This document shows positions 1 to 64,000 of a DNA stretch of 64,000 nt, one piece after another. This DNA is from Eledone cirrhosa (Eukaryota), in assembly GCA_964016885.1 (NCBI GenBank), contig OZ024740.1, positions 55,428,001 to 55,492,000 on the forward strand. The letters are read 5' to 3'. Position 1 is the stretch's first letter; each line of letters starts with the position of its first letter. Under the pieces are notes generated by a model. That model was not told the origin of the DNA. It saw only the letters and a list, made by a program, of their open reading frames with translations, and did no database searches. Made by a program: the position numbers and the translations under genes.

Positions 1-1489
1 TGCTTCTGCGTTTGTGCCTTCTTACGACCTTTTGCCATCTCTCTCCCACCTCACACTCCATGTCTGATTCTGTGAGGTCGGGGAGGGGTACCAACTCCAC
101 TCTTTCACTTGTTGTTGTTGGTGATGTTTGCACTGGAGTCTCTGTTGCAGCTGCATTTGGTATTGCTGTTGTTGTTGTTAATATTTCCACTGCTGCTGCT
201 GTCTTTGATTTCCGTGGAGTGGGTATGGGTGCCACGGACCTATCGTTCCTGGTTGCCGCTTGTCCTGTTGCTGGTAGCCGTGGAACCGGATTCGGGAGGA
301 GGGGGGTTTTCTCCTTTCTCATGGTCTTCTCGTTGCAGAAGGCCCTGAGGTGAGTCTTCGATCCACAGCGAAAGCATTTCGGGCGTTTGCCCTCAACACT
401 TATGGGCAGTTGAGTGCCGTTATCGAAGTCTATCACATCCGGGATAGCTTCGATGCACTCCTGGTTGGTTTGGATTAGCATCTCAATGGAGGAGCCGACC
501 CAATCTTCTCTTACTTTTTTCTGTACTTGCAGTACAGTTGTTTTGTCCTCGATTCCGACGAGGACAGACGCGGCCAGCCAAGAAGGGGTCATTCCGGGGG
601 GGACGTGGGTCAGTTTGACCCTCACAATTTTTTGCCCACAGTAGGAGGGCACCAACACCATTTCCTCGCTCCTTAGGGTCACTACTGATTGGGCCTTTGC
701 CTCCTGGGGTGTGGCAAAAAGTACGTCTACGGTGGCGTATTTTTTGCCTCGGGTGATGTGCGTTTTCCTCTGCCACACAGACCCCAAGGCTTTTTGTATT
801 TGGGCCTCTGTGGCTCTTTCCACCCTACGGGATTTTGTACTTACTGTACGGTACGTGACCGTACAGTGCTCTTGGGTTTCGAAAAAATTTTTCGCTGCCT
901 TGCAGATTGCTCGGTGTCCGTTCTTTGTCACCATCTTCTTCGCTTCCTCTAATTCCTCATTTGTTATGAGGATTGTTTCCAGGTTTTTCGCAATACCTGC
1001 AAATGAGATTGGTTTTTCTCTGCTGTTGTTGTTGTCGTCAGAGCTGCTGGTACTTTTGTTGCTGCAGGTACTACGACTACTGCCTCCGCCGCTGTTGCTG
1101 TGGTTGTTGTTGGTGTTGCTGCTGCTAATGCTGTTGTTGTTTATGCTGCTGGTGATGCTGTTGCGGCTGCTACTGTTGTTTTCATTGTCACTGTTGCTGT
1201 TGTTATTACGGCTGCTACTGCTATTATTCCTGACGTCAGACGAATGAACTGGGTTTTCGTATTTCCCGCACACCTGTTTCGTCGCTGTCGTCGTCGTCGT
1301 GGAGAAACCTTGCACGCTTTGCACGAGACTTTTCTTTTCTTTCGTGGCTTGCGAAAGAGAAGGGAGGGAGAGAGACACATTTAAAGAAGGGAGGGAGAGA
1401 GACAATCTTCTCTCTGCTGTAGTGATGATTGAGGAAGAAGAAGACGGAATGAGTGGGAGTGACGTATGAAATTTCTTTTTGGTAGCCAT
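1..1489 (-). CDS. ORF1 (partial, cut by window edge) of Tx1 unit 0
   Basis: ATG GCT ACC AAA (MATKK) starts at 1489; colinear with ORF1 at 5450-7546. Confidence 0.8.
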   Translation of the reverse strand, partial: MATKKKFHTSLPLIPSSSSSIITTAERRLSLSLPSLNVSLSLPSLSQATKEKKSLVQSVQGFSTTTTTATKQVCGKYENPVHSSDVRNNSSSSRNNNSNSDNENNSSSRNSITSSINNNSISSSNTNNNHSNSGGGSSRSTCSNKSTSSSDDNNNSREKPISFAGIAKNLETILITNEELEEAKKMVTKNGHRAICKAAKNFFETQEHCTVTYRTVSTKSRRVERATEAQIQKALGSVWQRKTHITRGKKYATVDVLFATPQEAKAQSVVTLRSEEMVLVPSYCGQKIVRVKLTHVPPGMTPSWLAASVLVGIEDKTTVLQVQKKVREDWVGSSIEMLIQTNQECIEAIPDVIDFDNGTQLPISVEGKRPKCFRCGSKTHLRAFCNEKTMRKEKTPLLPNPVPRLPATGQAATRNDRSVAPIPTPRKSKTAAAVEILTTTTAIPNAAATETPVQTSPTTTSERVELVPLPDLTESDMECEVGERWQKVVRRHKRRS

Positions 1490-1702
1490 GTTTTTTTGTT
1501 TAAAATGAAATTTTGGGTACAAAACCCCAATAACTGGTTATTTAACCCCGAAGGGCCAAATAACGGACAGAAAGACCCCTCTCACGAGGAGGAGGGTGTC
1601 TTTATCAACAATTTGGTTCAAGTTTTAAACAATTTACAATTGTTTTAACGGTTAAAAATTACTATACCTTACAGAGCCGAGCCTCCGTCAACCATGGCAT
1701 TC
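1..1702 (-). mobile_element. Tx1/L1-clade non-LTR retrotransposon, array unit 0 (5' part only; continues beyond window edge)
   Basis: Near-identical to the 5'UTR and ORF1 5' part of the downstream units; the 5' end GAATGCCATGG abuts (AAT)10 at 1703-1732. Confidence 0.93.

Positions 1703-1732
<30 letters not shown>
1703..1732. repeat. (AAT)10 spacer / element tail between units 0 and A
   Basis: Pure AAT repeat between the 5' end of one unit and the 3' end (AATAAAGAAATC on minus) of the next. Confidence 0.97.
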
Positions 1733-1734
<2 letters not shown>

Positions 1735-1994
1735 TTTCTTTATTAACCACAAGGGTTTACATAAAGTAGACATTAAGGACAGTGCAGGACAATGCAGGAC
1801 GGTACAAATGGGCATTTCTGCGTGTAAAAAAACAAAAACAGAGGATGTAACAAAAATAACAATGAAAATAACAATGAAAAATTCCCCAATAGGGGGGAGA
1901 CTTCGGAGGGACATTTGTGGTGAAAGCCCAGTAAAAAGCCACAATGACCCTGACCACCAAGGCAAGTGCCCTCTCCCAGTTTTCCACCTTTAAT

Positions 1995-4900
1995 TTACAG
2001 ATATATACTCAGAGTAGGCCCATTCACTCGGGCCATTCTTGCTTCTCTCACCCATCTTTCAACAAAATGCTGGGAAGAGAGCACTTCCCTCTCTACTCTG
2101 ATTTTCCTTTTCAAATGAAATTTGAAAAAGTCAATCAGAGCATCACCGGAGAGGTAAGTGCTCGTCTTCAGCCCTTTCAAACGTGTCCACCATACTATCT
2201 CTTTCACCATGGCCACCAGGCAGATAAAAACTGCCTGCCCTTCCCGGCTAAAGGAGGAGGGCGGGGCAATCCTCACGATGGACTCAGATGATAGCCGGAT
2301 CCGTCCTAAACGCGACAGCAGGTGTTCGACATAAACCCACAAGTCAGCAATTTTCGGACACTGGACGAGTGCGTGCAGGACGGTTTCGTCGCCCTGCGCG
2401 CATCTCGGACATGCCCGGCTGACGGCACCTCCATGCCTGTAGAGTTTATCCCGAACTGGCAAGGCTCCTCGGTAGCACTGCCAGGCCAGAGATTTCTGGA
2501 AGTTGTCCATAGGCCCTGGCCCGAAAGTTCTTCCGAAGAGATTGGCTAGTTGATTTTCGTCGACGCCTAGAGTTTCCCCAAGTACGTCGTCGCTCTTCCC
2601 CTCCACTAATCCTCTATAGAACGCCGAGGTGGAATTTCCACCGATCACATTGCCCGATTGGTCGAGGGCTGTGAGTGCCTGAAGACATTCCAGTCTCCAG
2701 GCGCTCCCTCTCGGTCTTCGCTTGACCCAGGACTGCAGCTCCGTCAAGGAAACGAGCTGGGGAAACACGCGCCTAGCAAACGGCGACCACACCTGATCAC
2801 CGTCGAGGAAGAGGTGGAGATGTCGTAGCCTGAGCGCGTGCCTGCGCATCATCAGCCACGGCATGCCCAGCCCTCCACGTAGCGGGTGTTGACAACAGAT
2901 GGACCGCCTGACCATCGGAGCGCGTCCCTTCCACAAAAAGCGAAAGAGCAAACGCTCCAGCGCAGTCAGGCGAGGCTTAGGACAAGGTACGACGGTCAGA
3001 CGGTAGCAGATGACGGACGCGATGTACGCGTTAGCCACCTCCGCTCGACCTTTCAGGGATAGCTTCCTCTCCGCCCATTTCTGGGTGAGAGAAGCCACCC
3101 TGCTCGTCACCTCGTCCCAGTTTTTGTCCGTCTGGAGGTCCGGACCGAACCAGACCCCTAGCAATTTAACCGGTCCGTCCGTCCAGCGTCCGACGACGCT
3201 GTTGGACGGCATGGACCTGCCTCTCCAGGTGCCGAGCTGCAGGCCCACTGACTTTTCCTGGTTGATCATTGCTCCTGTCACCGCTTCGTATTCTCTTAGT
3301 GTAGTGCCGATCGCCTCGATGTGTTTGGCGCTCGACACCACTACGGTGACATCGTCCGCATATGCTGACACTGATCTTCCGCATCCTAGTTCGCGCGGGA
3401 CTCCCCTCAACGTCTCCAGTTTGTGCAGTAATGGCTCGAGAGTCAATACGTACAAGAGGGACGAGAGGGGACATCCTTGGCGGACCGAGCGCATGATGTT
3501 GAACGGTTCCGACAGGTGACCGTTCACTCTCACCACAGAGCAGATGTCGCTGTGCATGGCAGCGATCCAGCCTCTGAAGACGGGCCCAAAGCCAGCCGCC
3601 CTCAGGACTGCCGCTAGGTAACGATGGTCGACCCTATCGAAAGCTTTCGACTGATCTAAATTGATCAAGGACCCACCCGTGCCAGGTTCCCTAGCTACCC
3701 TCTCTACGATGTATCGCATGAGGTGGAGGTTGTCGTGGATGGATCTGTCGGGAATGGCGCATGTCTGCGCCTCTCCCACCAGACCACCAACGACAAGCGC
3801 CAACCTCTTTGCTAGCACCTTGGCCAAAATCTTAAACTCTGTGTTTAGCAGAGTTATGGGCCGGAAATTGTCTATGTTATCCCCCTTGTTCGGATCCTTT
3901 CTCAGCAGTGCCACCGCTCCTCGGCTCACAGAACTGGGAATTCTCCCGTTCTGTTGCCAGTTGCAGTAGACGTCCGCCAAGAGGCCTCCGAACAAGTCTG
4001 GCATCTGTACGTAAAGTTCATAGGGCAGACCATCCAAACCAGGCGATTTACCCCTTGTGCAGCCAGTCATTGCCTCCCTTACTTCAGCGGCTGTTATCGG
4101 CTTTTCGCAACACTTCGCCTCAGTGGCCGAGAGCCGCGGCAGTCCGTCGAGGTAGACACTAAAGTCCATCCCTCTACCCGGCCCACCGCTGCCCCCGAAC
4201 AGCTGAGCGAAGTGTCGCTGAAAAGCTTCACACATTTGCCCGGGATCGAGTAGCATGCCCCCGTCGTGGTCCACCAAAGACCGGATCGTGGCTTTGTTGC
4301 CACGACGCGCCTCCGCCACTCGGGCCCATTGAACGGCTTTCGTCCCCTCGTGTCTGAGAGCACGCACCCTTGCTCTGACAACGCAGCCTTCGTGCTTTGC
4401 ATTGAAGAATTGGTCAAGGGCCAATTTCGCCGCAAGCACGTCGGTCGCAATGCCTTTGCTAAGCGCCTCGTCTAATTTTCTAACTAGTTCTCCCTCTGCT
4501 CTATTTTTCTCTATTGCTAAAGCCTTACTAAATCTAATCGATTCTATTCTAATCGCTCTTTTCAGAGCAAACCACCACTTGTTGTTGACGATGGCCCCCG
4601 TCAACGCCCGCTTAACTAGTTCGCTAATCCGGTCTCTGTAGGCCTTGCGCGCTGGTAAGGACGCGTTTAGCTTCCAGTAGCCGGGTCCTCGTCTATGAAG
4701 CCTATCTAAGTCAAGCACACAGATCACGAATTTGTGGTCCGTGTAGCTGACTATCTTGAATTGTGGACAGCCTATGCTAGACCTATCTATTTCCCTACAA
4801 AATACTCTATCTAGATATGATCTGGATGACCCTATGCGGTTTGTCCAAGTCCACATTGGCACATTCGGGAAATCCAATCGGTACCTGTCAGACAGTTCAA

Positions 4901-5414
4901 AACGCCTGAGCAGGTTGGTGAGGCTCTTGCACCCTCCACCCCTATCGGCTAATCCCACACAGTCCCAGCGTGCATCTAAGATCCCGTTCCAGTCGCCCAC
5001 TAACACTAAAGAGCGCGACGTTCCAAGAAAGGTCTCCAGACGCCGGAAGAAATCAGGCCGCCCTGCTCCTGTCGGGGCATAGACGGCCACTAGCCTGAAA
5101 GCTTGCCCGTCTCCGCTGGTCACGTCCAGCACCACCAGCTTACCCTCTGGGTCCAGGAAGATGGCCCGTATGGCGAGATCCAAACCTCTCCGAAAAAGTA
5201 CAGCAACTCCTCCACCGGATCCAGGACGGCTGGGAGATGCGTACACATCGTAGCCGCCGAAGATCGGTGCGAAGGCCCGTGCTTCGGAGATTCTGGTCTC
5301 GCTGATGGCCACTACATCTATGTTTAGTGACCTGAGGTCGTTGAGCAGGTGACCCTGCTTCCATGACGACCCCAAGCCACGCGCATTTATGCTGCCTATT
5401 CTGAGTGAGGTCAT
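1995..5414 (-). CDS. ORF2 polyprotein: APE endonuclease + reverse transcriptase + C-terminal CCHC
   Basis: APE motifs SINARG, ISET, GDWN, SYLDR, TDH; RT motifs PGLDG, FRPITLLN, DQSKAFD, VRQGCPLS, YADD; CPRC..ETVLHALVQC; GPGYWKLN typical of L1/Tx1. Confidence 0.96.
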   Translation of the reverse strand: MTSLRIGSINARGLGSSWKQGHLLNDLRSLNIDVVAISETRISEARAFAPIFGGYDVYASPSRPGSGGGVAVLFRRGLDLAIRAIFLDPEGKLVVLDVTSGDGQAFRLVAVYAPTGAGRPDFFRRLETFLGTSRSLVLVGDWNGILDARWDCVGLADRGGGCKSLTNLLRRFELSDRYRLDFPNVPMWTWTNRIGSSRSYLDRVFCREIDRSSIGCPQFKIVSYTDHKFVICVLDLDRLHRRGPGYWKLNASLPARKAYRDRISELVKRALTGAIVNNKWWFALKRAIRIESIRFSKALAIEKNRAEGELVRKLDEALSKGIATDVLAAKLALDQFFNAKHEGCVVRARVRALRHEGTKAVQWARVAEARRGNKATIRSLVDHDGGMLLDPGQMCEAFQRHFAQLFGGSGGPGRGMDFSVYLDGLPRLSATEAKCCEKPITAAEVREAMTGCTRGKSPGLDGLPYELYVQMPDLFGGLLADVYCNWQQNGRIPSSVSRGAVALLRKDPNKGDNIDNFRPITLLNTEFKILAKVLAKRLALVVGGLVGEAQTCAIPDRSIHDNLHLMRYIVERVAREPGTGGSLINLDQSKAFDRVDHRYLAAVLRAAGFGPVFRGWIAAMHSDICSVVRVNGHLSEPFNIMRSVRQGCPLSSLLYVLTLEPLLHKLETLRGVPRELGCGRSVSAYADDVTVVVSSAKHIEAIGTTLREYEAVTGAMINQEKSVGLQLGTWRGRSMPSNSVVGRWTDGPVKLLGVWFGPDLQTDKNWDEVTSRVASLTQKWAERKLSLKGRAEVANAYIASVICYRLTVVPCPKPRLTALERLLFRFLWKGRAPMVRRSICCQHPLRGGLGMPWLMMRRHALRLRHLHLFLDGDQVWSPFARRVFPQLVSLTELQSWVKRRPRGSAWRLECLQALTALDQSGNVIGGNSTSAFYRGLVEGKSDDVLGETLGVDENQLANLFGRTFGPGPMDNFQKSLAWQCYRGALPVRDKLYRHGGAVSRACPRCAQGDETVLHALVQCPKIADLWVYVEHLLSRLGRIRLSSESIVRIAPPSSFSREGQAVFICLVAMVKEIVWWTRLKGLKTSTYLSGDALIDFFKFHLKRKIRVEREVLSSQHFVERWVREARMARVNGPTLSIYL

Positions 5415-5449
5415 GTTTAAAATAGAGTGGAAAAGATGGGAAAGACCAC

Positions 5450-7546
5450 TTACCGTACTTTTGGTAGAGGAGGGATGGTTTTTACATCCCTTTTCACTTG
5501 ATCGTCTGGTGAAGGGACCGTTGAATCGTCCCTTCGGCTGGTCGTCGGCTCTTCTAAGAGAATGTCTGAGTATACTCTTCGATTGATGGTTCCTCCTAGG
5601 TCCCTGAAATCACCAACTGCGTTGGGGAATTTCGTTTTAATGTTTGTGTATTGTTTCTGTGCTATTTTTAGCAGTCTTATGTTAGTTGGCGTTTTGATTG
5701 GTGCTGGTATTATGTAGTCCTGTTGTGAAATGTCTGTGTGTTCAATTATGTAAGTCATTAGTTTCTTGTTGTGTGTGTTTATTGCCGTGCATTTGTTTTT
5801 CTGGGGGTGGGGTGTGGTTCTGCTATTTTCTTGTCGTTGTTGCTGGGTGTGTGTGTTTTGTTGTTGTGTTTGCGATGTTGGTGCTTGTGGTGGTGGTGTT
5901 GAAGGTGTTGTTGGCGGTGGGGTTGTCGCCGGTGGTGATGGTGGTGCTAGTGTGGGTGGTGATGGTGTTGGTGTTGTTGCTGCTGTGGGTCTCTTTGCAG
6001 TAGACTTTACCCTTTTCTCATTTCTTTCCTCCCTTTTCAAAGGCGACGATGCGCTGCTTCTGCGTTTGTGCCTTCTTGCGACCTTTTGCCATCCCTCTCC
6101 CACCTCACACTCCATGTCTGATTCTGTGAGGTCGGGGAGGGGTACCAGCTCCACTCTTTCACTTGTTGTTGTTGGTGATGTTTGCACTGGAGTCTCTGTT
6201 GCAGCTGCATTTGGTATTGCTGTTGTTGTTGTTAATATTTCCACTGCTGCTGCTGTTTTTGATTTCCGTGGCGTGGGTATGGGTGCCACGGACCTATCGT
6301 TCCTGGTTGCCGCTTGTCCTGTTGCTGGTAGCCGTGGAGCCGGATTCGGAAGGAGGGGGGTTTTCTCCTTTCTCAGGGTCTTCTCGTTGCAGAAGGCCCT
6401 GAGGTGAGTCTTCGATCCACAGCGAAAGCATTTCGGGCGTTTGCCCTCAACACTTATGGGAAGTTGAGTGCCGTTATCGAAGTCTATCACATCCGGGATA
6501 GCTTCGATGCACTCCTGGTTGGTTTGGATTAGCATCTCAATGGAGGAGCCGACCCAATCTTCTCTTACTTTTTTCTGTACTTGCAGTACAGTTGTTTTGT
6601 CCTCGATTCCGACGAGGACAGACGCGGCCAGCCAAGAAGGGGTCATTCCGGGGGGGACGTGGGTCAGTTTGACCCTCACAATTTTTTGCCCACAGTAGGA
6701 GGGCACCAACACCATTTCCTCGCTCCTTAGGGTCACTACTGATTGGGCCTTTGCCTCCTGGGGTGTGGCAAAAAGTACGTCTACGGTGGCGTATTTTTTG
6801 CCTCGGGTGATGTGCGTTTTCCTCTGCCACACAGACCCCAAGGCTTTTTGTATTTGGGCCTCTGTGGCTCTTTCCACCCTACGGGATTTTGTACTTACTG
6901 TACGGTACGTGACCGTACAGTGCTCTTGGGTTTCGAAAAAATTTTTCGCTGCTTTGCAGATTGCTCGGTGTCCGTTCTTTGTCACCATCTTCTTCGCTTC
7001 CTCTAATTCCTCATTTGTTATGAGGATTGTTTCCAAATTTTTCGCAATACCTGCAAATGAGATTGGTTTTTCTCTGCTGTTGTTGTTGTCGTCAGAGCTG
7101 CTGGTACTTTTGTTGTTGCTGCAGGTACTACGACTACTGCCTCCGCCGCTGTTGCTGTGGTTGTTGTTGGTGTTGCTGCTGCTAATGCTGTTGTTGTTTA
7201 TGCTGCTGGTGATGCTGTTGCGGCTGCTACTGTTGTTTTCATTGTCACTGTTGCTGTTGTTATTACGGCTGCTACTGCTATTATTCCTGACGTCAGACGA
7301 ATGAACTGGGTTTTCGTATTTCCCGCACACCTGTTTCGTCGCTGTCGTCGTCGTCGTGGAGAAACCTTGCACGCTTTGCACGAGACTTTTCTTTTCTTTC
7401 GTCACTTGCGAAAGAGAAGGGAGGGAGAGAGACACATTTAAAGAAGGGAGGGAGAGAGACAATCTTCTCTCTGCAGTAGTGATGATTGAGGAAGAAGAAG
7501 ACGGAATGAGTGGGAGTGACGTATGAAATTTCTTTTTCGTAGCCAT
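5450..7546 (-). CDS. ORF1 nucleic-acid-binding protein (RRM-like region, CCHC knuckle, low-complexity N/S and P/T tracts)
   Basis: 698 aa ORF upstream of ORF2; CFRCGSKTHLRAFC knuckle; WQKVARRHKRR basic motif. Confidence 0.9.
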   Translation of the reverse strand: MATKKKFHTSLPLIPSSSSSIITTAERRLSLSLPSLNVSLSLPSLSQVTKEKKSLVQSVQGFSTTTTTATKQVCGKYENPVHSSDVRNNSSSSRNNNSNSDNENNSSSRNSITSSINNNSISSSNTNNNHSNSGGGSSRSTCSNNKSTSSSDDNNNSREKPISFAGIAKNLETILITNEELEEAKKMVTKNGHRAICKAAKNFFETQEHCTVTYRTVSTKSRRVERATEAQIQKALGSVWQRKTHITRGKKYATVDVLFATPQEAKAQSVVTLRSEEMVLVPSYCGQKIVRVKLTHVPPGMTPSWLAASVLVGIEDKTTVLQVQKKVREDWVGSSIEMLIQTNQECIEAIPDVIDFDNGTQLPISVEGKRPKCFRCGSKTHLRAFCNEKTLRKEKTPLLPNPAPRLPATGQAATRNDRSVAPIPTPRKSKTAAAVEILTTTTAIPNAAATETPVQTSPTTTSERVELVPLPDLTESDMECEVGEGWQKVARRHKRRSSASSPLKREERNEKRVKSTAKRPTAATTPTPSPPTLAPPSPPATTPPPTTPSTPPPQAPTSQTQQQNTHTQQQRQENSRTTPHPQKNKCTAINTHNKKLMTYIIEHTDISQQDYIIPAPIKTPTNIRLLKIAQKQYTNIKTKFPNAVGDFRDLGGTINRRVYSDILLEEPTTSRRDDSTVPSPDDQVKRDVKTIPPLPKVR

Positions 7547-7761
7547 GTTGTTTTTTGTTTAAAATGAAATTTTGGGTACAAAACCCCAATAACTGATTAT
7601 TTAACCCCGAAGGGCCAAATAACGGACAGAAAGACCCCTCTCACGAGGAGGAGGGTGTCTTTATCAACAATTTGGTTCAAGTTTTAAACAATTTACAATT
7701 GTTTTAACGGTTAAAAATTACTATACCTTACAGAGCCGAGCCTCCGTCAACCATGGCATTC

Positions 7762-7782
7762 AATAATAATAATAATAATAAT
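7762..7782. repeat. (AAT)7 spacer between units A and B
   Basis: Read directly from sequence. Confidence 0.97.
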
Positions 7783-8044
7783 GATTTCTTTATTAACCAC
7801 AAGGGTTTACATAAAGTAGACATTAAGGACAGTGCAGGACAATACAGGACGGTACAAATGGGCATTTCTGCGTGTAAAAAAACAAAAACAGAGGATGTAA
7901 CAAAAATAACAATGAAAATAACAATGAAAAATTCCCCAATAGGGGGGAGACTTCGGAGGGACATTTGTGGAGAAAGCCCAGTAAAAAGCCACAATGACCC
8001 TGACCACCAAGGCAAGTGCCCTCTCCCAGTTTTCCACCTTTAGT

Positions 8045-11000
8045 TTACAGATATATACTCAGAGTTGGCCCATTCACTCGGGCCATTCTTGCTTCTCTCA
8101 CCCATCTTTCAACAAAATGCTGGGAAGAGAGCACTTCCTTCTCTACTCTGATTTTCCTTTTCAAATGAAATTTGAAAAAGTCAATCAGAGCATCACCGAA
8201 GAGGTAAGTGCTCGTCTTCAGCCCTTTCAAACGTGTCCACCATACTATCTCTTTCGCCATGGCCACCAGACAGATAAAAACTGCCTGCCCTTCCCGGCTA
8301 AAGGAGGAGGGCGGGGCAATCCTCACGATAGACTCAGATGATAGCTGGATCCGTCCTAAACGCGACAGCAGGTGTTCGACATAAACCCACAAGTCAGCAA
8401 TTTTCGGACACTGGACGAGTGCGTGCAGGACCGTTTCGTCGCCCTGCGCGCATCTCGGACATGCCCGGCTGACGGCACCTCCATGCCTGTAGAGTTTATC
8501 CCGAACTGGCAAGGCTCCTCGGTAGCACTGCCAGGCCAGAGATTTCTGGAAGTTGTCCATAGGCCCTGGCCCGAAAGTTCTTCCGAAGAGATTGGCTAGT
8601 TGATTTTCGTCGACGCCTAGAGTTTCCCCAAGTACGTCGTCGCTCTTCCCCTCCACTAATCCTCTATAGAACGCCGAGGTGGAGTTTCCACCGATCACAT
8701 TGCCCGATTGGTCGAGGGCTGTGAGCGCCTGAAGACATTCCAGTCTCCAGGCGCTCCCTCTCGGTCTTCGCTTGACCCAGGACTGCAGCTCCGTCAAGGA
8801 AACGAGCTGGGGAAACACGCGTCTAGCAAACGGCGACCACACCTGATCACCGTCGAGGAAGAGGTGGAGATGTCGTAGCCTGAGCGCGTGCCTGCGCATC
8901 ATCAGCCACGGCATGCCCAGCCCTCCACGTAGCGGGTGTTGACAACAGATGGACCGCCTGACCATCGGAGCGCGTCCCTTCCACAAAAAGCGAAAGAGCA
9001 AACGCTCCAGCACAGTCAGGCGAGGCTTAGGACAAGGTACGACGGTCAGGCGGTAGCAGATGACGGACGCGATGTACGCGTTAGCCACCTCCGCTCGACC
9101 TTTCAGGGATAGCTTCCTCTCGGCCCATTTCTGGGTGAGAGAAGCCACCCTGCTCGTCACCTCGTCCCAGTTTTTGTCCGTCTGGAGGTCCGGACCGAAC
9201 CAGACCCCTAGCAATTTAACCGGTCCGTCCGTCCAGCGTCCGACGACGCTGTTGGACGGCATGGACCTGCCTCTCCAGGTGCCGAGCTGCAGGCCCACTG
9301 ACTTTTCCTGGTTGATCATTGCTCCTGTCACCGCTTCGTATTCTCTTAGTGTAGTGCCGATCGCCTCGATGTGTTTGGCGTTCGACACCACTACGGTGAC
9401 ATCGTCCGCATATGCTGATACGGATCTTCCGCATCCTAGTTCGCGCGGGACCCCCCTCAACGTCTCCAGTTTGTGCAGTAATGGCTCGAGAGTCAATACG
9501 TACAAGAGGGACGAGAGGGGACATCCTTGGCGGACCGAGCGCATGATGTTGAACGGTTCCGACAGGTGACCGTTCACTCTCACCACAGAGCAGATGTCGC
9601 TGTGCATGGCAGCGATCCAGCCTCTGAAGACGGGCCCAAAGCCAGCCGCCCTCAGGACTGCCGCTAGGTAACGATGGTCGACCCTATCGAAAGCTTTCGA
9701 ATGATCTAAATTGATCAAGGACCCACCCGTGCCAGGTTCCCTAGCTACCCTCTCTACGATGTATCGCATGAGGTGGAGGTTGTCGTGGATGGATCTGTCG
9801 GGAATGGCGCATGTCTGCGCCTCTCCCACCAGACCATCAACGACAAGCGCCAACCTCTTTGCTAGCACCTTGGCCAAAATCTTAAACTCTGTGTTTAGCA
9901 GAGTTATGGGCCGGAAATTTTCTATGTTATCCCCCTTGTTCGGATCCTTTCTCAGCAGTGCCACCGCTCCTCGGCTCACAGAACTGGGAATTCTCCCGTT
10001 CTGTTGCCAGTTGCAGTAGACGTCCGCCAAGAGGCCTCCGAACAAGTCTGGCATCTGTACGTAAAGTTCATAGGGCAGAACATCCAAACCAGGCGATTTA
10101 CCCCTTGTGCAGCCAGTCATTGCCTCCCTTACTTCAGCGGCTGTTATCGGCTTTTCGCAACACTTCGCCTCAGTGGCCGAGAGCCGCGGCAGTCCGTCGA
10201 GGTAGACACTAAAGTCCATCCCTCTACCCGGCCCACCGCTGCCCCCGAACAGCTGAGCGAAGTGTCGCTGAAAAGCTTCACACATTTGCCCGGGATCGAG
10301 TAGCATGCGCCCGTCGTGGTCCACCAAAGACCGGATCGTGGCTTTGGTGCCACGACGCGCCTCCGCCACTCGGGCCCATTGAACGGCTTTCGTCCCCTCG
10401 TGTCTGAGAGCACGCACCCTTGCTCTGACAACGCAGCCTTCGTGCTTTGCATTGAAGAATTGGTCAAGGGCCAATTTCGCCGCAAGCACGTCGGTCGCAA
10501 TACCTTTGCTAAGCGCCTCGTCTAATTTTCTAACTAGTTCTCCCTCTGCTCTATTTTTCTCTATTGCTAAAGTCTTACTAAACCTAATGGACTCTATTCT
10601 AATTGCTCTTTTCAGAGCAAACCACCACTTGTTGTTGACGATGGCCCCCGTCAACGCCCGCTTAACTAGTTCGCTAATCCGGTCTCTGTAGGCCTTGCGC
10701 GCTGGTAAGGACGCGTTTAGCTTCCAGTAGCCGGGTCCTCGTCTATGAAGCCTATCTAAGTCAAGCACACAGATCACGAATTTGTGGTCCGTGTAGCTGA
10801 CTATCTTGAATTGTGGACAGCCTATGCTAGACCTATCTATTTCCCTACAAAATACTCTATCTAGGTATGATCTGGATGACCCTATGCGGTTTGTCCAAGT
10901 CCACATTGGCACATTCGGGAAATCCAATCGGTACCTGTCAGACAGTTCAAAACGCCTGAGCAGGTTGGTGAGGCTCTTGCACCCTCCACCCCTATCCGCT

Positions 11001-11464
11001 AATCCCACACAGTCCCAGCGTGCATCTAAGATCCCGTTCCAGTCGCCCACTAACACTAAAGAGCGCGACGTTCCAAGAAAGGTCTCCAGACGCCGGAAGA
11101 AATCAGGCCGCCCTGCTCCTGTCGGGGCATAGACGGCCACTAGCCTGAAAGCTTGCCCGTCTCCGCTGGTCACGTCCAGCACCACCAGCTTACCCTCTGG
11201 GTCCAGGAAGATGGCCCGTATGGCGAGATCCAAACCTCTCCGAAAAAGTACAGCAACTCCTCCACCGGATCCAGGACGGCTGGGAGATGCGTACACATCG
11301 TAGCCGCCGAAGATCGGTGCGAAGGCCCGTGCTTCGGAGATTCTGGTCTCGCTGATGGCCACTACATCTATGTTTAGTGACCTGAGGTCGTTGAGCAGGT
11401 GACCCTGCTTCCATGACGACCCCAAGCCACGCGCATTTATGCTGCCTATTCTGAGTGAGGTCAT
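8045..11464 (-). CDS. ORF2 (APE-RT-CCHC), unit B; carries PGLDG>PGLDV and DQSK>DHSK substitutions
   Basis: 1139 aa open frame with the same motifs as unit A. Confidence 0.95.
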   Translation of the reverse strand: MTSLRIGSINARGLGSSWKQGHLLNDLRSLNIDVVAISETRISEARAFAPIFGGYDVYASPSRPGSGGGVAVLFRRGLDLAIRAIFLDPEGKLVVLDVTSGDGQAFRLVAVYAPTGAGRPDFFRRLETFLGTSRSLVLVGDWNGILDARWDCVGLADRGGGCKSLTNLLRRFELSDRYRLDFPNVPMWTWTNRIGSSRSYLDRVFCREIDRSSIGCPQFKIVSYTDHKFVICVLDLDRLHRRGPGYWKLNASLPARKAYRDRISELVKRALTGAIVNNKWWFALKRAIRIESIRFSKTLAIEKNRAEGELVRKLDEALSKGIATDVLAAKLALDQFFNAKHEGCVVRARVRALRHEGTKAVQWARVAEARRGTKATIRSLVDHDGRMLLDPGQMCEAFQRHFAQLFGGSGGPGRGMDFSVYLDGLPRLSATEAKCCEKPITAAEVREAMTGCTRGKSPGLDVLPYELYVQMPDLFGGLLADVYCNWQQNGRIPSSVSRGAVALLRKDPNKGDNIENFRPITLLNTEFKILAKVLAKRLALVVDGLVGEAQTCAIPDRSIHDNLHLMRYIVERVAREPGTGGSLINLDHSKAFDRVDHRYLAAVLRAAGFGPVFRGWIAAMHSDICSVVRVNGHLSEPFNIMRSVRQGCPLSSLLYVLTLEPLLHKLETLRGVPRELGCGRSVSAYADDVTVVVSNAKHIEAIGTTLREYEAVTGAMINQEKSVGLQLGTWRGRSMPSNSVVGRWTDGPVKLLGVWFGPDLQTDKNWDEVTSRVASLTQKWAERKLSLKGRAEVANAYIASVICYRLTVVPCPKPRLTVLERLLFRFLWKGRAPMVRRSICCQHPLRGGLGMPWLMMRRHALRLRHLHLFLDGDQVWSPFARRVFPQLVSLTELQSWVKRRPRGSAWRLECLQALTALDQSGNVIGGNSTSAFYRGLVEGKSDDVLGETLGVDENQLANLFGRTFGPGPMDNFQKSLAWQCYRGALPVRDKLYRHGGAVSRACPRCAQGDETVLHALVQCPKIADLWVYVEHLLSRLGRIQLSSESIVRIAPPSSFSREGQAVFICLVAMAKEIVWWTRLKGLKTSTYLFGDALIDFFKFHLKRKIRVEKEVLSSQHFVERWVREARMARVNGPTLSIYL

Positions 11465-11499
11465 GTTTAAAATAGAGTGGAAAAGATGGGAAAGACCAC

Positions 11500-13596
11500 T
11501 TACCGTACTTTTGGTAGAGGAGGGATGGTTTTTACATCCCTTTTCACTTGATCGTCTGGTGAAGGGACCGTTGAATCGTCCCTTCGGCTGGTCGTCGGCT
11601 CTTCTAAGAGAATGTCTGAGTATACTCTTCGATTGATGGTTCCTCCTAGGTCCCTGAAATCACCAACTGCGTTGGGGAATTTCGTTTTAATGTTTGTGTA
11701 TTGTTTCTGTGCTATTTTTAGCAGTCTTATGTTAGTTGGCGTTTTGATTGGTGCTGGTATTATGTAGTCCTGTTGTGAAATGTCTGTGTGTTCAATTATG
11801 TAAGTCATTAGTTTCTTGTTGTGTGTATTTATTGCCGTGCATTTGTTTTTCTGGGGGTGGGGTGTGGTTCTGCTATTTTCTTGTCGTTGTTGCTGGGTGT
11901 GTGTGTTTTGTTGTTGTGTTTGCGATGTTGGTGCGTGTGGTGGTGGTGTTGAAGGTGTTGTTGGCGGTGGGGTTGTCGCCGGTGGTGATGGTGGTGCTAG
12001 TGTGGGTGGTGATGGTGTTGGTGTTGTTGCTGCTGTGGGTCTCTTTGCAGTAGACTTTACCCTTTTCTCATTTCTTTCCTCCCTTTTCAAAGGCGACGAT
12101 GCGCTGCTTCTGCGTTTGTGCCTTCTTGCGACCTTTTGCCATCCCTCTCCCACCTCACACTCCATGTCTGATTCTGTGAGGTCGGGGAGGGGTACCAGCT
12201 CCACTCTTTCACTTGTTGTTGTTGGTGATGTTTGCACTGGAGTCTCTGTTGCAGCTGCATTTGGTATTGCTGTTGTTGTTGTTAATATTTCCACTGCTGC
12301 TGCTGTTTTTGATTTCCGTGGCGTGGGTATGGGTGCCACGGACCTATCGTTCCTGGTTGCCGCTTGTCCTGTTGCTGGTAGCCGTGGAGCCGGATTCGGA
12401 AGGAGGGGGGTTTTCTCCTTTCTCAGGGTCTTCTCGTTGCAGAAGGCCCTGAGGTGAGTCTTCGATCCACAGCGAAAGCATTTCGGGCGTTTGCCCTCAA
12501 CACTTATGGGCAGTTGAGTGCCGTTATCGAAGTCTATCACATCCGGGATAGCTTCGATGCACTCCTGGTTGGTTTGGATTAGCATCTCAATGGAGGAGCC
12601 GACCCAATCTTCTCTTACTTTTTTCTGTACTTGCAGTACAGTTGTTTTGTCCTCGATTCCGATTAGGACAGACGCGGCCAGCCAAGAAGGGGTCATTCCG
12701 GGGGGGACGTGGGTCAGTTTGACCCTCACAATTTTTTGCCCGCAGTAGGAGGGCACCAACACCATTTCCTCGCTCCTTAGGGTCACTACTGATTGGGCCT
12801 TTGCCTCCTGGGGTGTGGCAAAAAGTACGTCTACGGTGGCATATTTTTTGCCTCGGGTGATGTGCGTTTTCCGCTGCCACACAGACCCCAAGGCTTTTTG
12901 TATTTGGGCCTCTGTGGCTCTTTCCACCCTACGGGATTTTGTACTTACTGTACGGTACGTGACCGTACAGTGCTCTTGGGTTTTGAAAAATGTTTCCGCT
13001 GCCTTGCAGATTGCTCGGTGTCCGTTCTTTGTCACCATCTTCTTCGCTTCCTCTAATTCCTCATTTGTTATGAGGATTGTTTCCAAGTTTTTCGCAATAC
13101 CTGCAAATGAGATTGGTTTTTCTCTGCTGTTGTTGTTGTCGTCAGAGCTGCTGGTACTTTTGTTGTTGCTGCAGGTACTACGACTACTGCCTCCGCCGCT
13201 GTTGCTGTGGTTGTTGTTGGTGTTGCTGCTGCTAATGCTGTTGTTGTTTATGCTGCTGGTGATGCTGTTGCGGCTGCTACTGTTGTTTTCATTGTCACTG
13301 TTGCAGTTGTTATTACGGCTGCTACTGCTATTATTCCTGACGTCAGACGAATGAACTGGGTTTTCGTATTTCCCGCACACCTGTTTCGTCGCTGTCGTCG
13401 TCGTCGTGGAGAAACCTTGCACGCTTTGCACGAGACTTTTCTTTTCTTTCGTCACTTGCGAAAGAGAAGGGAGGGAGAGAGACACATTTAAAGAAGGGAG
13501 GGAGAGAGACAATCTTCTCTCTGCTTTAGTGATGATTGAGGAAGAAGAAGACGGAATGAGTGGGAGTGACGTATGAAATTTCTTTTTCGTAGCCAT
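11500..13596 (-). CDS. ORF1, unit B
   Basis: MATKK start homologous to unit A; the ORF track's longer call (to 13629) uses an upstream non-ATG start. Confidence 0.88.
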   Translation of the reverse strand: MATKKKFHTSLPLIPSSSSSIITKAERRLSLSLPSLNVSLSLPSLSQVTKEKKSLVQSVQGFSTTTTTATKQVCGKYENPVHSSDVRNNSSSSRNNNCNSDNENNSSSRNSITSSINNNSISSSNTNNNHSNSGGGSSRSTCSNNKSTSSSDDNNNSREKPISFAGIAKNLETILITNEELEEAKKMVTKNGHRAICKAAETFFKTQEHCTVTYRTVSTKSRRVERATEAQIQKALGSVWQRKTHITRGKKYATVDVLFATPQEAKAQSVVTLRSEEMVLVPSYCGQKIVRVKLTHVPPGMTPSWLAASVLIGIEDKTTVLQVQKKVREDWVGSSIEMLIQTNQECIEAIPDVIDFDNGTQLPISVEGKRPKCFRCGSKTHLRAFCNEKTLRKEKTPLLPNPAPRLPATGQAATRNDRSVAPIPTPRKSKTAAAVEILTTTTAIPNAAATETPVQTSPTTTSERVELVPLPDLTESDMECEVGEGWQKVARRHKRRSSASSPLKREERNEKRVKSTAKRPTAATTPTPSPPTLAPPSPPATTPPPTTPSTPPPHAPTSQTQQQNTHTQQQRQENSRTTPHPQKNKCTAINTHNKKLMTYIIEHTDISQQDYIIPAPIKTPTNIRLLKIAQKQYTNIKTKFPNAVGDFRDLGGTINRRVYSDILLEEPTTSRRDDSTVPSPDDQVKRDVKTIPPLPKVR

Positions 13597-13833
13597 GTTG
13601 TTTTGTTTAAAATGAAATGTTGGGTACAAAACCCCAATAACTGGTTATTTAACCCCGAAGGGCCAAATAACGGACAGAAAGACCCCTCTCACGAGGAGGA
13701 GGGTGTCTTTATCAACAATTTGGTTCAAGTTTTAAACAATTTACAATTGTTTTAACGGTTAAAAATTACTATACCTTACAGAGTCGAGCCTCCGTCAACC
13801 ATGGCATTCAATAATAATAATAATAATAATAAT

Positions 13834-14504
13834 GATCTGAAATCGGAGACTGAAGGACTGATTATATCGGCACAAGATCAGTGTCTGCCAACAAAAAATT
13901 ACCAACCAACATAATAAAAAATGGGTGCAGCCCATTATGCCGTGTATGCAAAAAACAATCAGAGACCATTGACCATATAATTTCAATGTGCAGTCCTATA
14001 GCTCCAACCGAATACCTAAACAGGCATGACAGAGCTGCACAATACATACATTGGATAATGTGTAAGCATTTTGACCTGCCCCATCAAAAGAATTGGTGGG
14101 AGCATCAACCACCTCCCATACTTGAAAAAGATCACATCTCAATCTTGTGGAACTTTAGCATCCAAACAGACCGAAAAATAGATGCAAATAGACCTGATAT
14201 AATATTGAAAGACTTTCAAAAGAGGGTATGCCTGCTAATTGATATGTCTGTTCCAATAGACAAGAATGTATCTATAAAAACATTAAAAAAATTGAGCAAG
14301 TATAAGGACCTGGAGATAGAAATTGGAAAAATGTGGAAATTGAGAACTAAAACAATACCAGTGGTTGTAGGCGCTCTGGGAATGATACCTAAGGGGTCTA
14401 ATGATTACGTATCGCAAATCCCAGGAAACCCGCGTATAGGAGAAATACAAAAGATAGTACTAATGGGAACTGCCCATATACTAAGGAAGATTCTGTCAAT
14501 ATAA
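13834..14504 (+). pseudogene. C-terminal CCHC + PD-(D/E)xK REL endonuclease fragment of R4/Dong ORF
   Basis: ORF 13881-14504 plus an upstream frameshifted segment; no RT domain. Confidence 0.85.
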
Positions 14505-14647
14505 GTACATCACAAGTCTAAACACTAAAGATGCATGTGTGAATATGTATGTTCTTTCTTGAACATGGCGGACCTTGTTGTCTCTTGAGGTCACTGGTTG
14601 TGACTTGGTGATAAGTTGTATGAACATAGAGCAAGATAAATGCAACT

Positions 14648-14648
<1 letters not shown>
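13834..14648 (+). mobile_element. 5'-truncated R4/Dong-clade (REL endonuclease) non-LTR element, copy 1, followed by a (TAA)n tail at 14649-14700
   Basis: DLKSETEGLIISAQDQ then, after a frameshift, CRVC..ETIDHIISMC, RHD, RPDI..LIDMSVP..K..KY, IPVVVGALG; 3'UTR ends in TAA repeats; preceded by (AAT)8. Confidence 0.9.
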
Positions 14649-14702
<54 letters not shown>

Positions 14703-14962
14703 TTTCTTTATTAACCACAAGGGTTTACATAAAGTAGACATTAAGGACAGTGCAGGACAATGCAGGACGGTACAAATGGGCATTTCTGCGTGTAAAAAAA
14801 CAAAAACAGAGGATGTAACAAAAATAACAATGAAAATAACAATGAAAAATTCCCCAATAGGGGGGAGACTTCGGAGGGACATTTGTGGAGAAAGCCCAGT
14901 AAAAAGCCACAATGACCCTGACCACCAAGGCAAGTGCCCTCTCCCAGTTTTCCACCTTTAGT

Positions 14963-17900
14963 TTACAGATATATACTCAGAGTCGGCCCATTCACTCGGG
15001 CCATTCTTGCTTCTCTCACCCATCTTTCAACAAAATGCTGGGAAGAGAGCACTTCCTTCTCTACTCTGATTTTCCTTTTCAAATGAAATTTGAAAAAGTC
15101 AATCAGAGCATCACCGAAGAGGTAAGTGCTCGTCTTCAGCCCTTTCAAACGTGTCCACCATACTATCTCTTTCGCCATGGCCACCAGACAGATAAAAACT
15201 GCCTGCCCTTCCCGGCTAAAGGAGGAGGGCGGGGCAATCCTCACGATAGACTCAGATGATAGCTGGATCCGTCCTAAACGCGACAGCAGGTGTTCGACAT
15301 AAACCCACAAGTCAGCAATTTTCGGACACTGGACGAGTGCGTGCAGGACGGTTTCGTCGCCCTGCGCGCATCTCGGACATGCCCGGCTGACGGCACCTCC
15401 ATGCCTGTAGAGTTTATCCCGAACTGGCAAGGCTCCTCGGTAGCACTGCCAGGCCAGAGATTTCTGGAAGTTGTCCATAGGCCCTGGCCCGAAAGTTCTT
15501 CCGAAGAGATTGGCTAGTTGATTTTCGTCGACGCCTAGAGTTTCCCCAAGTACGTCGTCGCTCTTCCCCTCCACTAATCCTCTATAGAACGCCGAGGTGG
15601 AGTTTCCACCGATCACATTGCCCGATTGGTCGAGGGCTGTGAGCGCCTGAAGACATTCCAGTCTCCAGGCGCTCCCTCTCGGTCTTCGCTTGACCCAGGA
15701 CTGCAGCTCCGTCAAGGAAACGAGCTGGGGAAAAACGCGTCTAGCAAACGGCGACCACACCTGATCACCGTCGAGGAAGAGGTGGAGATGTCGTAGCCTG
15801 AGCGCGTGCCTGCGCATCATCAGCCACGGCATGCCCAGCCCTCCACGTAGCGGGTGTTGACAACAGATGGACCGCCTGACCATCGGAGCACGTCCCTTCC
15901 ACAAAAAGCGAAAGAGCAAACGCTCCAGCGCAGTCAGGCGAGGCTTAGGACAAGTTACGACGGTTAGGCGGTAGCAGATGACAGACGCGATGTACGCGTT
16001 AGCCACCTCCGCTCGACCTTTCAGGGATAGCTTCCTCTCCGCCCATTTCTGGGTGAGAGAAGCCACCCTGCTCGTCACCTCGTCCCAGTTTTTGTCCGTC
16101 TGGAGGTCCGGACCGAACCAGACCCCTAGCAATTTAACCGGTCCGTCCGTCCAGCGTCCGACGACGCTGTTGGACGGCATGGACCTGCCTCTCCAGGTGC
16201 CGAGTTGCAGGCCCACTGACTTTTCCTGGTTGATCATTGCTCCTGTCACCGCTTCGTATTCTCTTAGTGTAGTGCCGATCGCCTCGATGTGTTTGGCGTT
16301 CGACACCACTACGGTGACATCGTCCGCATATGCTGACACGGATCTTCCGCATCCTAGTTCGCGCGGGACTCCCCTCAACGTCTCCAGTTTGTGCAGTAAT
16401 GGCTCGAGAGTCAATACGTACAAGAGGGACGAGAGGGGACATCCTTGGCGGACCGAGCGCATGAGGTTGAGCGGTTCCGACAGGTGACCGTTCACTCTCA
16501 CCACAGAGCAGATGTCGCTGTGCATGGCAGCGATCCAGCCTCTGAAGACGGGCCCAAAGCCAGCCGCCCTCAGGACTGCCGCTAGGTAACGATGGTCGAC
16601 CCTATCGAAAGCTTTCGACTGATCTAAATTGATCAAGGACCCACCCGTGCCAGGTTCCCTAGCTACCCTCTCTACGATGTATCGCATGAGGTGGAGGTTG
16701 TCGTGGATGGATCTGTCTGGAATGGCGCATGTCTGCGCCTCTCCCACCAGACCACCAACGACAAGCGCCAACCTCTTTGCTAGCACCTTGGCCAAAATCT
16801 TAAACTCTGTGTTTAGCAGAGTTATGGGCCGGAAATTGTCTATGTTATCCCCCTTGTTCGGATCCTTTCTCAGCAGTGCCACCGCTCCTCGGCTCACAGA
16901 ATTGGGAATTCTCCCGTTCTGTTGCCAGTTGCAGTAGACGTCCGCCAAGAGGCCTCCGAACAAGTCTGGCATCTGTACGTAAAGTTCATAGGGCAGACCA
17001 TCCAAACCAGGCGATTTACCCCTTGTGCAGCCAGTCATTGCCTCCCTTACTTCAGCGGCTGTTATCGGCTTTTCGCAACACTTCGCCTCAGTGGCCGAGA
17101 GCCGCGGCAGTCCGTCGAGGTAGACACTAAAGTCCATCCCTCTACCCGGCCCACCGCTGCCCCCGAACAGCTGAGCGAAGTGTCGCTGAAAAGCTTCACA
17201 CATTTGCCCGGGATCGAGTAGCATGCGCCCGTCGTGGTCCACCAAAGACCGGATCGTGGCTTTGTTGCCACGACGCGCCTCCGCCACTCGGGCCCATTGA
17301 ACGGCTTTCGTCCCCTCGTGTCTGAGAGCACGCACCCTAGCTCTGACAACGCAGCCTTCGTGCTTTGCATTGAAGAATTGGTCAAGGGCCAATTTCGCCG
17401 CAAGCACGTCGGTCGCAATGCCTTTGCTAAGCGCCTCGTCTAATTTTCTAACTAGTTCTCCCTCTGCTCTATTTTTCTCTATTGCTAAAGCCTTACTAAA
17501 CCTAATCGATTCTATTCTAATCGCTCTTTTCAGAGCAAACCACCACTTGTTGTTGACGATGGCCCCCGTCAACGCCCGCTTAACTAGTTCGCTAATCCGG
17601 TCTCTGTAGGCCTTGCGCGCTGGTAAGGACGCGTTTAGCTTCCAGTAGCCGGGTCCTCGTCTATGAAGCCTATCTAAGTCAAGCACACAGATCACGAATT
17701 TGTGGTCCGTGTAGCTGACTATCTTGAATTGTGGACAGCCTATGCTAGACCTATCTATTTCCCTACAAAATACTCTATCTAGATATGATCTGGATGACCC
17801 TATGCGGTTTGTCCAAGTCCACATTGGCACATTCGGGAAATCCAATCGGTACCTGTCAGACAGTTCAAAACGCCTGAGCAGGTTGGTGAGGCTCTTGCAC

Positions 17901-18382
17901 CCTCCACCCCTATCCGCTAATCCCACACAGTCCCAGCGTGCATCTAAGATCCCGTTCCAGTCGCCCACTAACACTAAAGAGCGGGACGTTCCAAGAAAGG
18001 TCTCCAGACGCCGGAAGAAATCAGGCCGCCCTGCTGCTGTCGGGGCATAGACGGCCACTAGCCTGAAAGCTTGCCCGTCTCCGCTGGTCACGTCCAGCAC
18101 CACCAGCTTACCCTCTGGGTCCAGGAAGATGGCCCGTATGGCGAGATCCAAACCTCTCCGAAAAAGCACAGCCACTCCTCCACCCGATCCAGGACGGCTG
18201 GGAGATGCGTACACATCGTAGCCGCCGAAGATCGGTGCGAAGGCCCGTGCTTCGGAGATTCTGGTCTCGCTGATGGCCACTACATCTATGTTTAGTGACC
18301 TGAGGTCGTTGAGCAGGTGACCCTGCTTCCATGACGACCCCAAGCCACGCGCATTTATGCTGCCTATTCTGAGTGAGGTCAT
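14963..18382 (-). CDS. ORF2 (APE-RT-CCHC), unit C
   Basis: 1139 aa open frame, catalytic motifs intact. Confidence 0.95.
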   Translation of the reverse strand: MTSLRIGSINARGLGSSWKQGHLLNDLRSLNIDVVAISETRISEARAFAPIFGGYDVYASPSRPGSGGGVAVLFRRGLDLAIRAIFLDPEGKLVVLDVTSGDGQAFRLVAVYAPTAAGRPDFFRRLETFLGTSRSLVLVGDWNGILDARWDCVGLADRGGGCKSLTNLLRRFELSDRYRLDFPNVPMWTWTNRIGSSRSYLDRVFCREIDRSSIGCPQFKIVSYTDHKFVICVLDLDRLHRRGPGYWKLNASLPARKAYRDRISELVKRALTGAIVNNKWWFALKRAIRIESIRFSKALAIEKNRAEGELVRKLDEALSKGIATDVLAAKLALDQFFNAKHEGCVVRARVRALRHEGTKAVQWARVAEARRGNKATIRSLVDHDGRMLLDPGQMCEAFQRHFAQLFGGSGGPGRGMDFSVYLDGLPRLSATEAKCCEKPITAAEVREAMTGCTRGKSPGLDGLPYELYVQMPDLFGGLLADVYCNWQQNGRIPNSVSRGAVALLRKDPNKGDNIDNFRPITLLNTEFKILAKVLAKRLALVVGGLVGEAQTCAIPDRSIHDNLHLMRYIVERVAREPGTGGSLINLDQSKAFDRVDHRYLAAVLRAAGFGPVFRGWIAAMHSDICSVVRVNGHLSEPLNLMRSVRQGCPLSSLLYVLTLEPLLHKLETLRGVPRELGCGRSVSAYADDVTVVVSNAKHIEAIGTTLREYEAVTGAMINQEKSVGLQLGTWRGRSMPSNSVVGRWTDGPVKLLGVWFGPDLQTDKNWDEVTSRVASLTQKWAERKLSLKGRAEVANAYIASVICYRLTVVTCPKPRLTALERLLFRFLWKGRAPMVRRSICCQHPLRGGLGMPWLMMRRHALRLRHLHLFLDGDQVWSPFARRVFPQLVSLTELQSWVKRRPRGSAWRLECLQALTALDQSGNVIGGNSTSAFYRGLVEGKSDDVLGETLGVDENQLANLFGRTFGPGPMDNFQKSLAWQCYRGALPVRDKLYRHGGAVSRACPRCAQGDETVLHALVQCPKIADLWVYVEHLLSRLGRIQLSSESIVRIAPPSSFSREGQAVFICLVAMAKEIVWWTRLKGLKTSTYLFGDALIDFFKFHLKRKIRVEKEVLSSQHFVERWVREARMARVNGPTLSIYL

Positions 18383-18417
18383 GTTTAAAATAGAGTGGAA
18401 AAGATGGGAAAGACCAC

Positions 18418-20508
18418 TTACCGTACTTTTGGTAGAGGAGGGATGGTTTTTACATCCCTTTTCACTTGATCGTCTGGTGAAGGGACCGTTGAATCGTCCC
18501 TTCGGCTGGTCGTCGGCTCTTCTAAGAGAATGTCTGAGTATACTCTTCGATTGATGGTTCCTCCTAGGTCCCTGAAATCACCAACTGCGTTGGGGAATTT
18601 CGTTTTAATGTTTGTGTATTGTTTCTGTGCTATTTTTAGCAGTCTTATGTTAGTTGGCGTTTTGATTGGTGCTGGTATTATGTAGTCCTGTTGTGAAATG
18701 TCTGTGTGTTCAATTATGTAAGTCATTAGTTTCTTGTTGTGTGTGTTTATTGCCGTGCATTTGTTTTTCTGGGGGTGGGGTGTGGTTCTGCTATTTTCTT
18801 GTCGTTGTTGCTGGGTGTGTGTGTTTTGTTGTTGTGTTTGCGATGTTGGTGCCTGTGGTGGTGGTGTTGAAGGTGTTGTTGGCGGTGGGGTTGTCGCCGG
18901 TGGTGATGGTGGTGCTGGTGTGGGTGGTGATGGTGTTGGTGGTGTTGCTGCTGTGGGTCTCTTTGCAGTAGACTTTACCCTTTTCTCATTTCTTTCCTCC
19001 CTTTTCAAAGGCGACGATGCGCTGCTTCTGCGTTTGTGCCTTCTTGCGACCTTTTGCCATCCCTCTCCCACCTCACACTCCATGTCTGATTCTGTAAGGT
19101 CGGGGAGGGGTACCAGCTCCACTCTTTCACTTGTTGTTGTTGGTGATGTTTGCACTGGAGTCTCTGTTGCAGCTGCATTTGGTATTGCTGTTGTTGTTGT
19201 TAATATTTCCACTGCTGCTGCTGTCTTTGATTTCCGTGGAGTGGGTATGGGTGCCACGGACCTATCGTTCCTGGTTGCCGCTTGTTCTGTTGCTGGTAGC
19301 CGTGGAGCCGGATTCGGAAGGAGGGGGGTTTTCTCCTTTCTCAGGGTCTTCTCGTTGCAGAAGGCCCTGAGGTGAGTCTTCGATCCACAGCGAAAGCATT
19401 TCGGGCGTTTGCCCTCAACACTTATGGGCAGTTGAGTGCCGTTATCGAAGTCTATCACATCCGGGATAGCTTCGATGCACTCCTGGTTGGTTTGGATTAG
19501 CATCTCAATGGAGGAGCCGACCCAATCTTCTCTTACTTTTTTCTGTACTTGCAGTACAGTTGTTTTGTCCTCGATTCCGACGAGGACAGACGCGGCCAGC
19601 CAAGAAGGGGTCATTCCGGGGGGGACGTGGGTCAGTTTGACCCTCACAATTTTTTGCCCGCAGTAGGAGGGCACCAACACCATTTCCTCGCTCCTTAGGG
19701 TCACTACTGATTGGGCCTTTGCCTCCTGGGGTGTGGCAAAAAGTACGTCTACGGTGGCGTATTTTTTGCCTCGGGTGATGTGCGTTTTCCTCTGCCACAC
19801 AGACCCCAAGGCTTTTTGTATTTGGGCCTCTGTGGCTCTTTCCACCCTACGGGATTTTGTACTTAATGTACGGTACGTGACCGTACAGTGCTCTTGGGTT
19901 TCGAAAAAATTTTTCGCTGCCTTGCAGATTGCTCGGTGTCCGTTCTTTGTCACCATCTTCTTCGCTTTCTCTAATTCCTCATTTGTTATGAGGATTGTTT
20001 CCAAGTTTTTCGCAATACCTGCAAATGAGATTGGTTTTTCTCTGCTGTTGTTGTTGTCGTCAGAGCTGCTGGTACTTTTGTTGCTGCAGGTACTACGACT
20101 ACTGCCTCCGCCGCTGTTGCTGTGGTTGTTGTTGGTGTTGCTGCTGCTAATGCTGTTGTTGTTTATGCTGCTGGTGATGCTGTTGCGGCTGCTACTGTTG
20201 TTTTCATTGTCACTGTTGCTGTTGTTATTACGGCTGCTACTGCTATTATTCCTGACGTCAGACGAATGAACTGGGTTTTCGTATTTCCCGCACACCTGTT
20301 TCGTCGCTGTCGTCGTCGTGGAGAAACCTTGCACGCTTTGCACGAGACTTTTCTTTTCTTTCGTCACTTGCGAAAGAGAAGGGAGGGAGAGAGACACATT
20401 TAAAGAAGGGAGGGAGAGAGACAATCTTCTCTCTGCTGTAGTGATGATTGAGGAAGAAGAAGACGGAATGAGTGGGAGTGACGTATGAAATTTCTTTTTC
20501 GTAGCCAT
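18418..20508 (-). CDS. ORF1, unit C
   Basis: 696 aa; two in-frame triplet deletions relative to unit A. Confidence 0.9.
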   Translation of the reverse strand: MATKKKFHTSLPLIPSSSSSIITTAERRLSLSLPSLNVSLSLPSLSQVTKEKKSLVQSVQGFSTTTTATKQVCGKYENPVHSSDVRNNSSSSRNNNSNSDNENNSSSRNSITSSINNNSISSSNTNNNHSNSGGGSSRSTCSNKSTSSSDDNNNSREKPISFAGIAKNLETILITNEELEKAKKMVTKNGHRAICKAAKNFFETQEHCTVTYRTLSTKSRRVERATEAQIQKALGSVWQRKTHITRGKKYATVDVLFATPQEAKAQSVVTLRSEEMVLVPSYCGQKIVRVKLTHVPPGMTPSWLAASVLVGIEDKTTVLQVQKKVREDWVGSSIEMLIQTNQECIEAIPDVIDFDNGTQLPISVEGKRPKCFRCGSKTHLRAFCNEKTLRKEKTPLLPNPAPRLPATEQAATRNDRSVAPIPTPRKSKTAAAVEILTTTTAIPNAAATETPVQTSPTTTSERVELVPLPDLTESDMECEVGEGWQKVARRHKRRSSASSPLKREERNEKRVKSTAKRPTAATPPTPSPPTPAPPSPPATTPPPTTPSTPPPQAPTSQTQQQNTHTQQQRQENSRTTPHPQKNKCTAINTHNKKLMTYIIEHTDISQQDYIIPAPIKTPTNIRLLKIAQKQYTNIKTKFPNAVGDFRDLGGTINRRVYSDILLEEPTTSRRDDSTVPSPDDQVKRDVKTIPPLPKVR

Positions 20509-20747
20509 GTTGTTTTTTGTTTAAAATGAAATTTTGGGTACAAAACCCCAATAACTGGTTATTTAACCCCGAAGGGCCAAATAACAGACAGAAAGACCCC
20601 TCTCACGAGGAGGAGGGTGTCTTTATCAACAATTTGGTTCAAGTTTTAAACAATTTACAATTGTTTTAACGGTTAAAAATTACTATACCTTACAGAGCCG
20701 AGCCTCCGTCAACCATGGCATTCAATAATAATAATAATAATAATAAT

Positions 20748-21561
20748 GATCTGAAATCGGAGACTGAAGGACTGATTATATCGGCACAAGATCAGTGTCT
20801 GCCAACAAAAAATTACCAACCAACATAATAAAAAATGGGTGCAGCCCATTATGCCGTGTATGCAAAAAACAATCAGAGACCATTGACCATATAATTTCAA
20901 TGTGCAGTCCTATAGCTCCAACCGAATACCTAAACAGGCATGACAGAGCTGCACAATACATACATTGGATAATGTGTAAGCATTTTGACCTGCCCCATCA
21001 AAAGAATTGGTGGGAGCATCAACCACCTCCCATACTTGAAAAAGATCACATCTCAATCTTGTGGAACTTTAGCATCCAAACAGACCGAAAAATAGATGCA
21101 AATAGACCTGATATAATATTGAAAGACTTTCAAAAGAGGGTATGCCTGCTAATTGATATGTCTGTTCCAATAGACAAGAATGTATCTATAAAAACATTAA
21201 AAAAATTGAGCAAGTATAAGGACCTGGAGATAGAAATTGGAAAAATGTGGAAATTGAGAACTAAAACAATACCAGTGGTTGTAGGCGCTCTGGGAATGAT
21301 ACCTAAGGGGTCTAATGATTACGTATCGCAAATCCCAGGAAACCCGCGTATAGGAGAAATACAAAAGATAGTACTAATGGGAACTGCCCATATACTAAGG
21401 AAGATTCTGTCAATATAAGTACATCACAAGTCTAAACACTAAAGATGCATGTGTGAATATGTATGTTCTTTCTTGAACATGGCGGACCTTGTTGTCTCTT
21501 GAGGTCACTGGTTGTGACTTGGTGATAAGTTGTATGAACATAGAGCAAGATAAATGCAACT

Positions 21562-21562
<1 letters not shown>
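20748..21562 (+). mobile_element. 5'-truncated R4/Dong-clade element, copy 2 (matches copy 1), (TAA)n tail 21563-21608
   Basis: Same 815 bp length, truncation point, frameshift and 207 aa translation as 13834-14648. Confidence 0.9.
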
Positions 21563-21610
<48 letters not shown>

Positions 21611-21858
21611 TTTCTTTATTAACCACAAGGGTTTACATAAAGTAGACATTAAGGACAGTGCAGGACAATGCAGGACGGTACAAATGGGCATTTCTGCGTG
21701 TAAAAAACAAAAACAGAGGATGTAACAAAAAATAACAATGAAAAATTCCCCAATAGGGGGGAGACTTCGGAGGGACATTTGTGGAGAAAGCCCAGTAAAA
21801 AGCCACAATGACCCTGACCACCAAGGCAAGTGCCCTCTCCCAGTTTTCCACCTTTAGT

Positions 21859-24800
21859 TTACAGATATATACTCAGAGTCGGCCCATTCACTCGGGCCAT
21901 TCTTGCTTCTCTCACCCATCTTTCAACAAAATGCTGGGAAGAGAGCACTTCCTTCTCTACTCTGATTTTCCTTTTCAAATGAAATTTGAAAAAGTCAATC
22001 AGAGCATCACCGAAGAGGTAAGTGCTCGTCTTCAGCCCTTTCAAACGTGTCCACCATACTATCTCTTTCGCCATGGCCACCAGACAGATAAAAACTGCCT
22101 GCCCTTCCCGGCTAAAGGAGGAGGGCGGGGCAATCCTCACGATAGACTCAGATGATAGCTGGATCCGTCCTAAACGCGACAGCAGGTGTTCGACATAAAC
22201 CCACAAGTCAGCAATTTTCGGACACTGGACGAGTGCGTGCAGGACGGTTTCGTCGCCCTGCGCGCATCTCGGACATGCCCGGCTGACGGCACCTCCATGC
22301 CTGTAGAGTTTATCCCGAACTGGCAAGGCTCCTCGGTAGCACTGCCAGGCCAGAGATTTCTGGAAGTTGTCCATAGGCCCCGGCCCGAAAGTTCTTCCGA
22401 AGAGATTGGCTAGTTGATTTTCGTCGACGCCTAGAGTTTCCCCAAGTACGTCGTCGCTCTTCCCCTCCACTAATCCTCTATAGAACGCCGAGGTGGAGTT
22501 TCCACCGATCACATTGCCCGATTGGTCGAGGGCTGTGAGCGCCTGAAGACATTCCAGTCTCCAGGCGCTCCCTCTCGGTCTTCGCTTGACCCAGGACTGC
22601 AGCTCCGTCAAGGAAACGAGCTGGGGAAAAACGCGTCTAGCAAACGGCGACCACACCTGATCACCGTCGAGGAAGAGGTGGAGATGTCGTAGCCTGAGCG
22701 CGTGCCTGCGCATCATCAGCCACGGCATGCCCAGCCCTCCACGTAGCGGGTGTTGACAACAGATGGACCGCCTGACCATCGGAGCACGTCCCTTCCACAA
22801 AAAGCGAAAGAGCAAACGCTCCAGCGCAGTCAGGCGAGGCTTAGGACAAGGTACGACGGTTAGGCGGTAGCAGATGACAGACGCGATGTACGCGTTAGCC
22901 ACCTCCGCTCGACCTTTCAGGGATAGCTTCCTCTCCGCCCATTTCTGGGTGAGAGAAGCCACCCTGCTCGTCACCTCGTCCCAGTTTTTGTCCGTCTGGA
23001 GGTCCGGACCGAACCAGACCCCTAGCAATTTAACCGGTCCGTCCGTCCAGCGCCCGACGACGCTGTTGGACGGCATGGACCTGCCTCTCCAGGTGCCGAG
23101 CTGCAGGCCCACTGACTTTTCCTGGTTGATCATTGCTCCTGTCACCGCTTCGTATTCTCTTAGTGTAGTGCCGATCGCCTCGATGTGTTTGGCGTTCGAC
23201 ACCACTACGGTGACATCGTCGGCATATGCTGACACGGATCTTCCGCATCCTAGTTCGCGCGGGACTCCCCTCAACGTCTCCAGTTTGTGCAGTAATGGCT
23301 CGAGAGTCAATACGTACAAGAGGGACGAGAGGGGACATCCTTGGCGGACCGAGCGCATGATGTTGAACGGTTCCGACAGGTGACCGTTTACTCTCACCAC
23401 AGAGCAGATGTCGCTGTGCATGGCAGCGATCCAGCCTCTGAAGACGGGCCCAAAGCCAGCCGCCCTCAGGACTGCCGCTAGGTAACGATGGTCGACCCTA
23501 TCGAAAGCTTTCGACTGATCTAAATTGATCAAGGACCCACCCGTGCCAGGTTCCCTAGCTACCCTCTCTACGATGTATCGCATGAGGTGGAGGTTGTCGT
23601 GGATGGATCTGTCGGGAATGGCGCATGTCTGCGCCTCTCCCACCAGACCACCAACGACAAGCGCCAACCTCTTTGCTAGCACCTTGGCCAAAATCTTAAA
23701 CTCTGTGTTTAGCAGAGTTATGGGCCGGAAATTGTCTATGTTATCCCCCTTGTTCGGATCCTTTCTCAGCAGTGCCACCGCTCCTCGGCTCACAGAACTG
23801 GGAATTCTCCCGTTCTGTTGCCAGTTGCAGTAGACGTCCGCCAAGAGGCCTCCGAACAAGTCTGGCATCTGTACGTAAAGTTCATAGGGCAGACCATCCA
23901 AACCAGGCGATTTACCCCTTGTGCAGCCAGTCATTGCCTCCCTTACTTCAGCGGCTGTTATCGGCTTTTCGCAACACTTCGCCTCAGTGGCCGAGAGCCG
24001 CGGCAGTCCGTCGAGGTAGACACTAAAGTCCATCCCTCTACCCGGCCCACCGCTGCCCCCGAACAGCTGAGCGAAGTGTCGCTGAAAAGCTTCACACATT
24101 TGCCCGGGATCGAGTAGCATGCGCCCGTCGTGGTCCACCAAAGACCGGATCGTGGCTTTGTTGCCACGACGCGCCTCCGCCACTCGGGCCCATTGAACGG
24201 CTTTCGTCCCCTCGTGTCTGAGAGCACGCACCCTAGCTCTGACAACGCAGCCTTCGTGCTTTGCATTGAAGAATTGGTCAAGGGCCAATTTCGCCGCAAG
24301 CACGTCGGTCGCAATGCCTTTGCTAAGCGCCTCGTCTAATTTTCTAACTAGTTCTCCCTCTGCTCTATTTTTCTCTATTGCTAAAGCCTTACTAAACCTA
24401 ATCGATTCTATTCTAATCGCTCTTTTCAGAGCAAACCACCACTTGTTGTTGACGATGGCCCCCGTCAACGCCCGCTTAACTAGTTCGCTAATCCGGTCTC
24501 TGTAGGCCTTGCGCGCTGGTAAGGACGCGTTTAGCTTCCAGTAGCCGGGTCCTCGTCTATGAAGCCTATCTAAGTCAAGCACACAGGTCACGAATTTGTG
24601 GTCCGTGTAGCTGACTATCTTGAATTGTGGACAGCCTATGCTAGACCTATCTATTTCCCTACAAAATACTCTATCTAGATATGATCTGGATGACCCTATG
24701 CGGTTTGTCCAAGTCCACATTGGCACATTCGGGAAATCCAATCGGTACCTGTCAGACAGTTCAAAACGCCTGAGCAGGTTGGTGAGGCTCTTGCACCCTC

Positions 24801-25278
24801 CACCCCTATCCGCTAATCCCACACAGTCCCAGCGTGCATCTAAGATCCCGTTCCAGTCGCCCACTAACACTAAAGAGCGGGACGTTCCAAGAAAGGTCTC
24901 CAGACGCCGGAAGAAATCAGGCCGCCCTGCTCCTGTCGGGGCATAGACGGCCACTAGCCTGAAAGCTTGCCCGTCTCCGCTGGTCACGTCCAGCACCACC
25001 AGCTTACCCTCTGGGTCCAGGAAGATGGCCCGTATGGCGAGATCCAAACCTCTCCGAAAAAGCACAGCAACTCCTCCACCGGATCCAGGACGGCTGGGAG
25101 ATGCGTACACATCGTAGCCGCCGAAGATCGGTGCGAAGGCCCGTGCTTCGGAGATTCTGGTCTCGCTGATGGCCACTACATCTATGTTTAGTGACCTGAG
25201 GTCGTTGAGCAGGTGACCCTGCTTCCATGACGACCCCAAGCCACGCGCATTTATGCTGCCTATTCTGAGTGAGGTCAT
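21859..25278 (-). CDS. ORF2 (APE-RT-CCHC), unit D
   Basis: 1139 aa open frame, motifs intact. Confidence 0.95.
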   Translation of the reverse strand: MTSLRIGSINARGLGSSWKQGHLLNDLRSLNIDVVAISETRISEARAFAPIFGGYDVYASPSRPGSGGGVAVLFRRGLDLAIRAIFLDPEGKLVVLDVTSGDGQAFRLVAVYAPTGAGRPDFFRRLETFLGTSRSLVLVGDWNGILDARWDCVGLADRGGGCKSLTNLLRRFELSDRYRLDFPNVPMWTWTNRIGSSRSYLDRVFCREIDRSSIGCPQFKIVSYTDHKFVTCVLDLDRLHRRGPGYWKLNASLPARKAYRDRISELVKRALTGAIVNNKWWFALKRAIRIESIRFSKALAIEKNRAEGELVRKLDEALSKGIATDVLAAKLALDQFFNAKHEGCVVRARVRALRHEGTKAVQWARVAEARRGNKATIRSLVDHDGRMLLDPGQMCEAFQRHFAQLFGGSGGPGRGMDFSVYLDGLPRLSATEAKCCEKPITAAEVREAMTGCTRGKSPGLDGLPYELYVQMPDLFGGLLADVYCNWQQNGRIPSSVSRGAVALLRKDPNKGDNIDNFRPITLLNTEFKILAKVLAKRLALVVGGLVGEAQTCAIPDRSIHDNLHLMRYIVERVAREPGTGGSLINLDQSKAFDRVDHRYLAAVLRAAGFGPVFRGWIAAMHSDICSVVRVNGHLSEPFNIMRSVRQGCPLSSLLYVLTLEPLLHKLETLRGVPRELGCGRSVSAYADDVTVVVSNAKHIEAIGTTLREYEAVTGAMINQEKSVGLQLGTWRGRSMPSNSVVGRWTDGPVKLLGVWFGPDLQTDKNWDEVTSRVASLTQKWAERKLSLKGRAEVANAYIASVICYRLTVVPCPKPRLTALERLLFRFLWKGRAPMVRRSICCQHPLRGGLGMPWLMMRRHALRLRHLHLFLDGDQVWSPFARRVFPQLVSLTELQSWVKRRPRGSAWRLECLQALTALDQSGNVIGGNSTSAFYRGLVEGKSDDVLGETLGVDENQLANLFGRTFGPGPMDNFQKSLAWQCYRGALPVRDKLYRHGGAVSRACPRCAQGDETVLHALVQCPKIADLWVYVEHLLSRLGRIQLSSESIVRIAPPSSFSREGQAVFICLVAMAKEIVWWTRLKGLKTSTYLFGDALIDFFKFHLKRKIRVEKEVLSSQHFVERWVREARMARVNGPTLSIYL

Positions 25279-25313
25279 GTTTAAAATAGAGTGGAAAAGA
25301 TGGGAAAGACCAC

Positions 25314-27411
25314 TTACCGTACTTTTGGTAGAGGAGGGATGGTTTTTACATCCCTTTTCACTTGATCGTCTGGTGAAGGGACCGTTGAATCGTCCCTTCG
25401 GCTGGTCGTCGGCTCTTCTAAGAGAATGTCTGAATATACTCTTCGATTAATGGTTCCTCCTAGGTCCCTGAAATCACCAACTGCGTTGGGGAATTTCGTT
25501 TTAATGTTTGTGTATTGTTTCTGTGCTATTTTTAGCAGTCTTATGTTAGTTGGCGTTTTGATTGGTGCTGGTATTATGTAGTCCTGTTGTGAAATGTCTG
25601 TGTGTTCAATTATGTAAGTCATTAGTTTCTTGTTGTGTGTGTTTATTGCCGTGCATTTGTTTTTCTGGGGGTGGGGTGTGGTTCTGCTATTTTCTTGTCG
25701 TTGTTGCTGGGTGTGTGTGTTTTGTTGTTGTGTTTGCGATGTTGGTGCTTGTGGTGGTGGTGTTGAAGGTGTTGTTGGCGGTGGGGTTGTCGCCGGTGGT
25801 GATGGTGGTGCTGGTGTGGGTGGTGATGGTGTTGGTGGTGTTGCTGCTGTGGGTCTCTTTGCAGTAGACTTTACCCTTTTCTCATTTCTTTCCTCCCTTT
25901 TCAAAGGCGACGATGCGCTGCTTCTGCGTTTGTGCCTTCTTACGACCTTTTGCCATCCCTCTCCCACCTCACACTCCATGTCTGATTCTGTAAGGTCGGG
26001 GAGGGGTACCAGCTCCACTCTTTCACTTGTTGTTGTTGATGATGTTTGCACTGGAGTCTCTGTTGCAGCTGCATTTGGTATTGCTGTTGTTGTTGTTAAT
26101 ATTTCCACTGCTGCTGCTGTCTTTGATTTCCGTGGAGTGGGTATGGGTGCCACGGACCTATCGTTCCTGGTTGCCGCTTGTCCTGTTGCTGGTAGCCGTG
26201 GAACCGGATTCGGGAGGAGGGGGGTTTTCTCCTTTCTCATGGTCTTCTCGTTGCAGAAGGCCCTGAGGTGAGTCTTCGATCCACTGCGAAAGCATTTCGG
26301 GCGTTTGCCCTCAACACTTATGGGCAGTTGAGTGCCGTTATCGAAGTCTATCACATCCGGGATAGCTTCGATGCACTCCTGGTTGGTTTGGATTAGCATC
26401 TCAATGGAGGAGCCGACCCAATCTTCTCTTACTTTTTTCTGTACTTGCAGTACAGTTGTTTTGTCCTCGATTCCGACGAGGACAGACGCGGCCAGCCAAG
26501 AAGGGGTCATTCCGGGGGGGACGTGGGTCAGTTTGACCCTCACAATTTTTTGCCCACAGTAGGAGGGCACCAACACCATTTCCTCGCTCCTTAGGGTCAC
26601 TACTGATTGGGCCTTTGCCTCCTGAGGTGTGGCAAAAAGTACGTCTACGGTGGCGTATTTTTTTGCCTCGGGTGATGTGCGTTTTCCTCTGCCACACAGA
26701 CCCCAAGGCTTTTTGTATTTGGGCCTCTGTGGCTCTTTCCACCCTACGGGATTTTGTACTTACTGTACGGTACGTGACCGTACAGTGCTCTTGGGTTTCG
26801 AAAAAATTTTTCGCTGCCTTGCAGATTGCTCGGTGTCCGTTCTTTGTCACCATCTTCTTCGCTTCCTCTAATTCCTCATTTGTTATGAGGATTGTTTCCA
26901 GGTTTTTCGCAATACCTGCAAATGAGATTGGTTTTTCTCTGCTGTTGTTGTTGTCGTCAGAGCTGCTGGTACTTTTGTTGTTGCTGCAGGTACTACGACT
27001 ACTGCCTCCGCCGCTGTTGCTGTGGTTGTTGTTGGTGTTGCTGCTGCTAATGCTGTTGTTGTTTATGCTGCTGGTGATGCTGTTGCGGCTGCTACTGTTG
27101 TTTTCATTGTCACTGTTGCTGTTGTTATTACGGCTGCTACTGCTATTATTCCTGACGTCAGACGAATGAACTGGGTTTTCGTATTTCCCGCACACCTGTT
27201 TCGTCGCTGTCGTCGTCGTCGTGGAGAAACCTTGCACGCTTTGCACGAGACTTTTCTTTTCTTTCGTCACTTGCGAAAGAGAAGGGAGGGAGAGAGACAC
27301 ATTTAAAGAAGGGAGGGAGAGAGACAATCTTCTCTCTGCTGTAGTGATGATTGAGGAAGAAGAAGACGGAATGAGTGAGAGTGACGTATGAAATTTCTTT
27401 TTGGTAGCCAT
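25314..27411 (-). pseudogene. ORF1, unit D, with +1 frameshift and CCHC Cys>Ser
   Basis: T7 instead of T6 at 26658-26664 splits the ORF; CFRCG>CFRSG near 26285. Confidence 0.78.
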
Positions 27412-27645
27412 GTTTTTTTGTTTAAAATGAAATTTTGGGTACAAAACCCCAATAACTGGTTATTTAACCCCGAAGGGCCAAATAACGGACAGAAAGACCC
27501 CTCTCACGAGGAGGAGGGTGTCTTTATCAACAATTTGGTTCAAGTTTTAAACAATTTACAATTGTTTTAACGGTTAAAAATTACTATACATTACAGAGCC
27601 GAGCCTCCGTCAACCATGGCATTCAATAATAATAATAATAATAAT

Positions 27646-27858
27646 GATTTCTATTATAGGCACAAGGCCAGCAATTTGGGGAGTAAGGAATGTCGATTAA
27701 ATCGACCCCAGTGCATTAGTGGTGCTTTATTTTATCGACCCCGTTAGGATGAAAGGCAAAGCTAACTTCGCTGGGATTTGAAATCAGACCGTAAAAGGCC
27801 GTAACTCTATACTGCATAGCATGGTGTCCGACGATCTACCGATACTGCCAATCCACAG
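27646..27858 (-). mobile_element. tRNA-derived SINE with Meta-like central domain
   Basis: TTTGCCTTTCATCCT..CGGGGTCGATAAAATAAAG core; A/B-box-like head (TGGCAGTATCGG, TTCAAATCC); 3' end CCTTGTGCCTATAATAGAAATC(ATT)7. Confidence 0.8.
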
Positions 27859-27872
27859 AACGTAAAATGACG

Positions 27873-29730
27873 TAAATAATAATAAAAGTAGGTTTTTCTT
27901 TATTGGCCACAAGGGCCTAAAACAATGGACAATACAAACGGACAAAAACAGTGGAGATTGGCAGGTAACTAATCGCGAAAACAAAGACTACAGGTAACAA
28001 AATAAGGAAATAAAACAACTTAATTGTCCAATATCGGATAGCATCACCCAGGAATAATTTAGGAAACCCAGAGATCTGAAACATCCATAATCACCAATGT
28101 GCTTCCTTCCTATATGGTCAATCCAGCTTACTGCTCATGTTCAAAGTTGACCCATTCACTCGGACCATGCTCTCTAACTTTTAACAAATATACCTACCTT
28201 TTAATAAATATTCTGGGGCATCACTTCCCTCTCCACCTATCCCGTCCTTTCCAAGTTGAACTTGAAAAGTTAAAGCAAAGTGTTTGTGTTAGATCATAGT
28301 GTTTGTCTTCAGGCTTTTCAGGCGCGTTCTTCACATATCTTCTTTGGCTATCGTCACCTAACAGGGGAAAATTGTCTGCGCTTTTCGTCTAAAATAAGAT
28401 GGTGGGACTATCTTCTCGATGGTGTCGGCCGATATCCACATCAGACATAGACGCGACAACAACTGTTAGGATAAAATTCCACAAGTCTGTAATGCCCTGA
28501 CACTGGACGAGTAGGGTTTTGACGTTCTGCGCGCATCTCAGAGAGGTCAAACTGACAGAATTTCTATGCCTTTACAGTTTGTTTCGAACAGGCAGTGCCC
28601 CTTGGTAGCATTGCCAAGCTAGAGATTTTAGGAAATTGTTCATAGGAACCAGACCGAAATACTTCCGGAGCTGAGGGAGTAGTACGTTCTCGGAAACGCC
28701 TAGGGTCTCCCCGGGAATATCGATGCGATTGCCTACCAGTAGTTCAATGCGCTAGAGTGAAATTTCCACTGTCGGAATTGCCCGATTCGTCGAAGGCTAT
28801 AACCGGCAGATAACATTCAAGATGCTAGGCGCCCAGTCAAAGAGAGAAGCTATAGAATTACGTGCCTTACCTACGGCGATCACACTTGCTAATCGTTTAG
28901 GAATATCTGGACATGACATAGCCTCAGTACACCATTCGCATCATCAGCGATGGCACGGCCAGTCCTTCAAGCACAGGATTTTTGCAGTGGTTGGACCAGT
29001 GGAAAAGTGAAACCTGTCCTTTCCACAAGACGTGGAAGAGCATGCACTCCAGTGTAGTGAGGGATCTCTAGAGTAAGGCACGACACTCAGGTAAAATAGA
29101 TGTTAGAAGCGCTGTATGGGTCCACAACCTCCCGTTTGATATTCCTGAATTGCTTCCTCACGGAACATTTCTGGATATCAGCCCTGCTCGTTAACTCGTC
29201 ACATTTATATCTATCTCTGATTCCATACAGAACCAGATCCCTAGTAACTTGATCAGTCAGTCTATCCAGAGCCCCACGAGGCTGTTGAACGGCATGAATT
29301 TGCCTCTACAGTTGCCGAACTGCAAACCCCCCTACTTATTTGCGTTGATATTTTTTCTCCAGGCAATGCTTTGTATTTCCGAAGAAGTTTCCGACCACTG
29401 CAATTTCTGAGGGGGTCGACGCCATCTCGCGGACGTCGTGCGCATATGCCGACACTCACTTTGTACGTGCTGGTTCGAGTGGGATGTCTTGCAACAGGTC
29501 CTGATTCTGCGTTAATAGCTCGAGAGTCAATCCATACAGAGAGAAGAGTGGGTGCATTCCTGACAGACCGAACGCATGATCTGAAATGATTCCGGCAAGT
29601 GACCATTTACTCGAACTAATGAGAAGATGCCGTAGTATATTGCAGTGGTCAAGACTCTGAAGACTAGGCTCAAATCGGTTCTATTGGTGTCAGCCTCCAG
29701 GTAATGATTGTCGACCCTATGAAAAGCTTT
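27873..29730 (-). mobile_element. Decayed 5'-truncated Tx1-related LINE (RT C-half to 3' end)
   Basis: KAFHRVDNHYL, VRVNGHLPESFQIMRSVCQ, KSLAWQCYQGALP homology to ORF2; 3' end CCCTTGTGGCCAATAAGAAAA followed by TTA repeats. Confidence 0.85.
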
Positions 29731-29734
29731 CATA

Positions 29735-30330
29735 GGAGTCAACAGAGGCTTTCATTCCATAATGGCAGGATATGATGATGTCACTAATGTTCTTTGGTAT
29801 ACCAAGTTTTTGAAGGAAGTTCAACAAGGCATCACGGGACACAGTATCAATTAAAAGAGTTCCTTTGCAGATTCCATAGATTTCTCCTGCAGTTTTCACA
29901 GACTAAACACCATTTCAACAGTGCTCTGTCCCGTCCTAAACACACACAGTGACTAAGGTCACATACATTTTGCCAGAGTAGGGTTCAGGCTGTTCAGGAT
30001 AATTCGAGCAAGTATCTTTCCTGCAAGTGACAAAATAGATATCTGTTAAGTTCGTTTTTGTAAAGGTGTGCAATCGAAGCATCTTCAAACTGCTGTGGCA
30101 CAAAATCTCTCTCTCTCTCTCTCTCCCATACACATATAAAGAACTCAAACAGTTTTCTCACCAGAGATTGACCCCCATACTTGTATACTTCAGTTTCCGG
30201 ATCACCGGGCGTCTTGATGTTGGACAGTTGTCTGAAAGAGAAGGATTATTAGACAGGAATTGCAATACAGGCTGCTATGGGAAATTGTTTATAATATCCA
30301 TATTAACATTTTTCTGTATTGAGAAGAATT
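29735..30330 (-). mobile_element. Decayed RTE-clade LINE RT fragment
   Basis: Minus-strand translation ISILSLAGKILARIILN, STVEMVFSL.KLQEK, DTVSRDALL..LQKLGIP..HYGMKASV. Confidence 0.7.
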
Positions 30331-31112
30331 GAAAAATGTTCAGCCCATCGTTCTGTTATGTTATGTTTTTCGGTTAAAAATTCGTTTTCCAGAGAGAGGA
30401 CAGGAGAGGAATCACTCGAAATAGGACCTAAGATACCTTTAATATTTTGAGGAAAGTATTGCAGGGCTTTTGCTTTTTTTTCTACCAGTTTTGTTTCATT
30501 TAACGAGGCTTTCGTCTAGTATAATTCTTTGCCATACAAATTATTTGCTGAATAACTTACATGAATTATTTGTTTAAGTTGTCAGTTTTCTAGCCCCATT
30601 ACCACATGAAGCTCTGTACTAATGCCTAATATGCCACATGTCAGAGGAAGCTGTAATAGTTATACATAATAGTTATACATCTCATAGTCTGGTTGTCTTA
30701 TGGTTGTCTTAACAAGACAACCAGAGTACAGCCTACAATTTCGAGAGCAGATAATAGAGTTTAAAATATTTAGATAGTTTAAACGTTATAAATATTTAAA
30801 AAACGTTATAGTGGTTTAAAAAGTTGAAATAAAAAGAAATGCACACACACACACACACACGACATACATATGTACATACGATGAGTGGCCGTTGACCCTC
30901 AAAAGTTCCTCAGTCCTTTGCGGGGGGGGGGGGGTTCTTTTCATCTCGCAGGGTGCCAGAAATCACCTTCCTCACCAAGAAAGTAAGTTTGGTGGGATGA
31001 AGGTCTAGTCGCCCAAGATCCGACCACGTGGAACATTGTACTGAGTTATATGTTACCAGTCTCTCTCTCCCCCTTCTCTCTCTCTCTTTCTCTCTCTCTC
31101 TCACTCTCTCTT

Positions 31113-31144
<32 letters not shown>

Positions 31145-31227
31145 GAGAGAGAGAAGGAGATGGAGAGAGTGAGGGAGAGAGGTTGAGTGAGCGAGAGATT
31201 AAGGGATCTATAGATAGATAGATAGAT

Positions 31228-31261
<34 letters not shown>

Positions 31262-31265
<4 letters not shown>

Positions 31266-31452
31266 CGAAGGAAATGTGGTAAGGAACCAGGTGGACCATA
31301 AGGCACCAAAGTACTCAATACTTAGGGTAGTAGAGTGGGTAATAGGAACGAGTAGGACCCCGACGGCTGAGCTCAAGCCGTTTCGACGGCTAATTCCGTC
31401 CAGAATTAGGCGTCGAAACGGCTTGAGCTCAGCCGTCGGAGTCCTACTCGTT

Positions 31453-31456
<4 letters not shown>
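31262..31456. mobile_element. Palindromic PLE-terminus-like mini-element in (TA)n
   Basis: ~54 bp inverted repeat 31342-31395/31404-31456; contains hammerhead 3' half GAAACGGC..GCCGTC; related to 62296-62497. Confidence 0.65.
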
Positions 31457-31539
<83 letters not shown>

Positions 31540-32160
31540 CACTGTGGCTCCACCGTGGAGTCTTTCGGCCTCCACTCGCTATCCTGTCGCCACAGTGCCG
31601 GCCGCCTTCCACGGCATGCTGCCCTCGACGAGGACATAAAGCATGGCTTGGACGCTGCAGGCTTCTCTTTCCCAGCTCTAGGTGGTAGGGCTGGACCGAG
31701 GCCACGTCGTCTGGGATGCCACTTGCAGCGACACTTTCAGCAGTCATGACCTGCTGCAGTCTGCGACAAACCCAGGTTCAGCTCTACGTCGGGCTGAGGA
31801 GACGACCGGTTGCTCTCCGACAAGTTCACGGTCATGCTTTTGGCAGTGGAGACTGGTGTCCTTGGCCCTAGGGCTACCTCCCTACTCACCATCATAGGCG
31901 CTGAGCTGCCTAGCCGCAGGTATGAGCCTCGCGAGTTTGAATGGCACTTCCAGCGCATCTCGCTTGCCATCCTCCGGGGAAACGCCTTCTCGATTCTGTC
32001 CGCCGGGGCTGTGGGGAGGCCAGCACATGGGACCCCATTTTCTCACCATACGGAGAGATGGAGGCGATGACAATGGGAGTTCGGCTCTTCCACGTTCGGA
32101 CCATATCCTTTGTTTTGTGTTCACCAAGCCCTAGTGCAGTAATGGGATGGAGTTAGGTTA
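31540..32160 (+). mobile_element. 5'-truncated CRE-like (REL endonuclease) non-LTR element, decayed
   Basis: HSLSC..RHAAL, VWDATCSDT, AVETGVLG, FQRISLAILRGNA across frameshifts; inserted after (TA)n. Confidence 0.75.
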
Positions 32161-32564
32161 AATAGATAGATATATTGCGCACATATATATATATCAAATA
32201 TTACTCTATGATTTCTTCTATTATTGCACTTAGCTCAGGTACGATCATATTGCAAATATATCATTATATATAACCTTCATGTTTCTATAGCATGCGTGAA
32301 ACTCTGAATAGCAATGGTTTGAATCATCAAGTGATTGCTGATAACTATAAACTCTAAAGTATGTATTGGATACTCTTTTCATTCCTTTGTAAACAGAAAC
32401 GTATATAAGGGAAAATGAATCTTTATATATAGATATAAATTCGAGTGTGTACTCATTAGGATGTGTATACACGCAGACACGCCCATATATATATATATAT
32501 ATATAGATAGATAGATATAAATTCGAGTGTGTACTTATTAGGATGTGTATACACGCAGACACGC

Positions 32565-32659
<95 letters not shown>

Positions 32660-32882
32660 GTGCTTATCTATAGGACGTTCCTGATGTACTGATGCTTTTT
32701 TCTAAATCGTTTACGTTCAATAATTGACAATGTTTCAGTTGTATTGTGAACTGGAAAACGTTTAAACATTTATGTCAACCGAGTGCTAAATTCCATCCAA
32801 TTCTGCTATTAAGTTATATTTACAGGATATACATTTACAGACCCCCCCCCACACACACACACACAAGCACGCATACACACAT

Positions 32883-32941
<59 letters not shown>

Positions 32942-33075
32942 ACATTCTCTATCTCCCCGCTCTTTCTAAACACATATATATATGTATATATACACACACA
33001 CCTACATAAATATATATGGCTGCCTGTGTTTCTATGTGTCCGTGCGTGTGTATATGTGTAATGTGCGTTTATTTG

Positions 33076-33212
<137 letters not shown>

Positions 33213-33724
33213 CCTGTCTGTATGAATGAGAGTATTATTGTATGTATTTTGGGGAAAGTCGAATCGTTTCTAGCGTGTGATTTCATTTGCAAGACGCTAT
33301 AATTATTTCTGATGCAGACTTCCGGTTAACTTATTTACCATAAAGCTATTCTTATTGCTACTTCTATCTGGTTCAACTTTACTCTTCTACTGCGTAATTA
33401 CACTTCTGTCATTGTATGTTCCCTGCGAACGCAACGGAACCGGAGATGTCATTTCGTTTCCCAGTTGGACCATTTCACTTCATTTAGTACACTAACACGA
33501 GATTTCCGGCTGCAATCTATATGCCAGAAAAGAATGTTTTTAAGCCAAAGACTGGTTGACCTTCTTAACACACTTAAAGGATGAAACGAGGCTTTTGATG
33601 TTCATCCACGACCTATTAAATGTATAGTTCTAGAATAGGCATATTCTTTTTATTCGGGTGTGATGTAACACTTTTTCTTGTGTTATATTATAACTTTATC
33701 TTGTAATATTTCCTCATAAATGTG

Positions 33725-33920
33725 AAAGACCAGAGATTTCATAGCCGTGGTTAGTGGATGAAACCGACTTACGCATTTAATTGGTATTTTGTTTTATGGA
33801 TACCGTGAGGATGAACAATTAAATAGACCTCGGCGGGAGTTGAACGTGGAACATTGGTTGGTGACGTAATTAAATACCACAAATCCCATCGTTGAACGCT
33901 CTAACGATTCTGCCAATCCT
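33725..33920 (-). mobile_element. Decayed MetaSINE-like copy
   Basis: TTGGCAGAATCGTTAGAGCG head, GTTCAACTCCCGCCGAGG, TTCATCCT core. Confidence 0.6.
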
Positions 33921-34037
33921 GCAGTAATAAGAAACAAATATTTCAGCCCTTTTCTATAGTACATTATTTTATAGACATAAAATAAAGTGCCAGTAATGCA
34001 CTAGGTAATTGCTGGCCTTGTGTCAAAAGTATACAAA

Positions 34038-34225
34038 TGGCGGTGAATTGGCAGTATCGGTAGAGGGTCGGACATGCTTTCCAGCGTAGTTACGTCCCTT
34101 TACGATCTGAGTTCAAATCCCGCCAAGGTTGACTTTTCTTTTCATCCTTACGGGGTCGATAAAGTAAGGTACCAGTAATGTACTGTGTAGTTGCTGGCCT
34201 TGTGCCAAAAATAGAAATAATTATT
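34038..34225 (+). mobile_element. MetaSINE-like tRNA SINE
   Basis: GGCGGTGAATTGGCAGTATCGGTAG head, GAGTTCAAATCC B box, TTTCATCCTTACGGGGTCGATAAA core, CCTTGTGCCAAAAATAGAAAT tail. Confidence 0.8.
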
Positions 34226-35289
34226 TCATAGACATTCACAATGTTAAAAGACAAAGATAAGAGCGGTGGAAATTGAATTTAATGAATGTAAAATACCGTT
34301 TGAATTTTCTATGATGTGCTATCAACGTTGGCAACCCACTGATTTTAAAACATGTTTTCTCCTTGTCGTATTGACTCACGATGGATAAAAGCGAAATATA
34401 GCAAAGTATTTCGTACGATGCTTTCACCATTTATCGTCAATCCACCACAGTTACACTTTTACAGATAACACGAGAGCAGAATTTTTTTGATCGAAAACCT
34501 CCAAATCCCAAGCGGTCAGTCAACTTACGAGATCTGATAATAACATTTCCTTCAAATGAAATCCTACCGTCTTAAAAGAAGTGGACATTTCGAATGATAG
34601 TTTCTCCGACGTTTCCAACGATGTTTTATCAAAATTGAGTAACTTACTCTTCATACTGACCAGTGACTGGCTGAGAATTAATTTTAGTATAATTCTCAGG
34701 ATGAAATAGCCTCAGATAATATAGAAGTCTAGACCATTGAATTATAGGTGTAATCCTTCGGGCGGGCTCCCATCAAATTTCGGTCGAACTAATATCATTC
34801 ACTGTGTCGACATGTGATATCATGGTTGTTAGCTTTTTCAACTCTCAGATAAATACGTTATATTTAAAAGGATGGAGACAGTATTGTCACGATTAGCCTG
34901 TCTTTGATCATAGATCTGTCACAGCTCACTTGGAGTCAAACAACAACAGCTCAAACATACTTTTACAATTATGAGACGCTATCTGGTTGTTAAGGTGGTA
35001 CATCATTGGATTGAATGGATTTTGTTGATCGTTCCTAGCACCTAACTTTGAGAGTTTAAATCCTGCCGACGTTAACTTCTCTGTTCATCTCTTCAGGGCT
35101 GGTAAATAAAGTATTAGCTCACGCCATTGGATATATAAAAGTGTTAGAATCTGTTCCGGCTCTTTGCATTCTGATTTCAGATTCAGCCTAGTTGCCGAAT
35201 GTGAAGCCTAAATATTTGACGAATTGAGCACCATGATGAGCCCTTACATGACAGTTAAAGAGCAGACGTTTCAATTTGCTGAGGTGCGG

Positions 35290-35830
35290 ACGGGGGAACG
35301 CACTATGGTCAGGTGGTAATAGTTGAAGGACGCAATGTACGCTTTCCCCACCTCAACCCGATCTTTCATCTCGACCCATTTCTGGGTGAGAGAGGCCATC
35401 TGCTCGTTACATCGTGCCAGTTTTTATCCACCTGCAGGTCTGGTCAGAAACAGAAGCCGAACAATTTGACTAGTTCGTCCGCCCAGTATCTGACGACGCT
35501 GTTTAAAGGCATGGATTTGCCACTCCATATGCCTAGCTGCAAACCCACTGACTTTCGGGTTCACTTTTGCTCACGTTATCCTTAAATATTCCTCTATTAC
35601 CACAACTTGGTTCGAGCGAATTACCATGTGACAGCTCCAGCATCGCAGTAAAAGCTCGAGAGTCGGTATATACAGAAGGGAGGAGATAAGGCGTTCATGA
35701 CAGATCGATCGCATGAACTGAAACGGTTCCGAAAGGGGGCCCTTTACTTTGACTACCGAGCCAATGCCGCTGTGCATTGCAGCGATTCAGCCTCTGTAGT
35801 CAGGACCAAAACCAGTCGCGTTGAGCATGC
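35290..35830 (-). mobile_element. Decayed Tx1-related ORF2 fragment
   Basis: MHSGIGSVVKVKGPLSEPFQFMRSI and KSVGLQLG homology. Confidence 0.75.
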
Positions 35831-35974
35831 GTCATAAATACTAATGGCCTCGTCTAATTTGGCTACCAGCTCCCAATCCCAATCCTTTCTATTTTATCTC
35901 CCGCTATTTATTTACTAAATGCTATTGACAATATTCTAATATTTCCATGGAGAGAACCCCACCACCAGCTGTCA

Positions 35975-37290
35975 AAGATAGCTTCGTGTCAGCCCTTTTC
36001 TTAGTGACAATGGTGACGTTGCTTTTTACCTCCTACTAGGTTTTGTACATTTGGAGGTCAGGACTAAACAAAACCTCAAGTAATTTAACCGGTCAGTCCG
36101 TTCAAAGCGTGACAATGTTGTTGAACGGTATGGACTGACCTCTTCAGGTTCAGAACTCTATGCATATTGACTCTTCCTGGTTAACTTTTGCTCCTGTTAT
36201 CACTTCGTATGACTCAAGCGCGGTGTCAGTCAACTCAGTATGTTTTCTTCTTGACACCACGACAGCGAATGCTGACAGGGATCACCCTTTTCATAGATGT
36301 TTCTCATCGTCTCTAATTTCTGTAGTCATGGCTCAAGAGTCATTACTTAAAACAGAGATAAGAGAGTCTTGGATGCTGAACGGTTTTGAGAGTTAGCCGT
36401 TCATTCTACCCACTGAAAAGATGTCTCTGTACATTGCAGCAATCCATCCTTTGAATAAAGGCTCGAAGCCCGCCACCTTGTGAACTGCCGCCATGTTCCG
36501 ATGATCGACCCTCTCGGAAGCTTCCAATGATCTATGTTGACCGGGGCCACACCCGTGCCAGATTCTTTCTCCACGCTCTCTATGATGTATCAGATAAGGT
36601 GTAGGTTGTCGTGAATACTATCCGGTACATGTTTAGGCTTTGCCTACAAAATCACCAGCGATAAGAGCCAAGCTCGTCGAGAACATCTTCGCCAAAATGT
36701 TATGAGTCTGAAATTATCTATATGGTTCCCCTTGTTCAAGTCCTTTCTCAGCAGAGACATCGCCGCTCAGCTCCCAGGACTGGGAATTCTACCGGTCTGC
36801 TGCTAGTTCGCGTATACGTTCACTAAGCTACAAATCTGTTATGTTTGCGTAAAGCTTATAGGGCAGACTATCCGAACCACTCAAGTTCGTCATTGCGTCC
36901 CATATTGCATCCGCAGTTAAAGGCTATTCACAAGACTTTGCCTCCCTGGCTGCGACAAGCCGTCAGGTTATGAAATCCATATCTCGATCCTACTTATCAT
37001 TGCACGTGAGAATTTGCATAGTGTCGCTGAAAAACCATACACATCTGCTCGGGATCGAGTACCATGCACCCGTCGTCATATGTCAAAAACCGCATTGTGG
37101 CCTTGTTACCGTATCACGCCTAAACCACTCGGACCCTTCGAACGGCTTTCATCCTCTCGTGTCTACGAGTACACGCCTTTGCTGTAACAACAGTATTCGT
37201 GCTTCCTATTGAAGAATTTGTCGAGTACCAATCTCGCTGCGAATATGCCAGAGGCGATGCCTTTTCTAATGGCCTCTTCTACCATTATAA
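35975..37290 (-). mobile_element. Decayed Tx1-related ORF2 fragment
   Basis: EEAIRKGIASGIFAARLVLDKFFNRKHE; HDNLHLIRYIIE; homologous to the ORF2 linker-RT region. Confidence 0.78.
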
Positions 37291-38827
37291 CTAGTCTAGT
37301 TTGCTCTATCACTGTTCCTAATATTATTACTATCTCCACCAAAACGACCAGCAGCAGCACAAAAACCACCAACACCACCATTACTATTAATATTATTTTT
37401 GTTCTCATTACCAAGTAAATGATGTCACCATTTCAAACATGGAGTTTTTGCCTGAAAGAATGTCCAACTATTCTTGTGAATATCTTCTATTACCGCTTCG
37501 TCCCTAGTACTTATTAGGTAATTTTATTTATATATTTTGTTAAGAATTCATGAAACAATAAAATTGAAGAAAGGGATAAAAAGGGTCTAGGAATGTTGAG
37601 AAATGAAAGAGAGTGGGTATGCGATCTCTACACGATTTGGACGCAGAACATAGAAAAATAAATAAGTGCAGCACAATTTATCAGACGTTCAACATTTTTT
37701 TCCCAAAACACCTTTTTACTCACATAGACATAATACCAACAATTTGAGTGGAGTATTTAGCCAATTTAATCGACCCAGTATTTGGTTGACACGTGAAAGC
37801 TGAAAGGTAAAGTTAATTTTGTCTGGGTTTAAACACAGAATATATAACAACATTATATGGCTGACGTCTCTCTTTATTATGTGCATCAGCACTGAACGTG
37901 TAATTGAACAGTTAGTGGAACAAATGTTACAGATCTGTCGGGAAAGTTGCTTGGTTTAAATAAATAGAAGAATTGGAAAATACCTATTTTACCAATATAT
38001 ATGAAACACCTGCAGATGCTAGGAGATTACATCTCATAAAACTTTCGCTAAATATCGTATCCACTGGGTTGTTTTGTCAAACTTGTAAAAAAAACACAAG
38101 TAAAACATAATTGAAACACTATCACTATGATAATATGTAAATTTGAACAATTATTTGCAATAATATGATTGGTGTTAATTTAACCCGCATCAGTGGAAAA
38201 CCTCACTGTGAATTTTAGCAATGATTACTAATGATTACATTTTATGTTGCCTCAGCCTTTGGTTTCAAGAAAATATAAGAAATTATCTTGGGCACACTAA
38301 CAAGCAGTAGAGGAGTTATAAATAAGGCAATTTTGGATGAAAAGCAAAAGTACTGCAAAATTAGAAAACTTGGAAATAACACATAGTAAAACGAAAAGGA
38401 GATGGCATTAAAGATTGCAGATGGTATAACAAATTTTGCATCTTTTGAAAGAGAAGAAAATCTATAAAGGAAAGGAGATTAAAGAGAAAGCACGTTTGCT
38501 TCTCTTGTGTGTTTTACTCTTTCTAAGAATATAATATTGCCCCAAAAGATAATGTATAAAAAATCGTGAGAATGTGTTCTCCCAACAGTTAGATAGTGTG
38601 GAGAGATAAGATATTTCAGTCGTATAAATTCTCGCTTTATTAACAGAAAGATTGTTGCATGAGATAATATCACGAAGTCTTTGACTTTGCAGTCATTGGC
38701 AAGTTGCAATTTTGCTTCGAAGAAATCTTAAAATTATCATAGCGACTAAAAATAATCACCAAGAAATAATATTTTTGTTTTTAATTAATTTATTTTTCTA
38801 TTTATATTATTGTCTATATTATTATCA

Positions 38828-38859
<32 letters not shown>

Positions 38860-38860
38860 G

Positions 38861-39153
<293 letters not shown>

Positions 39154-39365
39154 GGCGACCTACGTAGTAAATCGTATCATCGTGAGCTCCGCAAAGGTTT
39201 GTTATTTTCAGTTGTTCAAAATTGCCATTCATGGAAAATGTTATTGTTAACTGTATATTAGTGCACATACATTGTTATCTGAAAAGGACATCCAAAAAGA
39301 TTGGGGCATTGAGCCCAAACTTTAAATTTTTATAATTATCAAACAAAAATCTTATTTGAAACATC

Positions 39366-41345
39366 ATGGCTGGCTCAGAGTCACTCCTTTCTCACAAACT
39401 AAGACCTAACACCGACACCACCATTATAAATATTACTACGTTTGCCAACATTAAAAATATAAGCAGTAGCAATATTTTTAATTTGTCTCAGGCAGACATT
39501 CATTTCTCGCCATTACCAATGACTGCAGGTGTTAAAGCCGCCACCACCACCATCACCGCGACAACCACCACACCCACCACCACCGTGACAACAGAAACAA
39601 AAGAAAAAAATAAATTAACTCGTGATATCGAAATGAATTCAACCAAAATGAACTCTTCCACACCGAACACCACTGACGCCACCACCACCACAACTGAAAC
39701 TTAAATTAATAGTAACAAAAATAACGATAACAACGACAGCAACAATGACATTAATAAAACCACCCTCAGTTTTGCCAGAGTAGCAAAACAGTGCGAAGCA
39801 TTTCAGGTAACTCAGGAGGAATTAGAAGAAGCCAAAAAAATGGTAACGAAAGATGGGTACAGGGTCAGCCTTGCCCCCCCCCCCCCCCACACACACACAC
39901 ACCCTCCCACCTAATAAAATGGAGCACCGTCGCCTATGCACCGTGTCTTATCGAACAATTAATATAAAATCGCGCCGAGTGGAACGGGCATCCGAGTCCC
40001 AAATCCAAAAAGCTTTGGGACATGTGTGGGCAAAAAAAACTCACATCAGACGTGGACAGAAGTATGGAACCGTGGAGGTGTTCGTTGAAACACCACAGGA
40101 GGCTAGAGAACACTCCATGGCCCCATTAAGAAGTGACGACTTCACACTCGTCCCAAGCTATTGTGGCCAGAGACTCGTAAAGATCAAGGTCACCCACGTT
40201 CCACCGGCCATCGAAATTCCCTGGCTAATAGCGGCCCTCCTCGCCGGCATCGAAGCCAACACCAAGATAATCGAAATAGCGAAAGAAAAAAGCAGGAGAA
40301 CTGGTCCGGATCTGGGATGGAGCTCCTATCTAAGCGGACTAAATAAGCATTGAGGAGATCCCAGAGGTAATAGACCTCACTGACGGCAGCCACCTCACCG
40401 TAATTGTCGAGGGCAGAAAGCCTAGGTGTGACGTTTGTGGTGAAGGAACCCACCTAAGGGCTTTCTGCCTTCAGGCTAAAAGGTTGAGGCCACCTCTCCT
40501 ACCCACCTCAGTAACTCAACCATCAACACCACCAACATCAGAGATGGCAGCAACAACTGTAGCAGCAACAACAGAAGCAACTGTAACAGCAACAACCCCA
40601 GCAACAGTAGCAAAACCAACACCACCACCACCCAACGCGCCAGAACTAGCACCAGCGCCTACACCATCCACCACTCCACAACCAAAACTAACGCCTGTGG
40701 AGGGTTTTCCACTCCCCTGCCTATCACAACTGGAGACAGATTGTGACGACGAGGAGTGGGAAACGGTACCAGGAAAAGAGAAAAAAAGAAACCAAAATAG
40801 AAAAAAATTCTCTTCCTTCCCCCTCCAAAAACAAAATACAGAGGGAAACAAATAAATTAACAAACAAAAAAGTTAGGACGGATATGCCACCATCCACACC
40901 AGCATCACCAACCCCATCACCCCAAACACCAACACCATCACCATCATTAACCCCAATACCACCATCAACTACACCACAAAAGTCACCAAAATGCGAAACA
41001 GAAACAAACCCACAACAAACACAAACAAAACAAAACAACCTAAACGATACACACTACACAGCATTAAATTTGAACAACAACCAATTATTACACTACATCC
41101 AACACAACACCAGCATCACAGAAAAAGACTACACAACAACCCAAAAATTCACACCACCTCCACACATACAAATCACTCGCATCACACAGAAAACGTACAT
41201 GACACTAAAACAAAAATTCCCCAAAGACATAGGAGACTTCCAACAAGCACTCTCCAGGAGGATTTATAAGGACATCCTTCCTGAGGAGGCCACAAGCAGT
41301 GAAAAGGATAGAAAAACCGTCCTTCCTCTACGAGAAGTAAGGTAA
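39366..41345 (+). pseudogene. Divergent ORF1 (premature stop and frameshifts)
   Basis: CTVSYRTINIKSRRVERASESQIQKALG, LVPSYCGQ, CDVCGEGTHLRAFC, ends PLREVR*. Confidence 0.85.
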
Positions 41346-41379
41346 GTGGTCTTTCCCATCTTTACCACTCCATTTCAAC

Positions 41380-44300
41380 ATGACCTCACTCAGAATAGGC
41401 AGCATAAATACGCGTGGCTCAGGGTCGTCATGGAAGCATGGCCACCTGCTCAACGACCTCAGGTCACTAAACATAGATGTAGTGGCCATCAGCGAGACCA
41501 GAATCTCCGAAGCACGGGCCTTCGCACCGATCTTCGGCGGCTACGATGTGTACGCATCTCCCAGCCGTCCGGGATCTGGGTGTGGAGTTGCTGTGCTTTT
41601 TCGGAGAGGTTTGGATCTTGCCATACGGGCCATCTTCCTGGACCCAGAAGGTAAGTTGGTGGTGCTGGACGTGACCAGCGGAGACGGGCAAGCTTTCAAG
41701 TTAGTGGCCGTCTATGCCCTGACAGGAGCAGGGCGGCCTGATTTCTTCCGGCGTCTGGAGACCTTTCTTGGAACGTCCCACTCTTTAGTGTTAGTGGGCG
41801 ACTGGAACGGGATCTTAGATGCACGCTGGGACTGTGTCGGATTAGTGGATAGGGGAGGAGGGTGCAAGAGTCTCACCAACCTGCTCAGGCGTTTTGAACT
41901 GTCTGACAAGTACCGATTGGATTTCCCGAATGTACCAATGTGGACTTGGACAAATCGCATAGTGTCATCCACATCATATCTAGATAGAGTATTTTGTAGG
42001 GAAATAGATAGGTCTAGCATAGGCTGTCCACAATTCAAGATAGTCAGCTACACGGACCACACATTCTTGATCTGTGTGCTTGACTTAGATAGGCTTCATA
42101 GACGAGGACCAGGCTACTGGAAGCTAAACGCGTCCTTACCAGCGCGCACGGCCTACAGAGACTGGATTAGCGAACAAGTTAAGCGGGCGTTGACGGGGGC
42201 CATCGTCAAAAACAAGTGGTGGTTTGCTCTGAAAAGAGCAATTAGAATAGAGTCCATTAGGTTTTGTACGGCTTTAGCAATAGAGAAAAATAGAGCAGAC
42301 GGAGATTTAGTTAGAAAATTAGACGGGGCGCTTAGCAAAGGATCGCGACCGACGTACTTGCGGCGAAATTGGCCCTTGACCAATTCTTCAATCCAAAGCA
42401 CGAAGGCTGCGTTGTCAGAGCTAGGGTGCGTGCTCTCAGACACGAGGGGACGAAAGCCGTTCAATGGGCCCGAGTGGCGGAGGCGCGTCGTGGCAACAAA
42501 GCCACGATCCGGTCTTTGGTGGACCACGACGGGCGCATGCTGCTCGATCCCGGGAAAATATGTGAAGCTTTTCAGCAACACTTCGCACAGCTGTTCGGGG
42601 GAAGCGACGGGCAGGATCGAGGGATGAGCTTTAGTGTCTACCTCGACGGACTGCCGCGGCTCTCGGCCACTGAGGCGGAGTGTCGCTGAAGTAAGGGAGG
42701 CAATGACTCGCTGCAGAAGGGGTAAATCGCCTGGTTTAGATGGTCTGCCCTATGAACTTTACGTACAGATGCCAGACTTGTTCGGAGGCCTCTTGGCGGA
42801 CGTCTACTGCAACTGGCAACAGAACGGGAGAATTCGCAGCTCTGTGGGCCAAGGAGCTGTGGCGCTGCTGAGAAAGAATCCGAACAATTGGGATAACATA
42901 GATAATTTCAGGCCCATAACTCTGCTAAACACAGAGTTCAAGATTTTGGCCAAGGTGCTAGCAAAGAGGTTGGCGCTTGCCATTGGTAGTCTGGTGGGAG
43001 AGGCGCCATTCCCGACAGATCCATCTACGACAACCTCCACCTCATGCGATACATCGTAGAGAGGGTAGCTAGGGAACCTGGCACGGGTGGGTCCTTGATC
43101 GATTTAGATCAGTCGAAAGCTTTCGATAGGATCAACTATCGTTACCTAGCGGCAGTCCTGAGGGCGGCTGGCTTTGGGTCCATCTTCAGAGGCTGGATCG
43201 CTGCCATGCACAGCGACATCTGCTCTGTAGTGAGAGTGAACGGTCACCTTTCGGAACCGTTCAACATCATGCGCTCGGTCCGCCAAGGATGTCCCCTCTC
43301 GTCCCTCTTGTACGTATTGTCTCTCGAGCCATTATTGAACAAACTGGAGACGTTGAGGGGGTCCCGCGCGAACTAGGATGCGAAGGATCCGTGTCAGCAT
43401 ATGCGGACGATGTCACCGTAGTGGTGTCGAACGCCAAATACATCGAGGCGATCGGGACTAAACTAAGAGAATACGAAGCGGTGACAGGAGCAATGATCAA
43501 CCAGGAAAAGTCAGTGGGCCTGCAGCTTGGCACCTAGAGAGGCAAGTCCATGCCGTCCAACAGCGTCTTCGGGCGCTGGACGGACGTACCGGTTAAATTG
43601 CTAGGGGTCTGTTTAGGTCCGGACCTCCAGACGGACAAAAACTGGGACGAGGTGACGAGCAGGGTGGCTTCTCTCACCCAGAAATGGGCTGAGAGGAAGC
43701 TATCCCTGAAAGGTCGAGCGGAGGTGGCTAACGCGTACATTGCGTCCGTCATCTACTACCGCCTGACCGTCGTACCTTGTCCTAAGCCCCGCCTGAGTGC
43801 GCTGGAGCGTTTGCTCTTTCGCTTTTTATGGAAGAGACGCGCTCCGATGGTCACGCTGTCCATCTGCTGTCAACACCCGCTACGTGGAGAGCTGGGCATG
43901 CCGTGGCTGATGATGCGCAGACACGCGCTCAGGCTACGACATCTCTACCTCTTCCTCGACGGTGATCAGGTGTGGTCGCCGTTTGCTAGACACGTCTTTC
44001 CTCAGCTCGTCTCCTTGACGGTGCTGCAGTCCTGGGTCAAGCAAAGACCGAGAGGGAGCCCTTAGAGACTAGAATGTCTTCAGGCGTTCACAGCCCTCGA
44101 CCAATCGGGCAATGCGATCGGTGGAAACTCCACCTTGGCGTTCTATAGGGGATTAGTGGAGGGGAAGAGCGACGACGTACTTGGAGAAACTCTAGGCGTC
44201 GACGAAAATCAACTAGCCAATCTCTTCGGAAGGACTTTCGGGCCGGGGCCTATGGACAACTTCCAGAAATCCCTGGCCTGGCAGTGCTACCGGGGAGCTT

Positions 44301-44767
44301 TGCCAGTTCGGGATAAACTCTACAAGCATGGAGGTGCCGTTAGGCGGGCATGTTCGAGATGGGCGCAGCGCGACGAAACCGTCCTGCACGTACTCGTCCA
44401 GTGTCCGAGCATTGCTGACTTGTGGGTTTATGTCGAACACCTGCTGTCACGTATAGGACGGATCCAGCTATCAGCTGAGTCCATCGTGAGGATTGCCCGG
44501 CCCTCTCCCTTTAGCCGGGAAGGGCAGGCAGTTTTTATCTGTCTGGTGGCCATGGCGAAAGAGATAGTATGGTGGACACGTTTGAAAGGGCTGAAGACGA
44601 GCACTTACCTCTTCGGTGATGCCCTGATTAACTTTTTCAAATTTCATTTGAAAAGGATAATCAGGGTAGAGAGGGAAGTGCTCTCTTCCCTGCATTTTGT
44701 TGAAAGATGGGTGAGAGAAGCAATTATGGCCCGTGTGAATGGGCCTACTCTGAGTATGTGTCTGTAA
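41380..44767 (+). pseudogene. ORF2 (APE-RT-CCHC) disrupted by several frameshifts and stops
   Basis: MTSLRIGSIN start to GPTLSMCL* end, split across several ORFs. Confidence 0.92.
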
Positions 44768-44890
44768 TTTAAAGGTGGAAAACTCGGAGAGGGCACTTAC
44801 CCTGGTGGTCAGGGTCACTGTGTCCTTTTAATGGGCTTTCTCCACAAATCTCTCTTATTATTTTTATTATTATTATTATTATTGTTATTA

Positions 44891-45033
44891 CTCTTTGAGT
44901 CTCAGTCATTGATGTTAGTTAACTGGAAAGTTTGTTGAGATGAATATCAAGCCACTACCTGCAGTCTCAGATATTCAGGACGTATCGGAGGGTTCTTGCT
45001 GTTCCCAGCAAGCATGCCTTTTGAAGCGTTCCA
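44891..45033 (-). mobile_element. Short 3'-end fragment of R4/Dong family 2
   Basis: Matches 45070-45212; flanked by ATT repeats. Confidence 0.8.
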
Positions 45034-45069
45034 ATTATTATTATTATTATTATTATTGTTATTGTTATT

Positions 45070-46018
45070 CCTTGAATCTCAGTCATTGATGTTGGTTAAC
45101 TGGAAAGTCCGTTGGATTGAATATCAAGCCACTACCTGCAGCCTCAGATATTCAGGACGTATCGGAGGGTTCTTGCCGTTCCAAGCAAGCATGCCTTTTG
45201 AAGCGTTCCAAAAAGCGTGAAGGGGCCGATTTTCTTTAACCATCCCTGGAAACCTTTGGAGATAGTCCCCAGCGCGCCTATGACAATCGGAATCACTTTG
45301 ACTTCATGGCAGTTCCAAATCCTTTTCACCTCCCACTTTAGGTCCTGGTATCGGTTAATTTTCTCCCTCTCCTTCTCTTGCACTCTCGTGTCGAACGGGC
45401 AGGCCACATCCACAATCAGACACGATCTTTTTTCTTTGTCCACAACCACCAGGTCAGGTCTATTGTGTTCCAGTTTTTTGTCCGTCTGTATCCTAAAATC
45501 CCACAGCACCTTCACCTGACTGTTCTCCATCACCGCCTCTGGCCTATGCTCAAACCATTTCTCAGAATGTGGTAGATTGTTTACTTTGCACAGGTGCCAG
45601 TGGATCACCCTGCCCATCACATCGTGTCTCCAGCCCTTATAGTGGGTCTGGGCTAGGTGTTTACACTCGGACACAATGTGAGCCACAGTCTCCTCTCTCT
45701 CTCCACAGATCTTGCACAGTGGGCTAGCCTCCTCCTTGTAGATATGGTGCTTCAACCACTTCGTTTTGAGGGCCTGCTCCTGCGCAGCCATTAGCATTCC
45801 TTCTGTAGCCTTTTTGAGGTCTCCTCTTCTCAACCAGTTCCATGTCTGTGGATCTCTAAATTCAGTTTTCTCAAAGAAGGTACTATGAAGGGAGTATGAA
45901 GGGATTTTCCCTTAAGGCTGCTCTTCCTCCTTGATGTTATTTCCTCCTTGGGTATCCCCTGGCCTACTGTCCCCTCCTTCAGTACAGCTCTGAGCATTGG
46001 CTCCTTACTATAGGTCAC
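45070..46018 (-). mobile_element. 5'-truncated R4/Dong-clade element, family 2
   Basis: DLKKATEGMLMAAQEQAL, CKIC..ETVAHIVSEC, RHD, RPDL..IVDVACP, IPIVIGALG; TAA repeats at both ends. Confidence 0.9.
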
Positions 46019-46196
<178 letters not shown>

Positions 46197-46777
46197 TTTG
46201 CTGTTGTATTTTTATTTACATTTTATAAATTCCTATATTCGTGTAAAAATTTTAATTTCCTGACATTGTTTAAAAAGAGCATTTAAATGTACAGAATTCA
46301 ATTCTTAAATAGCTAATTATTTATAAATTAAACTTCGAATTTAAATGATTCGTTATTTAGTTATGAAAATACACCTAAGAGTAGTTAAACCGTTTCTTTG
46401 CCTCCACTTCCCTTCGCTATAACATTTGATAAGGGTTTAGAAAAAGAATTAAACTAAAACATCAAAAAGAAAAGCACATTTTCACAATCGATAATAGTAA
46501 GATTCTGACGTCGATTGTATCATCTACAAAAGAATGAATGCAAAAAAACAAAAAAACAATAACTAAAAAACTGACTTTCAATTTTAGATTAGTTGGTGAT
46601 TTTATGAAAGAAGTACACTACAAAGAAAGAAGTTTGACGAGGAAAGCAAGAGCTGCTTTGAATCTAGAAATGAGGAACGGGTTAACTAAGAAAGAATGAG
46701 TGATATATACTCGTACACTAACATCCATATATATACATACAAACATAAATATATACATGCATAGATTTATACATACT

Positions 46778-46852
<75 letters not shown>

Positions 46853-46879
46853 ATCTATAGAAGTACCATAGTTCCTTAA

Positions 46880-48540
46880 AAATATCCTCCTAAATGTTAA
46901 GAAATTCAAATCGTCAAATAATGTATCCGCTTTTTTCTAACAAAACTAAGAACCTGTATGAAGTAAATAGAGAAAGATATAATCAGCATATACTAAGCAA
47001 CATAACTAGCAAATACCAGAAAGACAAGCCTCAAACTTACAACGCTATTAACAACGAGACCAAAGAATCAGCTAGACATTTTAAAATAGATAATAGACGA
47101 GAAAAATTAGCAAAGCGTGATGCTTTCATAAGCCTCAAGGATCACAAAATGAACTTTACAAGCAGACCATCATGCAAGCTAATAAACCCAGCGAGAACAG
47201 AAATAGGTCTAGCCACCAAGAAGATCTCTTATGAGAAATAAACATGCGATTCACAAACAACATGAGTCTCTTACTCTGGAACAATACCACATCCGATATA
47301 TCCTGGTTCTGAGACATCCCATCGAAAGGCAGGGCTAAGATTACCGAGTTGGATATAACCGACATTTACCCTTTTATCACTAAACCGCTACTACTAGACA
47401 AGGCCTTAGACTTCGCTAATACCTTCGGAGCTATTAGTATCCAAGAACTCGACCTGATTTACCACGCACTATAGACGGTCTTATTCAACAATGCAACCGC
47501 TTGTGTAAATATGTGTGACCCAGAAGATTCATTCGACATCTTTGTGGGTTCTTACGACGGCGCGGATATATGTAATCTTGTTGGATTATTCATTTTTCAT
47601 ACGCTTAAGCAGATATTCCCCGACAACACCATCGGTCTATACCGCAACGGTGGTCTCTTTATATATAAACCACGACCGTAAAGTGTACGATATGATCAAG
47701 TTCGCTAAAGACCTGATCAATACCTTTCACGACGTTGGCCTTAAAATCACAGTCGATACGAACATCACCAGTACAAACTTTCTCAACGTCAACATAGACC
47801 TACAAATAGGGGCAAATAAACCATATCAAAAACCGAACAAGAAACTGAAATACATCAACAGATGATCATGTCACCCATGCATTGTTTTTAAAAATCTAAT
47901 ACGGAACGTTAGCCGTAGAATCTCGAACTTATCATCCAGCAGAGAGATATTTGAAAAAGCAGCGCCATACAGTAACAAGGCCTTCTGATATAGTGGATTT
48001 AAAGAACAGCTCAAATGCATTACTAATAGTCATCCACCTAGAAATAACAATAGAAGAAAAATAATTTGGTTTGACCCTTCTTTTTTTTTCATTAAATGTT
48101 AAAACTAATATAGGTAAGACAGTCTTAGACCTCATAGATAAGCACTTTACCTCTCAGTATAGATGCAGTAAGATCTTGAGTCGATGTTCAGTGAAAATTT
48201 CCTATTCTTGCGTCCTATCTATGAAATCGAAAATAGCTACAGAGAACAAACCACACGACCATCCAGGATGCTCTTCAAGGAAGAAAGACAACTGTCGATT
48301 ACAGCAAAACTGCAATGATGAATCCTTCATTTACAAAGCAGAGATCAAATACTCGACGCCAACAAGCCAGAGACCCGCGAAAATATGTAGGCATGGTCCA
48401 GGACAGATCTAAAGAAAGATTCTACATCTACCTTTCCTCATTTAGACATCCCAACACGAAAAGCACCACAACACTGGAAAATAGGGTCTGGCAGCAAAAA
48501 GAAAAGGGAATAGAGCATCAAATGCTGTGGGGCATTACAT
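46880..48540 (+). mobile_element. Decayed Penelope-like element (Naiad-type RT + GIY-YIG)
   Basis: FISLKDHK..CKLINPARTEIG, LDITDIYP, VGSYDGADICNLVG, LYRNGG, NVKTNIGK, FIYKAEI..KYVG. Confidence 0.85.
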
Positions 48541-48685
48541 TCTGAGTTCAAATCTCACTGAGGTTAGCTTTTCCTTTCATACATACGGGGTAAATAGAAT
48601 AAAATACCAGTAACCTGGTGTCGATTCAATCGACTTTCCTTTCTCCAAAATTCTTGACCTTGTGCCTAAATCTGAAATTGTTATT
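48538..48685 (+). mobile_element. Partial MetaSINE-like copy truncating the PLE 3' end
   Basis: TTCTGAGTTCAAATC, CTTTCAT..GGGG, CCTTGTGCC tail. Confidence 0.65.
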
Positions 48686-49282
48686 TCATTCCTTGTTGAG
48701 AATTCGTCAGAGAATATGTTGTCACATTTTCCGTGCGCTTTGTGATTGATAGTTCAATATCAAACAAGTACTACCTCAGAACCGAAATGTACAACCTAAT
48801 TTAGATAATAAGACATTCATAGACATTTCGGTTAATTAATTAATTAATTAATTAATTAGTTAATGACAAAGATACGTTTATTGGTTTATCTGAAAATGTT
48901 AATCTAGATATACATATAATACTTTCATCATTATGTCTCGGTGTGAAAAGCAACCAAACACATGTTTAACTCCATGGGCAACAATATACTTGCTCACTGT
49001 TCGATTTTGAACCAGTAAGAATAGATCTAATATTTTGCTGTCAAATAGGAAATAAAAATAATATATTCACATTTGTTTACGTTTCATAGTACTGCTTAAA
49101 ATTAATTATTTTTTTGCTATATTAACATTAAAATTTCAGATTATACACACAGAGCTGCATGCAAAATGATTAATTAATTAGATATTTTACCAACTAATGT
49201 ACGGTTGTGCTGGTTGAAGTGACCATTTCAACTTTGTTTCTGGTTTGTGTCTGATATAAACAGATGTAAAATTTTATTATCA

Positions 49283-49505
49283 ATGAAATATGCACAAGGC
49301 CAGCAATTTTTTTTATGGGGGGTTGTTGGTGGTAGTCGATTAAATCGACCCTAGTGCGTGACTGGTACTTTATTTTATCGAACCCGTAAGGATGAAAGGC
49401 AAAGTTAACCTCGGCGGGATATGAACTCCAATCATAAAGAGCCATACCTCAATGCTGCAAAGCATGGTGTCCGACGCTCTACCGATTCTGCCAATCCACC
49501 GCCCT
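49283..49505 (-). mobile_element. MetaSINE-like tRNA SINE
   Basis: GGCGGTGGATTGGCAGAATCGGTAGAGCG head; TTTGCCTTTCATCCTTACGGGTTCGATAAAATAAAGTACCAG core. Confidence 0.82.
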
Positions 49506-49644
49506 TATAATGAGCAATTATAATAATGAAAATAATATAATTGTTTCAACTGAAAATACTATAATGTTTAAATAAACAAGATTTATTTTTTATTTTATTT
49601 TTTTAACCACAGTTCAACCCTGATCAAGGTGCCTTATTATGCAA

Positions 49645-49812
49645 GGGCGGGGGTTTGGCAGTATCAGTAGAGCGTTGGACACCATGCTTTGCAGCATAGT
49701 TATGGCCTTTTGCGTTCTGAGTTCAAATCCGCCGAGGTTAACTTTGCCTTTTATTCTTACGAGGTCGATAAAATAAAGTACCTGTGATGCATGCCAAAAG
49801 TAGAAAATCTTA
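49645..49812 (+). mobile_element. MetaSINE-like tRNA SINE
   Basis: GGCGGGGTTTGGCAGTATCAGTAGAGCG head, GAGTTCAAATCCGCCGAGG, GAGGTCGATAAAATAAAGTACC. Confidence 0.8.
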
Positions 49813-50601
49813 TTATGAAACGCCACCCAGTCTTGAATATCCCTTATTTTCCTGTGTACATGGAACAACATTATAAAATATATCCTTTTTACGGCCCTAT
49901 GACGTGCTTTAAAAACGATTCGTTTGCTTCATTTTCTAGCAATTCGAGTGGCTATTTAGCGGCTCTTATGATGGTTTGATGTACTATTTTTAGTACAATG
50001 GTATAACGTAAGTTGTGTATATATTCTAAATATAGCATTGTTATTTATAGAACCCAGTCAAATAATAACAGTGACATTAATAGTTACAATCTTTCTCGTT
50101 ATTACTCGTCCACCCCCTCACCATCATAATCATCCTTATTGTCATTTCTTCAGCAGCAACACTATCAACAATATGAAAAGCTGCTGCAGTATGAATGATA
50201 TTAATCCGTTACTAAATCATGGCAGCACATTTTCCCCATTATAGATTAAAAAATAATGATCTGATTAAAAAATAAAACTATTCGTTAAGCCGCTTATTTT
50301 TGTTTATAGACACTTACAACGATCCTTACATTGTTGCAATAGAAAGTGAGGTTCTTTAGAATATAATTAGAACTGAGTTTAAAAGAAAATTAACAATAAA
50401 TGAATATATTAATGATTATCGATGAGCAGTAACAGCGATTTAGAAGAAATGAATACCTCACACTAATTAGTTTCTGAGCTATAATTACAAAATGTCTTCG
50501 GAAATCAAGAAAAGCCGTCGTCAAGAGCCATATTACCCACACTACCCCAAGTATCTAGTACTCTGGTGAGTAATGCTCTAAGTGGTTTTTAGCTCCTCCT
50601 T

Positions 50602-50656
<55 letters not shown>

Positions 50657-50660
<4 letters not shown>

Positions 50661-50900
50661 TTAAAACAATGAAATAAAAATTCAAGTCATTAGAAATATA
50701 CTTCACTGCTTTACGATCGTTTCTGGGTGATAATAATACATTGTACGCATATTTCGTTATCGATCTATGTAGGGTTAGTTACAAAATATCAAATAAGGAA
50801 TATATTTACCTACCCTACGTGTATATCATCAGCCGTTGTCAAAAGCAATGAACATTTTATTCAAAATCAATAGTAAATTCAGTTCTATGACCTTATTTGG
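50657..50900 (-). repeat. 3' pseudo-LTR of PLE
   Basis: Direct repeat of 54775-55018. Confidence 0.85.
50702..50852 (-). ncRNA. Putative type I hammerhead ribozyme, U3-A8 core variant with long stem II
   Basis: TTCATTGCTT-[TTGACAA]-~115 nt-[GAAAC]GATC[GTA]-AAGCAGTGAA; stem I pairs; second copy at ~54823-54968. Confidence 0.6.
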
Positions 50901-51660
50901 AGGTAGCTGAAGAACAAACCAATCAAATGTTTTTTTGCAATATGATGTTAAGATGAAATATAACTCACTTTAGTTGAGGTCATGACCCTTTGAAAGGAAT
51001 GGTTGAATGGTGTTAAAAATAGAATTACTATAAAGAACCTATGAAGAAAAGGGATTGTTATATTGATATATTGATAGTGGAATGTAGATGGTGGAGTGAA
51101 TTTTAAAAAGGAATGTAAAAATTAAATCTTAAGTTGTGTTGTATGGAGTTGTTAGGTGAATATAAATAAGTAAATATAAAATATACAGAGATAACTAGGA
51201 TAAATATAGATAGGTAAAGTAATGGTCATAACTAGGAAGGATAGTATATCAAAAGCTGAAAATTATGATAAGATAATAAAATATAATAATATAATAATAT
51301 AATATAATGTAATATAATATAGTACAGTATGATGCATCATAAAATATAAAATAGTAAATATTTTCAAGTGGGTCTATGTATAAGTTATCAAACTCAGATA
51401 AATGCATGTTGACATATAGTCAAAACGCATAATTTTATTAGGTCACAAAAGTACATATATTCAGATATATAGAGAGAGGTATAATTACATTTATACTCCA
51501 TTAAAAACATACTTACGCATACATACATATAAACATATACATATACATACATACACGCACACAAACATATATATATATATGCACACACTTATACATACAT
51601 ATATACATGTACACACACATACATGTACATACACATATACACACACATACACATATACAC

Positions 51661-51696
<36 letters not shown>

Positions 51697-51913
51697 TCTC
51701 TTATCATACATACATAGATACATGTATACCCATGCAATTACAGATGGTTATGTACCTTGATGCCCTTAGTCAGTAACACATGAATCTATGGAAGCTAAAA
51801 AATTTAAAGGTTAAAAAATAAAAAATAAACAGGGAGGCGTATAATTAGGGGAAGGGGATACTAACAAATGGTACGTCACACAGAATTATAGTGAGTTGCT
51901 ATTTAGAATGTTT

Positions 51914-54545
51914 AATTAGGTTTATAGTACTTAAATGTTTTTCGTATACGGTGATTACAAGCTATAATCAGTTCCTGTCTTTTATTCAATAAATCGTCCT
52001 TAGATTTAGTAATTTCCAAGATCTACCCGGAACATAATCTGCATTCTCTCCTGTTCCCAAGATATGGAGTTCTTTGCAGAATGGTATCCCTCGATAGCTT
52101 GAAATCAATTTTTTTCTTTTTATAGTTATTTACTGCTTCAGCTGAAGATGTGGTGTTAGCTAGTTTAGTATTGTTAAAGCTACTGGAGTGTGCGTAATAT
52201 TTTTTCTTAAATGTATTCGATGTCGATCCTATATATGTTTTGTTGGAGTCTGTAGTAGACACAGTGCATTTATATATTACATTATTAATGAAACAATTGC
52301 CATTTAAGGGACAAACGCTTCTATTTCTGCAATTACAACCATACATAAGATGGTTGTTGGGGGTACCTACATAATTCTCATTAATCCTTGAGCTATTCTT
52401 ATTGTAATTAATGTTAGAGAGAGAATGAATGCTGCTTTGTGGGTAATTTAGTGCTGGGGTTGTATTGTGATTTTGTGTTATGTTGTTTTTGTGTTTGTGA
52501 TTTGGGTGGTTGTATTTTCAAGGTTGAAGGATTGTATTATTTGTCCTTTTAAAAGGTGCAGTCTTATTTAAATTATGTTCTGGTGGTGTGGTCATATTAT
52601 TTTTAAATTTATAAATGTTGTAGTTGCTTACTTTTTGCTGGACATTGTTTGATGTAGAGTATGAGAATTTAACTGTACACCCTATTTGGTGGTATCTGTG
52701 GTTTGGTGGAAAATGTTTATGTAGAATTCCGAGGAATTTTGGGGGCATTTGTCCACTAGGTTGCAGGTTGAAGGGTGCATTGTACCATATTATGTTTCTT
52801 TTGCGGTTTTTAGCTAAGTTCTTATTGCCAGTTATATTAATGTGCTGTGTTCTAGAAGAGTTTTTATGGTTAGTATTTATATTTGTGGAATTTGGTAAAT
52901 TGCAGTGGTTGTATTTGGTGTTATTATTGGGTAGATTACGAGAGGTTGAACGTTTCGTAGTCATATGTGAGTTATTAATATTGGTCAGAGATCGTGTAGT
53001 AATAGTTGTTGTGGATTTTTCGGTTGTTTGGTGTGATAGGATTGACCCCATTTGGCATTTGTTTCGATGGTATTTTTTGGTGTTTCTAGTTTTTGCTAGG
53101 TTTTGTAGTATGGTCCATAGTAGTGTTGGGGATATATAACATTCTTTCTTTATATCCACTTCTAGTTAGGGCCTCGTTGTAGAAGGGTACATCTTTATAA
53201 AATATATCCTCATTGGAAGATAATTTAGAAAGTCTAAATGATATGTTATATACTAAGTTTTTGAGTATAGAGCCAGGGTGTTTAGAGCGTGAATGTACAT
53301 AGTTTAGATTCTGGTTGGGTTTGTGGTAAGGGTGATAAATATTCGTAGAGAGGTCTAAGGTAACGTCAAGGAAGTTAGCTACTTTTGAGGTGTTTTCAAA
53401 GGTGATCTTAAGGTTGTTATAGTCCTTGAGGAATTTTCTAATTTGTTTTTTGTTTTTCTCTATATTAGAATTGCTAAGATTGTTAGATATCAATAGACAA
53501 TCATCACGATAAAGACCACCTTTTCGGTGGGGAAAAGAGGAATTAATATTATAGAGGAGAAATAGTCCAACGAGGTCTGTAACTTGAACAGAGTCCATGG
53601 ATCCCGTCGTTATATCGAATAAGTTGTTATATGTGTTTCTTGTCCAGTGTTCTTCTTGGAAGTTTAGTAAGGTTTTTCTAGCGTGAGTAATGATGTTGAT
53701 ATCCTCAGTAGATAAATCCGATCTATTTCTGGCGAAGATCAGTGCTTAGTTTAAGAGAATTGGAGAAATTGAAGAATAGTAAGAATCGATGTCGAATTTT
53801 ATGAATGAAGCTGAGTTTTTATTCTTGATATTAGTGAACCATTCAATAACCTGGGAAGTGTTATCCCATAATGGAAGTTTACAAATTTTCTAATCTGCGG
53901 AATGATTCGATCAATAATTTTCTTGCTGATAGTACCGATATCAGATTTTTATGGGCATATCAGTCTAATAGATGGGTTCGAATTAAAGTCAGATTTGTGG
54001 TCCTTCAGGTTGAAGTGCGGGCTTTTAGGTGTGAAAGGCTCCGTCCTATCTTCAATATGGAGTTTTTTTAATATATCACATGATATGTTGTTCAAGGATG
54101 TCAGTGCGGTGGTGCTGGTTTTCTTATAGTTTTTTCTAAGTTCTTTATAAACGAACTGGTTATATTTATCGATGTCCATATGGTACAGATTACCAGTTTT
54201 GTCAGAATGGACATGGACCTTGTTTGAATTTTTCAGTTGCAGAAGGGTAGAGTCTAATCCCTTTTGGAATTCAGATTTGTGTTTCCTGAACTTAATGTTT
54301 TTAATTATATTCAGCAGGGCCCCCTCAACAATTTCAAGTTGAATATAATGAGGAGGATTTTTGTATGTGTTGAATCCATAGCGGTACTTCATTTCATTTG
54401 TATTAGTTTTCTTGTCAAAATGATAGGCTCTCCATCGCATTCTCCTAATAAACTGGTTAGTTTTTTGTATGAGCAAGAGTAGATATTCGTCTTTAGGTGG
54501 AATCGGAATATTCTTCAACGAAGTACCCAAATATTGTTTTTCCAT
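51914..54545 (-). pseudogene. PLE RT-endonuclease ORF, disrupted
   Basis: SLKNIPIP, RMRWRA, DKTGNLY, LKDHK..RLI, FDIDSYY, LYRDD, FLDVTLDL, CNCRNRSVCPLNGNC, VIYKC..YIG, CRLC..LNKRQE..CNH. Confidence 0.88.
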
Positions 54546-54774
54546 TGTGATGCAGGAATTAGATAAAAGAAGAGCTCAACTAAATATTATAATCACAGAA
54601 GTGGAGACAATTATGAAAAAATATATTGAAGGAACAAGATTCACAGAAATATCCACGGTTAGTTGTGGGGTCCAGTCTGCATGAAGAACGCAATGTAATC
54701 CATATGTTGAAAATGTTGTAGGTTAAAATAAATACTGGAAAACAATAAAACATCAAAAGGAAAACAGAGTCAAG

Positions 54775-55018
54775 ATATAAGTTAAAACAATGAAATACAA
54801 ATTCAAGTCATTAGAAATATACTTCACTGCTTTACGATCGTTTCTATGCGATAATTATACATCGTACGCATATTTCGTTATCGATCTATGTAGGGTTATT
54901 TACAAAATATCAAATAAGGAATATATTTACCTACGTGTATATCATCAGCCGTTGTCAAAAGCACTGAAAATTTTATTCAAAATCAATAGTAAATTGAGTT
55001 CTATGACATTATTTGGAG
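54775..55018 (-). repeat. 5' pseudo-LTR of PLE
   Basis: Direct repeat of 50657-50900. Confidence 0.85.
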
Positions 55019-55028
55019 TGTGTGTGTG

Positions 55029-55109
<81 letters not shown>

Positions 55110-55285
55110 TAAGGAAAACAAAAGAAGGTTTTTCATCCGGATTTTATTGGAAAGGCTCAATTACAAACGTTGCACGGATTGGTCACACAGGATCCATATT
55201 TATAAATATATATTGCAAAATTGGTAAATAACTCGGTGATTATCAGGCTGTCAAAATTACTGACAGTTCTGCAATATATATATAT

Positions 55286-55743
55286 ATATATAAGTATGTA
55301 TACGTACATACATATATGTGTACAGACGTACAGTAGTATGTATATATATACACATACATGTGCACATATATATATGTACGTATGGGTTTATCGAACATTT
55401 ATTATAATGTTCGGTTTGTTTGTAAACAATCAGTCCGAATTAAGCCGTACAGTGCTCGGCAACCATCGTCGCCCTTTTGTTCTACACTGACACAGGAACG
55501 ATGTACTAGTTTCAAGCTTATTAGCTAGTACATCGCTCCTGAGTCAGTGTTGAACAAAAGCGCAACGATGGTTGCCGAGCACTGTACGGCTTAATTCGGG
55601 CTGATTGTTTCAAACATACCGAACATTATAATAAATGTTCGGTAAATCCATAGCTACATATATATATATATGTGTGCATGTATGTATATACATACTACTG
55701 TACGTCTGTACACATATATGTATGTACGTATACATACTTATAT
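55286..55743. repeat. Long palindrome (~225 bp arms) centred near 55515
   Basis: Arms are reverse complements, e.g. GCCGTACAGTGCTCGGCAACCATCG / CGATGGTTGCCGAGCACTGTACGGC; centre has GAAACTAGTA on minus. Confidence 0.88.
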
Positions 55744-55831
55744 TTAGGTATCAGCCGTACTAAGAGTGAGAAATGAAATTTCGTTTCATTCTTTTCCATT
55801 TATATATATTCTAATATATATATATATTCTA

Positions 55832-55869
<38 letters not shown>

Positions 55870-56027
55870 TAGAATTGGTGCTCTGAAATAGCGATGTAAT
55901 ATGAATGTATATATAGTGTATTTGGTAATACCCTGTATGCTTAATTTAAAGTACTTTGAAGACCTTACGCTATTGTTTTAAAGTAGCGACTATGTCACTT
56001 ATTCTTTTTTCAACAAACAAAGGGAGA

Positions 56028-56075
56028 TAAGCTGACAGATCTCTGTTTCATACTGTTGGTATTCCTCAGAGCTTA
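56028..56075 (-). ncRNA. Type I hammerhead ribozyme (inverted copy)
   Basis: Reverse complement of 56401-56448. Confidence 0.88.
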
Positions 56076-56400
56076 GCACTCCCCTTGTCTGTTGAAAATG
56101 ATGAATGTTGGATTCTTATAGAATTCCAGTAATAATCAGGAACTGATTATACAGAGCGGATGCCGGTCCAGCAAAAATTAAAACAATAGCATAAGGTCTT
56201 CAAAATGCTTTTAATTAAGCATACAGTGTATTACCAGATACATTATATATACATTCATATATACATCAGTATTTCAGAGCACCAATTCTAATTTTCAATT
56301 TTTGCTGGACCGGCAACCGCTCTGTATAATCAGTCCCTGATTATTACTGGAATTCTATAAGAATCCAACATTCATAATTTTCAACAGACAAGGGGAGTGC

Positions 56401-56448
56401 TAAGCTCTGAGGAATACCAACAGTATGAAACAGAGATCTGTCAGCTTA
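56401..56448 (+). ncRNA. Type I hammerhead ribozyme
   Basis: TAAGCT-CTGAGGA-ATAC(CAACA)GTAT-GAAAC-AGA(GA)TCT-GTC-AGCTTA; all core nucleotides and three stems present; predicted cleavage after 56442. Confidence 0.9.
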
Positions 56449-56573
56449 TCTCCCTTTGTTTGTTGAAAAAAGAAGTAAGTGACATAGTCACTACTTTAAA
56501 ACAATAGCGTAAGGTCTTCAAAATGCTTTTAATTAAGCATACAGTGTATTACCAATTACACTATATATACACT

Positions 56574-56597
<24 letters not shown>

Positions 56598-56604
<7 letters not shown>

Positions 56605-58698
56605 TAAAATAACAGATTAAAGTTTAAGCAAAGAATCGCTGCTTTCACCCTTAACGGGATCTTCTGAAACTAACAAAGTCAATCTGTAAACGCAGAACTG
56701 GATATTTCAAAAAACTTTGCAGCCGGAGGAAGACAGGAAGACGATACTTTGGTTCGTGGTAACGTTCGCTGGCAAAGAACGGGAAAAAACGAATAATACG
56801 TCATTAATAGGAGCGGTGAAAAATAATTACGCGCAAAGACAAAACCACGTTTATGGTATAAAAGAGGTCGTAGACTAATGTTCTCTTAGGTGGTGCATAT
56901 AGACGTTCTCTGGCAATGAACGAAAAAACGAAGATAATAAGTCATATGTGGAGCGTGGAGAACAAAAGCACGCAAAGACAAAACCACGTAAATGGTATAG
57001 CAGAAGTCGTAGACTAAAATTCTAACTAGGAGACCAAATGAATCTCCACTACAGAGTTAAGAACAAAATAAATAAATACGATACAGAAGTAATAGAAACA
57101 AATAAATACATACACGCAAACAGATACGTACATACACAAGCATACGCAAAACCTTACCATAGGTATACAAAACCACGCACATATAAATATGTGTGTGTGT
57201 GTATGCTTGTGTACAAATAAATAAATAATTATATAAACGTATATAAGTAAATAAATACGTATATAACAAGCGCACACACATACCTACATATAAACACACG
57301 AATGTTCGGAGACGTAAGTCAACTAAAACAAGAAGTACGCATATACACACACCCACCATATGTACGAACCTGCATACTCACTCGGACGCAAAACTCCCGT
57401 ACACACATAGCCAAACCCTAAATACCAGAATATGTAAAAATGATATGCCATAACAGTCAGATATACGTACGAGAAGGTATACGTACCTTCACAACACATA
57501 CGGTAAAATATACTTACCTATGCAAATAAGTAAAGGAATAAACAAAACATATACTTAGCTCCCACATCAAGACGTAAAATATCCACGTATAGATCGTGCT
57601 ATCCGTTAGGGTATAACGTGGGGCTGTAATACAGGAAAGTTTTGTGCAATTTATGTTTACAAGCCGAAATTGCCTCAGATTTTTTGTTTAAGATGTGGTC
57701 TGTGGCGTAGAGTATTTCCAGGGCCTCAGCGGCGCAGAGGTCACATGGTCTTCTATTTCCGTTATACGATCTAGCCCTAGCTAGGATCTCCCAGTGTAAC
57801 TTATATTGGGTGTGGTTGTCTTTTAGACTCCAGATATAAGCTGAAAGTGACGTCATATTCCTTCTTAGAGGGTAACGAAAAGAATGGGTATGCATGTAAA
57901 GACGCTGCTTGAAACTATTGGCGGTTAACCCTACGGGACGTGGGTGTTACAACCTTACATTTGTAGACAATGTTACTAGAGAGGCATTTCCCGGATAGGG
58001 GGCAATCAGCCCGATTCCTACAATTACAGTTAGTACTAACTACAGGGTTGCACGTGTTCCTACGGCTAGGTAGTTTAGCTAAATTTGAAGCTGTGATGTT
58101 ATGTGCAAGGTTAGGAGTCGTAGAGTAAGAAATTTTAATAGTATTTCTATTAAAAATTTTACTATATTTATGTGTAGGGGGAAAATGCTTCGTAATAAGG
58201 GAAAGAAAGATCTTAGTTAATGGTGTGGCCAACTCCATATTATATGGTGGGTTAAACCAACAAATGCGACGGGATCTATTTCTTCTAGGTCTATTTTCAT
58301 ACTCTGTATATGCTACCTTATCGACAAATCCACATCGAGCAAGAGCTTCATTGTAATAAGTGGAATGGTCGTTGAAAATGCGCTCGTTGGTGGAAAGACA
58401 GGAAAGCCTCAACGAAATAGTCTACGACCTCTTTTATACCATAAACGTGGTTTTGTCTTTGCGCGTAATTATTTTTTACCGCTCCTATTAATGACGTATT
58501 ATTCGTTTTTTCCCGTTCTTTGCCAGCGAACGTTACCACGAACCAAAGTATCGTCTTCCTGTCTTCCTCCGGCTGCAACGTTTTTTGAAATATCCAGTTC
58601 TGCGTTTACAGATTGACTTTGTTAGTTTCAGAAGATCCCGTTAAGGGTGAGAGCAGCGATTCTTTGCTTAAACTTTAATCTGTTATTTTAATAAATAT
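56598..58698 (-). mobile_element. 5'-truncated Naiad-like PLE with inverted pseudo-LTR
   Basis: 57599-58418 encodes RLSCLS..WFNPPYN..CNCRNRADCPLSGKC..IVYKC..CDLC..LNKKSE..CKH; 56598-56877 is inverted at 58418-58698. Confidence 0.88.
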
Positions 58699-58780
58699 TT
58701 GCTCTACGGTTCTTATATATTTGATATATATTTTCCTTATCGAGCCCTCTTTGGATTTTAGTCTTCAATTTTATTATTAT

Positions 58781-58831
<51 letters not shown>

Positions 58832-58926
58832 CGAAATATATATAATAAAACATATATTTTTAGCAATGAAAATTATAAAAAAGGATTAGACTAGTTCTTG
58901 ATCACCGTGGATAAGAAATCGTCATT

Positions 58927-58968
58927 ATCTGACTACATTCAGGCATAGTTCAACCTTCGTCAGTGGAT
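58927..58968 (-). ncRNA. Degenerate hammerhead motif (PLE terminus remnant)
   Basis: ATCCA-CTGACGA-AGG..CCT-GAATGTAGTC-AGAT; GAAAC is mutated. Confidence 0.4.
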
Positions 58969-61085
58969 GGTTACCCATATTTCGTCCATATAGAATGTAA
59001 GGTAATGTAGTTAGTTATTGTGTAGGCAAAGTACATATGTGTATGCAAATCAAATGGCTAATATACACACATACGCACACCCTCCCACGCGCACCACACA
59101 AACACTTATATATCCATATGTATATGGGCGTACGTCATTACTTTATCAAACTCATTGTTTCGTATATGCATCTAAATATAGCGAAATGAGTGGATATAGG
59201 AAGCTATAACAGTCATGAAAATGCTAGAAAAAACGATAAATAGAGCAAATAAAAAAAGGACAGAAATATTTAGGGAAATCTAGAAGTAGTATCAGTAGTA
59301 GTAGTAGAAGTAGTAGTAGTAGTAGTAGTAGGAGGAGGAGGAGGATGAGGAGGAGGAGGAGGATGAAGACGAATGTGTAGTAGAAGAATATTGTGTAAAC
59401 AATACGACAATGTATGGACTAATGCAGTTCCGTTTTGCATTAAATATTATGTATCTCCAAGCCGACATATTTATACAGTGACACTTTGGTGCATTGTATC
59501 TATGAGAATATATTTTCCAGCCATTTGTCTTGTTTAACAATAAAAGGAATTAGTGTGAGCAGTTTAGTTAAAATATTGTTATTGTTGTTACCTTGGTCGT
59601 GTTTGGTTAGTTTGTAATTAACCTGCTAAAAGAAGTTGTTGTAACCATTGTTTTCCTTTTTTTCTGTTTTGGTAATGGCAAGCACTATACGTTACTTTGG
59701 AAAACATAACTGAGAATATTGTACGCCTTTTATAGGTCACCTATGTTTTTATTTAACATTTAGGTATTATATTTTCTTTATTGTAGTCTAGTATGCGTGT
59801 TGTTGCAGCTTTTTCTCAGGCTGACTCTGATTTAGCAGATCTATAATGAAAGGCTTTCCAACCATGTCAATCCTGTATTTTAATGACAAATTGATCATTA
59901 ACTATATTATTCTGTTCTTTGTACATCATATTTTAACGGAGATCTGATTGCTATTTCTAGCACGTTTAAACGAGCATGTGTTCTCTCATTGGTTTGTTAT
60001 ACTCTCTCTCTCCCTCTCTCTATCTCTCACTATTTGTCCATGTGTACACATATGAAGCCTGGTTTGTTGATGATGTTGCTATTACTATTACTTGCTCACA
60101 AATGTGCGTCTAGCAACGCACTATTTAGCTGAGAATTGTTCTGTTCGTTCATTAATAATAATCTACTTTGCTGATTTCCTACTAAAAATGGTTACTCTTA
60201 TTCTATGCCATCCTTATGTTTTCTCAGGTTGTTGCTTGACCTACAAAATCGATTCTCATTTCCTAGTTGGTAGCCTGAAGCAAGTATGCAGTACATTTGA
60301 TAACGGACCACCATCTTTCCGTTCTCCAGCACCGACGCACTATTGTGTAGTGGAAAACACATTATTCGCCTCTCTTTGTAGCCTGCCTGCTTGTCGCTAG
60401 AACAAGGTCTTATACTAACATACATTACGACCCAAGGAAGAATTTGTTTTATATCGCTGTAACGAATAAGAGAAAAATATATTTTCTCTTTACTCGTGGA
60501 AATAATATGTATTCTGCTTATATATTTTGATAAATTGATTAAGTGTTTCAGATTCCTTCCCACATAAATACATGAATTGTATGTATGTGTAGTTTAGAAT
60601 AAACTCATGCTGTTTTCATGACAATAGTTCTGTAACAATAACAGGCATCTCGAGACACGTTTTTAGTCACCACTTATTCTAAAACACACTAGTATTTTCG
60701 GAAAATCTGAATTACATTCCTACAATCCTTCGGTATTGTTTTACTAAAAAGGGGCAATTTTTAAAATCACACGACTATTTTGTAAAAGAAAAGCAGCAAA
60801 ATTATATTGTGATAACGTTATCATCGGTAGAGAACCTTAGACTTTTAATCCCAATTTATAAATAGACTTTCCGTCAAATTTAACATACATGAAATATTTC
60901 GCTGGATATATATATATATATATATATATATGGGGGGGGGGAGAGAGTGTGTGTGTGTATGTATATCTACATATATAGACATACACACACACTCACTCAG
61001 ATAAGCAAGCGTTCAAATAGAAATAAGAAGAAAAAACAAACTGTTAAATGTGTGGAGAATAAATTTATCCACTTACAATTATTCT

Positions 61086-61155
<70 letters not shown>

Positions 61156-61219
61156 AGAAAATGAGTTGTTGTTTTTTTTAAATGAAAAAAAAAAACGAAA
61201 TGTCCTACACGAGTGAAAG

Positions 61220-61441
61220 TATAAGGAAAAAAGTTGAAATCGAAGATGCAACTGGAGTCTTTTTAAGAATATTTATTTGTTTCCTTTACCGGTTTCACAG
61301 TTCTTATGCCTTTCAAAGAAAAACCAGAAACCCTCTATCTCAATTCTACTTTTGAAAAGCATAAGAACTGTGAAACCGGTAAAGGAAACAAATAAATATT
61401 CTTAAAAAGACTCCAGTTGCATTTTCGATTTCATCTTTTTT

Positions 61442-61447
<6 letters not shown>
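61220..61447. repeat. Palindrome (~98 bp arms) with hammerhead-like cores at the inner ends
   Basis: Arms 61220-61318 / 61349-61447; CTT-TTGAAAA-GCA..TGT-GAAAC-CG-GTA-AAG on + near 61349-61383. Confidence 0.85.
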
Positions 61448-61482
<35 letters not shown>

Positions 61483-61524
61483 CATGTACCTGGCGAGACG
61501 CCTGGTTACTTCTGTTTACCTTTT

Positions 61525-61650
<126 letters not shown>

Positions 61651-62060
61651 GTATTTATGTGTGTGTATCTGTGTGTGTATTGATAACATATATAAACTAG
61701 ATTTGATACGTAAAATCATAAAATAAAATTCACTATACTCCACACGTTTTATTTTTTAACTTTGTGAACTACACACAGCAGTGTTATGTCTACAAGGAAT
61801 ATATATTAGGAGCTGCTTTAGATTAAAGAGAAATTATTCACGATGTATTTATATTAATTATTCATTCTCTGGTGCTTATGAAATGATTCCATTTCTATTT
61901 TTATCAGACTTGATATTATAACGCTGATCAAAATATTACAGCTTTACATTTTTAGATATAATTCCAGTAGGGAGCAAATATAATTTAATCAATATTGATT
62001 ACTTTGCAAATAAGGTATACATTTTACTTGAACTAATATTTTACTGTTACATATTTAGCT

Positions 62061-62099
<39 letters not shown>

Positions 62100-62115
62100 A
62101 ACTATCTCTCTCTCG

Positions 62116-62170
<55 letters not shown>

Positions 62171-62181
62171 ATAGTTACATT

Positions 62182-62228
<47 letters not shown>

Positions 62229-62237
62229 GCACACACA

Positions 62238-62295
<58 letters not shown>

Positions 62296-62296
<1 letters not shown>

Positions 62297-62497
62297 GAAA
62301 AAAGTCGGGACCCCGACGACTGAGCTCCGGCCGTTTCGACAGCTAGATCCGAACTAAGCCACCAGTGGCTGTCGAAAAGGCCGGAGCTCTGACGTCAGAG
62401 TCCTGACTCTTTTCATATTACCCACTCTACTACACTAAGTATTGAGAACTCTGGTGCGTTATGGTCCACCTAGTATCTTACTACACCGTCCTTGTTA
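62296..62497. mobile_element. Palindromic mini-element, same family as 31262-31456, opposite orientation
   Basis: Shared TATTACCCACTCTACTAC..TAAGTATTGAG..TGGTGC.TTATGGTCCACCT tail and GGACCCCGAC..GAGCTC..GCCGTTTCGAC arm; flanked by (TA)n. Confidence 0.7.
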
Positions 62498-62634
62498 TAT
62501 ATATATATGTATATATATATAGGAATTTTTAGAGGATTTTCTGATATATCGTCAGTCGATCGACTTTCGTCAAATCGGACCGAGGAAACAATGTTTCCAT
62601 AGGTATTTCCATTTGCTAATACTATCTATCGGTC

Positions 62635-62760
62635 GCAACTCCAGGTAGAAGGAGCAACGTGAAATAAAGCGTCTTGCTCAAGGACATAATGCATCGCCAG
62701 GTCCGGGAATCGAACTTACAATCTCACGATCGTGAATCCACTCAGCCACGCGCCTTCACT
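62635..62760 (-). mobile_element. tRNA-derived SINE with CORE-like domain (second SINE family)
   Basis: AGTGAAGGCGCGTGGCTGAGTGG head, GTTCGATTCC B box, TGTCCTTGAGCAAGAC. Confidence 0.7.
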
Positions 62761-62808
<48 letters not shown>

Positions 62809-62840
62809 TAAAAGTTTACATACATATAAACTAGATAGAG

Positions 62841-62905
<65 letters not shown>

Positions 62906-63002
62906 ATGTAATGATTCTATGGACTTACGTTTTTATATATTGCTCTGATTGTTAATTATTTAATTAATTCGTCATTGAGCCACACCGTGAATGGTTGCCA
63001 AA

Positions 63003-63051
<49 letters not shown>

Positions 63052-63685
63052 CTCTGTCTAGTTTCTATGTATATAAACTTTTAAATGTTATATACTCCCG
63101 TAAGGTTGAGTAAAACCTTAGGCAGTATTCGGCTTCGCTTACTAGCAACCAGCCTACCCGCCGACTGGCACCAATCACAAGCTTTCTGACTTGACCATGG
63201 CCACCTGACAATTCTTAGCCATGTTGAATTCGTTTCTGGCGGGGATCATTTAAGAAAAATCTTTGTGTAATTGAGTTTATCTCCTGATGAATTCCAAACT
63301 CGTTGATTTATCCAAGATCGCATATATCCAAAAAGTGAATGAAGCTTCCGGGGGTAGAGATAGATTTTGATGATTTTGGTATGTTTATGTACATTTTTTC
63401 ATCTAACTTTGATTTTGTACCTAATTGTGTATGGTTAACTATATATCTAGTCAATTTCTACAGGCTATCAGAACTACTAGGTAAAGTTTGTGTGGCTGTG
63501 AATCTCGGATAAAAAGGTATCATTTATTTATCTATTATTGCTTCATAAGTATATTTTAAACTTATAGCCTCGTTTAAATGTTTTTTTTTGTGTGGTTAAT
63601 TATGCTGATTGGGAGAACAAATACTGTATATATATTCTATCTAATGATTCTATGAACTTACTTTATATATATATATATATATATA

Positions 63686-63771
<86 letters not shown>

Positions 63772-63825
63772 ATGCTTTGGGAGGGTCATGTTGCCAATAC
63801 GTCTTGCTAAACACATTCAAAAACG

Positions 63826-63865
<40 letters not shown>

Positions 63866-64000
63866 TCAGTATACATATGTACATCCACATATGTATACTG
63901 AAATACTAGTATGTATATGAATACACACACGTGTACATATGTAGATGTACCGAGTTTTTCACTGGACACTTTACTGTGAGTGTTCAGCTAGTCTGTATGT

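Follow-up and report, generated by a model that had tools for sequence, protein, structure and literature searches.

The window analysed here, a stretch of 64,000 nucleotides from Eledone cirrhosa, opens on a head-to-tail array of a young, high-copy octopod LINE of the L1/Tx1 type. We consider it somewhat probable that this element targets ATT repeats, that the array was seeded in a SINE's ATT tail, and that it expanded by local DNA copying which duplicated one joint carrying a foreign insert (D). At the mechanistic level, the APE domain would nick the (AAT)n strand, the (AUU)n end of the RNA would pair with the nicked primer, and each insertion would leave ATT on both sides, the target being thereby renewed. 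The LINE would have inserted repeatedly into the SINE tail, a Dong-like element, pointing the other way, would have entered this tract a single time, and unequal exchange or gene conversion would then have copied the joint that bears it.

The minus-strand units U1 to U5 (Table 1) confirm the at least five near-identical units of ~6.03 kb reported in a preliminary description of this DNA, the complete ones measuring 6,016-6,029 bp. The common 5' nucleotide claimed for them was found at 5/5 of the 5' ends, which adjoin (ATT)10, 7, 8, 8 and 7 in U1 to U5. The statement that the units are joined only by (ATT)n holds for two of the four internal joints, U1/U2 and U2/U3, which are pure (ATT)7-10 on the LINE sense strand; it fails for U3/U4 and U4/U5, which consist of (AAT)8, an 816-bp insert and (AAT)17 or (AAT)15, the period at these two joints being ~6.9 kb. 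The edge of the array, overlooked in that description, is the ATT tail of the SINE at 27646-27860. ORF2 (1139 aa) is open in 4/4 complete units, as had been claimed, while ORF1 is open in U2-U4 (696-698 aa) and frameshifted in U5, which had also escaped notice. The ORF1 of U2 encodes 698 aa with one CCHC knuckle and stops 35 nt upstream of ORF2.

Table 1. Features of the array and of the neighbouring sequence (positions in the window).
Feature	Position	Strand	Remarks
U1, 5' 1.7 kb of L1/Tx1-type LINE (5' UTR and ORF1 start)	1..1702	-	runs off window
(AAT)10, joint U1/U2	1703..1732		(ATT)10 on LINE sense strand
U2, full-length LINE, 6029 bp	1733..7761	-	ORF1 7546-5450, ORF2 5414-1995
3'-terminal 4-bp stem and CUUGU loop of U2	1745..1757	-	identical in U3-U5
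(AAT)7, joint U2/U3	7762..7782
U3, full-length, 6027 bp	7783..13809	-	ORF1 13596-11500, ORF2 11464-8045, both open
(AAT)8, U3 side of D1	13810..13833
D1, 816-bp 5'-truncated, frameshifted 3' end of R2-group (Dong/R4-like) element	13834..14649	+
(AAT)17, U4 side of D1	14650..14700
U4, full-length, 6023 bp	14701..20723	-	ORF1 20508-18418, ORF2 18382-14963, both open
(AAT)8, U4 side of D2	20724..20747
D2	20748..21563	+	same as D1 at 816/816 positions
(AAT)15, U5 side of D2	21564..21608
U5, full-length, 6016 bp	21609..27624	-	ORF2 25278-21859 open; ORF1 frameshifted
(AAT)7, SINE tail	27625..27645		likely founding target
High-copy SINE	27646..27860	-	CUUGU-loop motif at 27658-27670 in 3' end
Old decayed Tx1-type relic	27884..29742	-	~65% nt to U units
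E1, 5'-truncated 3' end of second Dong-like family	38860..39027	-	(AAT)10 tail
(ATT)42, one interruption	39028..39153		5' flank of element B
Element B, diverged sister LINE, broken frames	39154..44855	+	ATT-rich tract both sides
E2, E3, 3' pieces of second Dong-like family	44891..45911	-	(AAT)8 between

The insert D contains a CCHC motif, part of a restriction-like endonuclease and a 3' UTR, on the strand opposite to the LINE units, and D1 and D2 carry the same frameshift. On the basis of their motifs, D and the E inserts are presumed to be Dong-like. Their motifs are those of the C-terminal CCHC and restriction-like endonuclease that, with an R2-group RT, characterise the R4/Dong clade; the structure matches of P0227, a full-length relative, are to R2 only, and no named Dong sequence occurs among the matches. 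The label also draws on the TAA microsatellite, the target of Dong (PMC3812793). D is one old insertion in very few copies, since the family majority in the sequencing pool X1 differs from it at 9/9 substitution rows shown for D, and its letter at 20873 has a depth there of 33/229,785 (vs 11-18 for the five flank bins of least depth). The probability of zero differences in 816 bp at the divergence of U4 and U5 is 0.01-0.03, as would fit a recent event of copying or conversion. The identical inserts, together with rare alleles found in more than one unit, indicate that one joint was copied, not formed twice. Growth by repeated self-insertion alone, as previously envisaged, is insufficient, given that two joints share the same dead 816-bp insert and that an allele of U1 and U5 is missing from the X1 pool.

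Pairwise divergence among U2-U5 is 0.57-1.06% (6 pairs), with 13-30 private substitutions per unit. Between U4 and U5 there are 34 differing positions and 6 indels, yet the two have in common 12/13 of the informative sites among U2-U5; U1 is nearest to U5 (10 differences/1702), and these two agree at 7/11 informative sites of the initial 1.7 kb. The latter include position 26240, at which X1 has only the other letter and not the U1/U5 allele; two further U1/U5 alleles constitute 2-3% of the X1 pool, where they may stand for a sub-lineage of dispersed copies. Incompatible site pairs amount to 10/55, and recurrent mutation instead of recombination could lie behind them, since all 10 involve just two sites. 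We rejected a single U3 x U5 crossover, with U4 as its product, as an explanation on its own: the 5' 1.5 kb of U4 is unlike that of U3 (17 substitutions in 1500 columns), which runs counter to our model in the form of one simple crossover.

It also tells against the model that D is situated on the 3' side of U4 and U5, which are sister units, as 3' transduction would predict. An expansion at the RNA level only, by successive ATT insertions or by template jumps between the 5' end of one RNA and the 3' end of another, with D carried twice by 3' transduction from an ATT-D-ATT read-through source, would accommodate this position and the same (AAT)8 at the end of both inserts, and a jump at RNA 5' ends, a mechanism known for R2, would account for five complete heads. 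We hold this scenario to be rather unlikely: D1 and D2 show no differences despite the divergence of U4 and U5, which is odd for a single source locus; the few-copy depth of the private letter of D in X1 leaves no room for a large transduced family; and when insertion creates tandems of non-LTR elements, some copies are usually 5'-truncated (PMC5932611), which is the case for none in the array.

The (ATT)n/(AAT)n microsatellite is likely to be the target of the array LINE, judging from the insertion flanks. The window contains two young 5' flanks that are independent, those of U5 and of element B; both are ATT (2/2) and support the preference suggested earlier; ATT/AAT tracts of at least 4 units cover 264/36,355 non-array bases (0.73%). 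The flank of U5 is the ATT tail of the SINE. Element B resembles U2 over the ORF2 region (93.6% nt) and has a different 5' UTR and ORF1 (32-64% aa, in pieces), as well as a 3' UTR ~170 nt shorter than that of the units and devoid of their hairpin. It sits among three piled-up Dong-like 3' ends, E1-E3, with 8-15 differing positions per pair; in view of these pairwise differences, we rejected the idea that E1 is a long duplication of the target site of element B. If ATT were only a 3' tail and not a target, the SINE tail would have been reached by a chance landing of one or two copies, followed by satellite-like expansion at the DNA level. The SINE likewise ends in ATT, and long 5' ATT tracts are absent from the older relics and from most of the SINE copies that the window contains, in line with such a scenario and counting against our model. 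We nevertheless consider it quite improbable, as the (ATT)42 upstream of B cannot be its own tail, private substitutions occur in every unit, and the 5' loose ends of the SINE pooled in X4 are ATT-like, although weakly so (18 contigs, agreement 0.54).

The read layout passed over AAT tracts, so that no joint was shown to be crossed by a read or contig, and D1 and D2 would come out exactly identical if one path had been repeated. It could thus be argued that the array, or its two D joints, is an assembly artefact in which dispersed copies or haplotypes were merged at ATT. This is very improbable in view of the different tract length at each joint, the private variants of the units, and the agreement with X1, possibly the source sample and not independent, in which the window letters have low but real depth at 27378 (in U5) and at 20873 (in D) and a contig of 3,269 nt matches 27827-30700 with zero differences. 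The letters at 26240 and 26285 have no depth in X1.

The family is high-copy, with about a thousand ORF2 copies according to a rough RAD estimate, in which copies with as little as 90% identity are counted; RAD starts correspond to 9,730-38,710 molecules at ORF2 sites vs ~7-11 pairs inferred at the flank site. Depth is 3-8-fold higher at the 3' than at the 5' of the LINE, but B-type copies with another ORF1 inflate this ratio, and no rate of truncation was derived from it. The head-to-tail polarity, the intact ORF2s and the far end of the array, lying beyond the window, would suit the domesticated centromeric or subtelomeric array, akin to HeT-A/TART or SART/TRAS, that had been put forward. 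No evidence for such a role was obtained and we regard it as improbable in the extreme, given the high copy number, an ordinary TE-rich flank with SINEs and Penelope-like and Dong-like pieces, in which no telomeric repeat is listed, and a second pile-up on ATT, 11 kb off, of an unrelated clade.

With regard to classification, ORF2 comprises an N-terminal APE, an RT and a C-terminal zinc motif (Pfam Exo_endo_phos, RVT_1, zf-RVT), its catalytic motifs align with those of human L1 ORF2p, and this architecture, together with an upstream ORF1, is that of the L1 group. The proposed position nearer to Tx1 than to mammalian L1 is favoured by phmmer scores of 326 bits to Xenopus Tx1L vs 180 bits to human L1 (from a different database), with 29% over 980 columns in BLASTP against Tx1L. 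Nesting with Tx1L was not recovered: in a quick RT tree (56 rows, SH-aLRT only, without Kibi, Koshi, Keno and mammalian L1 rows), the LINE forms a clade (100) of its own that takes in Argonauta and 12 unnamed relatives and lies apart from that of Tx1L (99). RRM-like domains and a CCHC knuckle (ZCCHC3-like) would be expected in the ORF1 of a Tx1-clade element; ORF1 of the array LINE has a visible CCHC motif, with Atlas assignments of zf-CCHC (0.93) and RBD_ZCCHC3 (0.90) and no such Pfam match; a weak Pfam match to an MBD domain (E 0.005), below the cut-off, was set aside. Rfam at gathering thresholds returned 0 matches over the 64 kb, with no snRNA head and no known ribozyme. A metagenome scan with an alignment (A1) yielded 80 loci, none of them close (best segments 21-36%) or informative on flanks, and a cluster look-up of the 40-44% relatives returned a single name, 'hypothetical protein'.

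Kibi, Koshi and crocodilian Tx1 (PMC4494074, PMC3812793) are, like the array LINE, APE-type L1-group elements tied to a microsatellite; they insert at (TC)n, (TTC)n, (TTCC)n and (TTTC)n, whereas the target of the array LINE would be (ATT)n. We found no published case of (ATT)n as a Tx1 target, and it is likely to be a new one among microsatellite-targeting Tx1 elements. Tx1 families have been called target-specific where a single type of repeat flanks >20% of their copies (PMC4494074). The same TAA microsatellite is used by Dong, DongAg and DongBg of the R4 clade (PMC3812793), which D and E1-E3 resemble. Dong is unrelated to the array LINE and acts through a restriction-like endonuclease on the opposite strand (AAT on sense), so that (ATT)n would have been reached in parallel by another endonuclease class on the other strand.

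A close counterpart in terms of growth is provided by the R1 array and TE tandems of Drosophila, for which double insertion at a renewed target followed by unequal exchange was described (McGurk and Barbash, PMC5932611), as we propose here. The R1 spacer is a fixed 33-nt rDNA duplication, in contrast to the microsatellite of the array, which varies in length and is also used by a second clade. Site-specific elements are likewise stacked at their targets in the tandems of SINEU-3 and Utopia, in these cases a Mariner element and U2 genes; the available parts of these accounts describe no full-length five-unit array of 6 kb (PMC4494074, PMC4640811). The present array may represent an early transposon-to-satellite step, with the duplicated dead insert as a built-in marker.

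Two Tx1 families and the adjoining SINE have in common a putative 3'-terminal hairpin with a CUUGU loop and compensatory stem changes. The SINE at 27646-27860 is, by its motifs, presumably tRNA-Deu/Nin-like. The 3' end of the Tx1-type relic (27905-27917) has the same loop on a different, fully paired stem; both-sided changes affect 3/4 pairs of the stem, and the LINE and SINE termini have 17/22 nt in common. The hairpin was not found in the predicted folds of the SINEs, and the z values obtained when the 5' 130 nt and four 3' ends were folded were not significant (-1.5 to +1.3). A 20-letter 3'-end pattern had 0 matches in viral contigs; five bacterial stretches among the genome contigs were taken as chance.

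From this resemblance, the array LINE group and the SINE may be a candidate stringent SINE/L1-clade pair. It is conceivable, though on balance doubtful, that an octopod Tx1-type lineage whose RNA is recognised by the CUUGU hairpin and (AUU)n, not poly(A), targets (ATT)n and drives the dominant octopus SINE, the ATT tracts serving as shared pads for LINE, SINE and Dong-like elements on opposite strands and seeding satellite-like arrays. If so, an L1-clade LINE of an animal would have a stringent SINE partner with the same tail. Such common tails are rare in the L1 clade, with three cases described, all in plants or algae (PMC3747384), and the octopod pair would be an exception to this rule should the hairpin lead hold. 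ZmSINE2/3-LINE1-1_ZM and SINEX-3_CR-L1-1_CR (Ohshima, PMC3747384) are pairs with a common 3' end, which includes a hairpin in maize; these belong to plants and green algae and have longer shared tails, whereas the octopod candidate is animal, with ~22 nt and an ATT end. The same lead would name a partner LINE for the SINEs of O. vulgaris, which make up 11.6% of its genome (PMC13282606).

The minus-strand array consists of LINE units (U1-U5, U1 being a 5' part cut by the window edge), and the tandem organisation of near-identical ~6.03 kb units claimed in the preliminary description is present in the sequence: the five 5' ends begin at an identical nucleotide, each beside (ATT)7-10. The four complete units measure 6,016-6,029 bp and diverge by 0.57-1.06% (6 pairs). 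Their ORF2s (1139 aa) are, as had been stated, open in 4/4; ORF1 has a frameshift in U5 and is open in the other three (U2-U4). The right-hand start of the array lies at a SINE's ATT tail, and its left end runs beyond the window edge. The units had been described as joined only by (ATT)n, which holds for two of the four joints; the other two, U3/U4 and U4/U5, carry (AAT)8, then an 816-bp plus-strand insert (D1 and D2, or D for either), then (AAT)17 or (AAT)15. D1 and D2 are identical at 816/816 positions. No evidence in support of the suggested structural role of the array was found.

Positions of the array units and other repeats in the window
Feature	Position	Strand	Remark
5' ends of U1-U5	1702, 7761, 13809, 20723, 27624	-	
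SINE	27646-27860	-	presumably Deu/Nin-like
Second old Tx1-type relic	35257-37309	-	~67% nt to U2 in RT region; no 3' end found
Second Dong-like family, three 5'-truncated 3' ends	38830-39027 and 44891-45911	-	41% aa to D
Element B	39154-44855	+	diverged sister LINE of the units
Decayed piece	47000-48520	+	Penelope-like by motifs, as we assume
Decayed piece	52000-54580	-	same assumption
Decayed piece	57900-58420	-	same assumption
Direct repeat, 249 bp	50654-50902 and 54775-55018		93.6%
Inverted repeat, 281 bp	56597-56877 and 58418-58698		98.9% identity
Palindromic MITE-like blocks	55285-55746, 55868-56578, 61220-61448		

ORF2 contains APE, RT and zf-RVT domains. Its scores are 326 bits with Xenopus Tx1L ORF2 and 180 bits with human L1 ORF2p, the two values coming from different databases. 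ORF1 has one CCHC knuckle, its core being placed by Atlas near zf-CCHC (0.93) and ZCCHC3-type (0.90) clusters; Pfam gave no CCHC or ZCCHC3-type match on ORF1. Among named homologs, the nearest comes from Argonauta hians (69%, covering 59% of the query), which points to an octopod host. In a quick tree of 47 of at least 120 listed proteins, 8/80 loci (one further locus, too short, was removed) and the query, with SH-aLRT as the only support, the U family, Argonauta and 12 further relatives form their own clade (100), outside the clade containing Tx1L (99). The tree had no rows for Kibi, Koshi, Keno or mammalian L1. We state the class, on sequence grounds, as L1-group and Tx1-like, possibly Tx1 in the strict sense. 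The sister group of the U family is a large clade (P0003-P0067, 38-48% identity) drawn almost entirely from ENA/JGI assemblies, in which single clusters have as many as 732 members. The endonuclease hairpin loop shapes target choice; in U2 (ORF2 residues ~189-202) it aligns gap-free to the human L1 loop and is two residues shorter than in Tx1L. Among young elements of O. vulgaris, the available text of PMC13282606 gives 13 families and 421 insertions for L1-Tx1, and 5 families and 1129 for Dong-R4.

Target and tail are not separable at tandem joints but are so at independent 5' flanks, of which two bear on ATT targeting. The 5' flank of U5 is the ATT tail of the SINE; element B, whose ORF2 is 93.6% nt identical to that of U2 and whose 5' UTR and ORF1 differ, is preceded on the 5' side by (ATT)42 and followed on the 3' side by an ATT-rich tract. 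ATT/AAT tracts of at least 4 units occupy 264 of the 36,355 non-array window bases, element B flanks included. Against ATT targeting, long 5' ATT tracts are missing from the older relics and from the majority of SINE copies in the window. The ATT-specific target proposed initially is kept in a softer form: from these two flanks, ATT is likely the target of the U family. On the sense strand both LINEs (U and B) read ATT, and all five Dong-like pieces read AAT. According to the available parts of the sources, TAA is the target of Dong (PMC3812793; TAA 5' flank also in PMC3774820), and Kibi and Koshi target TC and TTC (PMC3812793, PMC4494074). When the 5' flanks of SINE family members are pooled (behind 27856, sense strand), they are ATT-like in run X4 (18 contigs, agreement 0.54) and simply AT-rich in run X24; this hints weakly at a target common to SINE and LINE. 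Element B sits between the three 3' pieces of the second Dong-like family, which are stacked with AAT tracts between them as a second microsatellite pile-up. Its ORF1 is far more diverged from U2 (32-64% aa in pieces), its 5' UTR is unalignable and its 3' UTR ends ~170 nt short; a 5' module swap between subfamilies is likely.

D derives from the end of an R2-group element, is 5'-truncated and frameshifted, and is taken to be Dong-like from its motifs and the TAA context. Its family extends upstream of D in contigs of runs X4 and X6, and a full-length relative matches R2 structures only. The majority in run X1 differs from D at 9/9 positions in D (among 40 of 647 difference rows listed), and the D letter at 20873 has a depth of 33 of 229,785, compared with 11-18 in the five lowest of the X1 flank bins (n=8; others 24, 28 and 771). 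For these reasons D is a single old insertion in very few copies, and since it is present twice unchanged in the array, one joint was copied. The main rival explanation is that D was carried by 3' transduction. At the U4/U5 divergence, the chance of zero differences across 816 bp is 0.01-0.03, and 12/13 informative sites among U2-U5 are common to U4 and U5. In the first 1.7 kb, 7/11 are common to U5 and U1 alone; the U5/U1 letter at site 26240 is absent from the pools of all four sequencing runs compared over the non-AAT parts of 20700-30700. Incompatible site pairs (10/55) are weak evidence of recombination, since all involve just two sites. One simple crossover is a misfit, the 5' 1.5 kb of U4 differing from U3 at 17 positions. 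Array growth including a copied joint fits best with the two steps modelled by McGurk and Barbash, as outlined in the available text (PMC5932611): insertion at the same site would be followed by unequal exchange or conversion.

The terminal 22 nt of the unit were compared with 127,956 window positions in a sliding scan. Scores of at least 16 were confined to the four unit ends, an old Tx1 relic just right of the SINE (18, at its 3' end) and two SINE 3' ends (17 and 16); a third SINE end was one of 11 matches scoring 15. Unit, relic and SINE ends all have a CUUGU loop on a 4-bp stem, whose sequence differs among the three. In the seven-row hairpin alignment, 82% of cells pair and 3/4 pairs are changed at both sides. 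The covariation score was reached by 4/500 shuffles, which is not a probability because the structure was drawn from the same rows, five of them from a single SINE family. In predicted folds the hairpin is present at both LINE ends and absent at both SINE ends folded; element B is entirely without the hairpin-bearing 3' end. The Ohshima review, in its available part, counts only 3 cases of L1-clade tails on SINEs, in maize/sorghum and Chlamydomonas (PMC3747384), and the dominant octopus SINEs are given as tRNA-Core and tRNA-Deu in that of PMC8967140. The similar ends suggest a possible SINE partnership of this LINE group.

In the RAD run, reads start at SphI sites and end at AATT sites (enzymes inferred). 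Molecules number 9,730-38,710 at ORF2 sites versus ~7-11 pairs, as judged by bin depth, at flank site 29040; this large excess suggests ORF2 copies at ≥90% identity in the order of a thousand, an estimate uncorrected for fragment-size bias. Run X6, of another organism label, contains the ORF1 region in a single 1,516-nt contig with 15 differences (ORF1 ~99%). A 3,269-nt contig of X1, possibly the source sample, has zero differences to the right flank of the array. Ten runs of other labels (X5-X14) contain a fraction of 0.20-0.52 of the words making up the 10-kb stretch. This overlap may come from closely related organisms or from a spread in recent times.

Precedents exist for microsatellite-targeting Tx1-like LINEs, for tandem stacking where the target is renewed and for expansion by exchange. 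No ATT-targeting Tx1 family, octopus LINE array or Tx1 partner of an octopus SINE was found in the literature searched, including the available text of PMC4758252, PMC4824008 and PMC4640811; the U family may already be deposited in Repbase, Dfam or published supplements. The new details are the likely ATT target, one tract shared with the Dong-like clade, the duplicated joint with its marker and a possible partnership with a SINE. Elsewhere in the window, Pfam gave no match on the ORFs tested in the presumed Penelope-like pieces. The direct repeat flanks one such piece on both sides, and the inverted repeat surrounds a Penelope-like fragment.

Follow-up and report, generated by a model that had tools for sequence, protein, structure and literature searches.

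A broken Dong-like fragment repeated in two consecutive spacers of a tandem Tx1-like LINE array in Eledone cirrhosa

The DNA analyzed here is a 64,000-nt window of the Eledone cirrhosa assembly GCA_964016885.1 (contig OZ024740.1, positions 55,428,001 to 55,492,000). It holds an array of at least five Tx1-like LINEs (U0 to U4) that lie head-to-tail on the minus strand and share an identical, precise 5′ end, with an (AAT)n tract at every unit junction. U0 (1..1702), delimited by self-BLAST and alignment, is the 5′ part of an element cut by the window start, and is followed by an empty spacer of (AAT)10 plus GA (1703..1734), the full-length U1 (1735..7761) with intact ORF1 (698 aa) and ORF2 (1139 aa), a further empty spacer of (AAT)7 plus GA (7762..7784), and the full-length U2 (7785..13809), whose two ORFs are intact and whose 5′ 1.45 kb carries 13 private changes. 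The next spacer is filled. It begins with (AAT)8 plus GAT (13810..13836), likely the upstream copy of a target duplication, and continues on the plus strand into Dong1 (13837..14648), a 5′-truncated Dong/R4-like fragment comprising a CCHC finger, a PD..D endonuclease and a 3′ UTR, with a frameshift near 13905. Its (TAA)17 tail (14649..14702) stands tail-to-tail with the 3′ end of U3 (14703..20723), the full-length unit between the two fragments, in which ORF2 (APE, RT and zf-RVT) spans 14963-18382 and ORF1, with a CCHC knuckle, spans 18418-20508. The second filled spacer repeats the arrangement with (AAT)8 plus GAT (20724..20750), Dong2 (20751..21562, plus strand) and a (TAA)15 tail (21563..21610), giving a spacer period of 6914 bp. 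The last unit, U4 (21611..27624), is full-length with an intact ORF2 and an ORF1 that is broken in two where a T run near 26658 has changed by one base.

The array ends at an (AAT)7 boundary (27625..27645) held in the (ATT)n tail of a SINE-like dispersed repeat (27646..27860, minus strand). This repeat has four further copies in the window at 77-83% identity, and its depth in runs X1 and X4 is very high. An Rfam search of 13000-31000 returned five matches, every one far below the gathering score. Three of the five spacers are plain, with (AAT)10, (AAT)7 and (AAT)7 followed by GAT, and they are bounded by the same two arms as the two that are filled.

The array units carry the domains of Tx1-type elements, with Pfam Exo_endo_phos, RVT_1 and zf-RVT in ORF2 and a CX2CX4HX4C motif in ORF1. 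Their best PDB matches place them in the L1 group and not with R2 (human L1 ORF2p at E 2e-51 versus R2 at 1e-21). A named Tx1 reference was found neither among 47 matches nor in sequence-cluster look-ups, and the Tx1 clade label is used here as a lead suggested by domain content. All five 5′ junctions of the array lie against (ATT)n, as does an older copy at 39160; the count comes from one window, and some of the tract may belong to the tail of the element itself. Tx1 families with microsatellite targets have been described (PMC4494074), Kibi at (TC)n and Koshi at (TTC)n, along with tandem insertions of SINEU-3. The array resembles these in its Tx1-type APE elements, a possible simple-repeat target and tandems probably formed by sequential insertion, but differs in that the candidate target is (ATT)n and in that the clade placement of its units comes from domains and not from a tree.

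The insert belongs to a different class. A CCHC finger and a PD..D/E endonuclease of Dong/R4 type are present in P0001 and in 117 and 102 of 120 homologs, respectively; all three homologs scanned have RVT_1 and lack Exo_endo_phos, as in single-ORF elements with RT and no APE, and the homolog P0007 matches R2 chains only. Both the tail and the target are (TAA)n, and Dong is assigned to the R4 clade with TAA repeats in PMC3774820. The label therefore draws on motifs, homologs and the TAA tail and target, the fragment itself having no RT. Like Dong, it has a C-terminal CCHC finger, a restriction-like endonuclease and the TAA features; unlike a full Dong it consists of the last 0.8 kb only, frameshifted, without RT and unable to move alone. 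Both Dong-R4 and L1-Tx1 are reported as recently active in Octopus vulgaris in PMC13282606.

Comparison of the two spacers bears out the initial annotation that the same insert occupies both: 13834-14648 and 20748-21562 are each 815 bp and have no differences. Cut point, frameshift and the (AAT)8 that precedes the insert are common to both, and their tails differ, at (TAA)17 and (TAA)15. Translated from 13834, Dong1 meets a stop after 25 codons, and tblastn of P0007 locates the frame change at 13893-13905 and 20807-20819. The GAT at the start of the insert had been read as either a target-site duplication or microhomology. It was probably supplied by the target, as the close of an (AAT)kGAT duplication, because Dong homology begins at 13837 and no homolog has Asp before the Leu (0 of the 113 motif-matching homologs among 120, with Gly in 99), which would make the insert proper about 812 bp.

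The decay shared by the two fragments can be set against related Dong sequences from four of 24 listed runs, which were examined for depth over 20600-30800 with the repeat tracts at all three junctions masked; the listing included no RNA data set. Dong family contigs of runs X4 and X5 have one more base at 20819 and differ from the window fragment at 3/330 and 13/794 letters, and both window fragments have the frameshift and substitutions that these contigs lack; the fragment therefore appears to have decayed before it was copied. The frameshift may also be present in other Dong copies, since the extra base accounts for only ~60% of the depth in X1. The fragment has private letters at 20873 and 21199-21200; in X1, which probably derives from another individual or a close species, depth for the first of these is essentially nil. 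In the raw-read run X23, sampled at about 1 in 100, three partial reads were found. The sole metagenome match to the 24-base junction (L001) was discarded as chance, its agreement being confined to those 24 bases.

That the two fragments arose by independent insertion had been judged implausible, and the private letters and frameshift common to both uphold this. Dong-like elements do occur repeatedly at (AAT)n beside a Tx1 copy in the window (38860-39020, 44890-45033 and 45070-45940), as two separate insertions of a short non-autonomous derivative might suggest. However, the three fragments of this second Dong-like family are each cut at a different point and resemble one another at 85-91%, the X4 contig extends 409 letters further upstream than the window fragment, and neither the X4 nor the X5 contig has the frameshift. 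Two such insertions are extremely improbable, and it is nearly certain that both fragments, each 5′-cut, TAA-tailed and tail-to-tail with a Tx1-like unit, descend from one insertion.

The units around these fragments are far less uniform. U3 and U4, the closest pair among U1 to U4, differ by 33 substitutions in ~6.0 kb (0.55%), and U2 and U3 by 58, or 57 after removal of alignment column 5819, an indel artefact that was dropped before breakpoint and synonymous-site counts. An older copy (U5) could not be aligned beyond column 3760 and was not used for polarization there. U3 shares an allele with U4 at 12 of 13 two-versus-two sites and with U2 at one, and the U3/U4 grouping has a bootstrap of 80; in the 1.7 kb common to all five units, the nearest relative of U4 is U0 (10 differences, against 16 from U3). 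The changes between U3 and U4 comprise 16 synonymous and 15 nonsynonymous (pN/pS 0.29, P=0.003-0.007 against neutral), and private alleles are likewise synonymous-rich in U1 (P 0.0015), U2 (P 0.02) and U4 (P 0.0075). U3 has the fewest private changes (13, 0.22%), and these look neutral (4 synonymous, 8 nonsynonymous); 15955, 16205, 16465 and 18036 are among their positions. Because the U3/U4 differences are synonymous-rich, the unit bodies probably diverged in part as separate retrotransposing lineages. With head-to-tail units, target spacers of 7-10 repeats and non-clonal bodies (0.55-1.06%, pN/pS 0.24-0.29), the locus has the features of an R1-type array.

Duplication of a composite Tx1 and Dong unit of 6.9 kb, as proposed in the initial annotation, finds agreement in the U3/U4 relationship but not in the bodies, where 32-57 substitutions with a synonymous excess stand against 0/815 in Dong. 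Wherever a single crossover breakpoint is placed, at least 32 substitutions remain (range 32-57), and near-identity does not extend over one full period (0/815 versus at least 32/6020). The context-adjusted expectation for Dong is 4.1 differences (P of none = 0.017), only moderate evidence against a whole-unit model; given 32 random differences, a largest gap of at least 1700 bp has P=0.005, and a comparison of Dong with synonymous sites gives a Fisher P=0.0005. A CpG effect was rejected as the reason for the clean Dong, only 4/32 differences being at CpG. The substitution-free stretch around Dong is only ~1-1.7 kb, the largest block (1700 bp) being 13785..15484, compared with its twin 20699-22380. 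Within this block lie the difference in tail length and two indels, at 14794 and at 14822-14832. On either side of the filled spacer there is a substitution 26 bp to the left and indels 92-130 bp to the right.

An older unequal crossover of the full period, with Dong identical by chance or through later conversion, or a crossover between two haplotypes in which different Tx1 units flanked one Dong, would account for the sister relation of U3 and U4 and for the absence of U4's alleles from U3 beyond 19307, and insertions are amplified inside the Drosophila R1 array (PMC5932611). We regard it as unlikely, given the substitutions left at any breakpoint, the synonymous excess, the single two-versus-two allele that U3 shares with U2, and the private alleles of U3 and U4, which interleave at the 100-bp scale. 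Rolling-circle amplification, also suggested, would give near-identical units, and the units are non-clonal. Nor does the idea of Dong as a transduced passenger fit well, with U3 and U4 differing at 33 sites and Dong at none. A Tx1 transcript that continued past its own tail and across the antisense Dong as far as the following (ATT)n could have been reinserted next door, and the antisense fragment does end in ATC(ATT)8, like a normal unit end, with U3 and U4 related. A recent copy should, however, match its source, and a passenger in a diverged composite family would be expected to have ~10 differences at the synonymous rate; the near absence of depth at 20873 also offers no indication that X1 contains a composite in many copies. 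Such 3′ transduction is accordingly very improbable.

An assembly artefact, in which the 99%-identical Tx1 bodies caused two alleles or read groups to be joined end to end and one Dong to be displayed twice, deserves consideration as the array exceeds the length of many reads and small homopolymer indels are present (14794/21701 and 26658). Against it, the unit differences are synonymous-rich and shared among units, unlike errors, and allelic copies should differ neutrally, with Dong changing at a similar rate. The fragment also retains letters missing from the family contigs and so was not polished towards the family. We consider an artefact improbable.

The explanation that we tentatively prefer, while placing it somewhat short of even probability, is that the array grew by repeated insertion at (AAT)n, that Dong inserted once, and that the filled spacer was later copied into its neighbor by gap repair or gene conversion. 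The (AAT)n junctions and synonymous differences suggest that the Tx1-like units would have come from separate retrotransposition events, in the manner of R1 tandems. Dong would have entered once, by a target-primed insertion that duplicated (AAT)kGAT, and would then have decayed privately, with the frameshift among the changes. An empty spacer may later have been broken, possibly through the putative (AAT)n-cutting endonuclease of either element, and repaired from the adjacent filled spacer with the Tx1 5′ and 3′ ends as homology arms, copying ~0.9-1.7 kb and leaving the unit bodies unchanged. The repair step follows general knowledge of gap repair, and donor and recipient spacers are indistinguishable. 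Some observations run contrary to this preferred reading. A copy of Dong alone does not predict that U3 and U4 are nearest units, the neutral-looking private changes of U3 resemble those of a DNA-level duplicate, and no co-conversion is visible at the flanking differences on the left and right.

These observations bear also on a giant target duplication, in which U3 was newly primed in the (TAA)n tail and its cDNA end joined or annealed to the 5′ end of U2 ~870 bp away, doubling the filled spacer. The extent of the duplicated piece is almost exactly that of the spacer (to within 26 bp on the left and 92-130 bp on the right), neither ORF of U3 is disrupted, the private changes of this unit are the fewest, and the 5′ end is precise in all units. 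Human L1 offers precedents, with somatic, megabase-scale L1-mediated tandem duplication in tumors (PMC7058536) and LINE-bridged tandem duplications in 14/152 rearrangements (10.1101/2024.08.27.596794). A new LINE bridging two flank copies resembles Dong-U3-Dong, but here less than a kilobase would be duplicated, microsatellite targets would lie at both ends, and the likeness serves a rival reading only. Duplications of this kind are rare, the usual one at this locus is a 21-30-bp (AAT)n tract, and the 13 changes of U3, if they followed insertion, would imply ~3.5 differences in Dong. The chances of this explanation accordingly seem low.

The structure belongs to a known kind, the tandem-retrotransposon arrays exemplified by Drosophila R1, and is one event at one locus on present evidence. 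R1 forms site-specific non-LTR tandems, separated by target sequence and built by insertion into a duplicated target (PMC2718515 and PMC5932611), and other elements insert into these arrays and gain copies, with unequal exchange amplifying the insertions (PMC5932611). The present array is similar in its head-to-tail order, its target spacers and a foreign element raised in copy number inside it. It differs in its L1/Tx1-type element, in its small size, in an apparent target that is an (AAT)n tract within the tail of a SINE-like repeat, and in that the filled spacer, without the unit body, is apparently what was amplified. We did not find this arrangement in the literature searched, which omitted most subscription papers and Repbase.

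On a small scale, the locus preserves a natural record of the growth of a tandem LINE array. The dead Dong fragment serves in it as a neutral tag and indicates that a spacer can be copied on a different clock from the surrounding units. A more specific proposal, which we hold to be doubtful, is that (AAT)n-cutting Tx1 or Dong endonucleases break empty spacers and repair carries a dead passenger into one spacer after another ('homing without homing gene'), or that one LINE insertion made an 870-bp target duplication via its neighbor's 5′ end. Should conversion or a giant target duplication prove to be the true explanation, microsatellite-targeting LINE arrays could spread passengers without whole-unit crossover.

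Self-comparison of the window and mapping of its junctions reveal a head-to-tail LINE array on the minus strand, comprising a unit cut by the window edge (U0, 1-1702) and four full units, U1 (1735-7761), U2 (7785-13809), U3 (14703-20723) and U4 (21611-27624), and stopping at the (ATT)n tail of a SINE-like repeat (27646-27860). ORF2 (1139 aa; APE, RT and zf-RVT domains; nearest solved structure L1 ORF2p) is intact in all four full units, and ORF1, with a CCHC knuckle, in three; judged from sequence, assignment to Tx1 is a fair lead. Three spacers are plain, each (AAT)7-10 plus GAT, and two are filled by a Dong-like insert that lies on the plus strand and meets the next unit tail-to-tail. A resemblance of the SINE and one weak named match (P0167) point tentatively to an octopus host.

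As the initial annotation described, the two inserts (Dong1, 13834-14648; Dong2, 20748-21562) are identical across 815 bp, with (AAT)8 upstream of both and tails of 17 and 15 units. The fragment codes for a CCHC finger and a PD..D endonuclease of the kind carried by restriction-like non-LTR elements; its relatives show 51-64% identity among the 120 listed of 255 matches, match R2 chains and, in all three scanned, have an RT and lack APE. The GAT, first attributed to target duplication or microhomology, is likely part of a target duplication, because Dong homology begins at 13837 and none of 113 homologs has Asp at the GAT reading position. Relative to the window, the Dong family contigs of sequencing runs X4 and X5 carry an extra base at 20819, present in ~60% of the depth in run X1; 3 of 330 (X4) and 13 of 794 (X5) letters differ, and the X4 contig extends 409 letters further upstream. 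Dong1 and Dong2 therefore have non-family lesions in common. A second Dong-like family supplies a control: three of its fragments near 38860-45940 are each cut at a different point. Both observations speak against independent insertion, which the initial annotation called implausible and we regard as highly so; a single origin of the two copies appears nearly certain.

The 6.9-kb unit originally proposed, if copied recently, should show uniform near-identity. Instead, U3 and U4 differ at 33 sites (U3 and U2 at 58, or 57 without one artefact column), and at least 32 differences remain with one crossover at any position, while Dong has none against a context-adjusted expectation of 4.1 (P(0)=0.017), so that the unit of copying was probably misjudged. 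The substitution-free block spans 13785-15484 (1700 bp; permutation P=0.005); because its left limit lies 26 bp outside the spacer and two indels fall within it 92-130 bp to the right of the spacer, we estimate the copied piece at about 0.9-1.7 kb. Of the U3/U4 differences, 16 are synonymous and 15 nonsynonymous, compared with an expected synonymous share of 24-29% (P=0.003-0.007); pN/pS is 0.29, similar to the 0.24 and 0.26 of other tested pairs. With a synonymous difference of ~1.2% between the bodies, a neutral passenger should carry ~10 changes and carries 0 (Fisher P=0.0005 from equal-rate site counts, which transition weighting would weaken somewhat).

The weights we give to all explanations are judgements, not computed posteriors. 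Our preferred reading, held tentatively and short of probable, is that the array would have grown by repeated Tx1-like insertion into (AAT)n, as spacers and synonymous excess suggest, that Dong inserted once, and that the neighbouring spacer later received a copy of the filled one by gap repair or gene conversion, unit ends serving as homology arms. R1 tandems provide a precedent for growth by repeated insertion (PMC2718515). The closest rival, an unlikely one, is a ~870-bp target duplication made at U3 insertion: it accounts well for the spacer-exact limits, and L1-bridged tandem duplications offer an analogue (PMC7058536; 10.1101/2024.08.27.596794), but the 13 neutral-looking private changes of U3 must then be older than that insertion. 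For long target duplications, the available text of PMC4245944 gives only a >20-bp category.

Whole-unit or inter-haplotype crossover we likewise consider unlikely. Several results nevertheless run against our preferred reading, the neutral look of U3's private changes among them. U3 and U4 agree at 12 of 13 sites where U1-U4 split into two pairs by allele, and group with bootstrap 80. Polarised by U5, an older Tx1-like copy (39160-44856, plus strand; 93.6% to array units over ORF2), only three of those sites are clearly derived in U3 and U4 and three in U1 and U2, and at two others U3 has the derived allele in common with U1 and U2. Over the 1.7 kb common to five units, U4 is closest to U0 (10 differences, versus 16 to U3). 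The 5' 1.45 kb of U2 (12360-13800) has an excess of 13 private changes, mostly nonsynonymous and partly clustered, perhaps because a diverged subfamily served as conversion donor, or else through local error; four lie within 13 bp (12984-12996), with the ORF1 frame kept. In view of these results, whole-unit crossover with later exchange with other units is only disfavoured. Carriage of Dong in a read-through Tx1 transcript, the other route first proposed, seems very improbable. U0 (1-1702) and U4 (25942-27624), the two outermost visible units, have alleles in common that are absent from U1-U3, two of them (26203, 26240) without depth in X1; higher-order structure left of the window is possible.

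Since several array-specific letters (20873, 26203, 26240) are missing from X1, this run probably represents another individual or a close species. The duplicated Dong spacer is a real feature as assembled, and misassembly appears quite unlikely. Fifteen runs (X1-X15) under 12 organism labels each contain at least 39% of the stretch's words, and just 10 of 2370 letters separate the Tx1 contig of organism B (X5) from U4. With three of the 15 runs compared in detail, the two families are either young and shared, or mixed samples stand behind the labels. Recent activity of both Dong-R4 and L1-Tx1 is described in O. vulgaris (PMC13282606).

Related elements lie nearby. Decayed older relatives of the array LINE (~65-75% DNA identity) occur just right of the array at 27880-29740 and 35307-37309. 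The SINE-like repeat (27646-27700), unit 3' ends (21609-21660) and an old 65% relative (27880-27935) have similar 3' sequence before (ATT)n; the SINE may have its tail in common with the array family as a partner pair, or the match may be part of the target duplication. On each side of the older copy (38830-45940) lie (ATT)n and 3' pieces, in antisense, of the second Dong-like family (41.5% aa to the fragment's P0001), cut at differing points; this is the same tail-to-tail co-targeting as in the array, from independent insertions.

Tx1 families that target microsatellites and insert in tandem are known (PMC4494074), Dong belongs to the R4 lineage with TAA repeats upstream (PMC3774820), and recombination-driven duplication of truncated R2 copies is described as uncommon (PMC2637433; PMC2718515). 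In the limited literature searched, we found no description of an identical Dong scrap in neighbouring LINE spacers. The array with its amplified insert resembles the tandem site-specific R1 arrays of Drosophila, within which amplified insertions have been described (PMC5932611). All units (1-27624) have one precise full-length 5' end in common, with ORF2 intact. A full-length 5' end and intact ORF2 in every copy are unusual for dispersed LINE insertions, and tandem placement may favour full-length copies.
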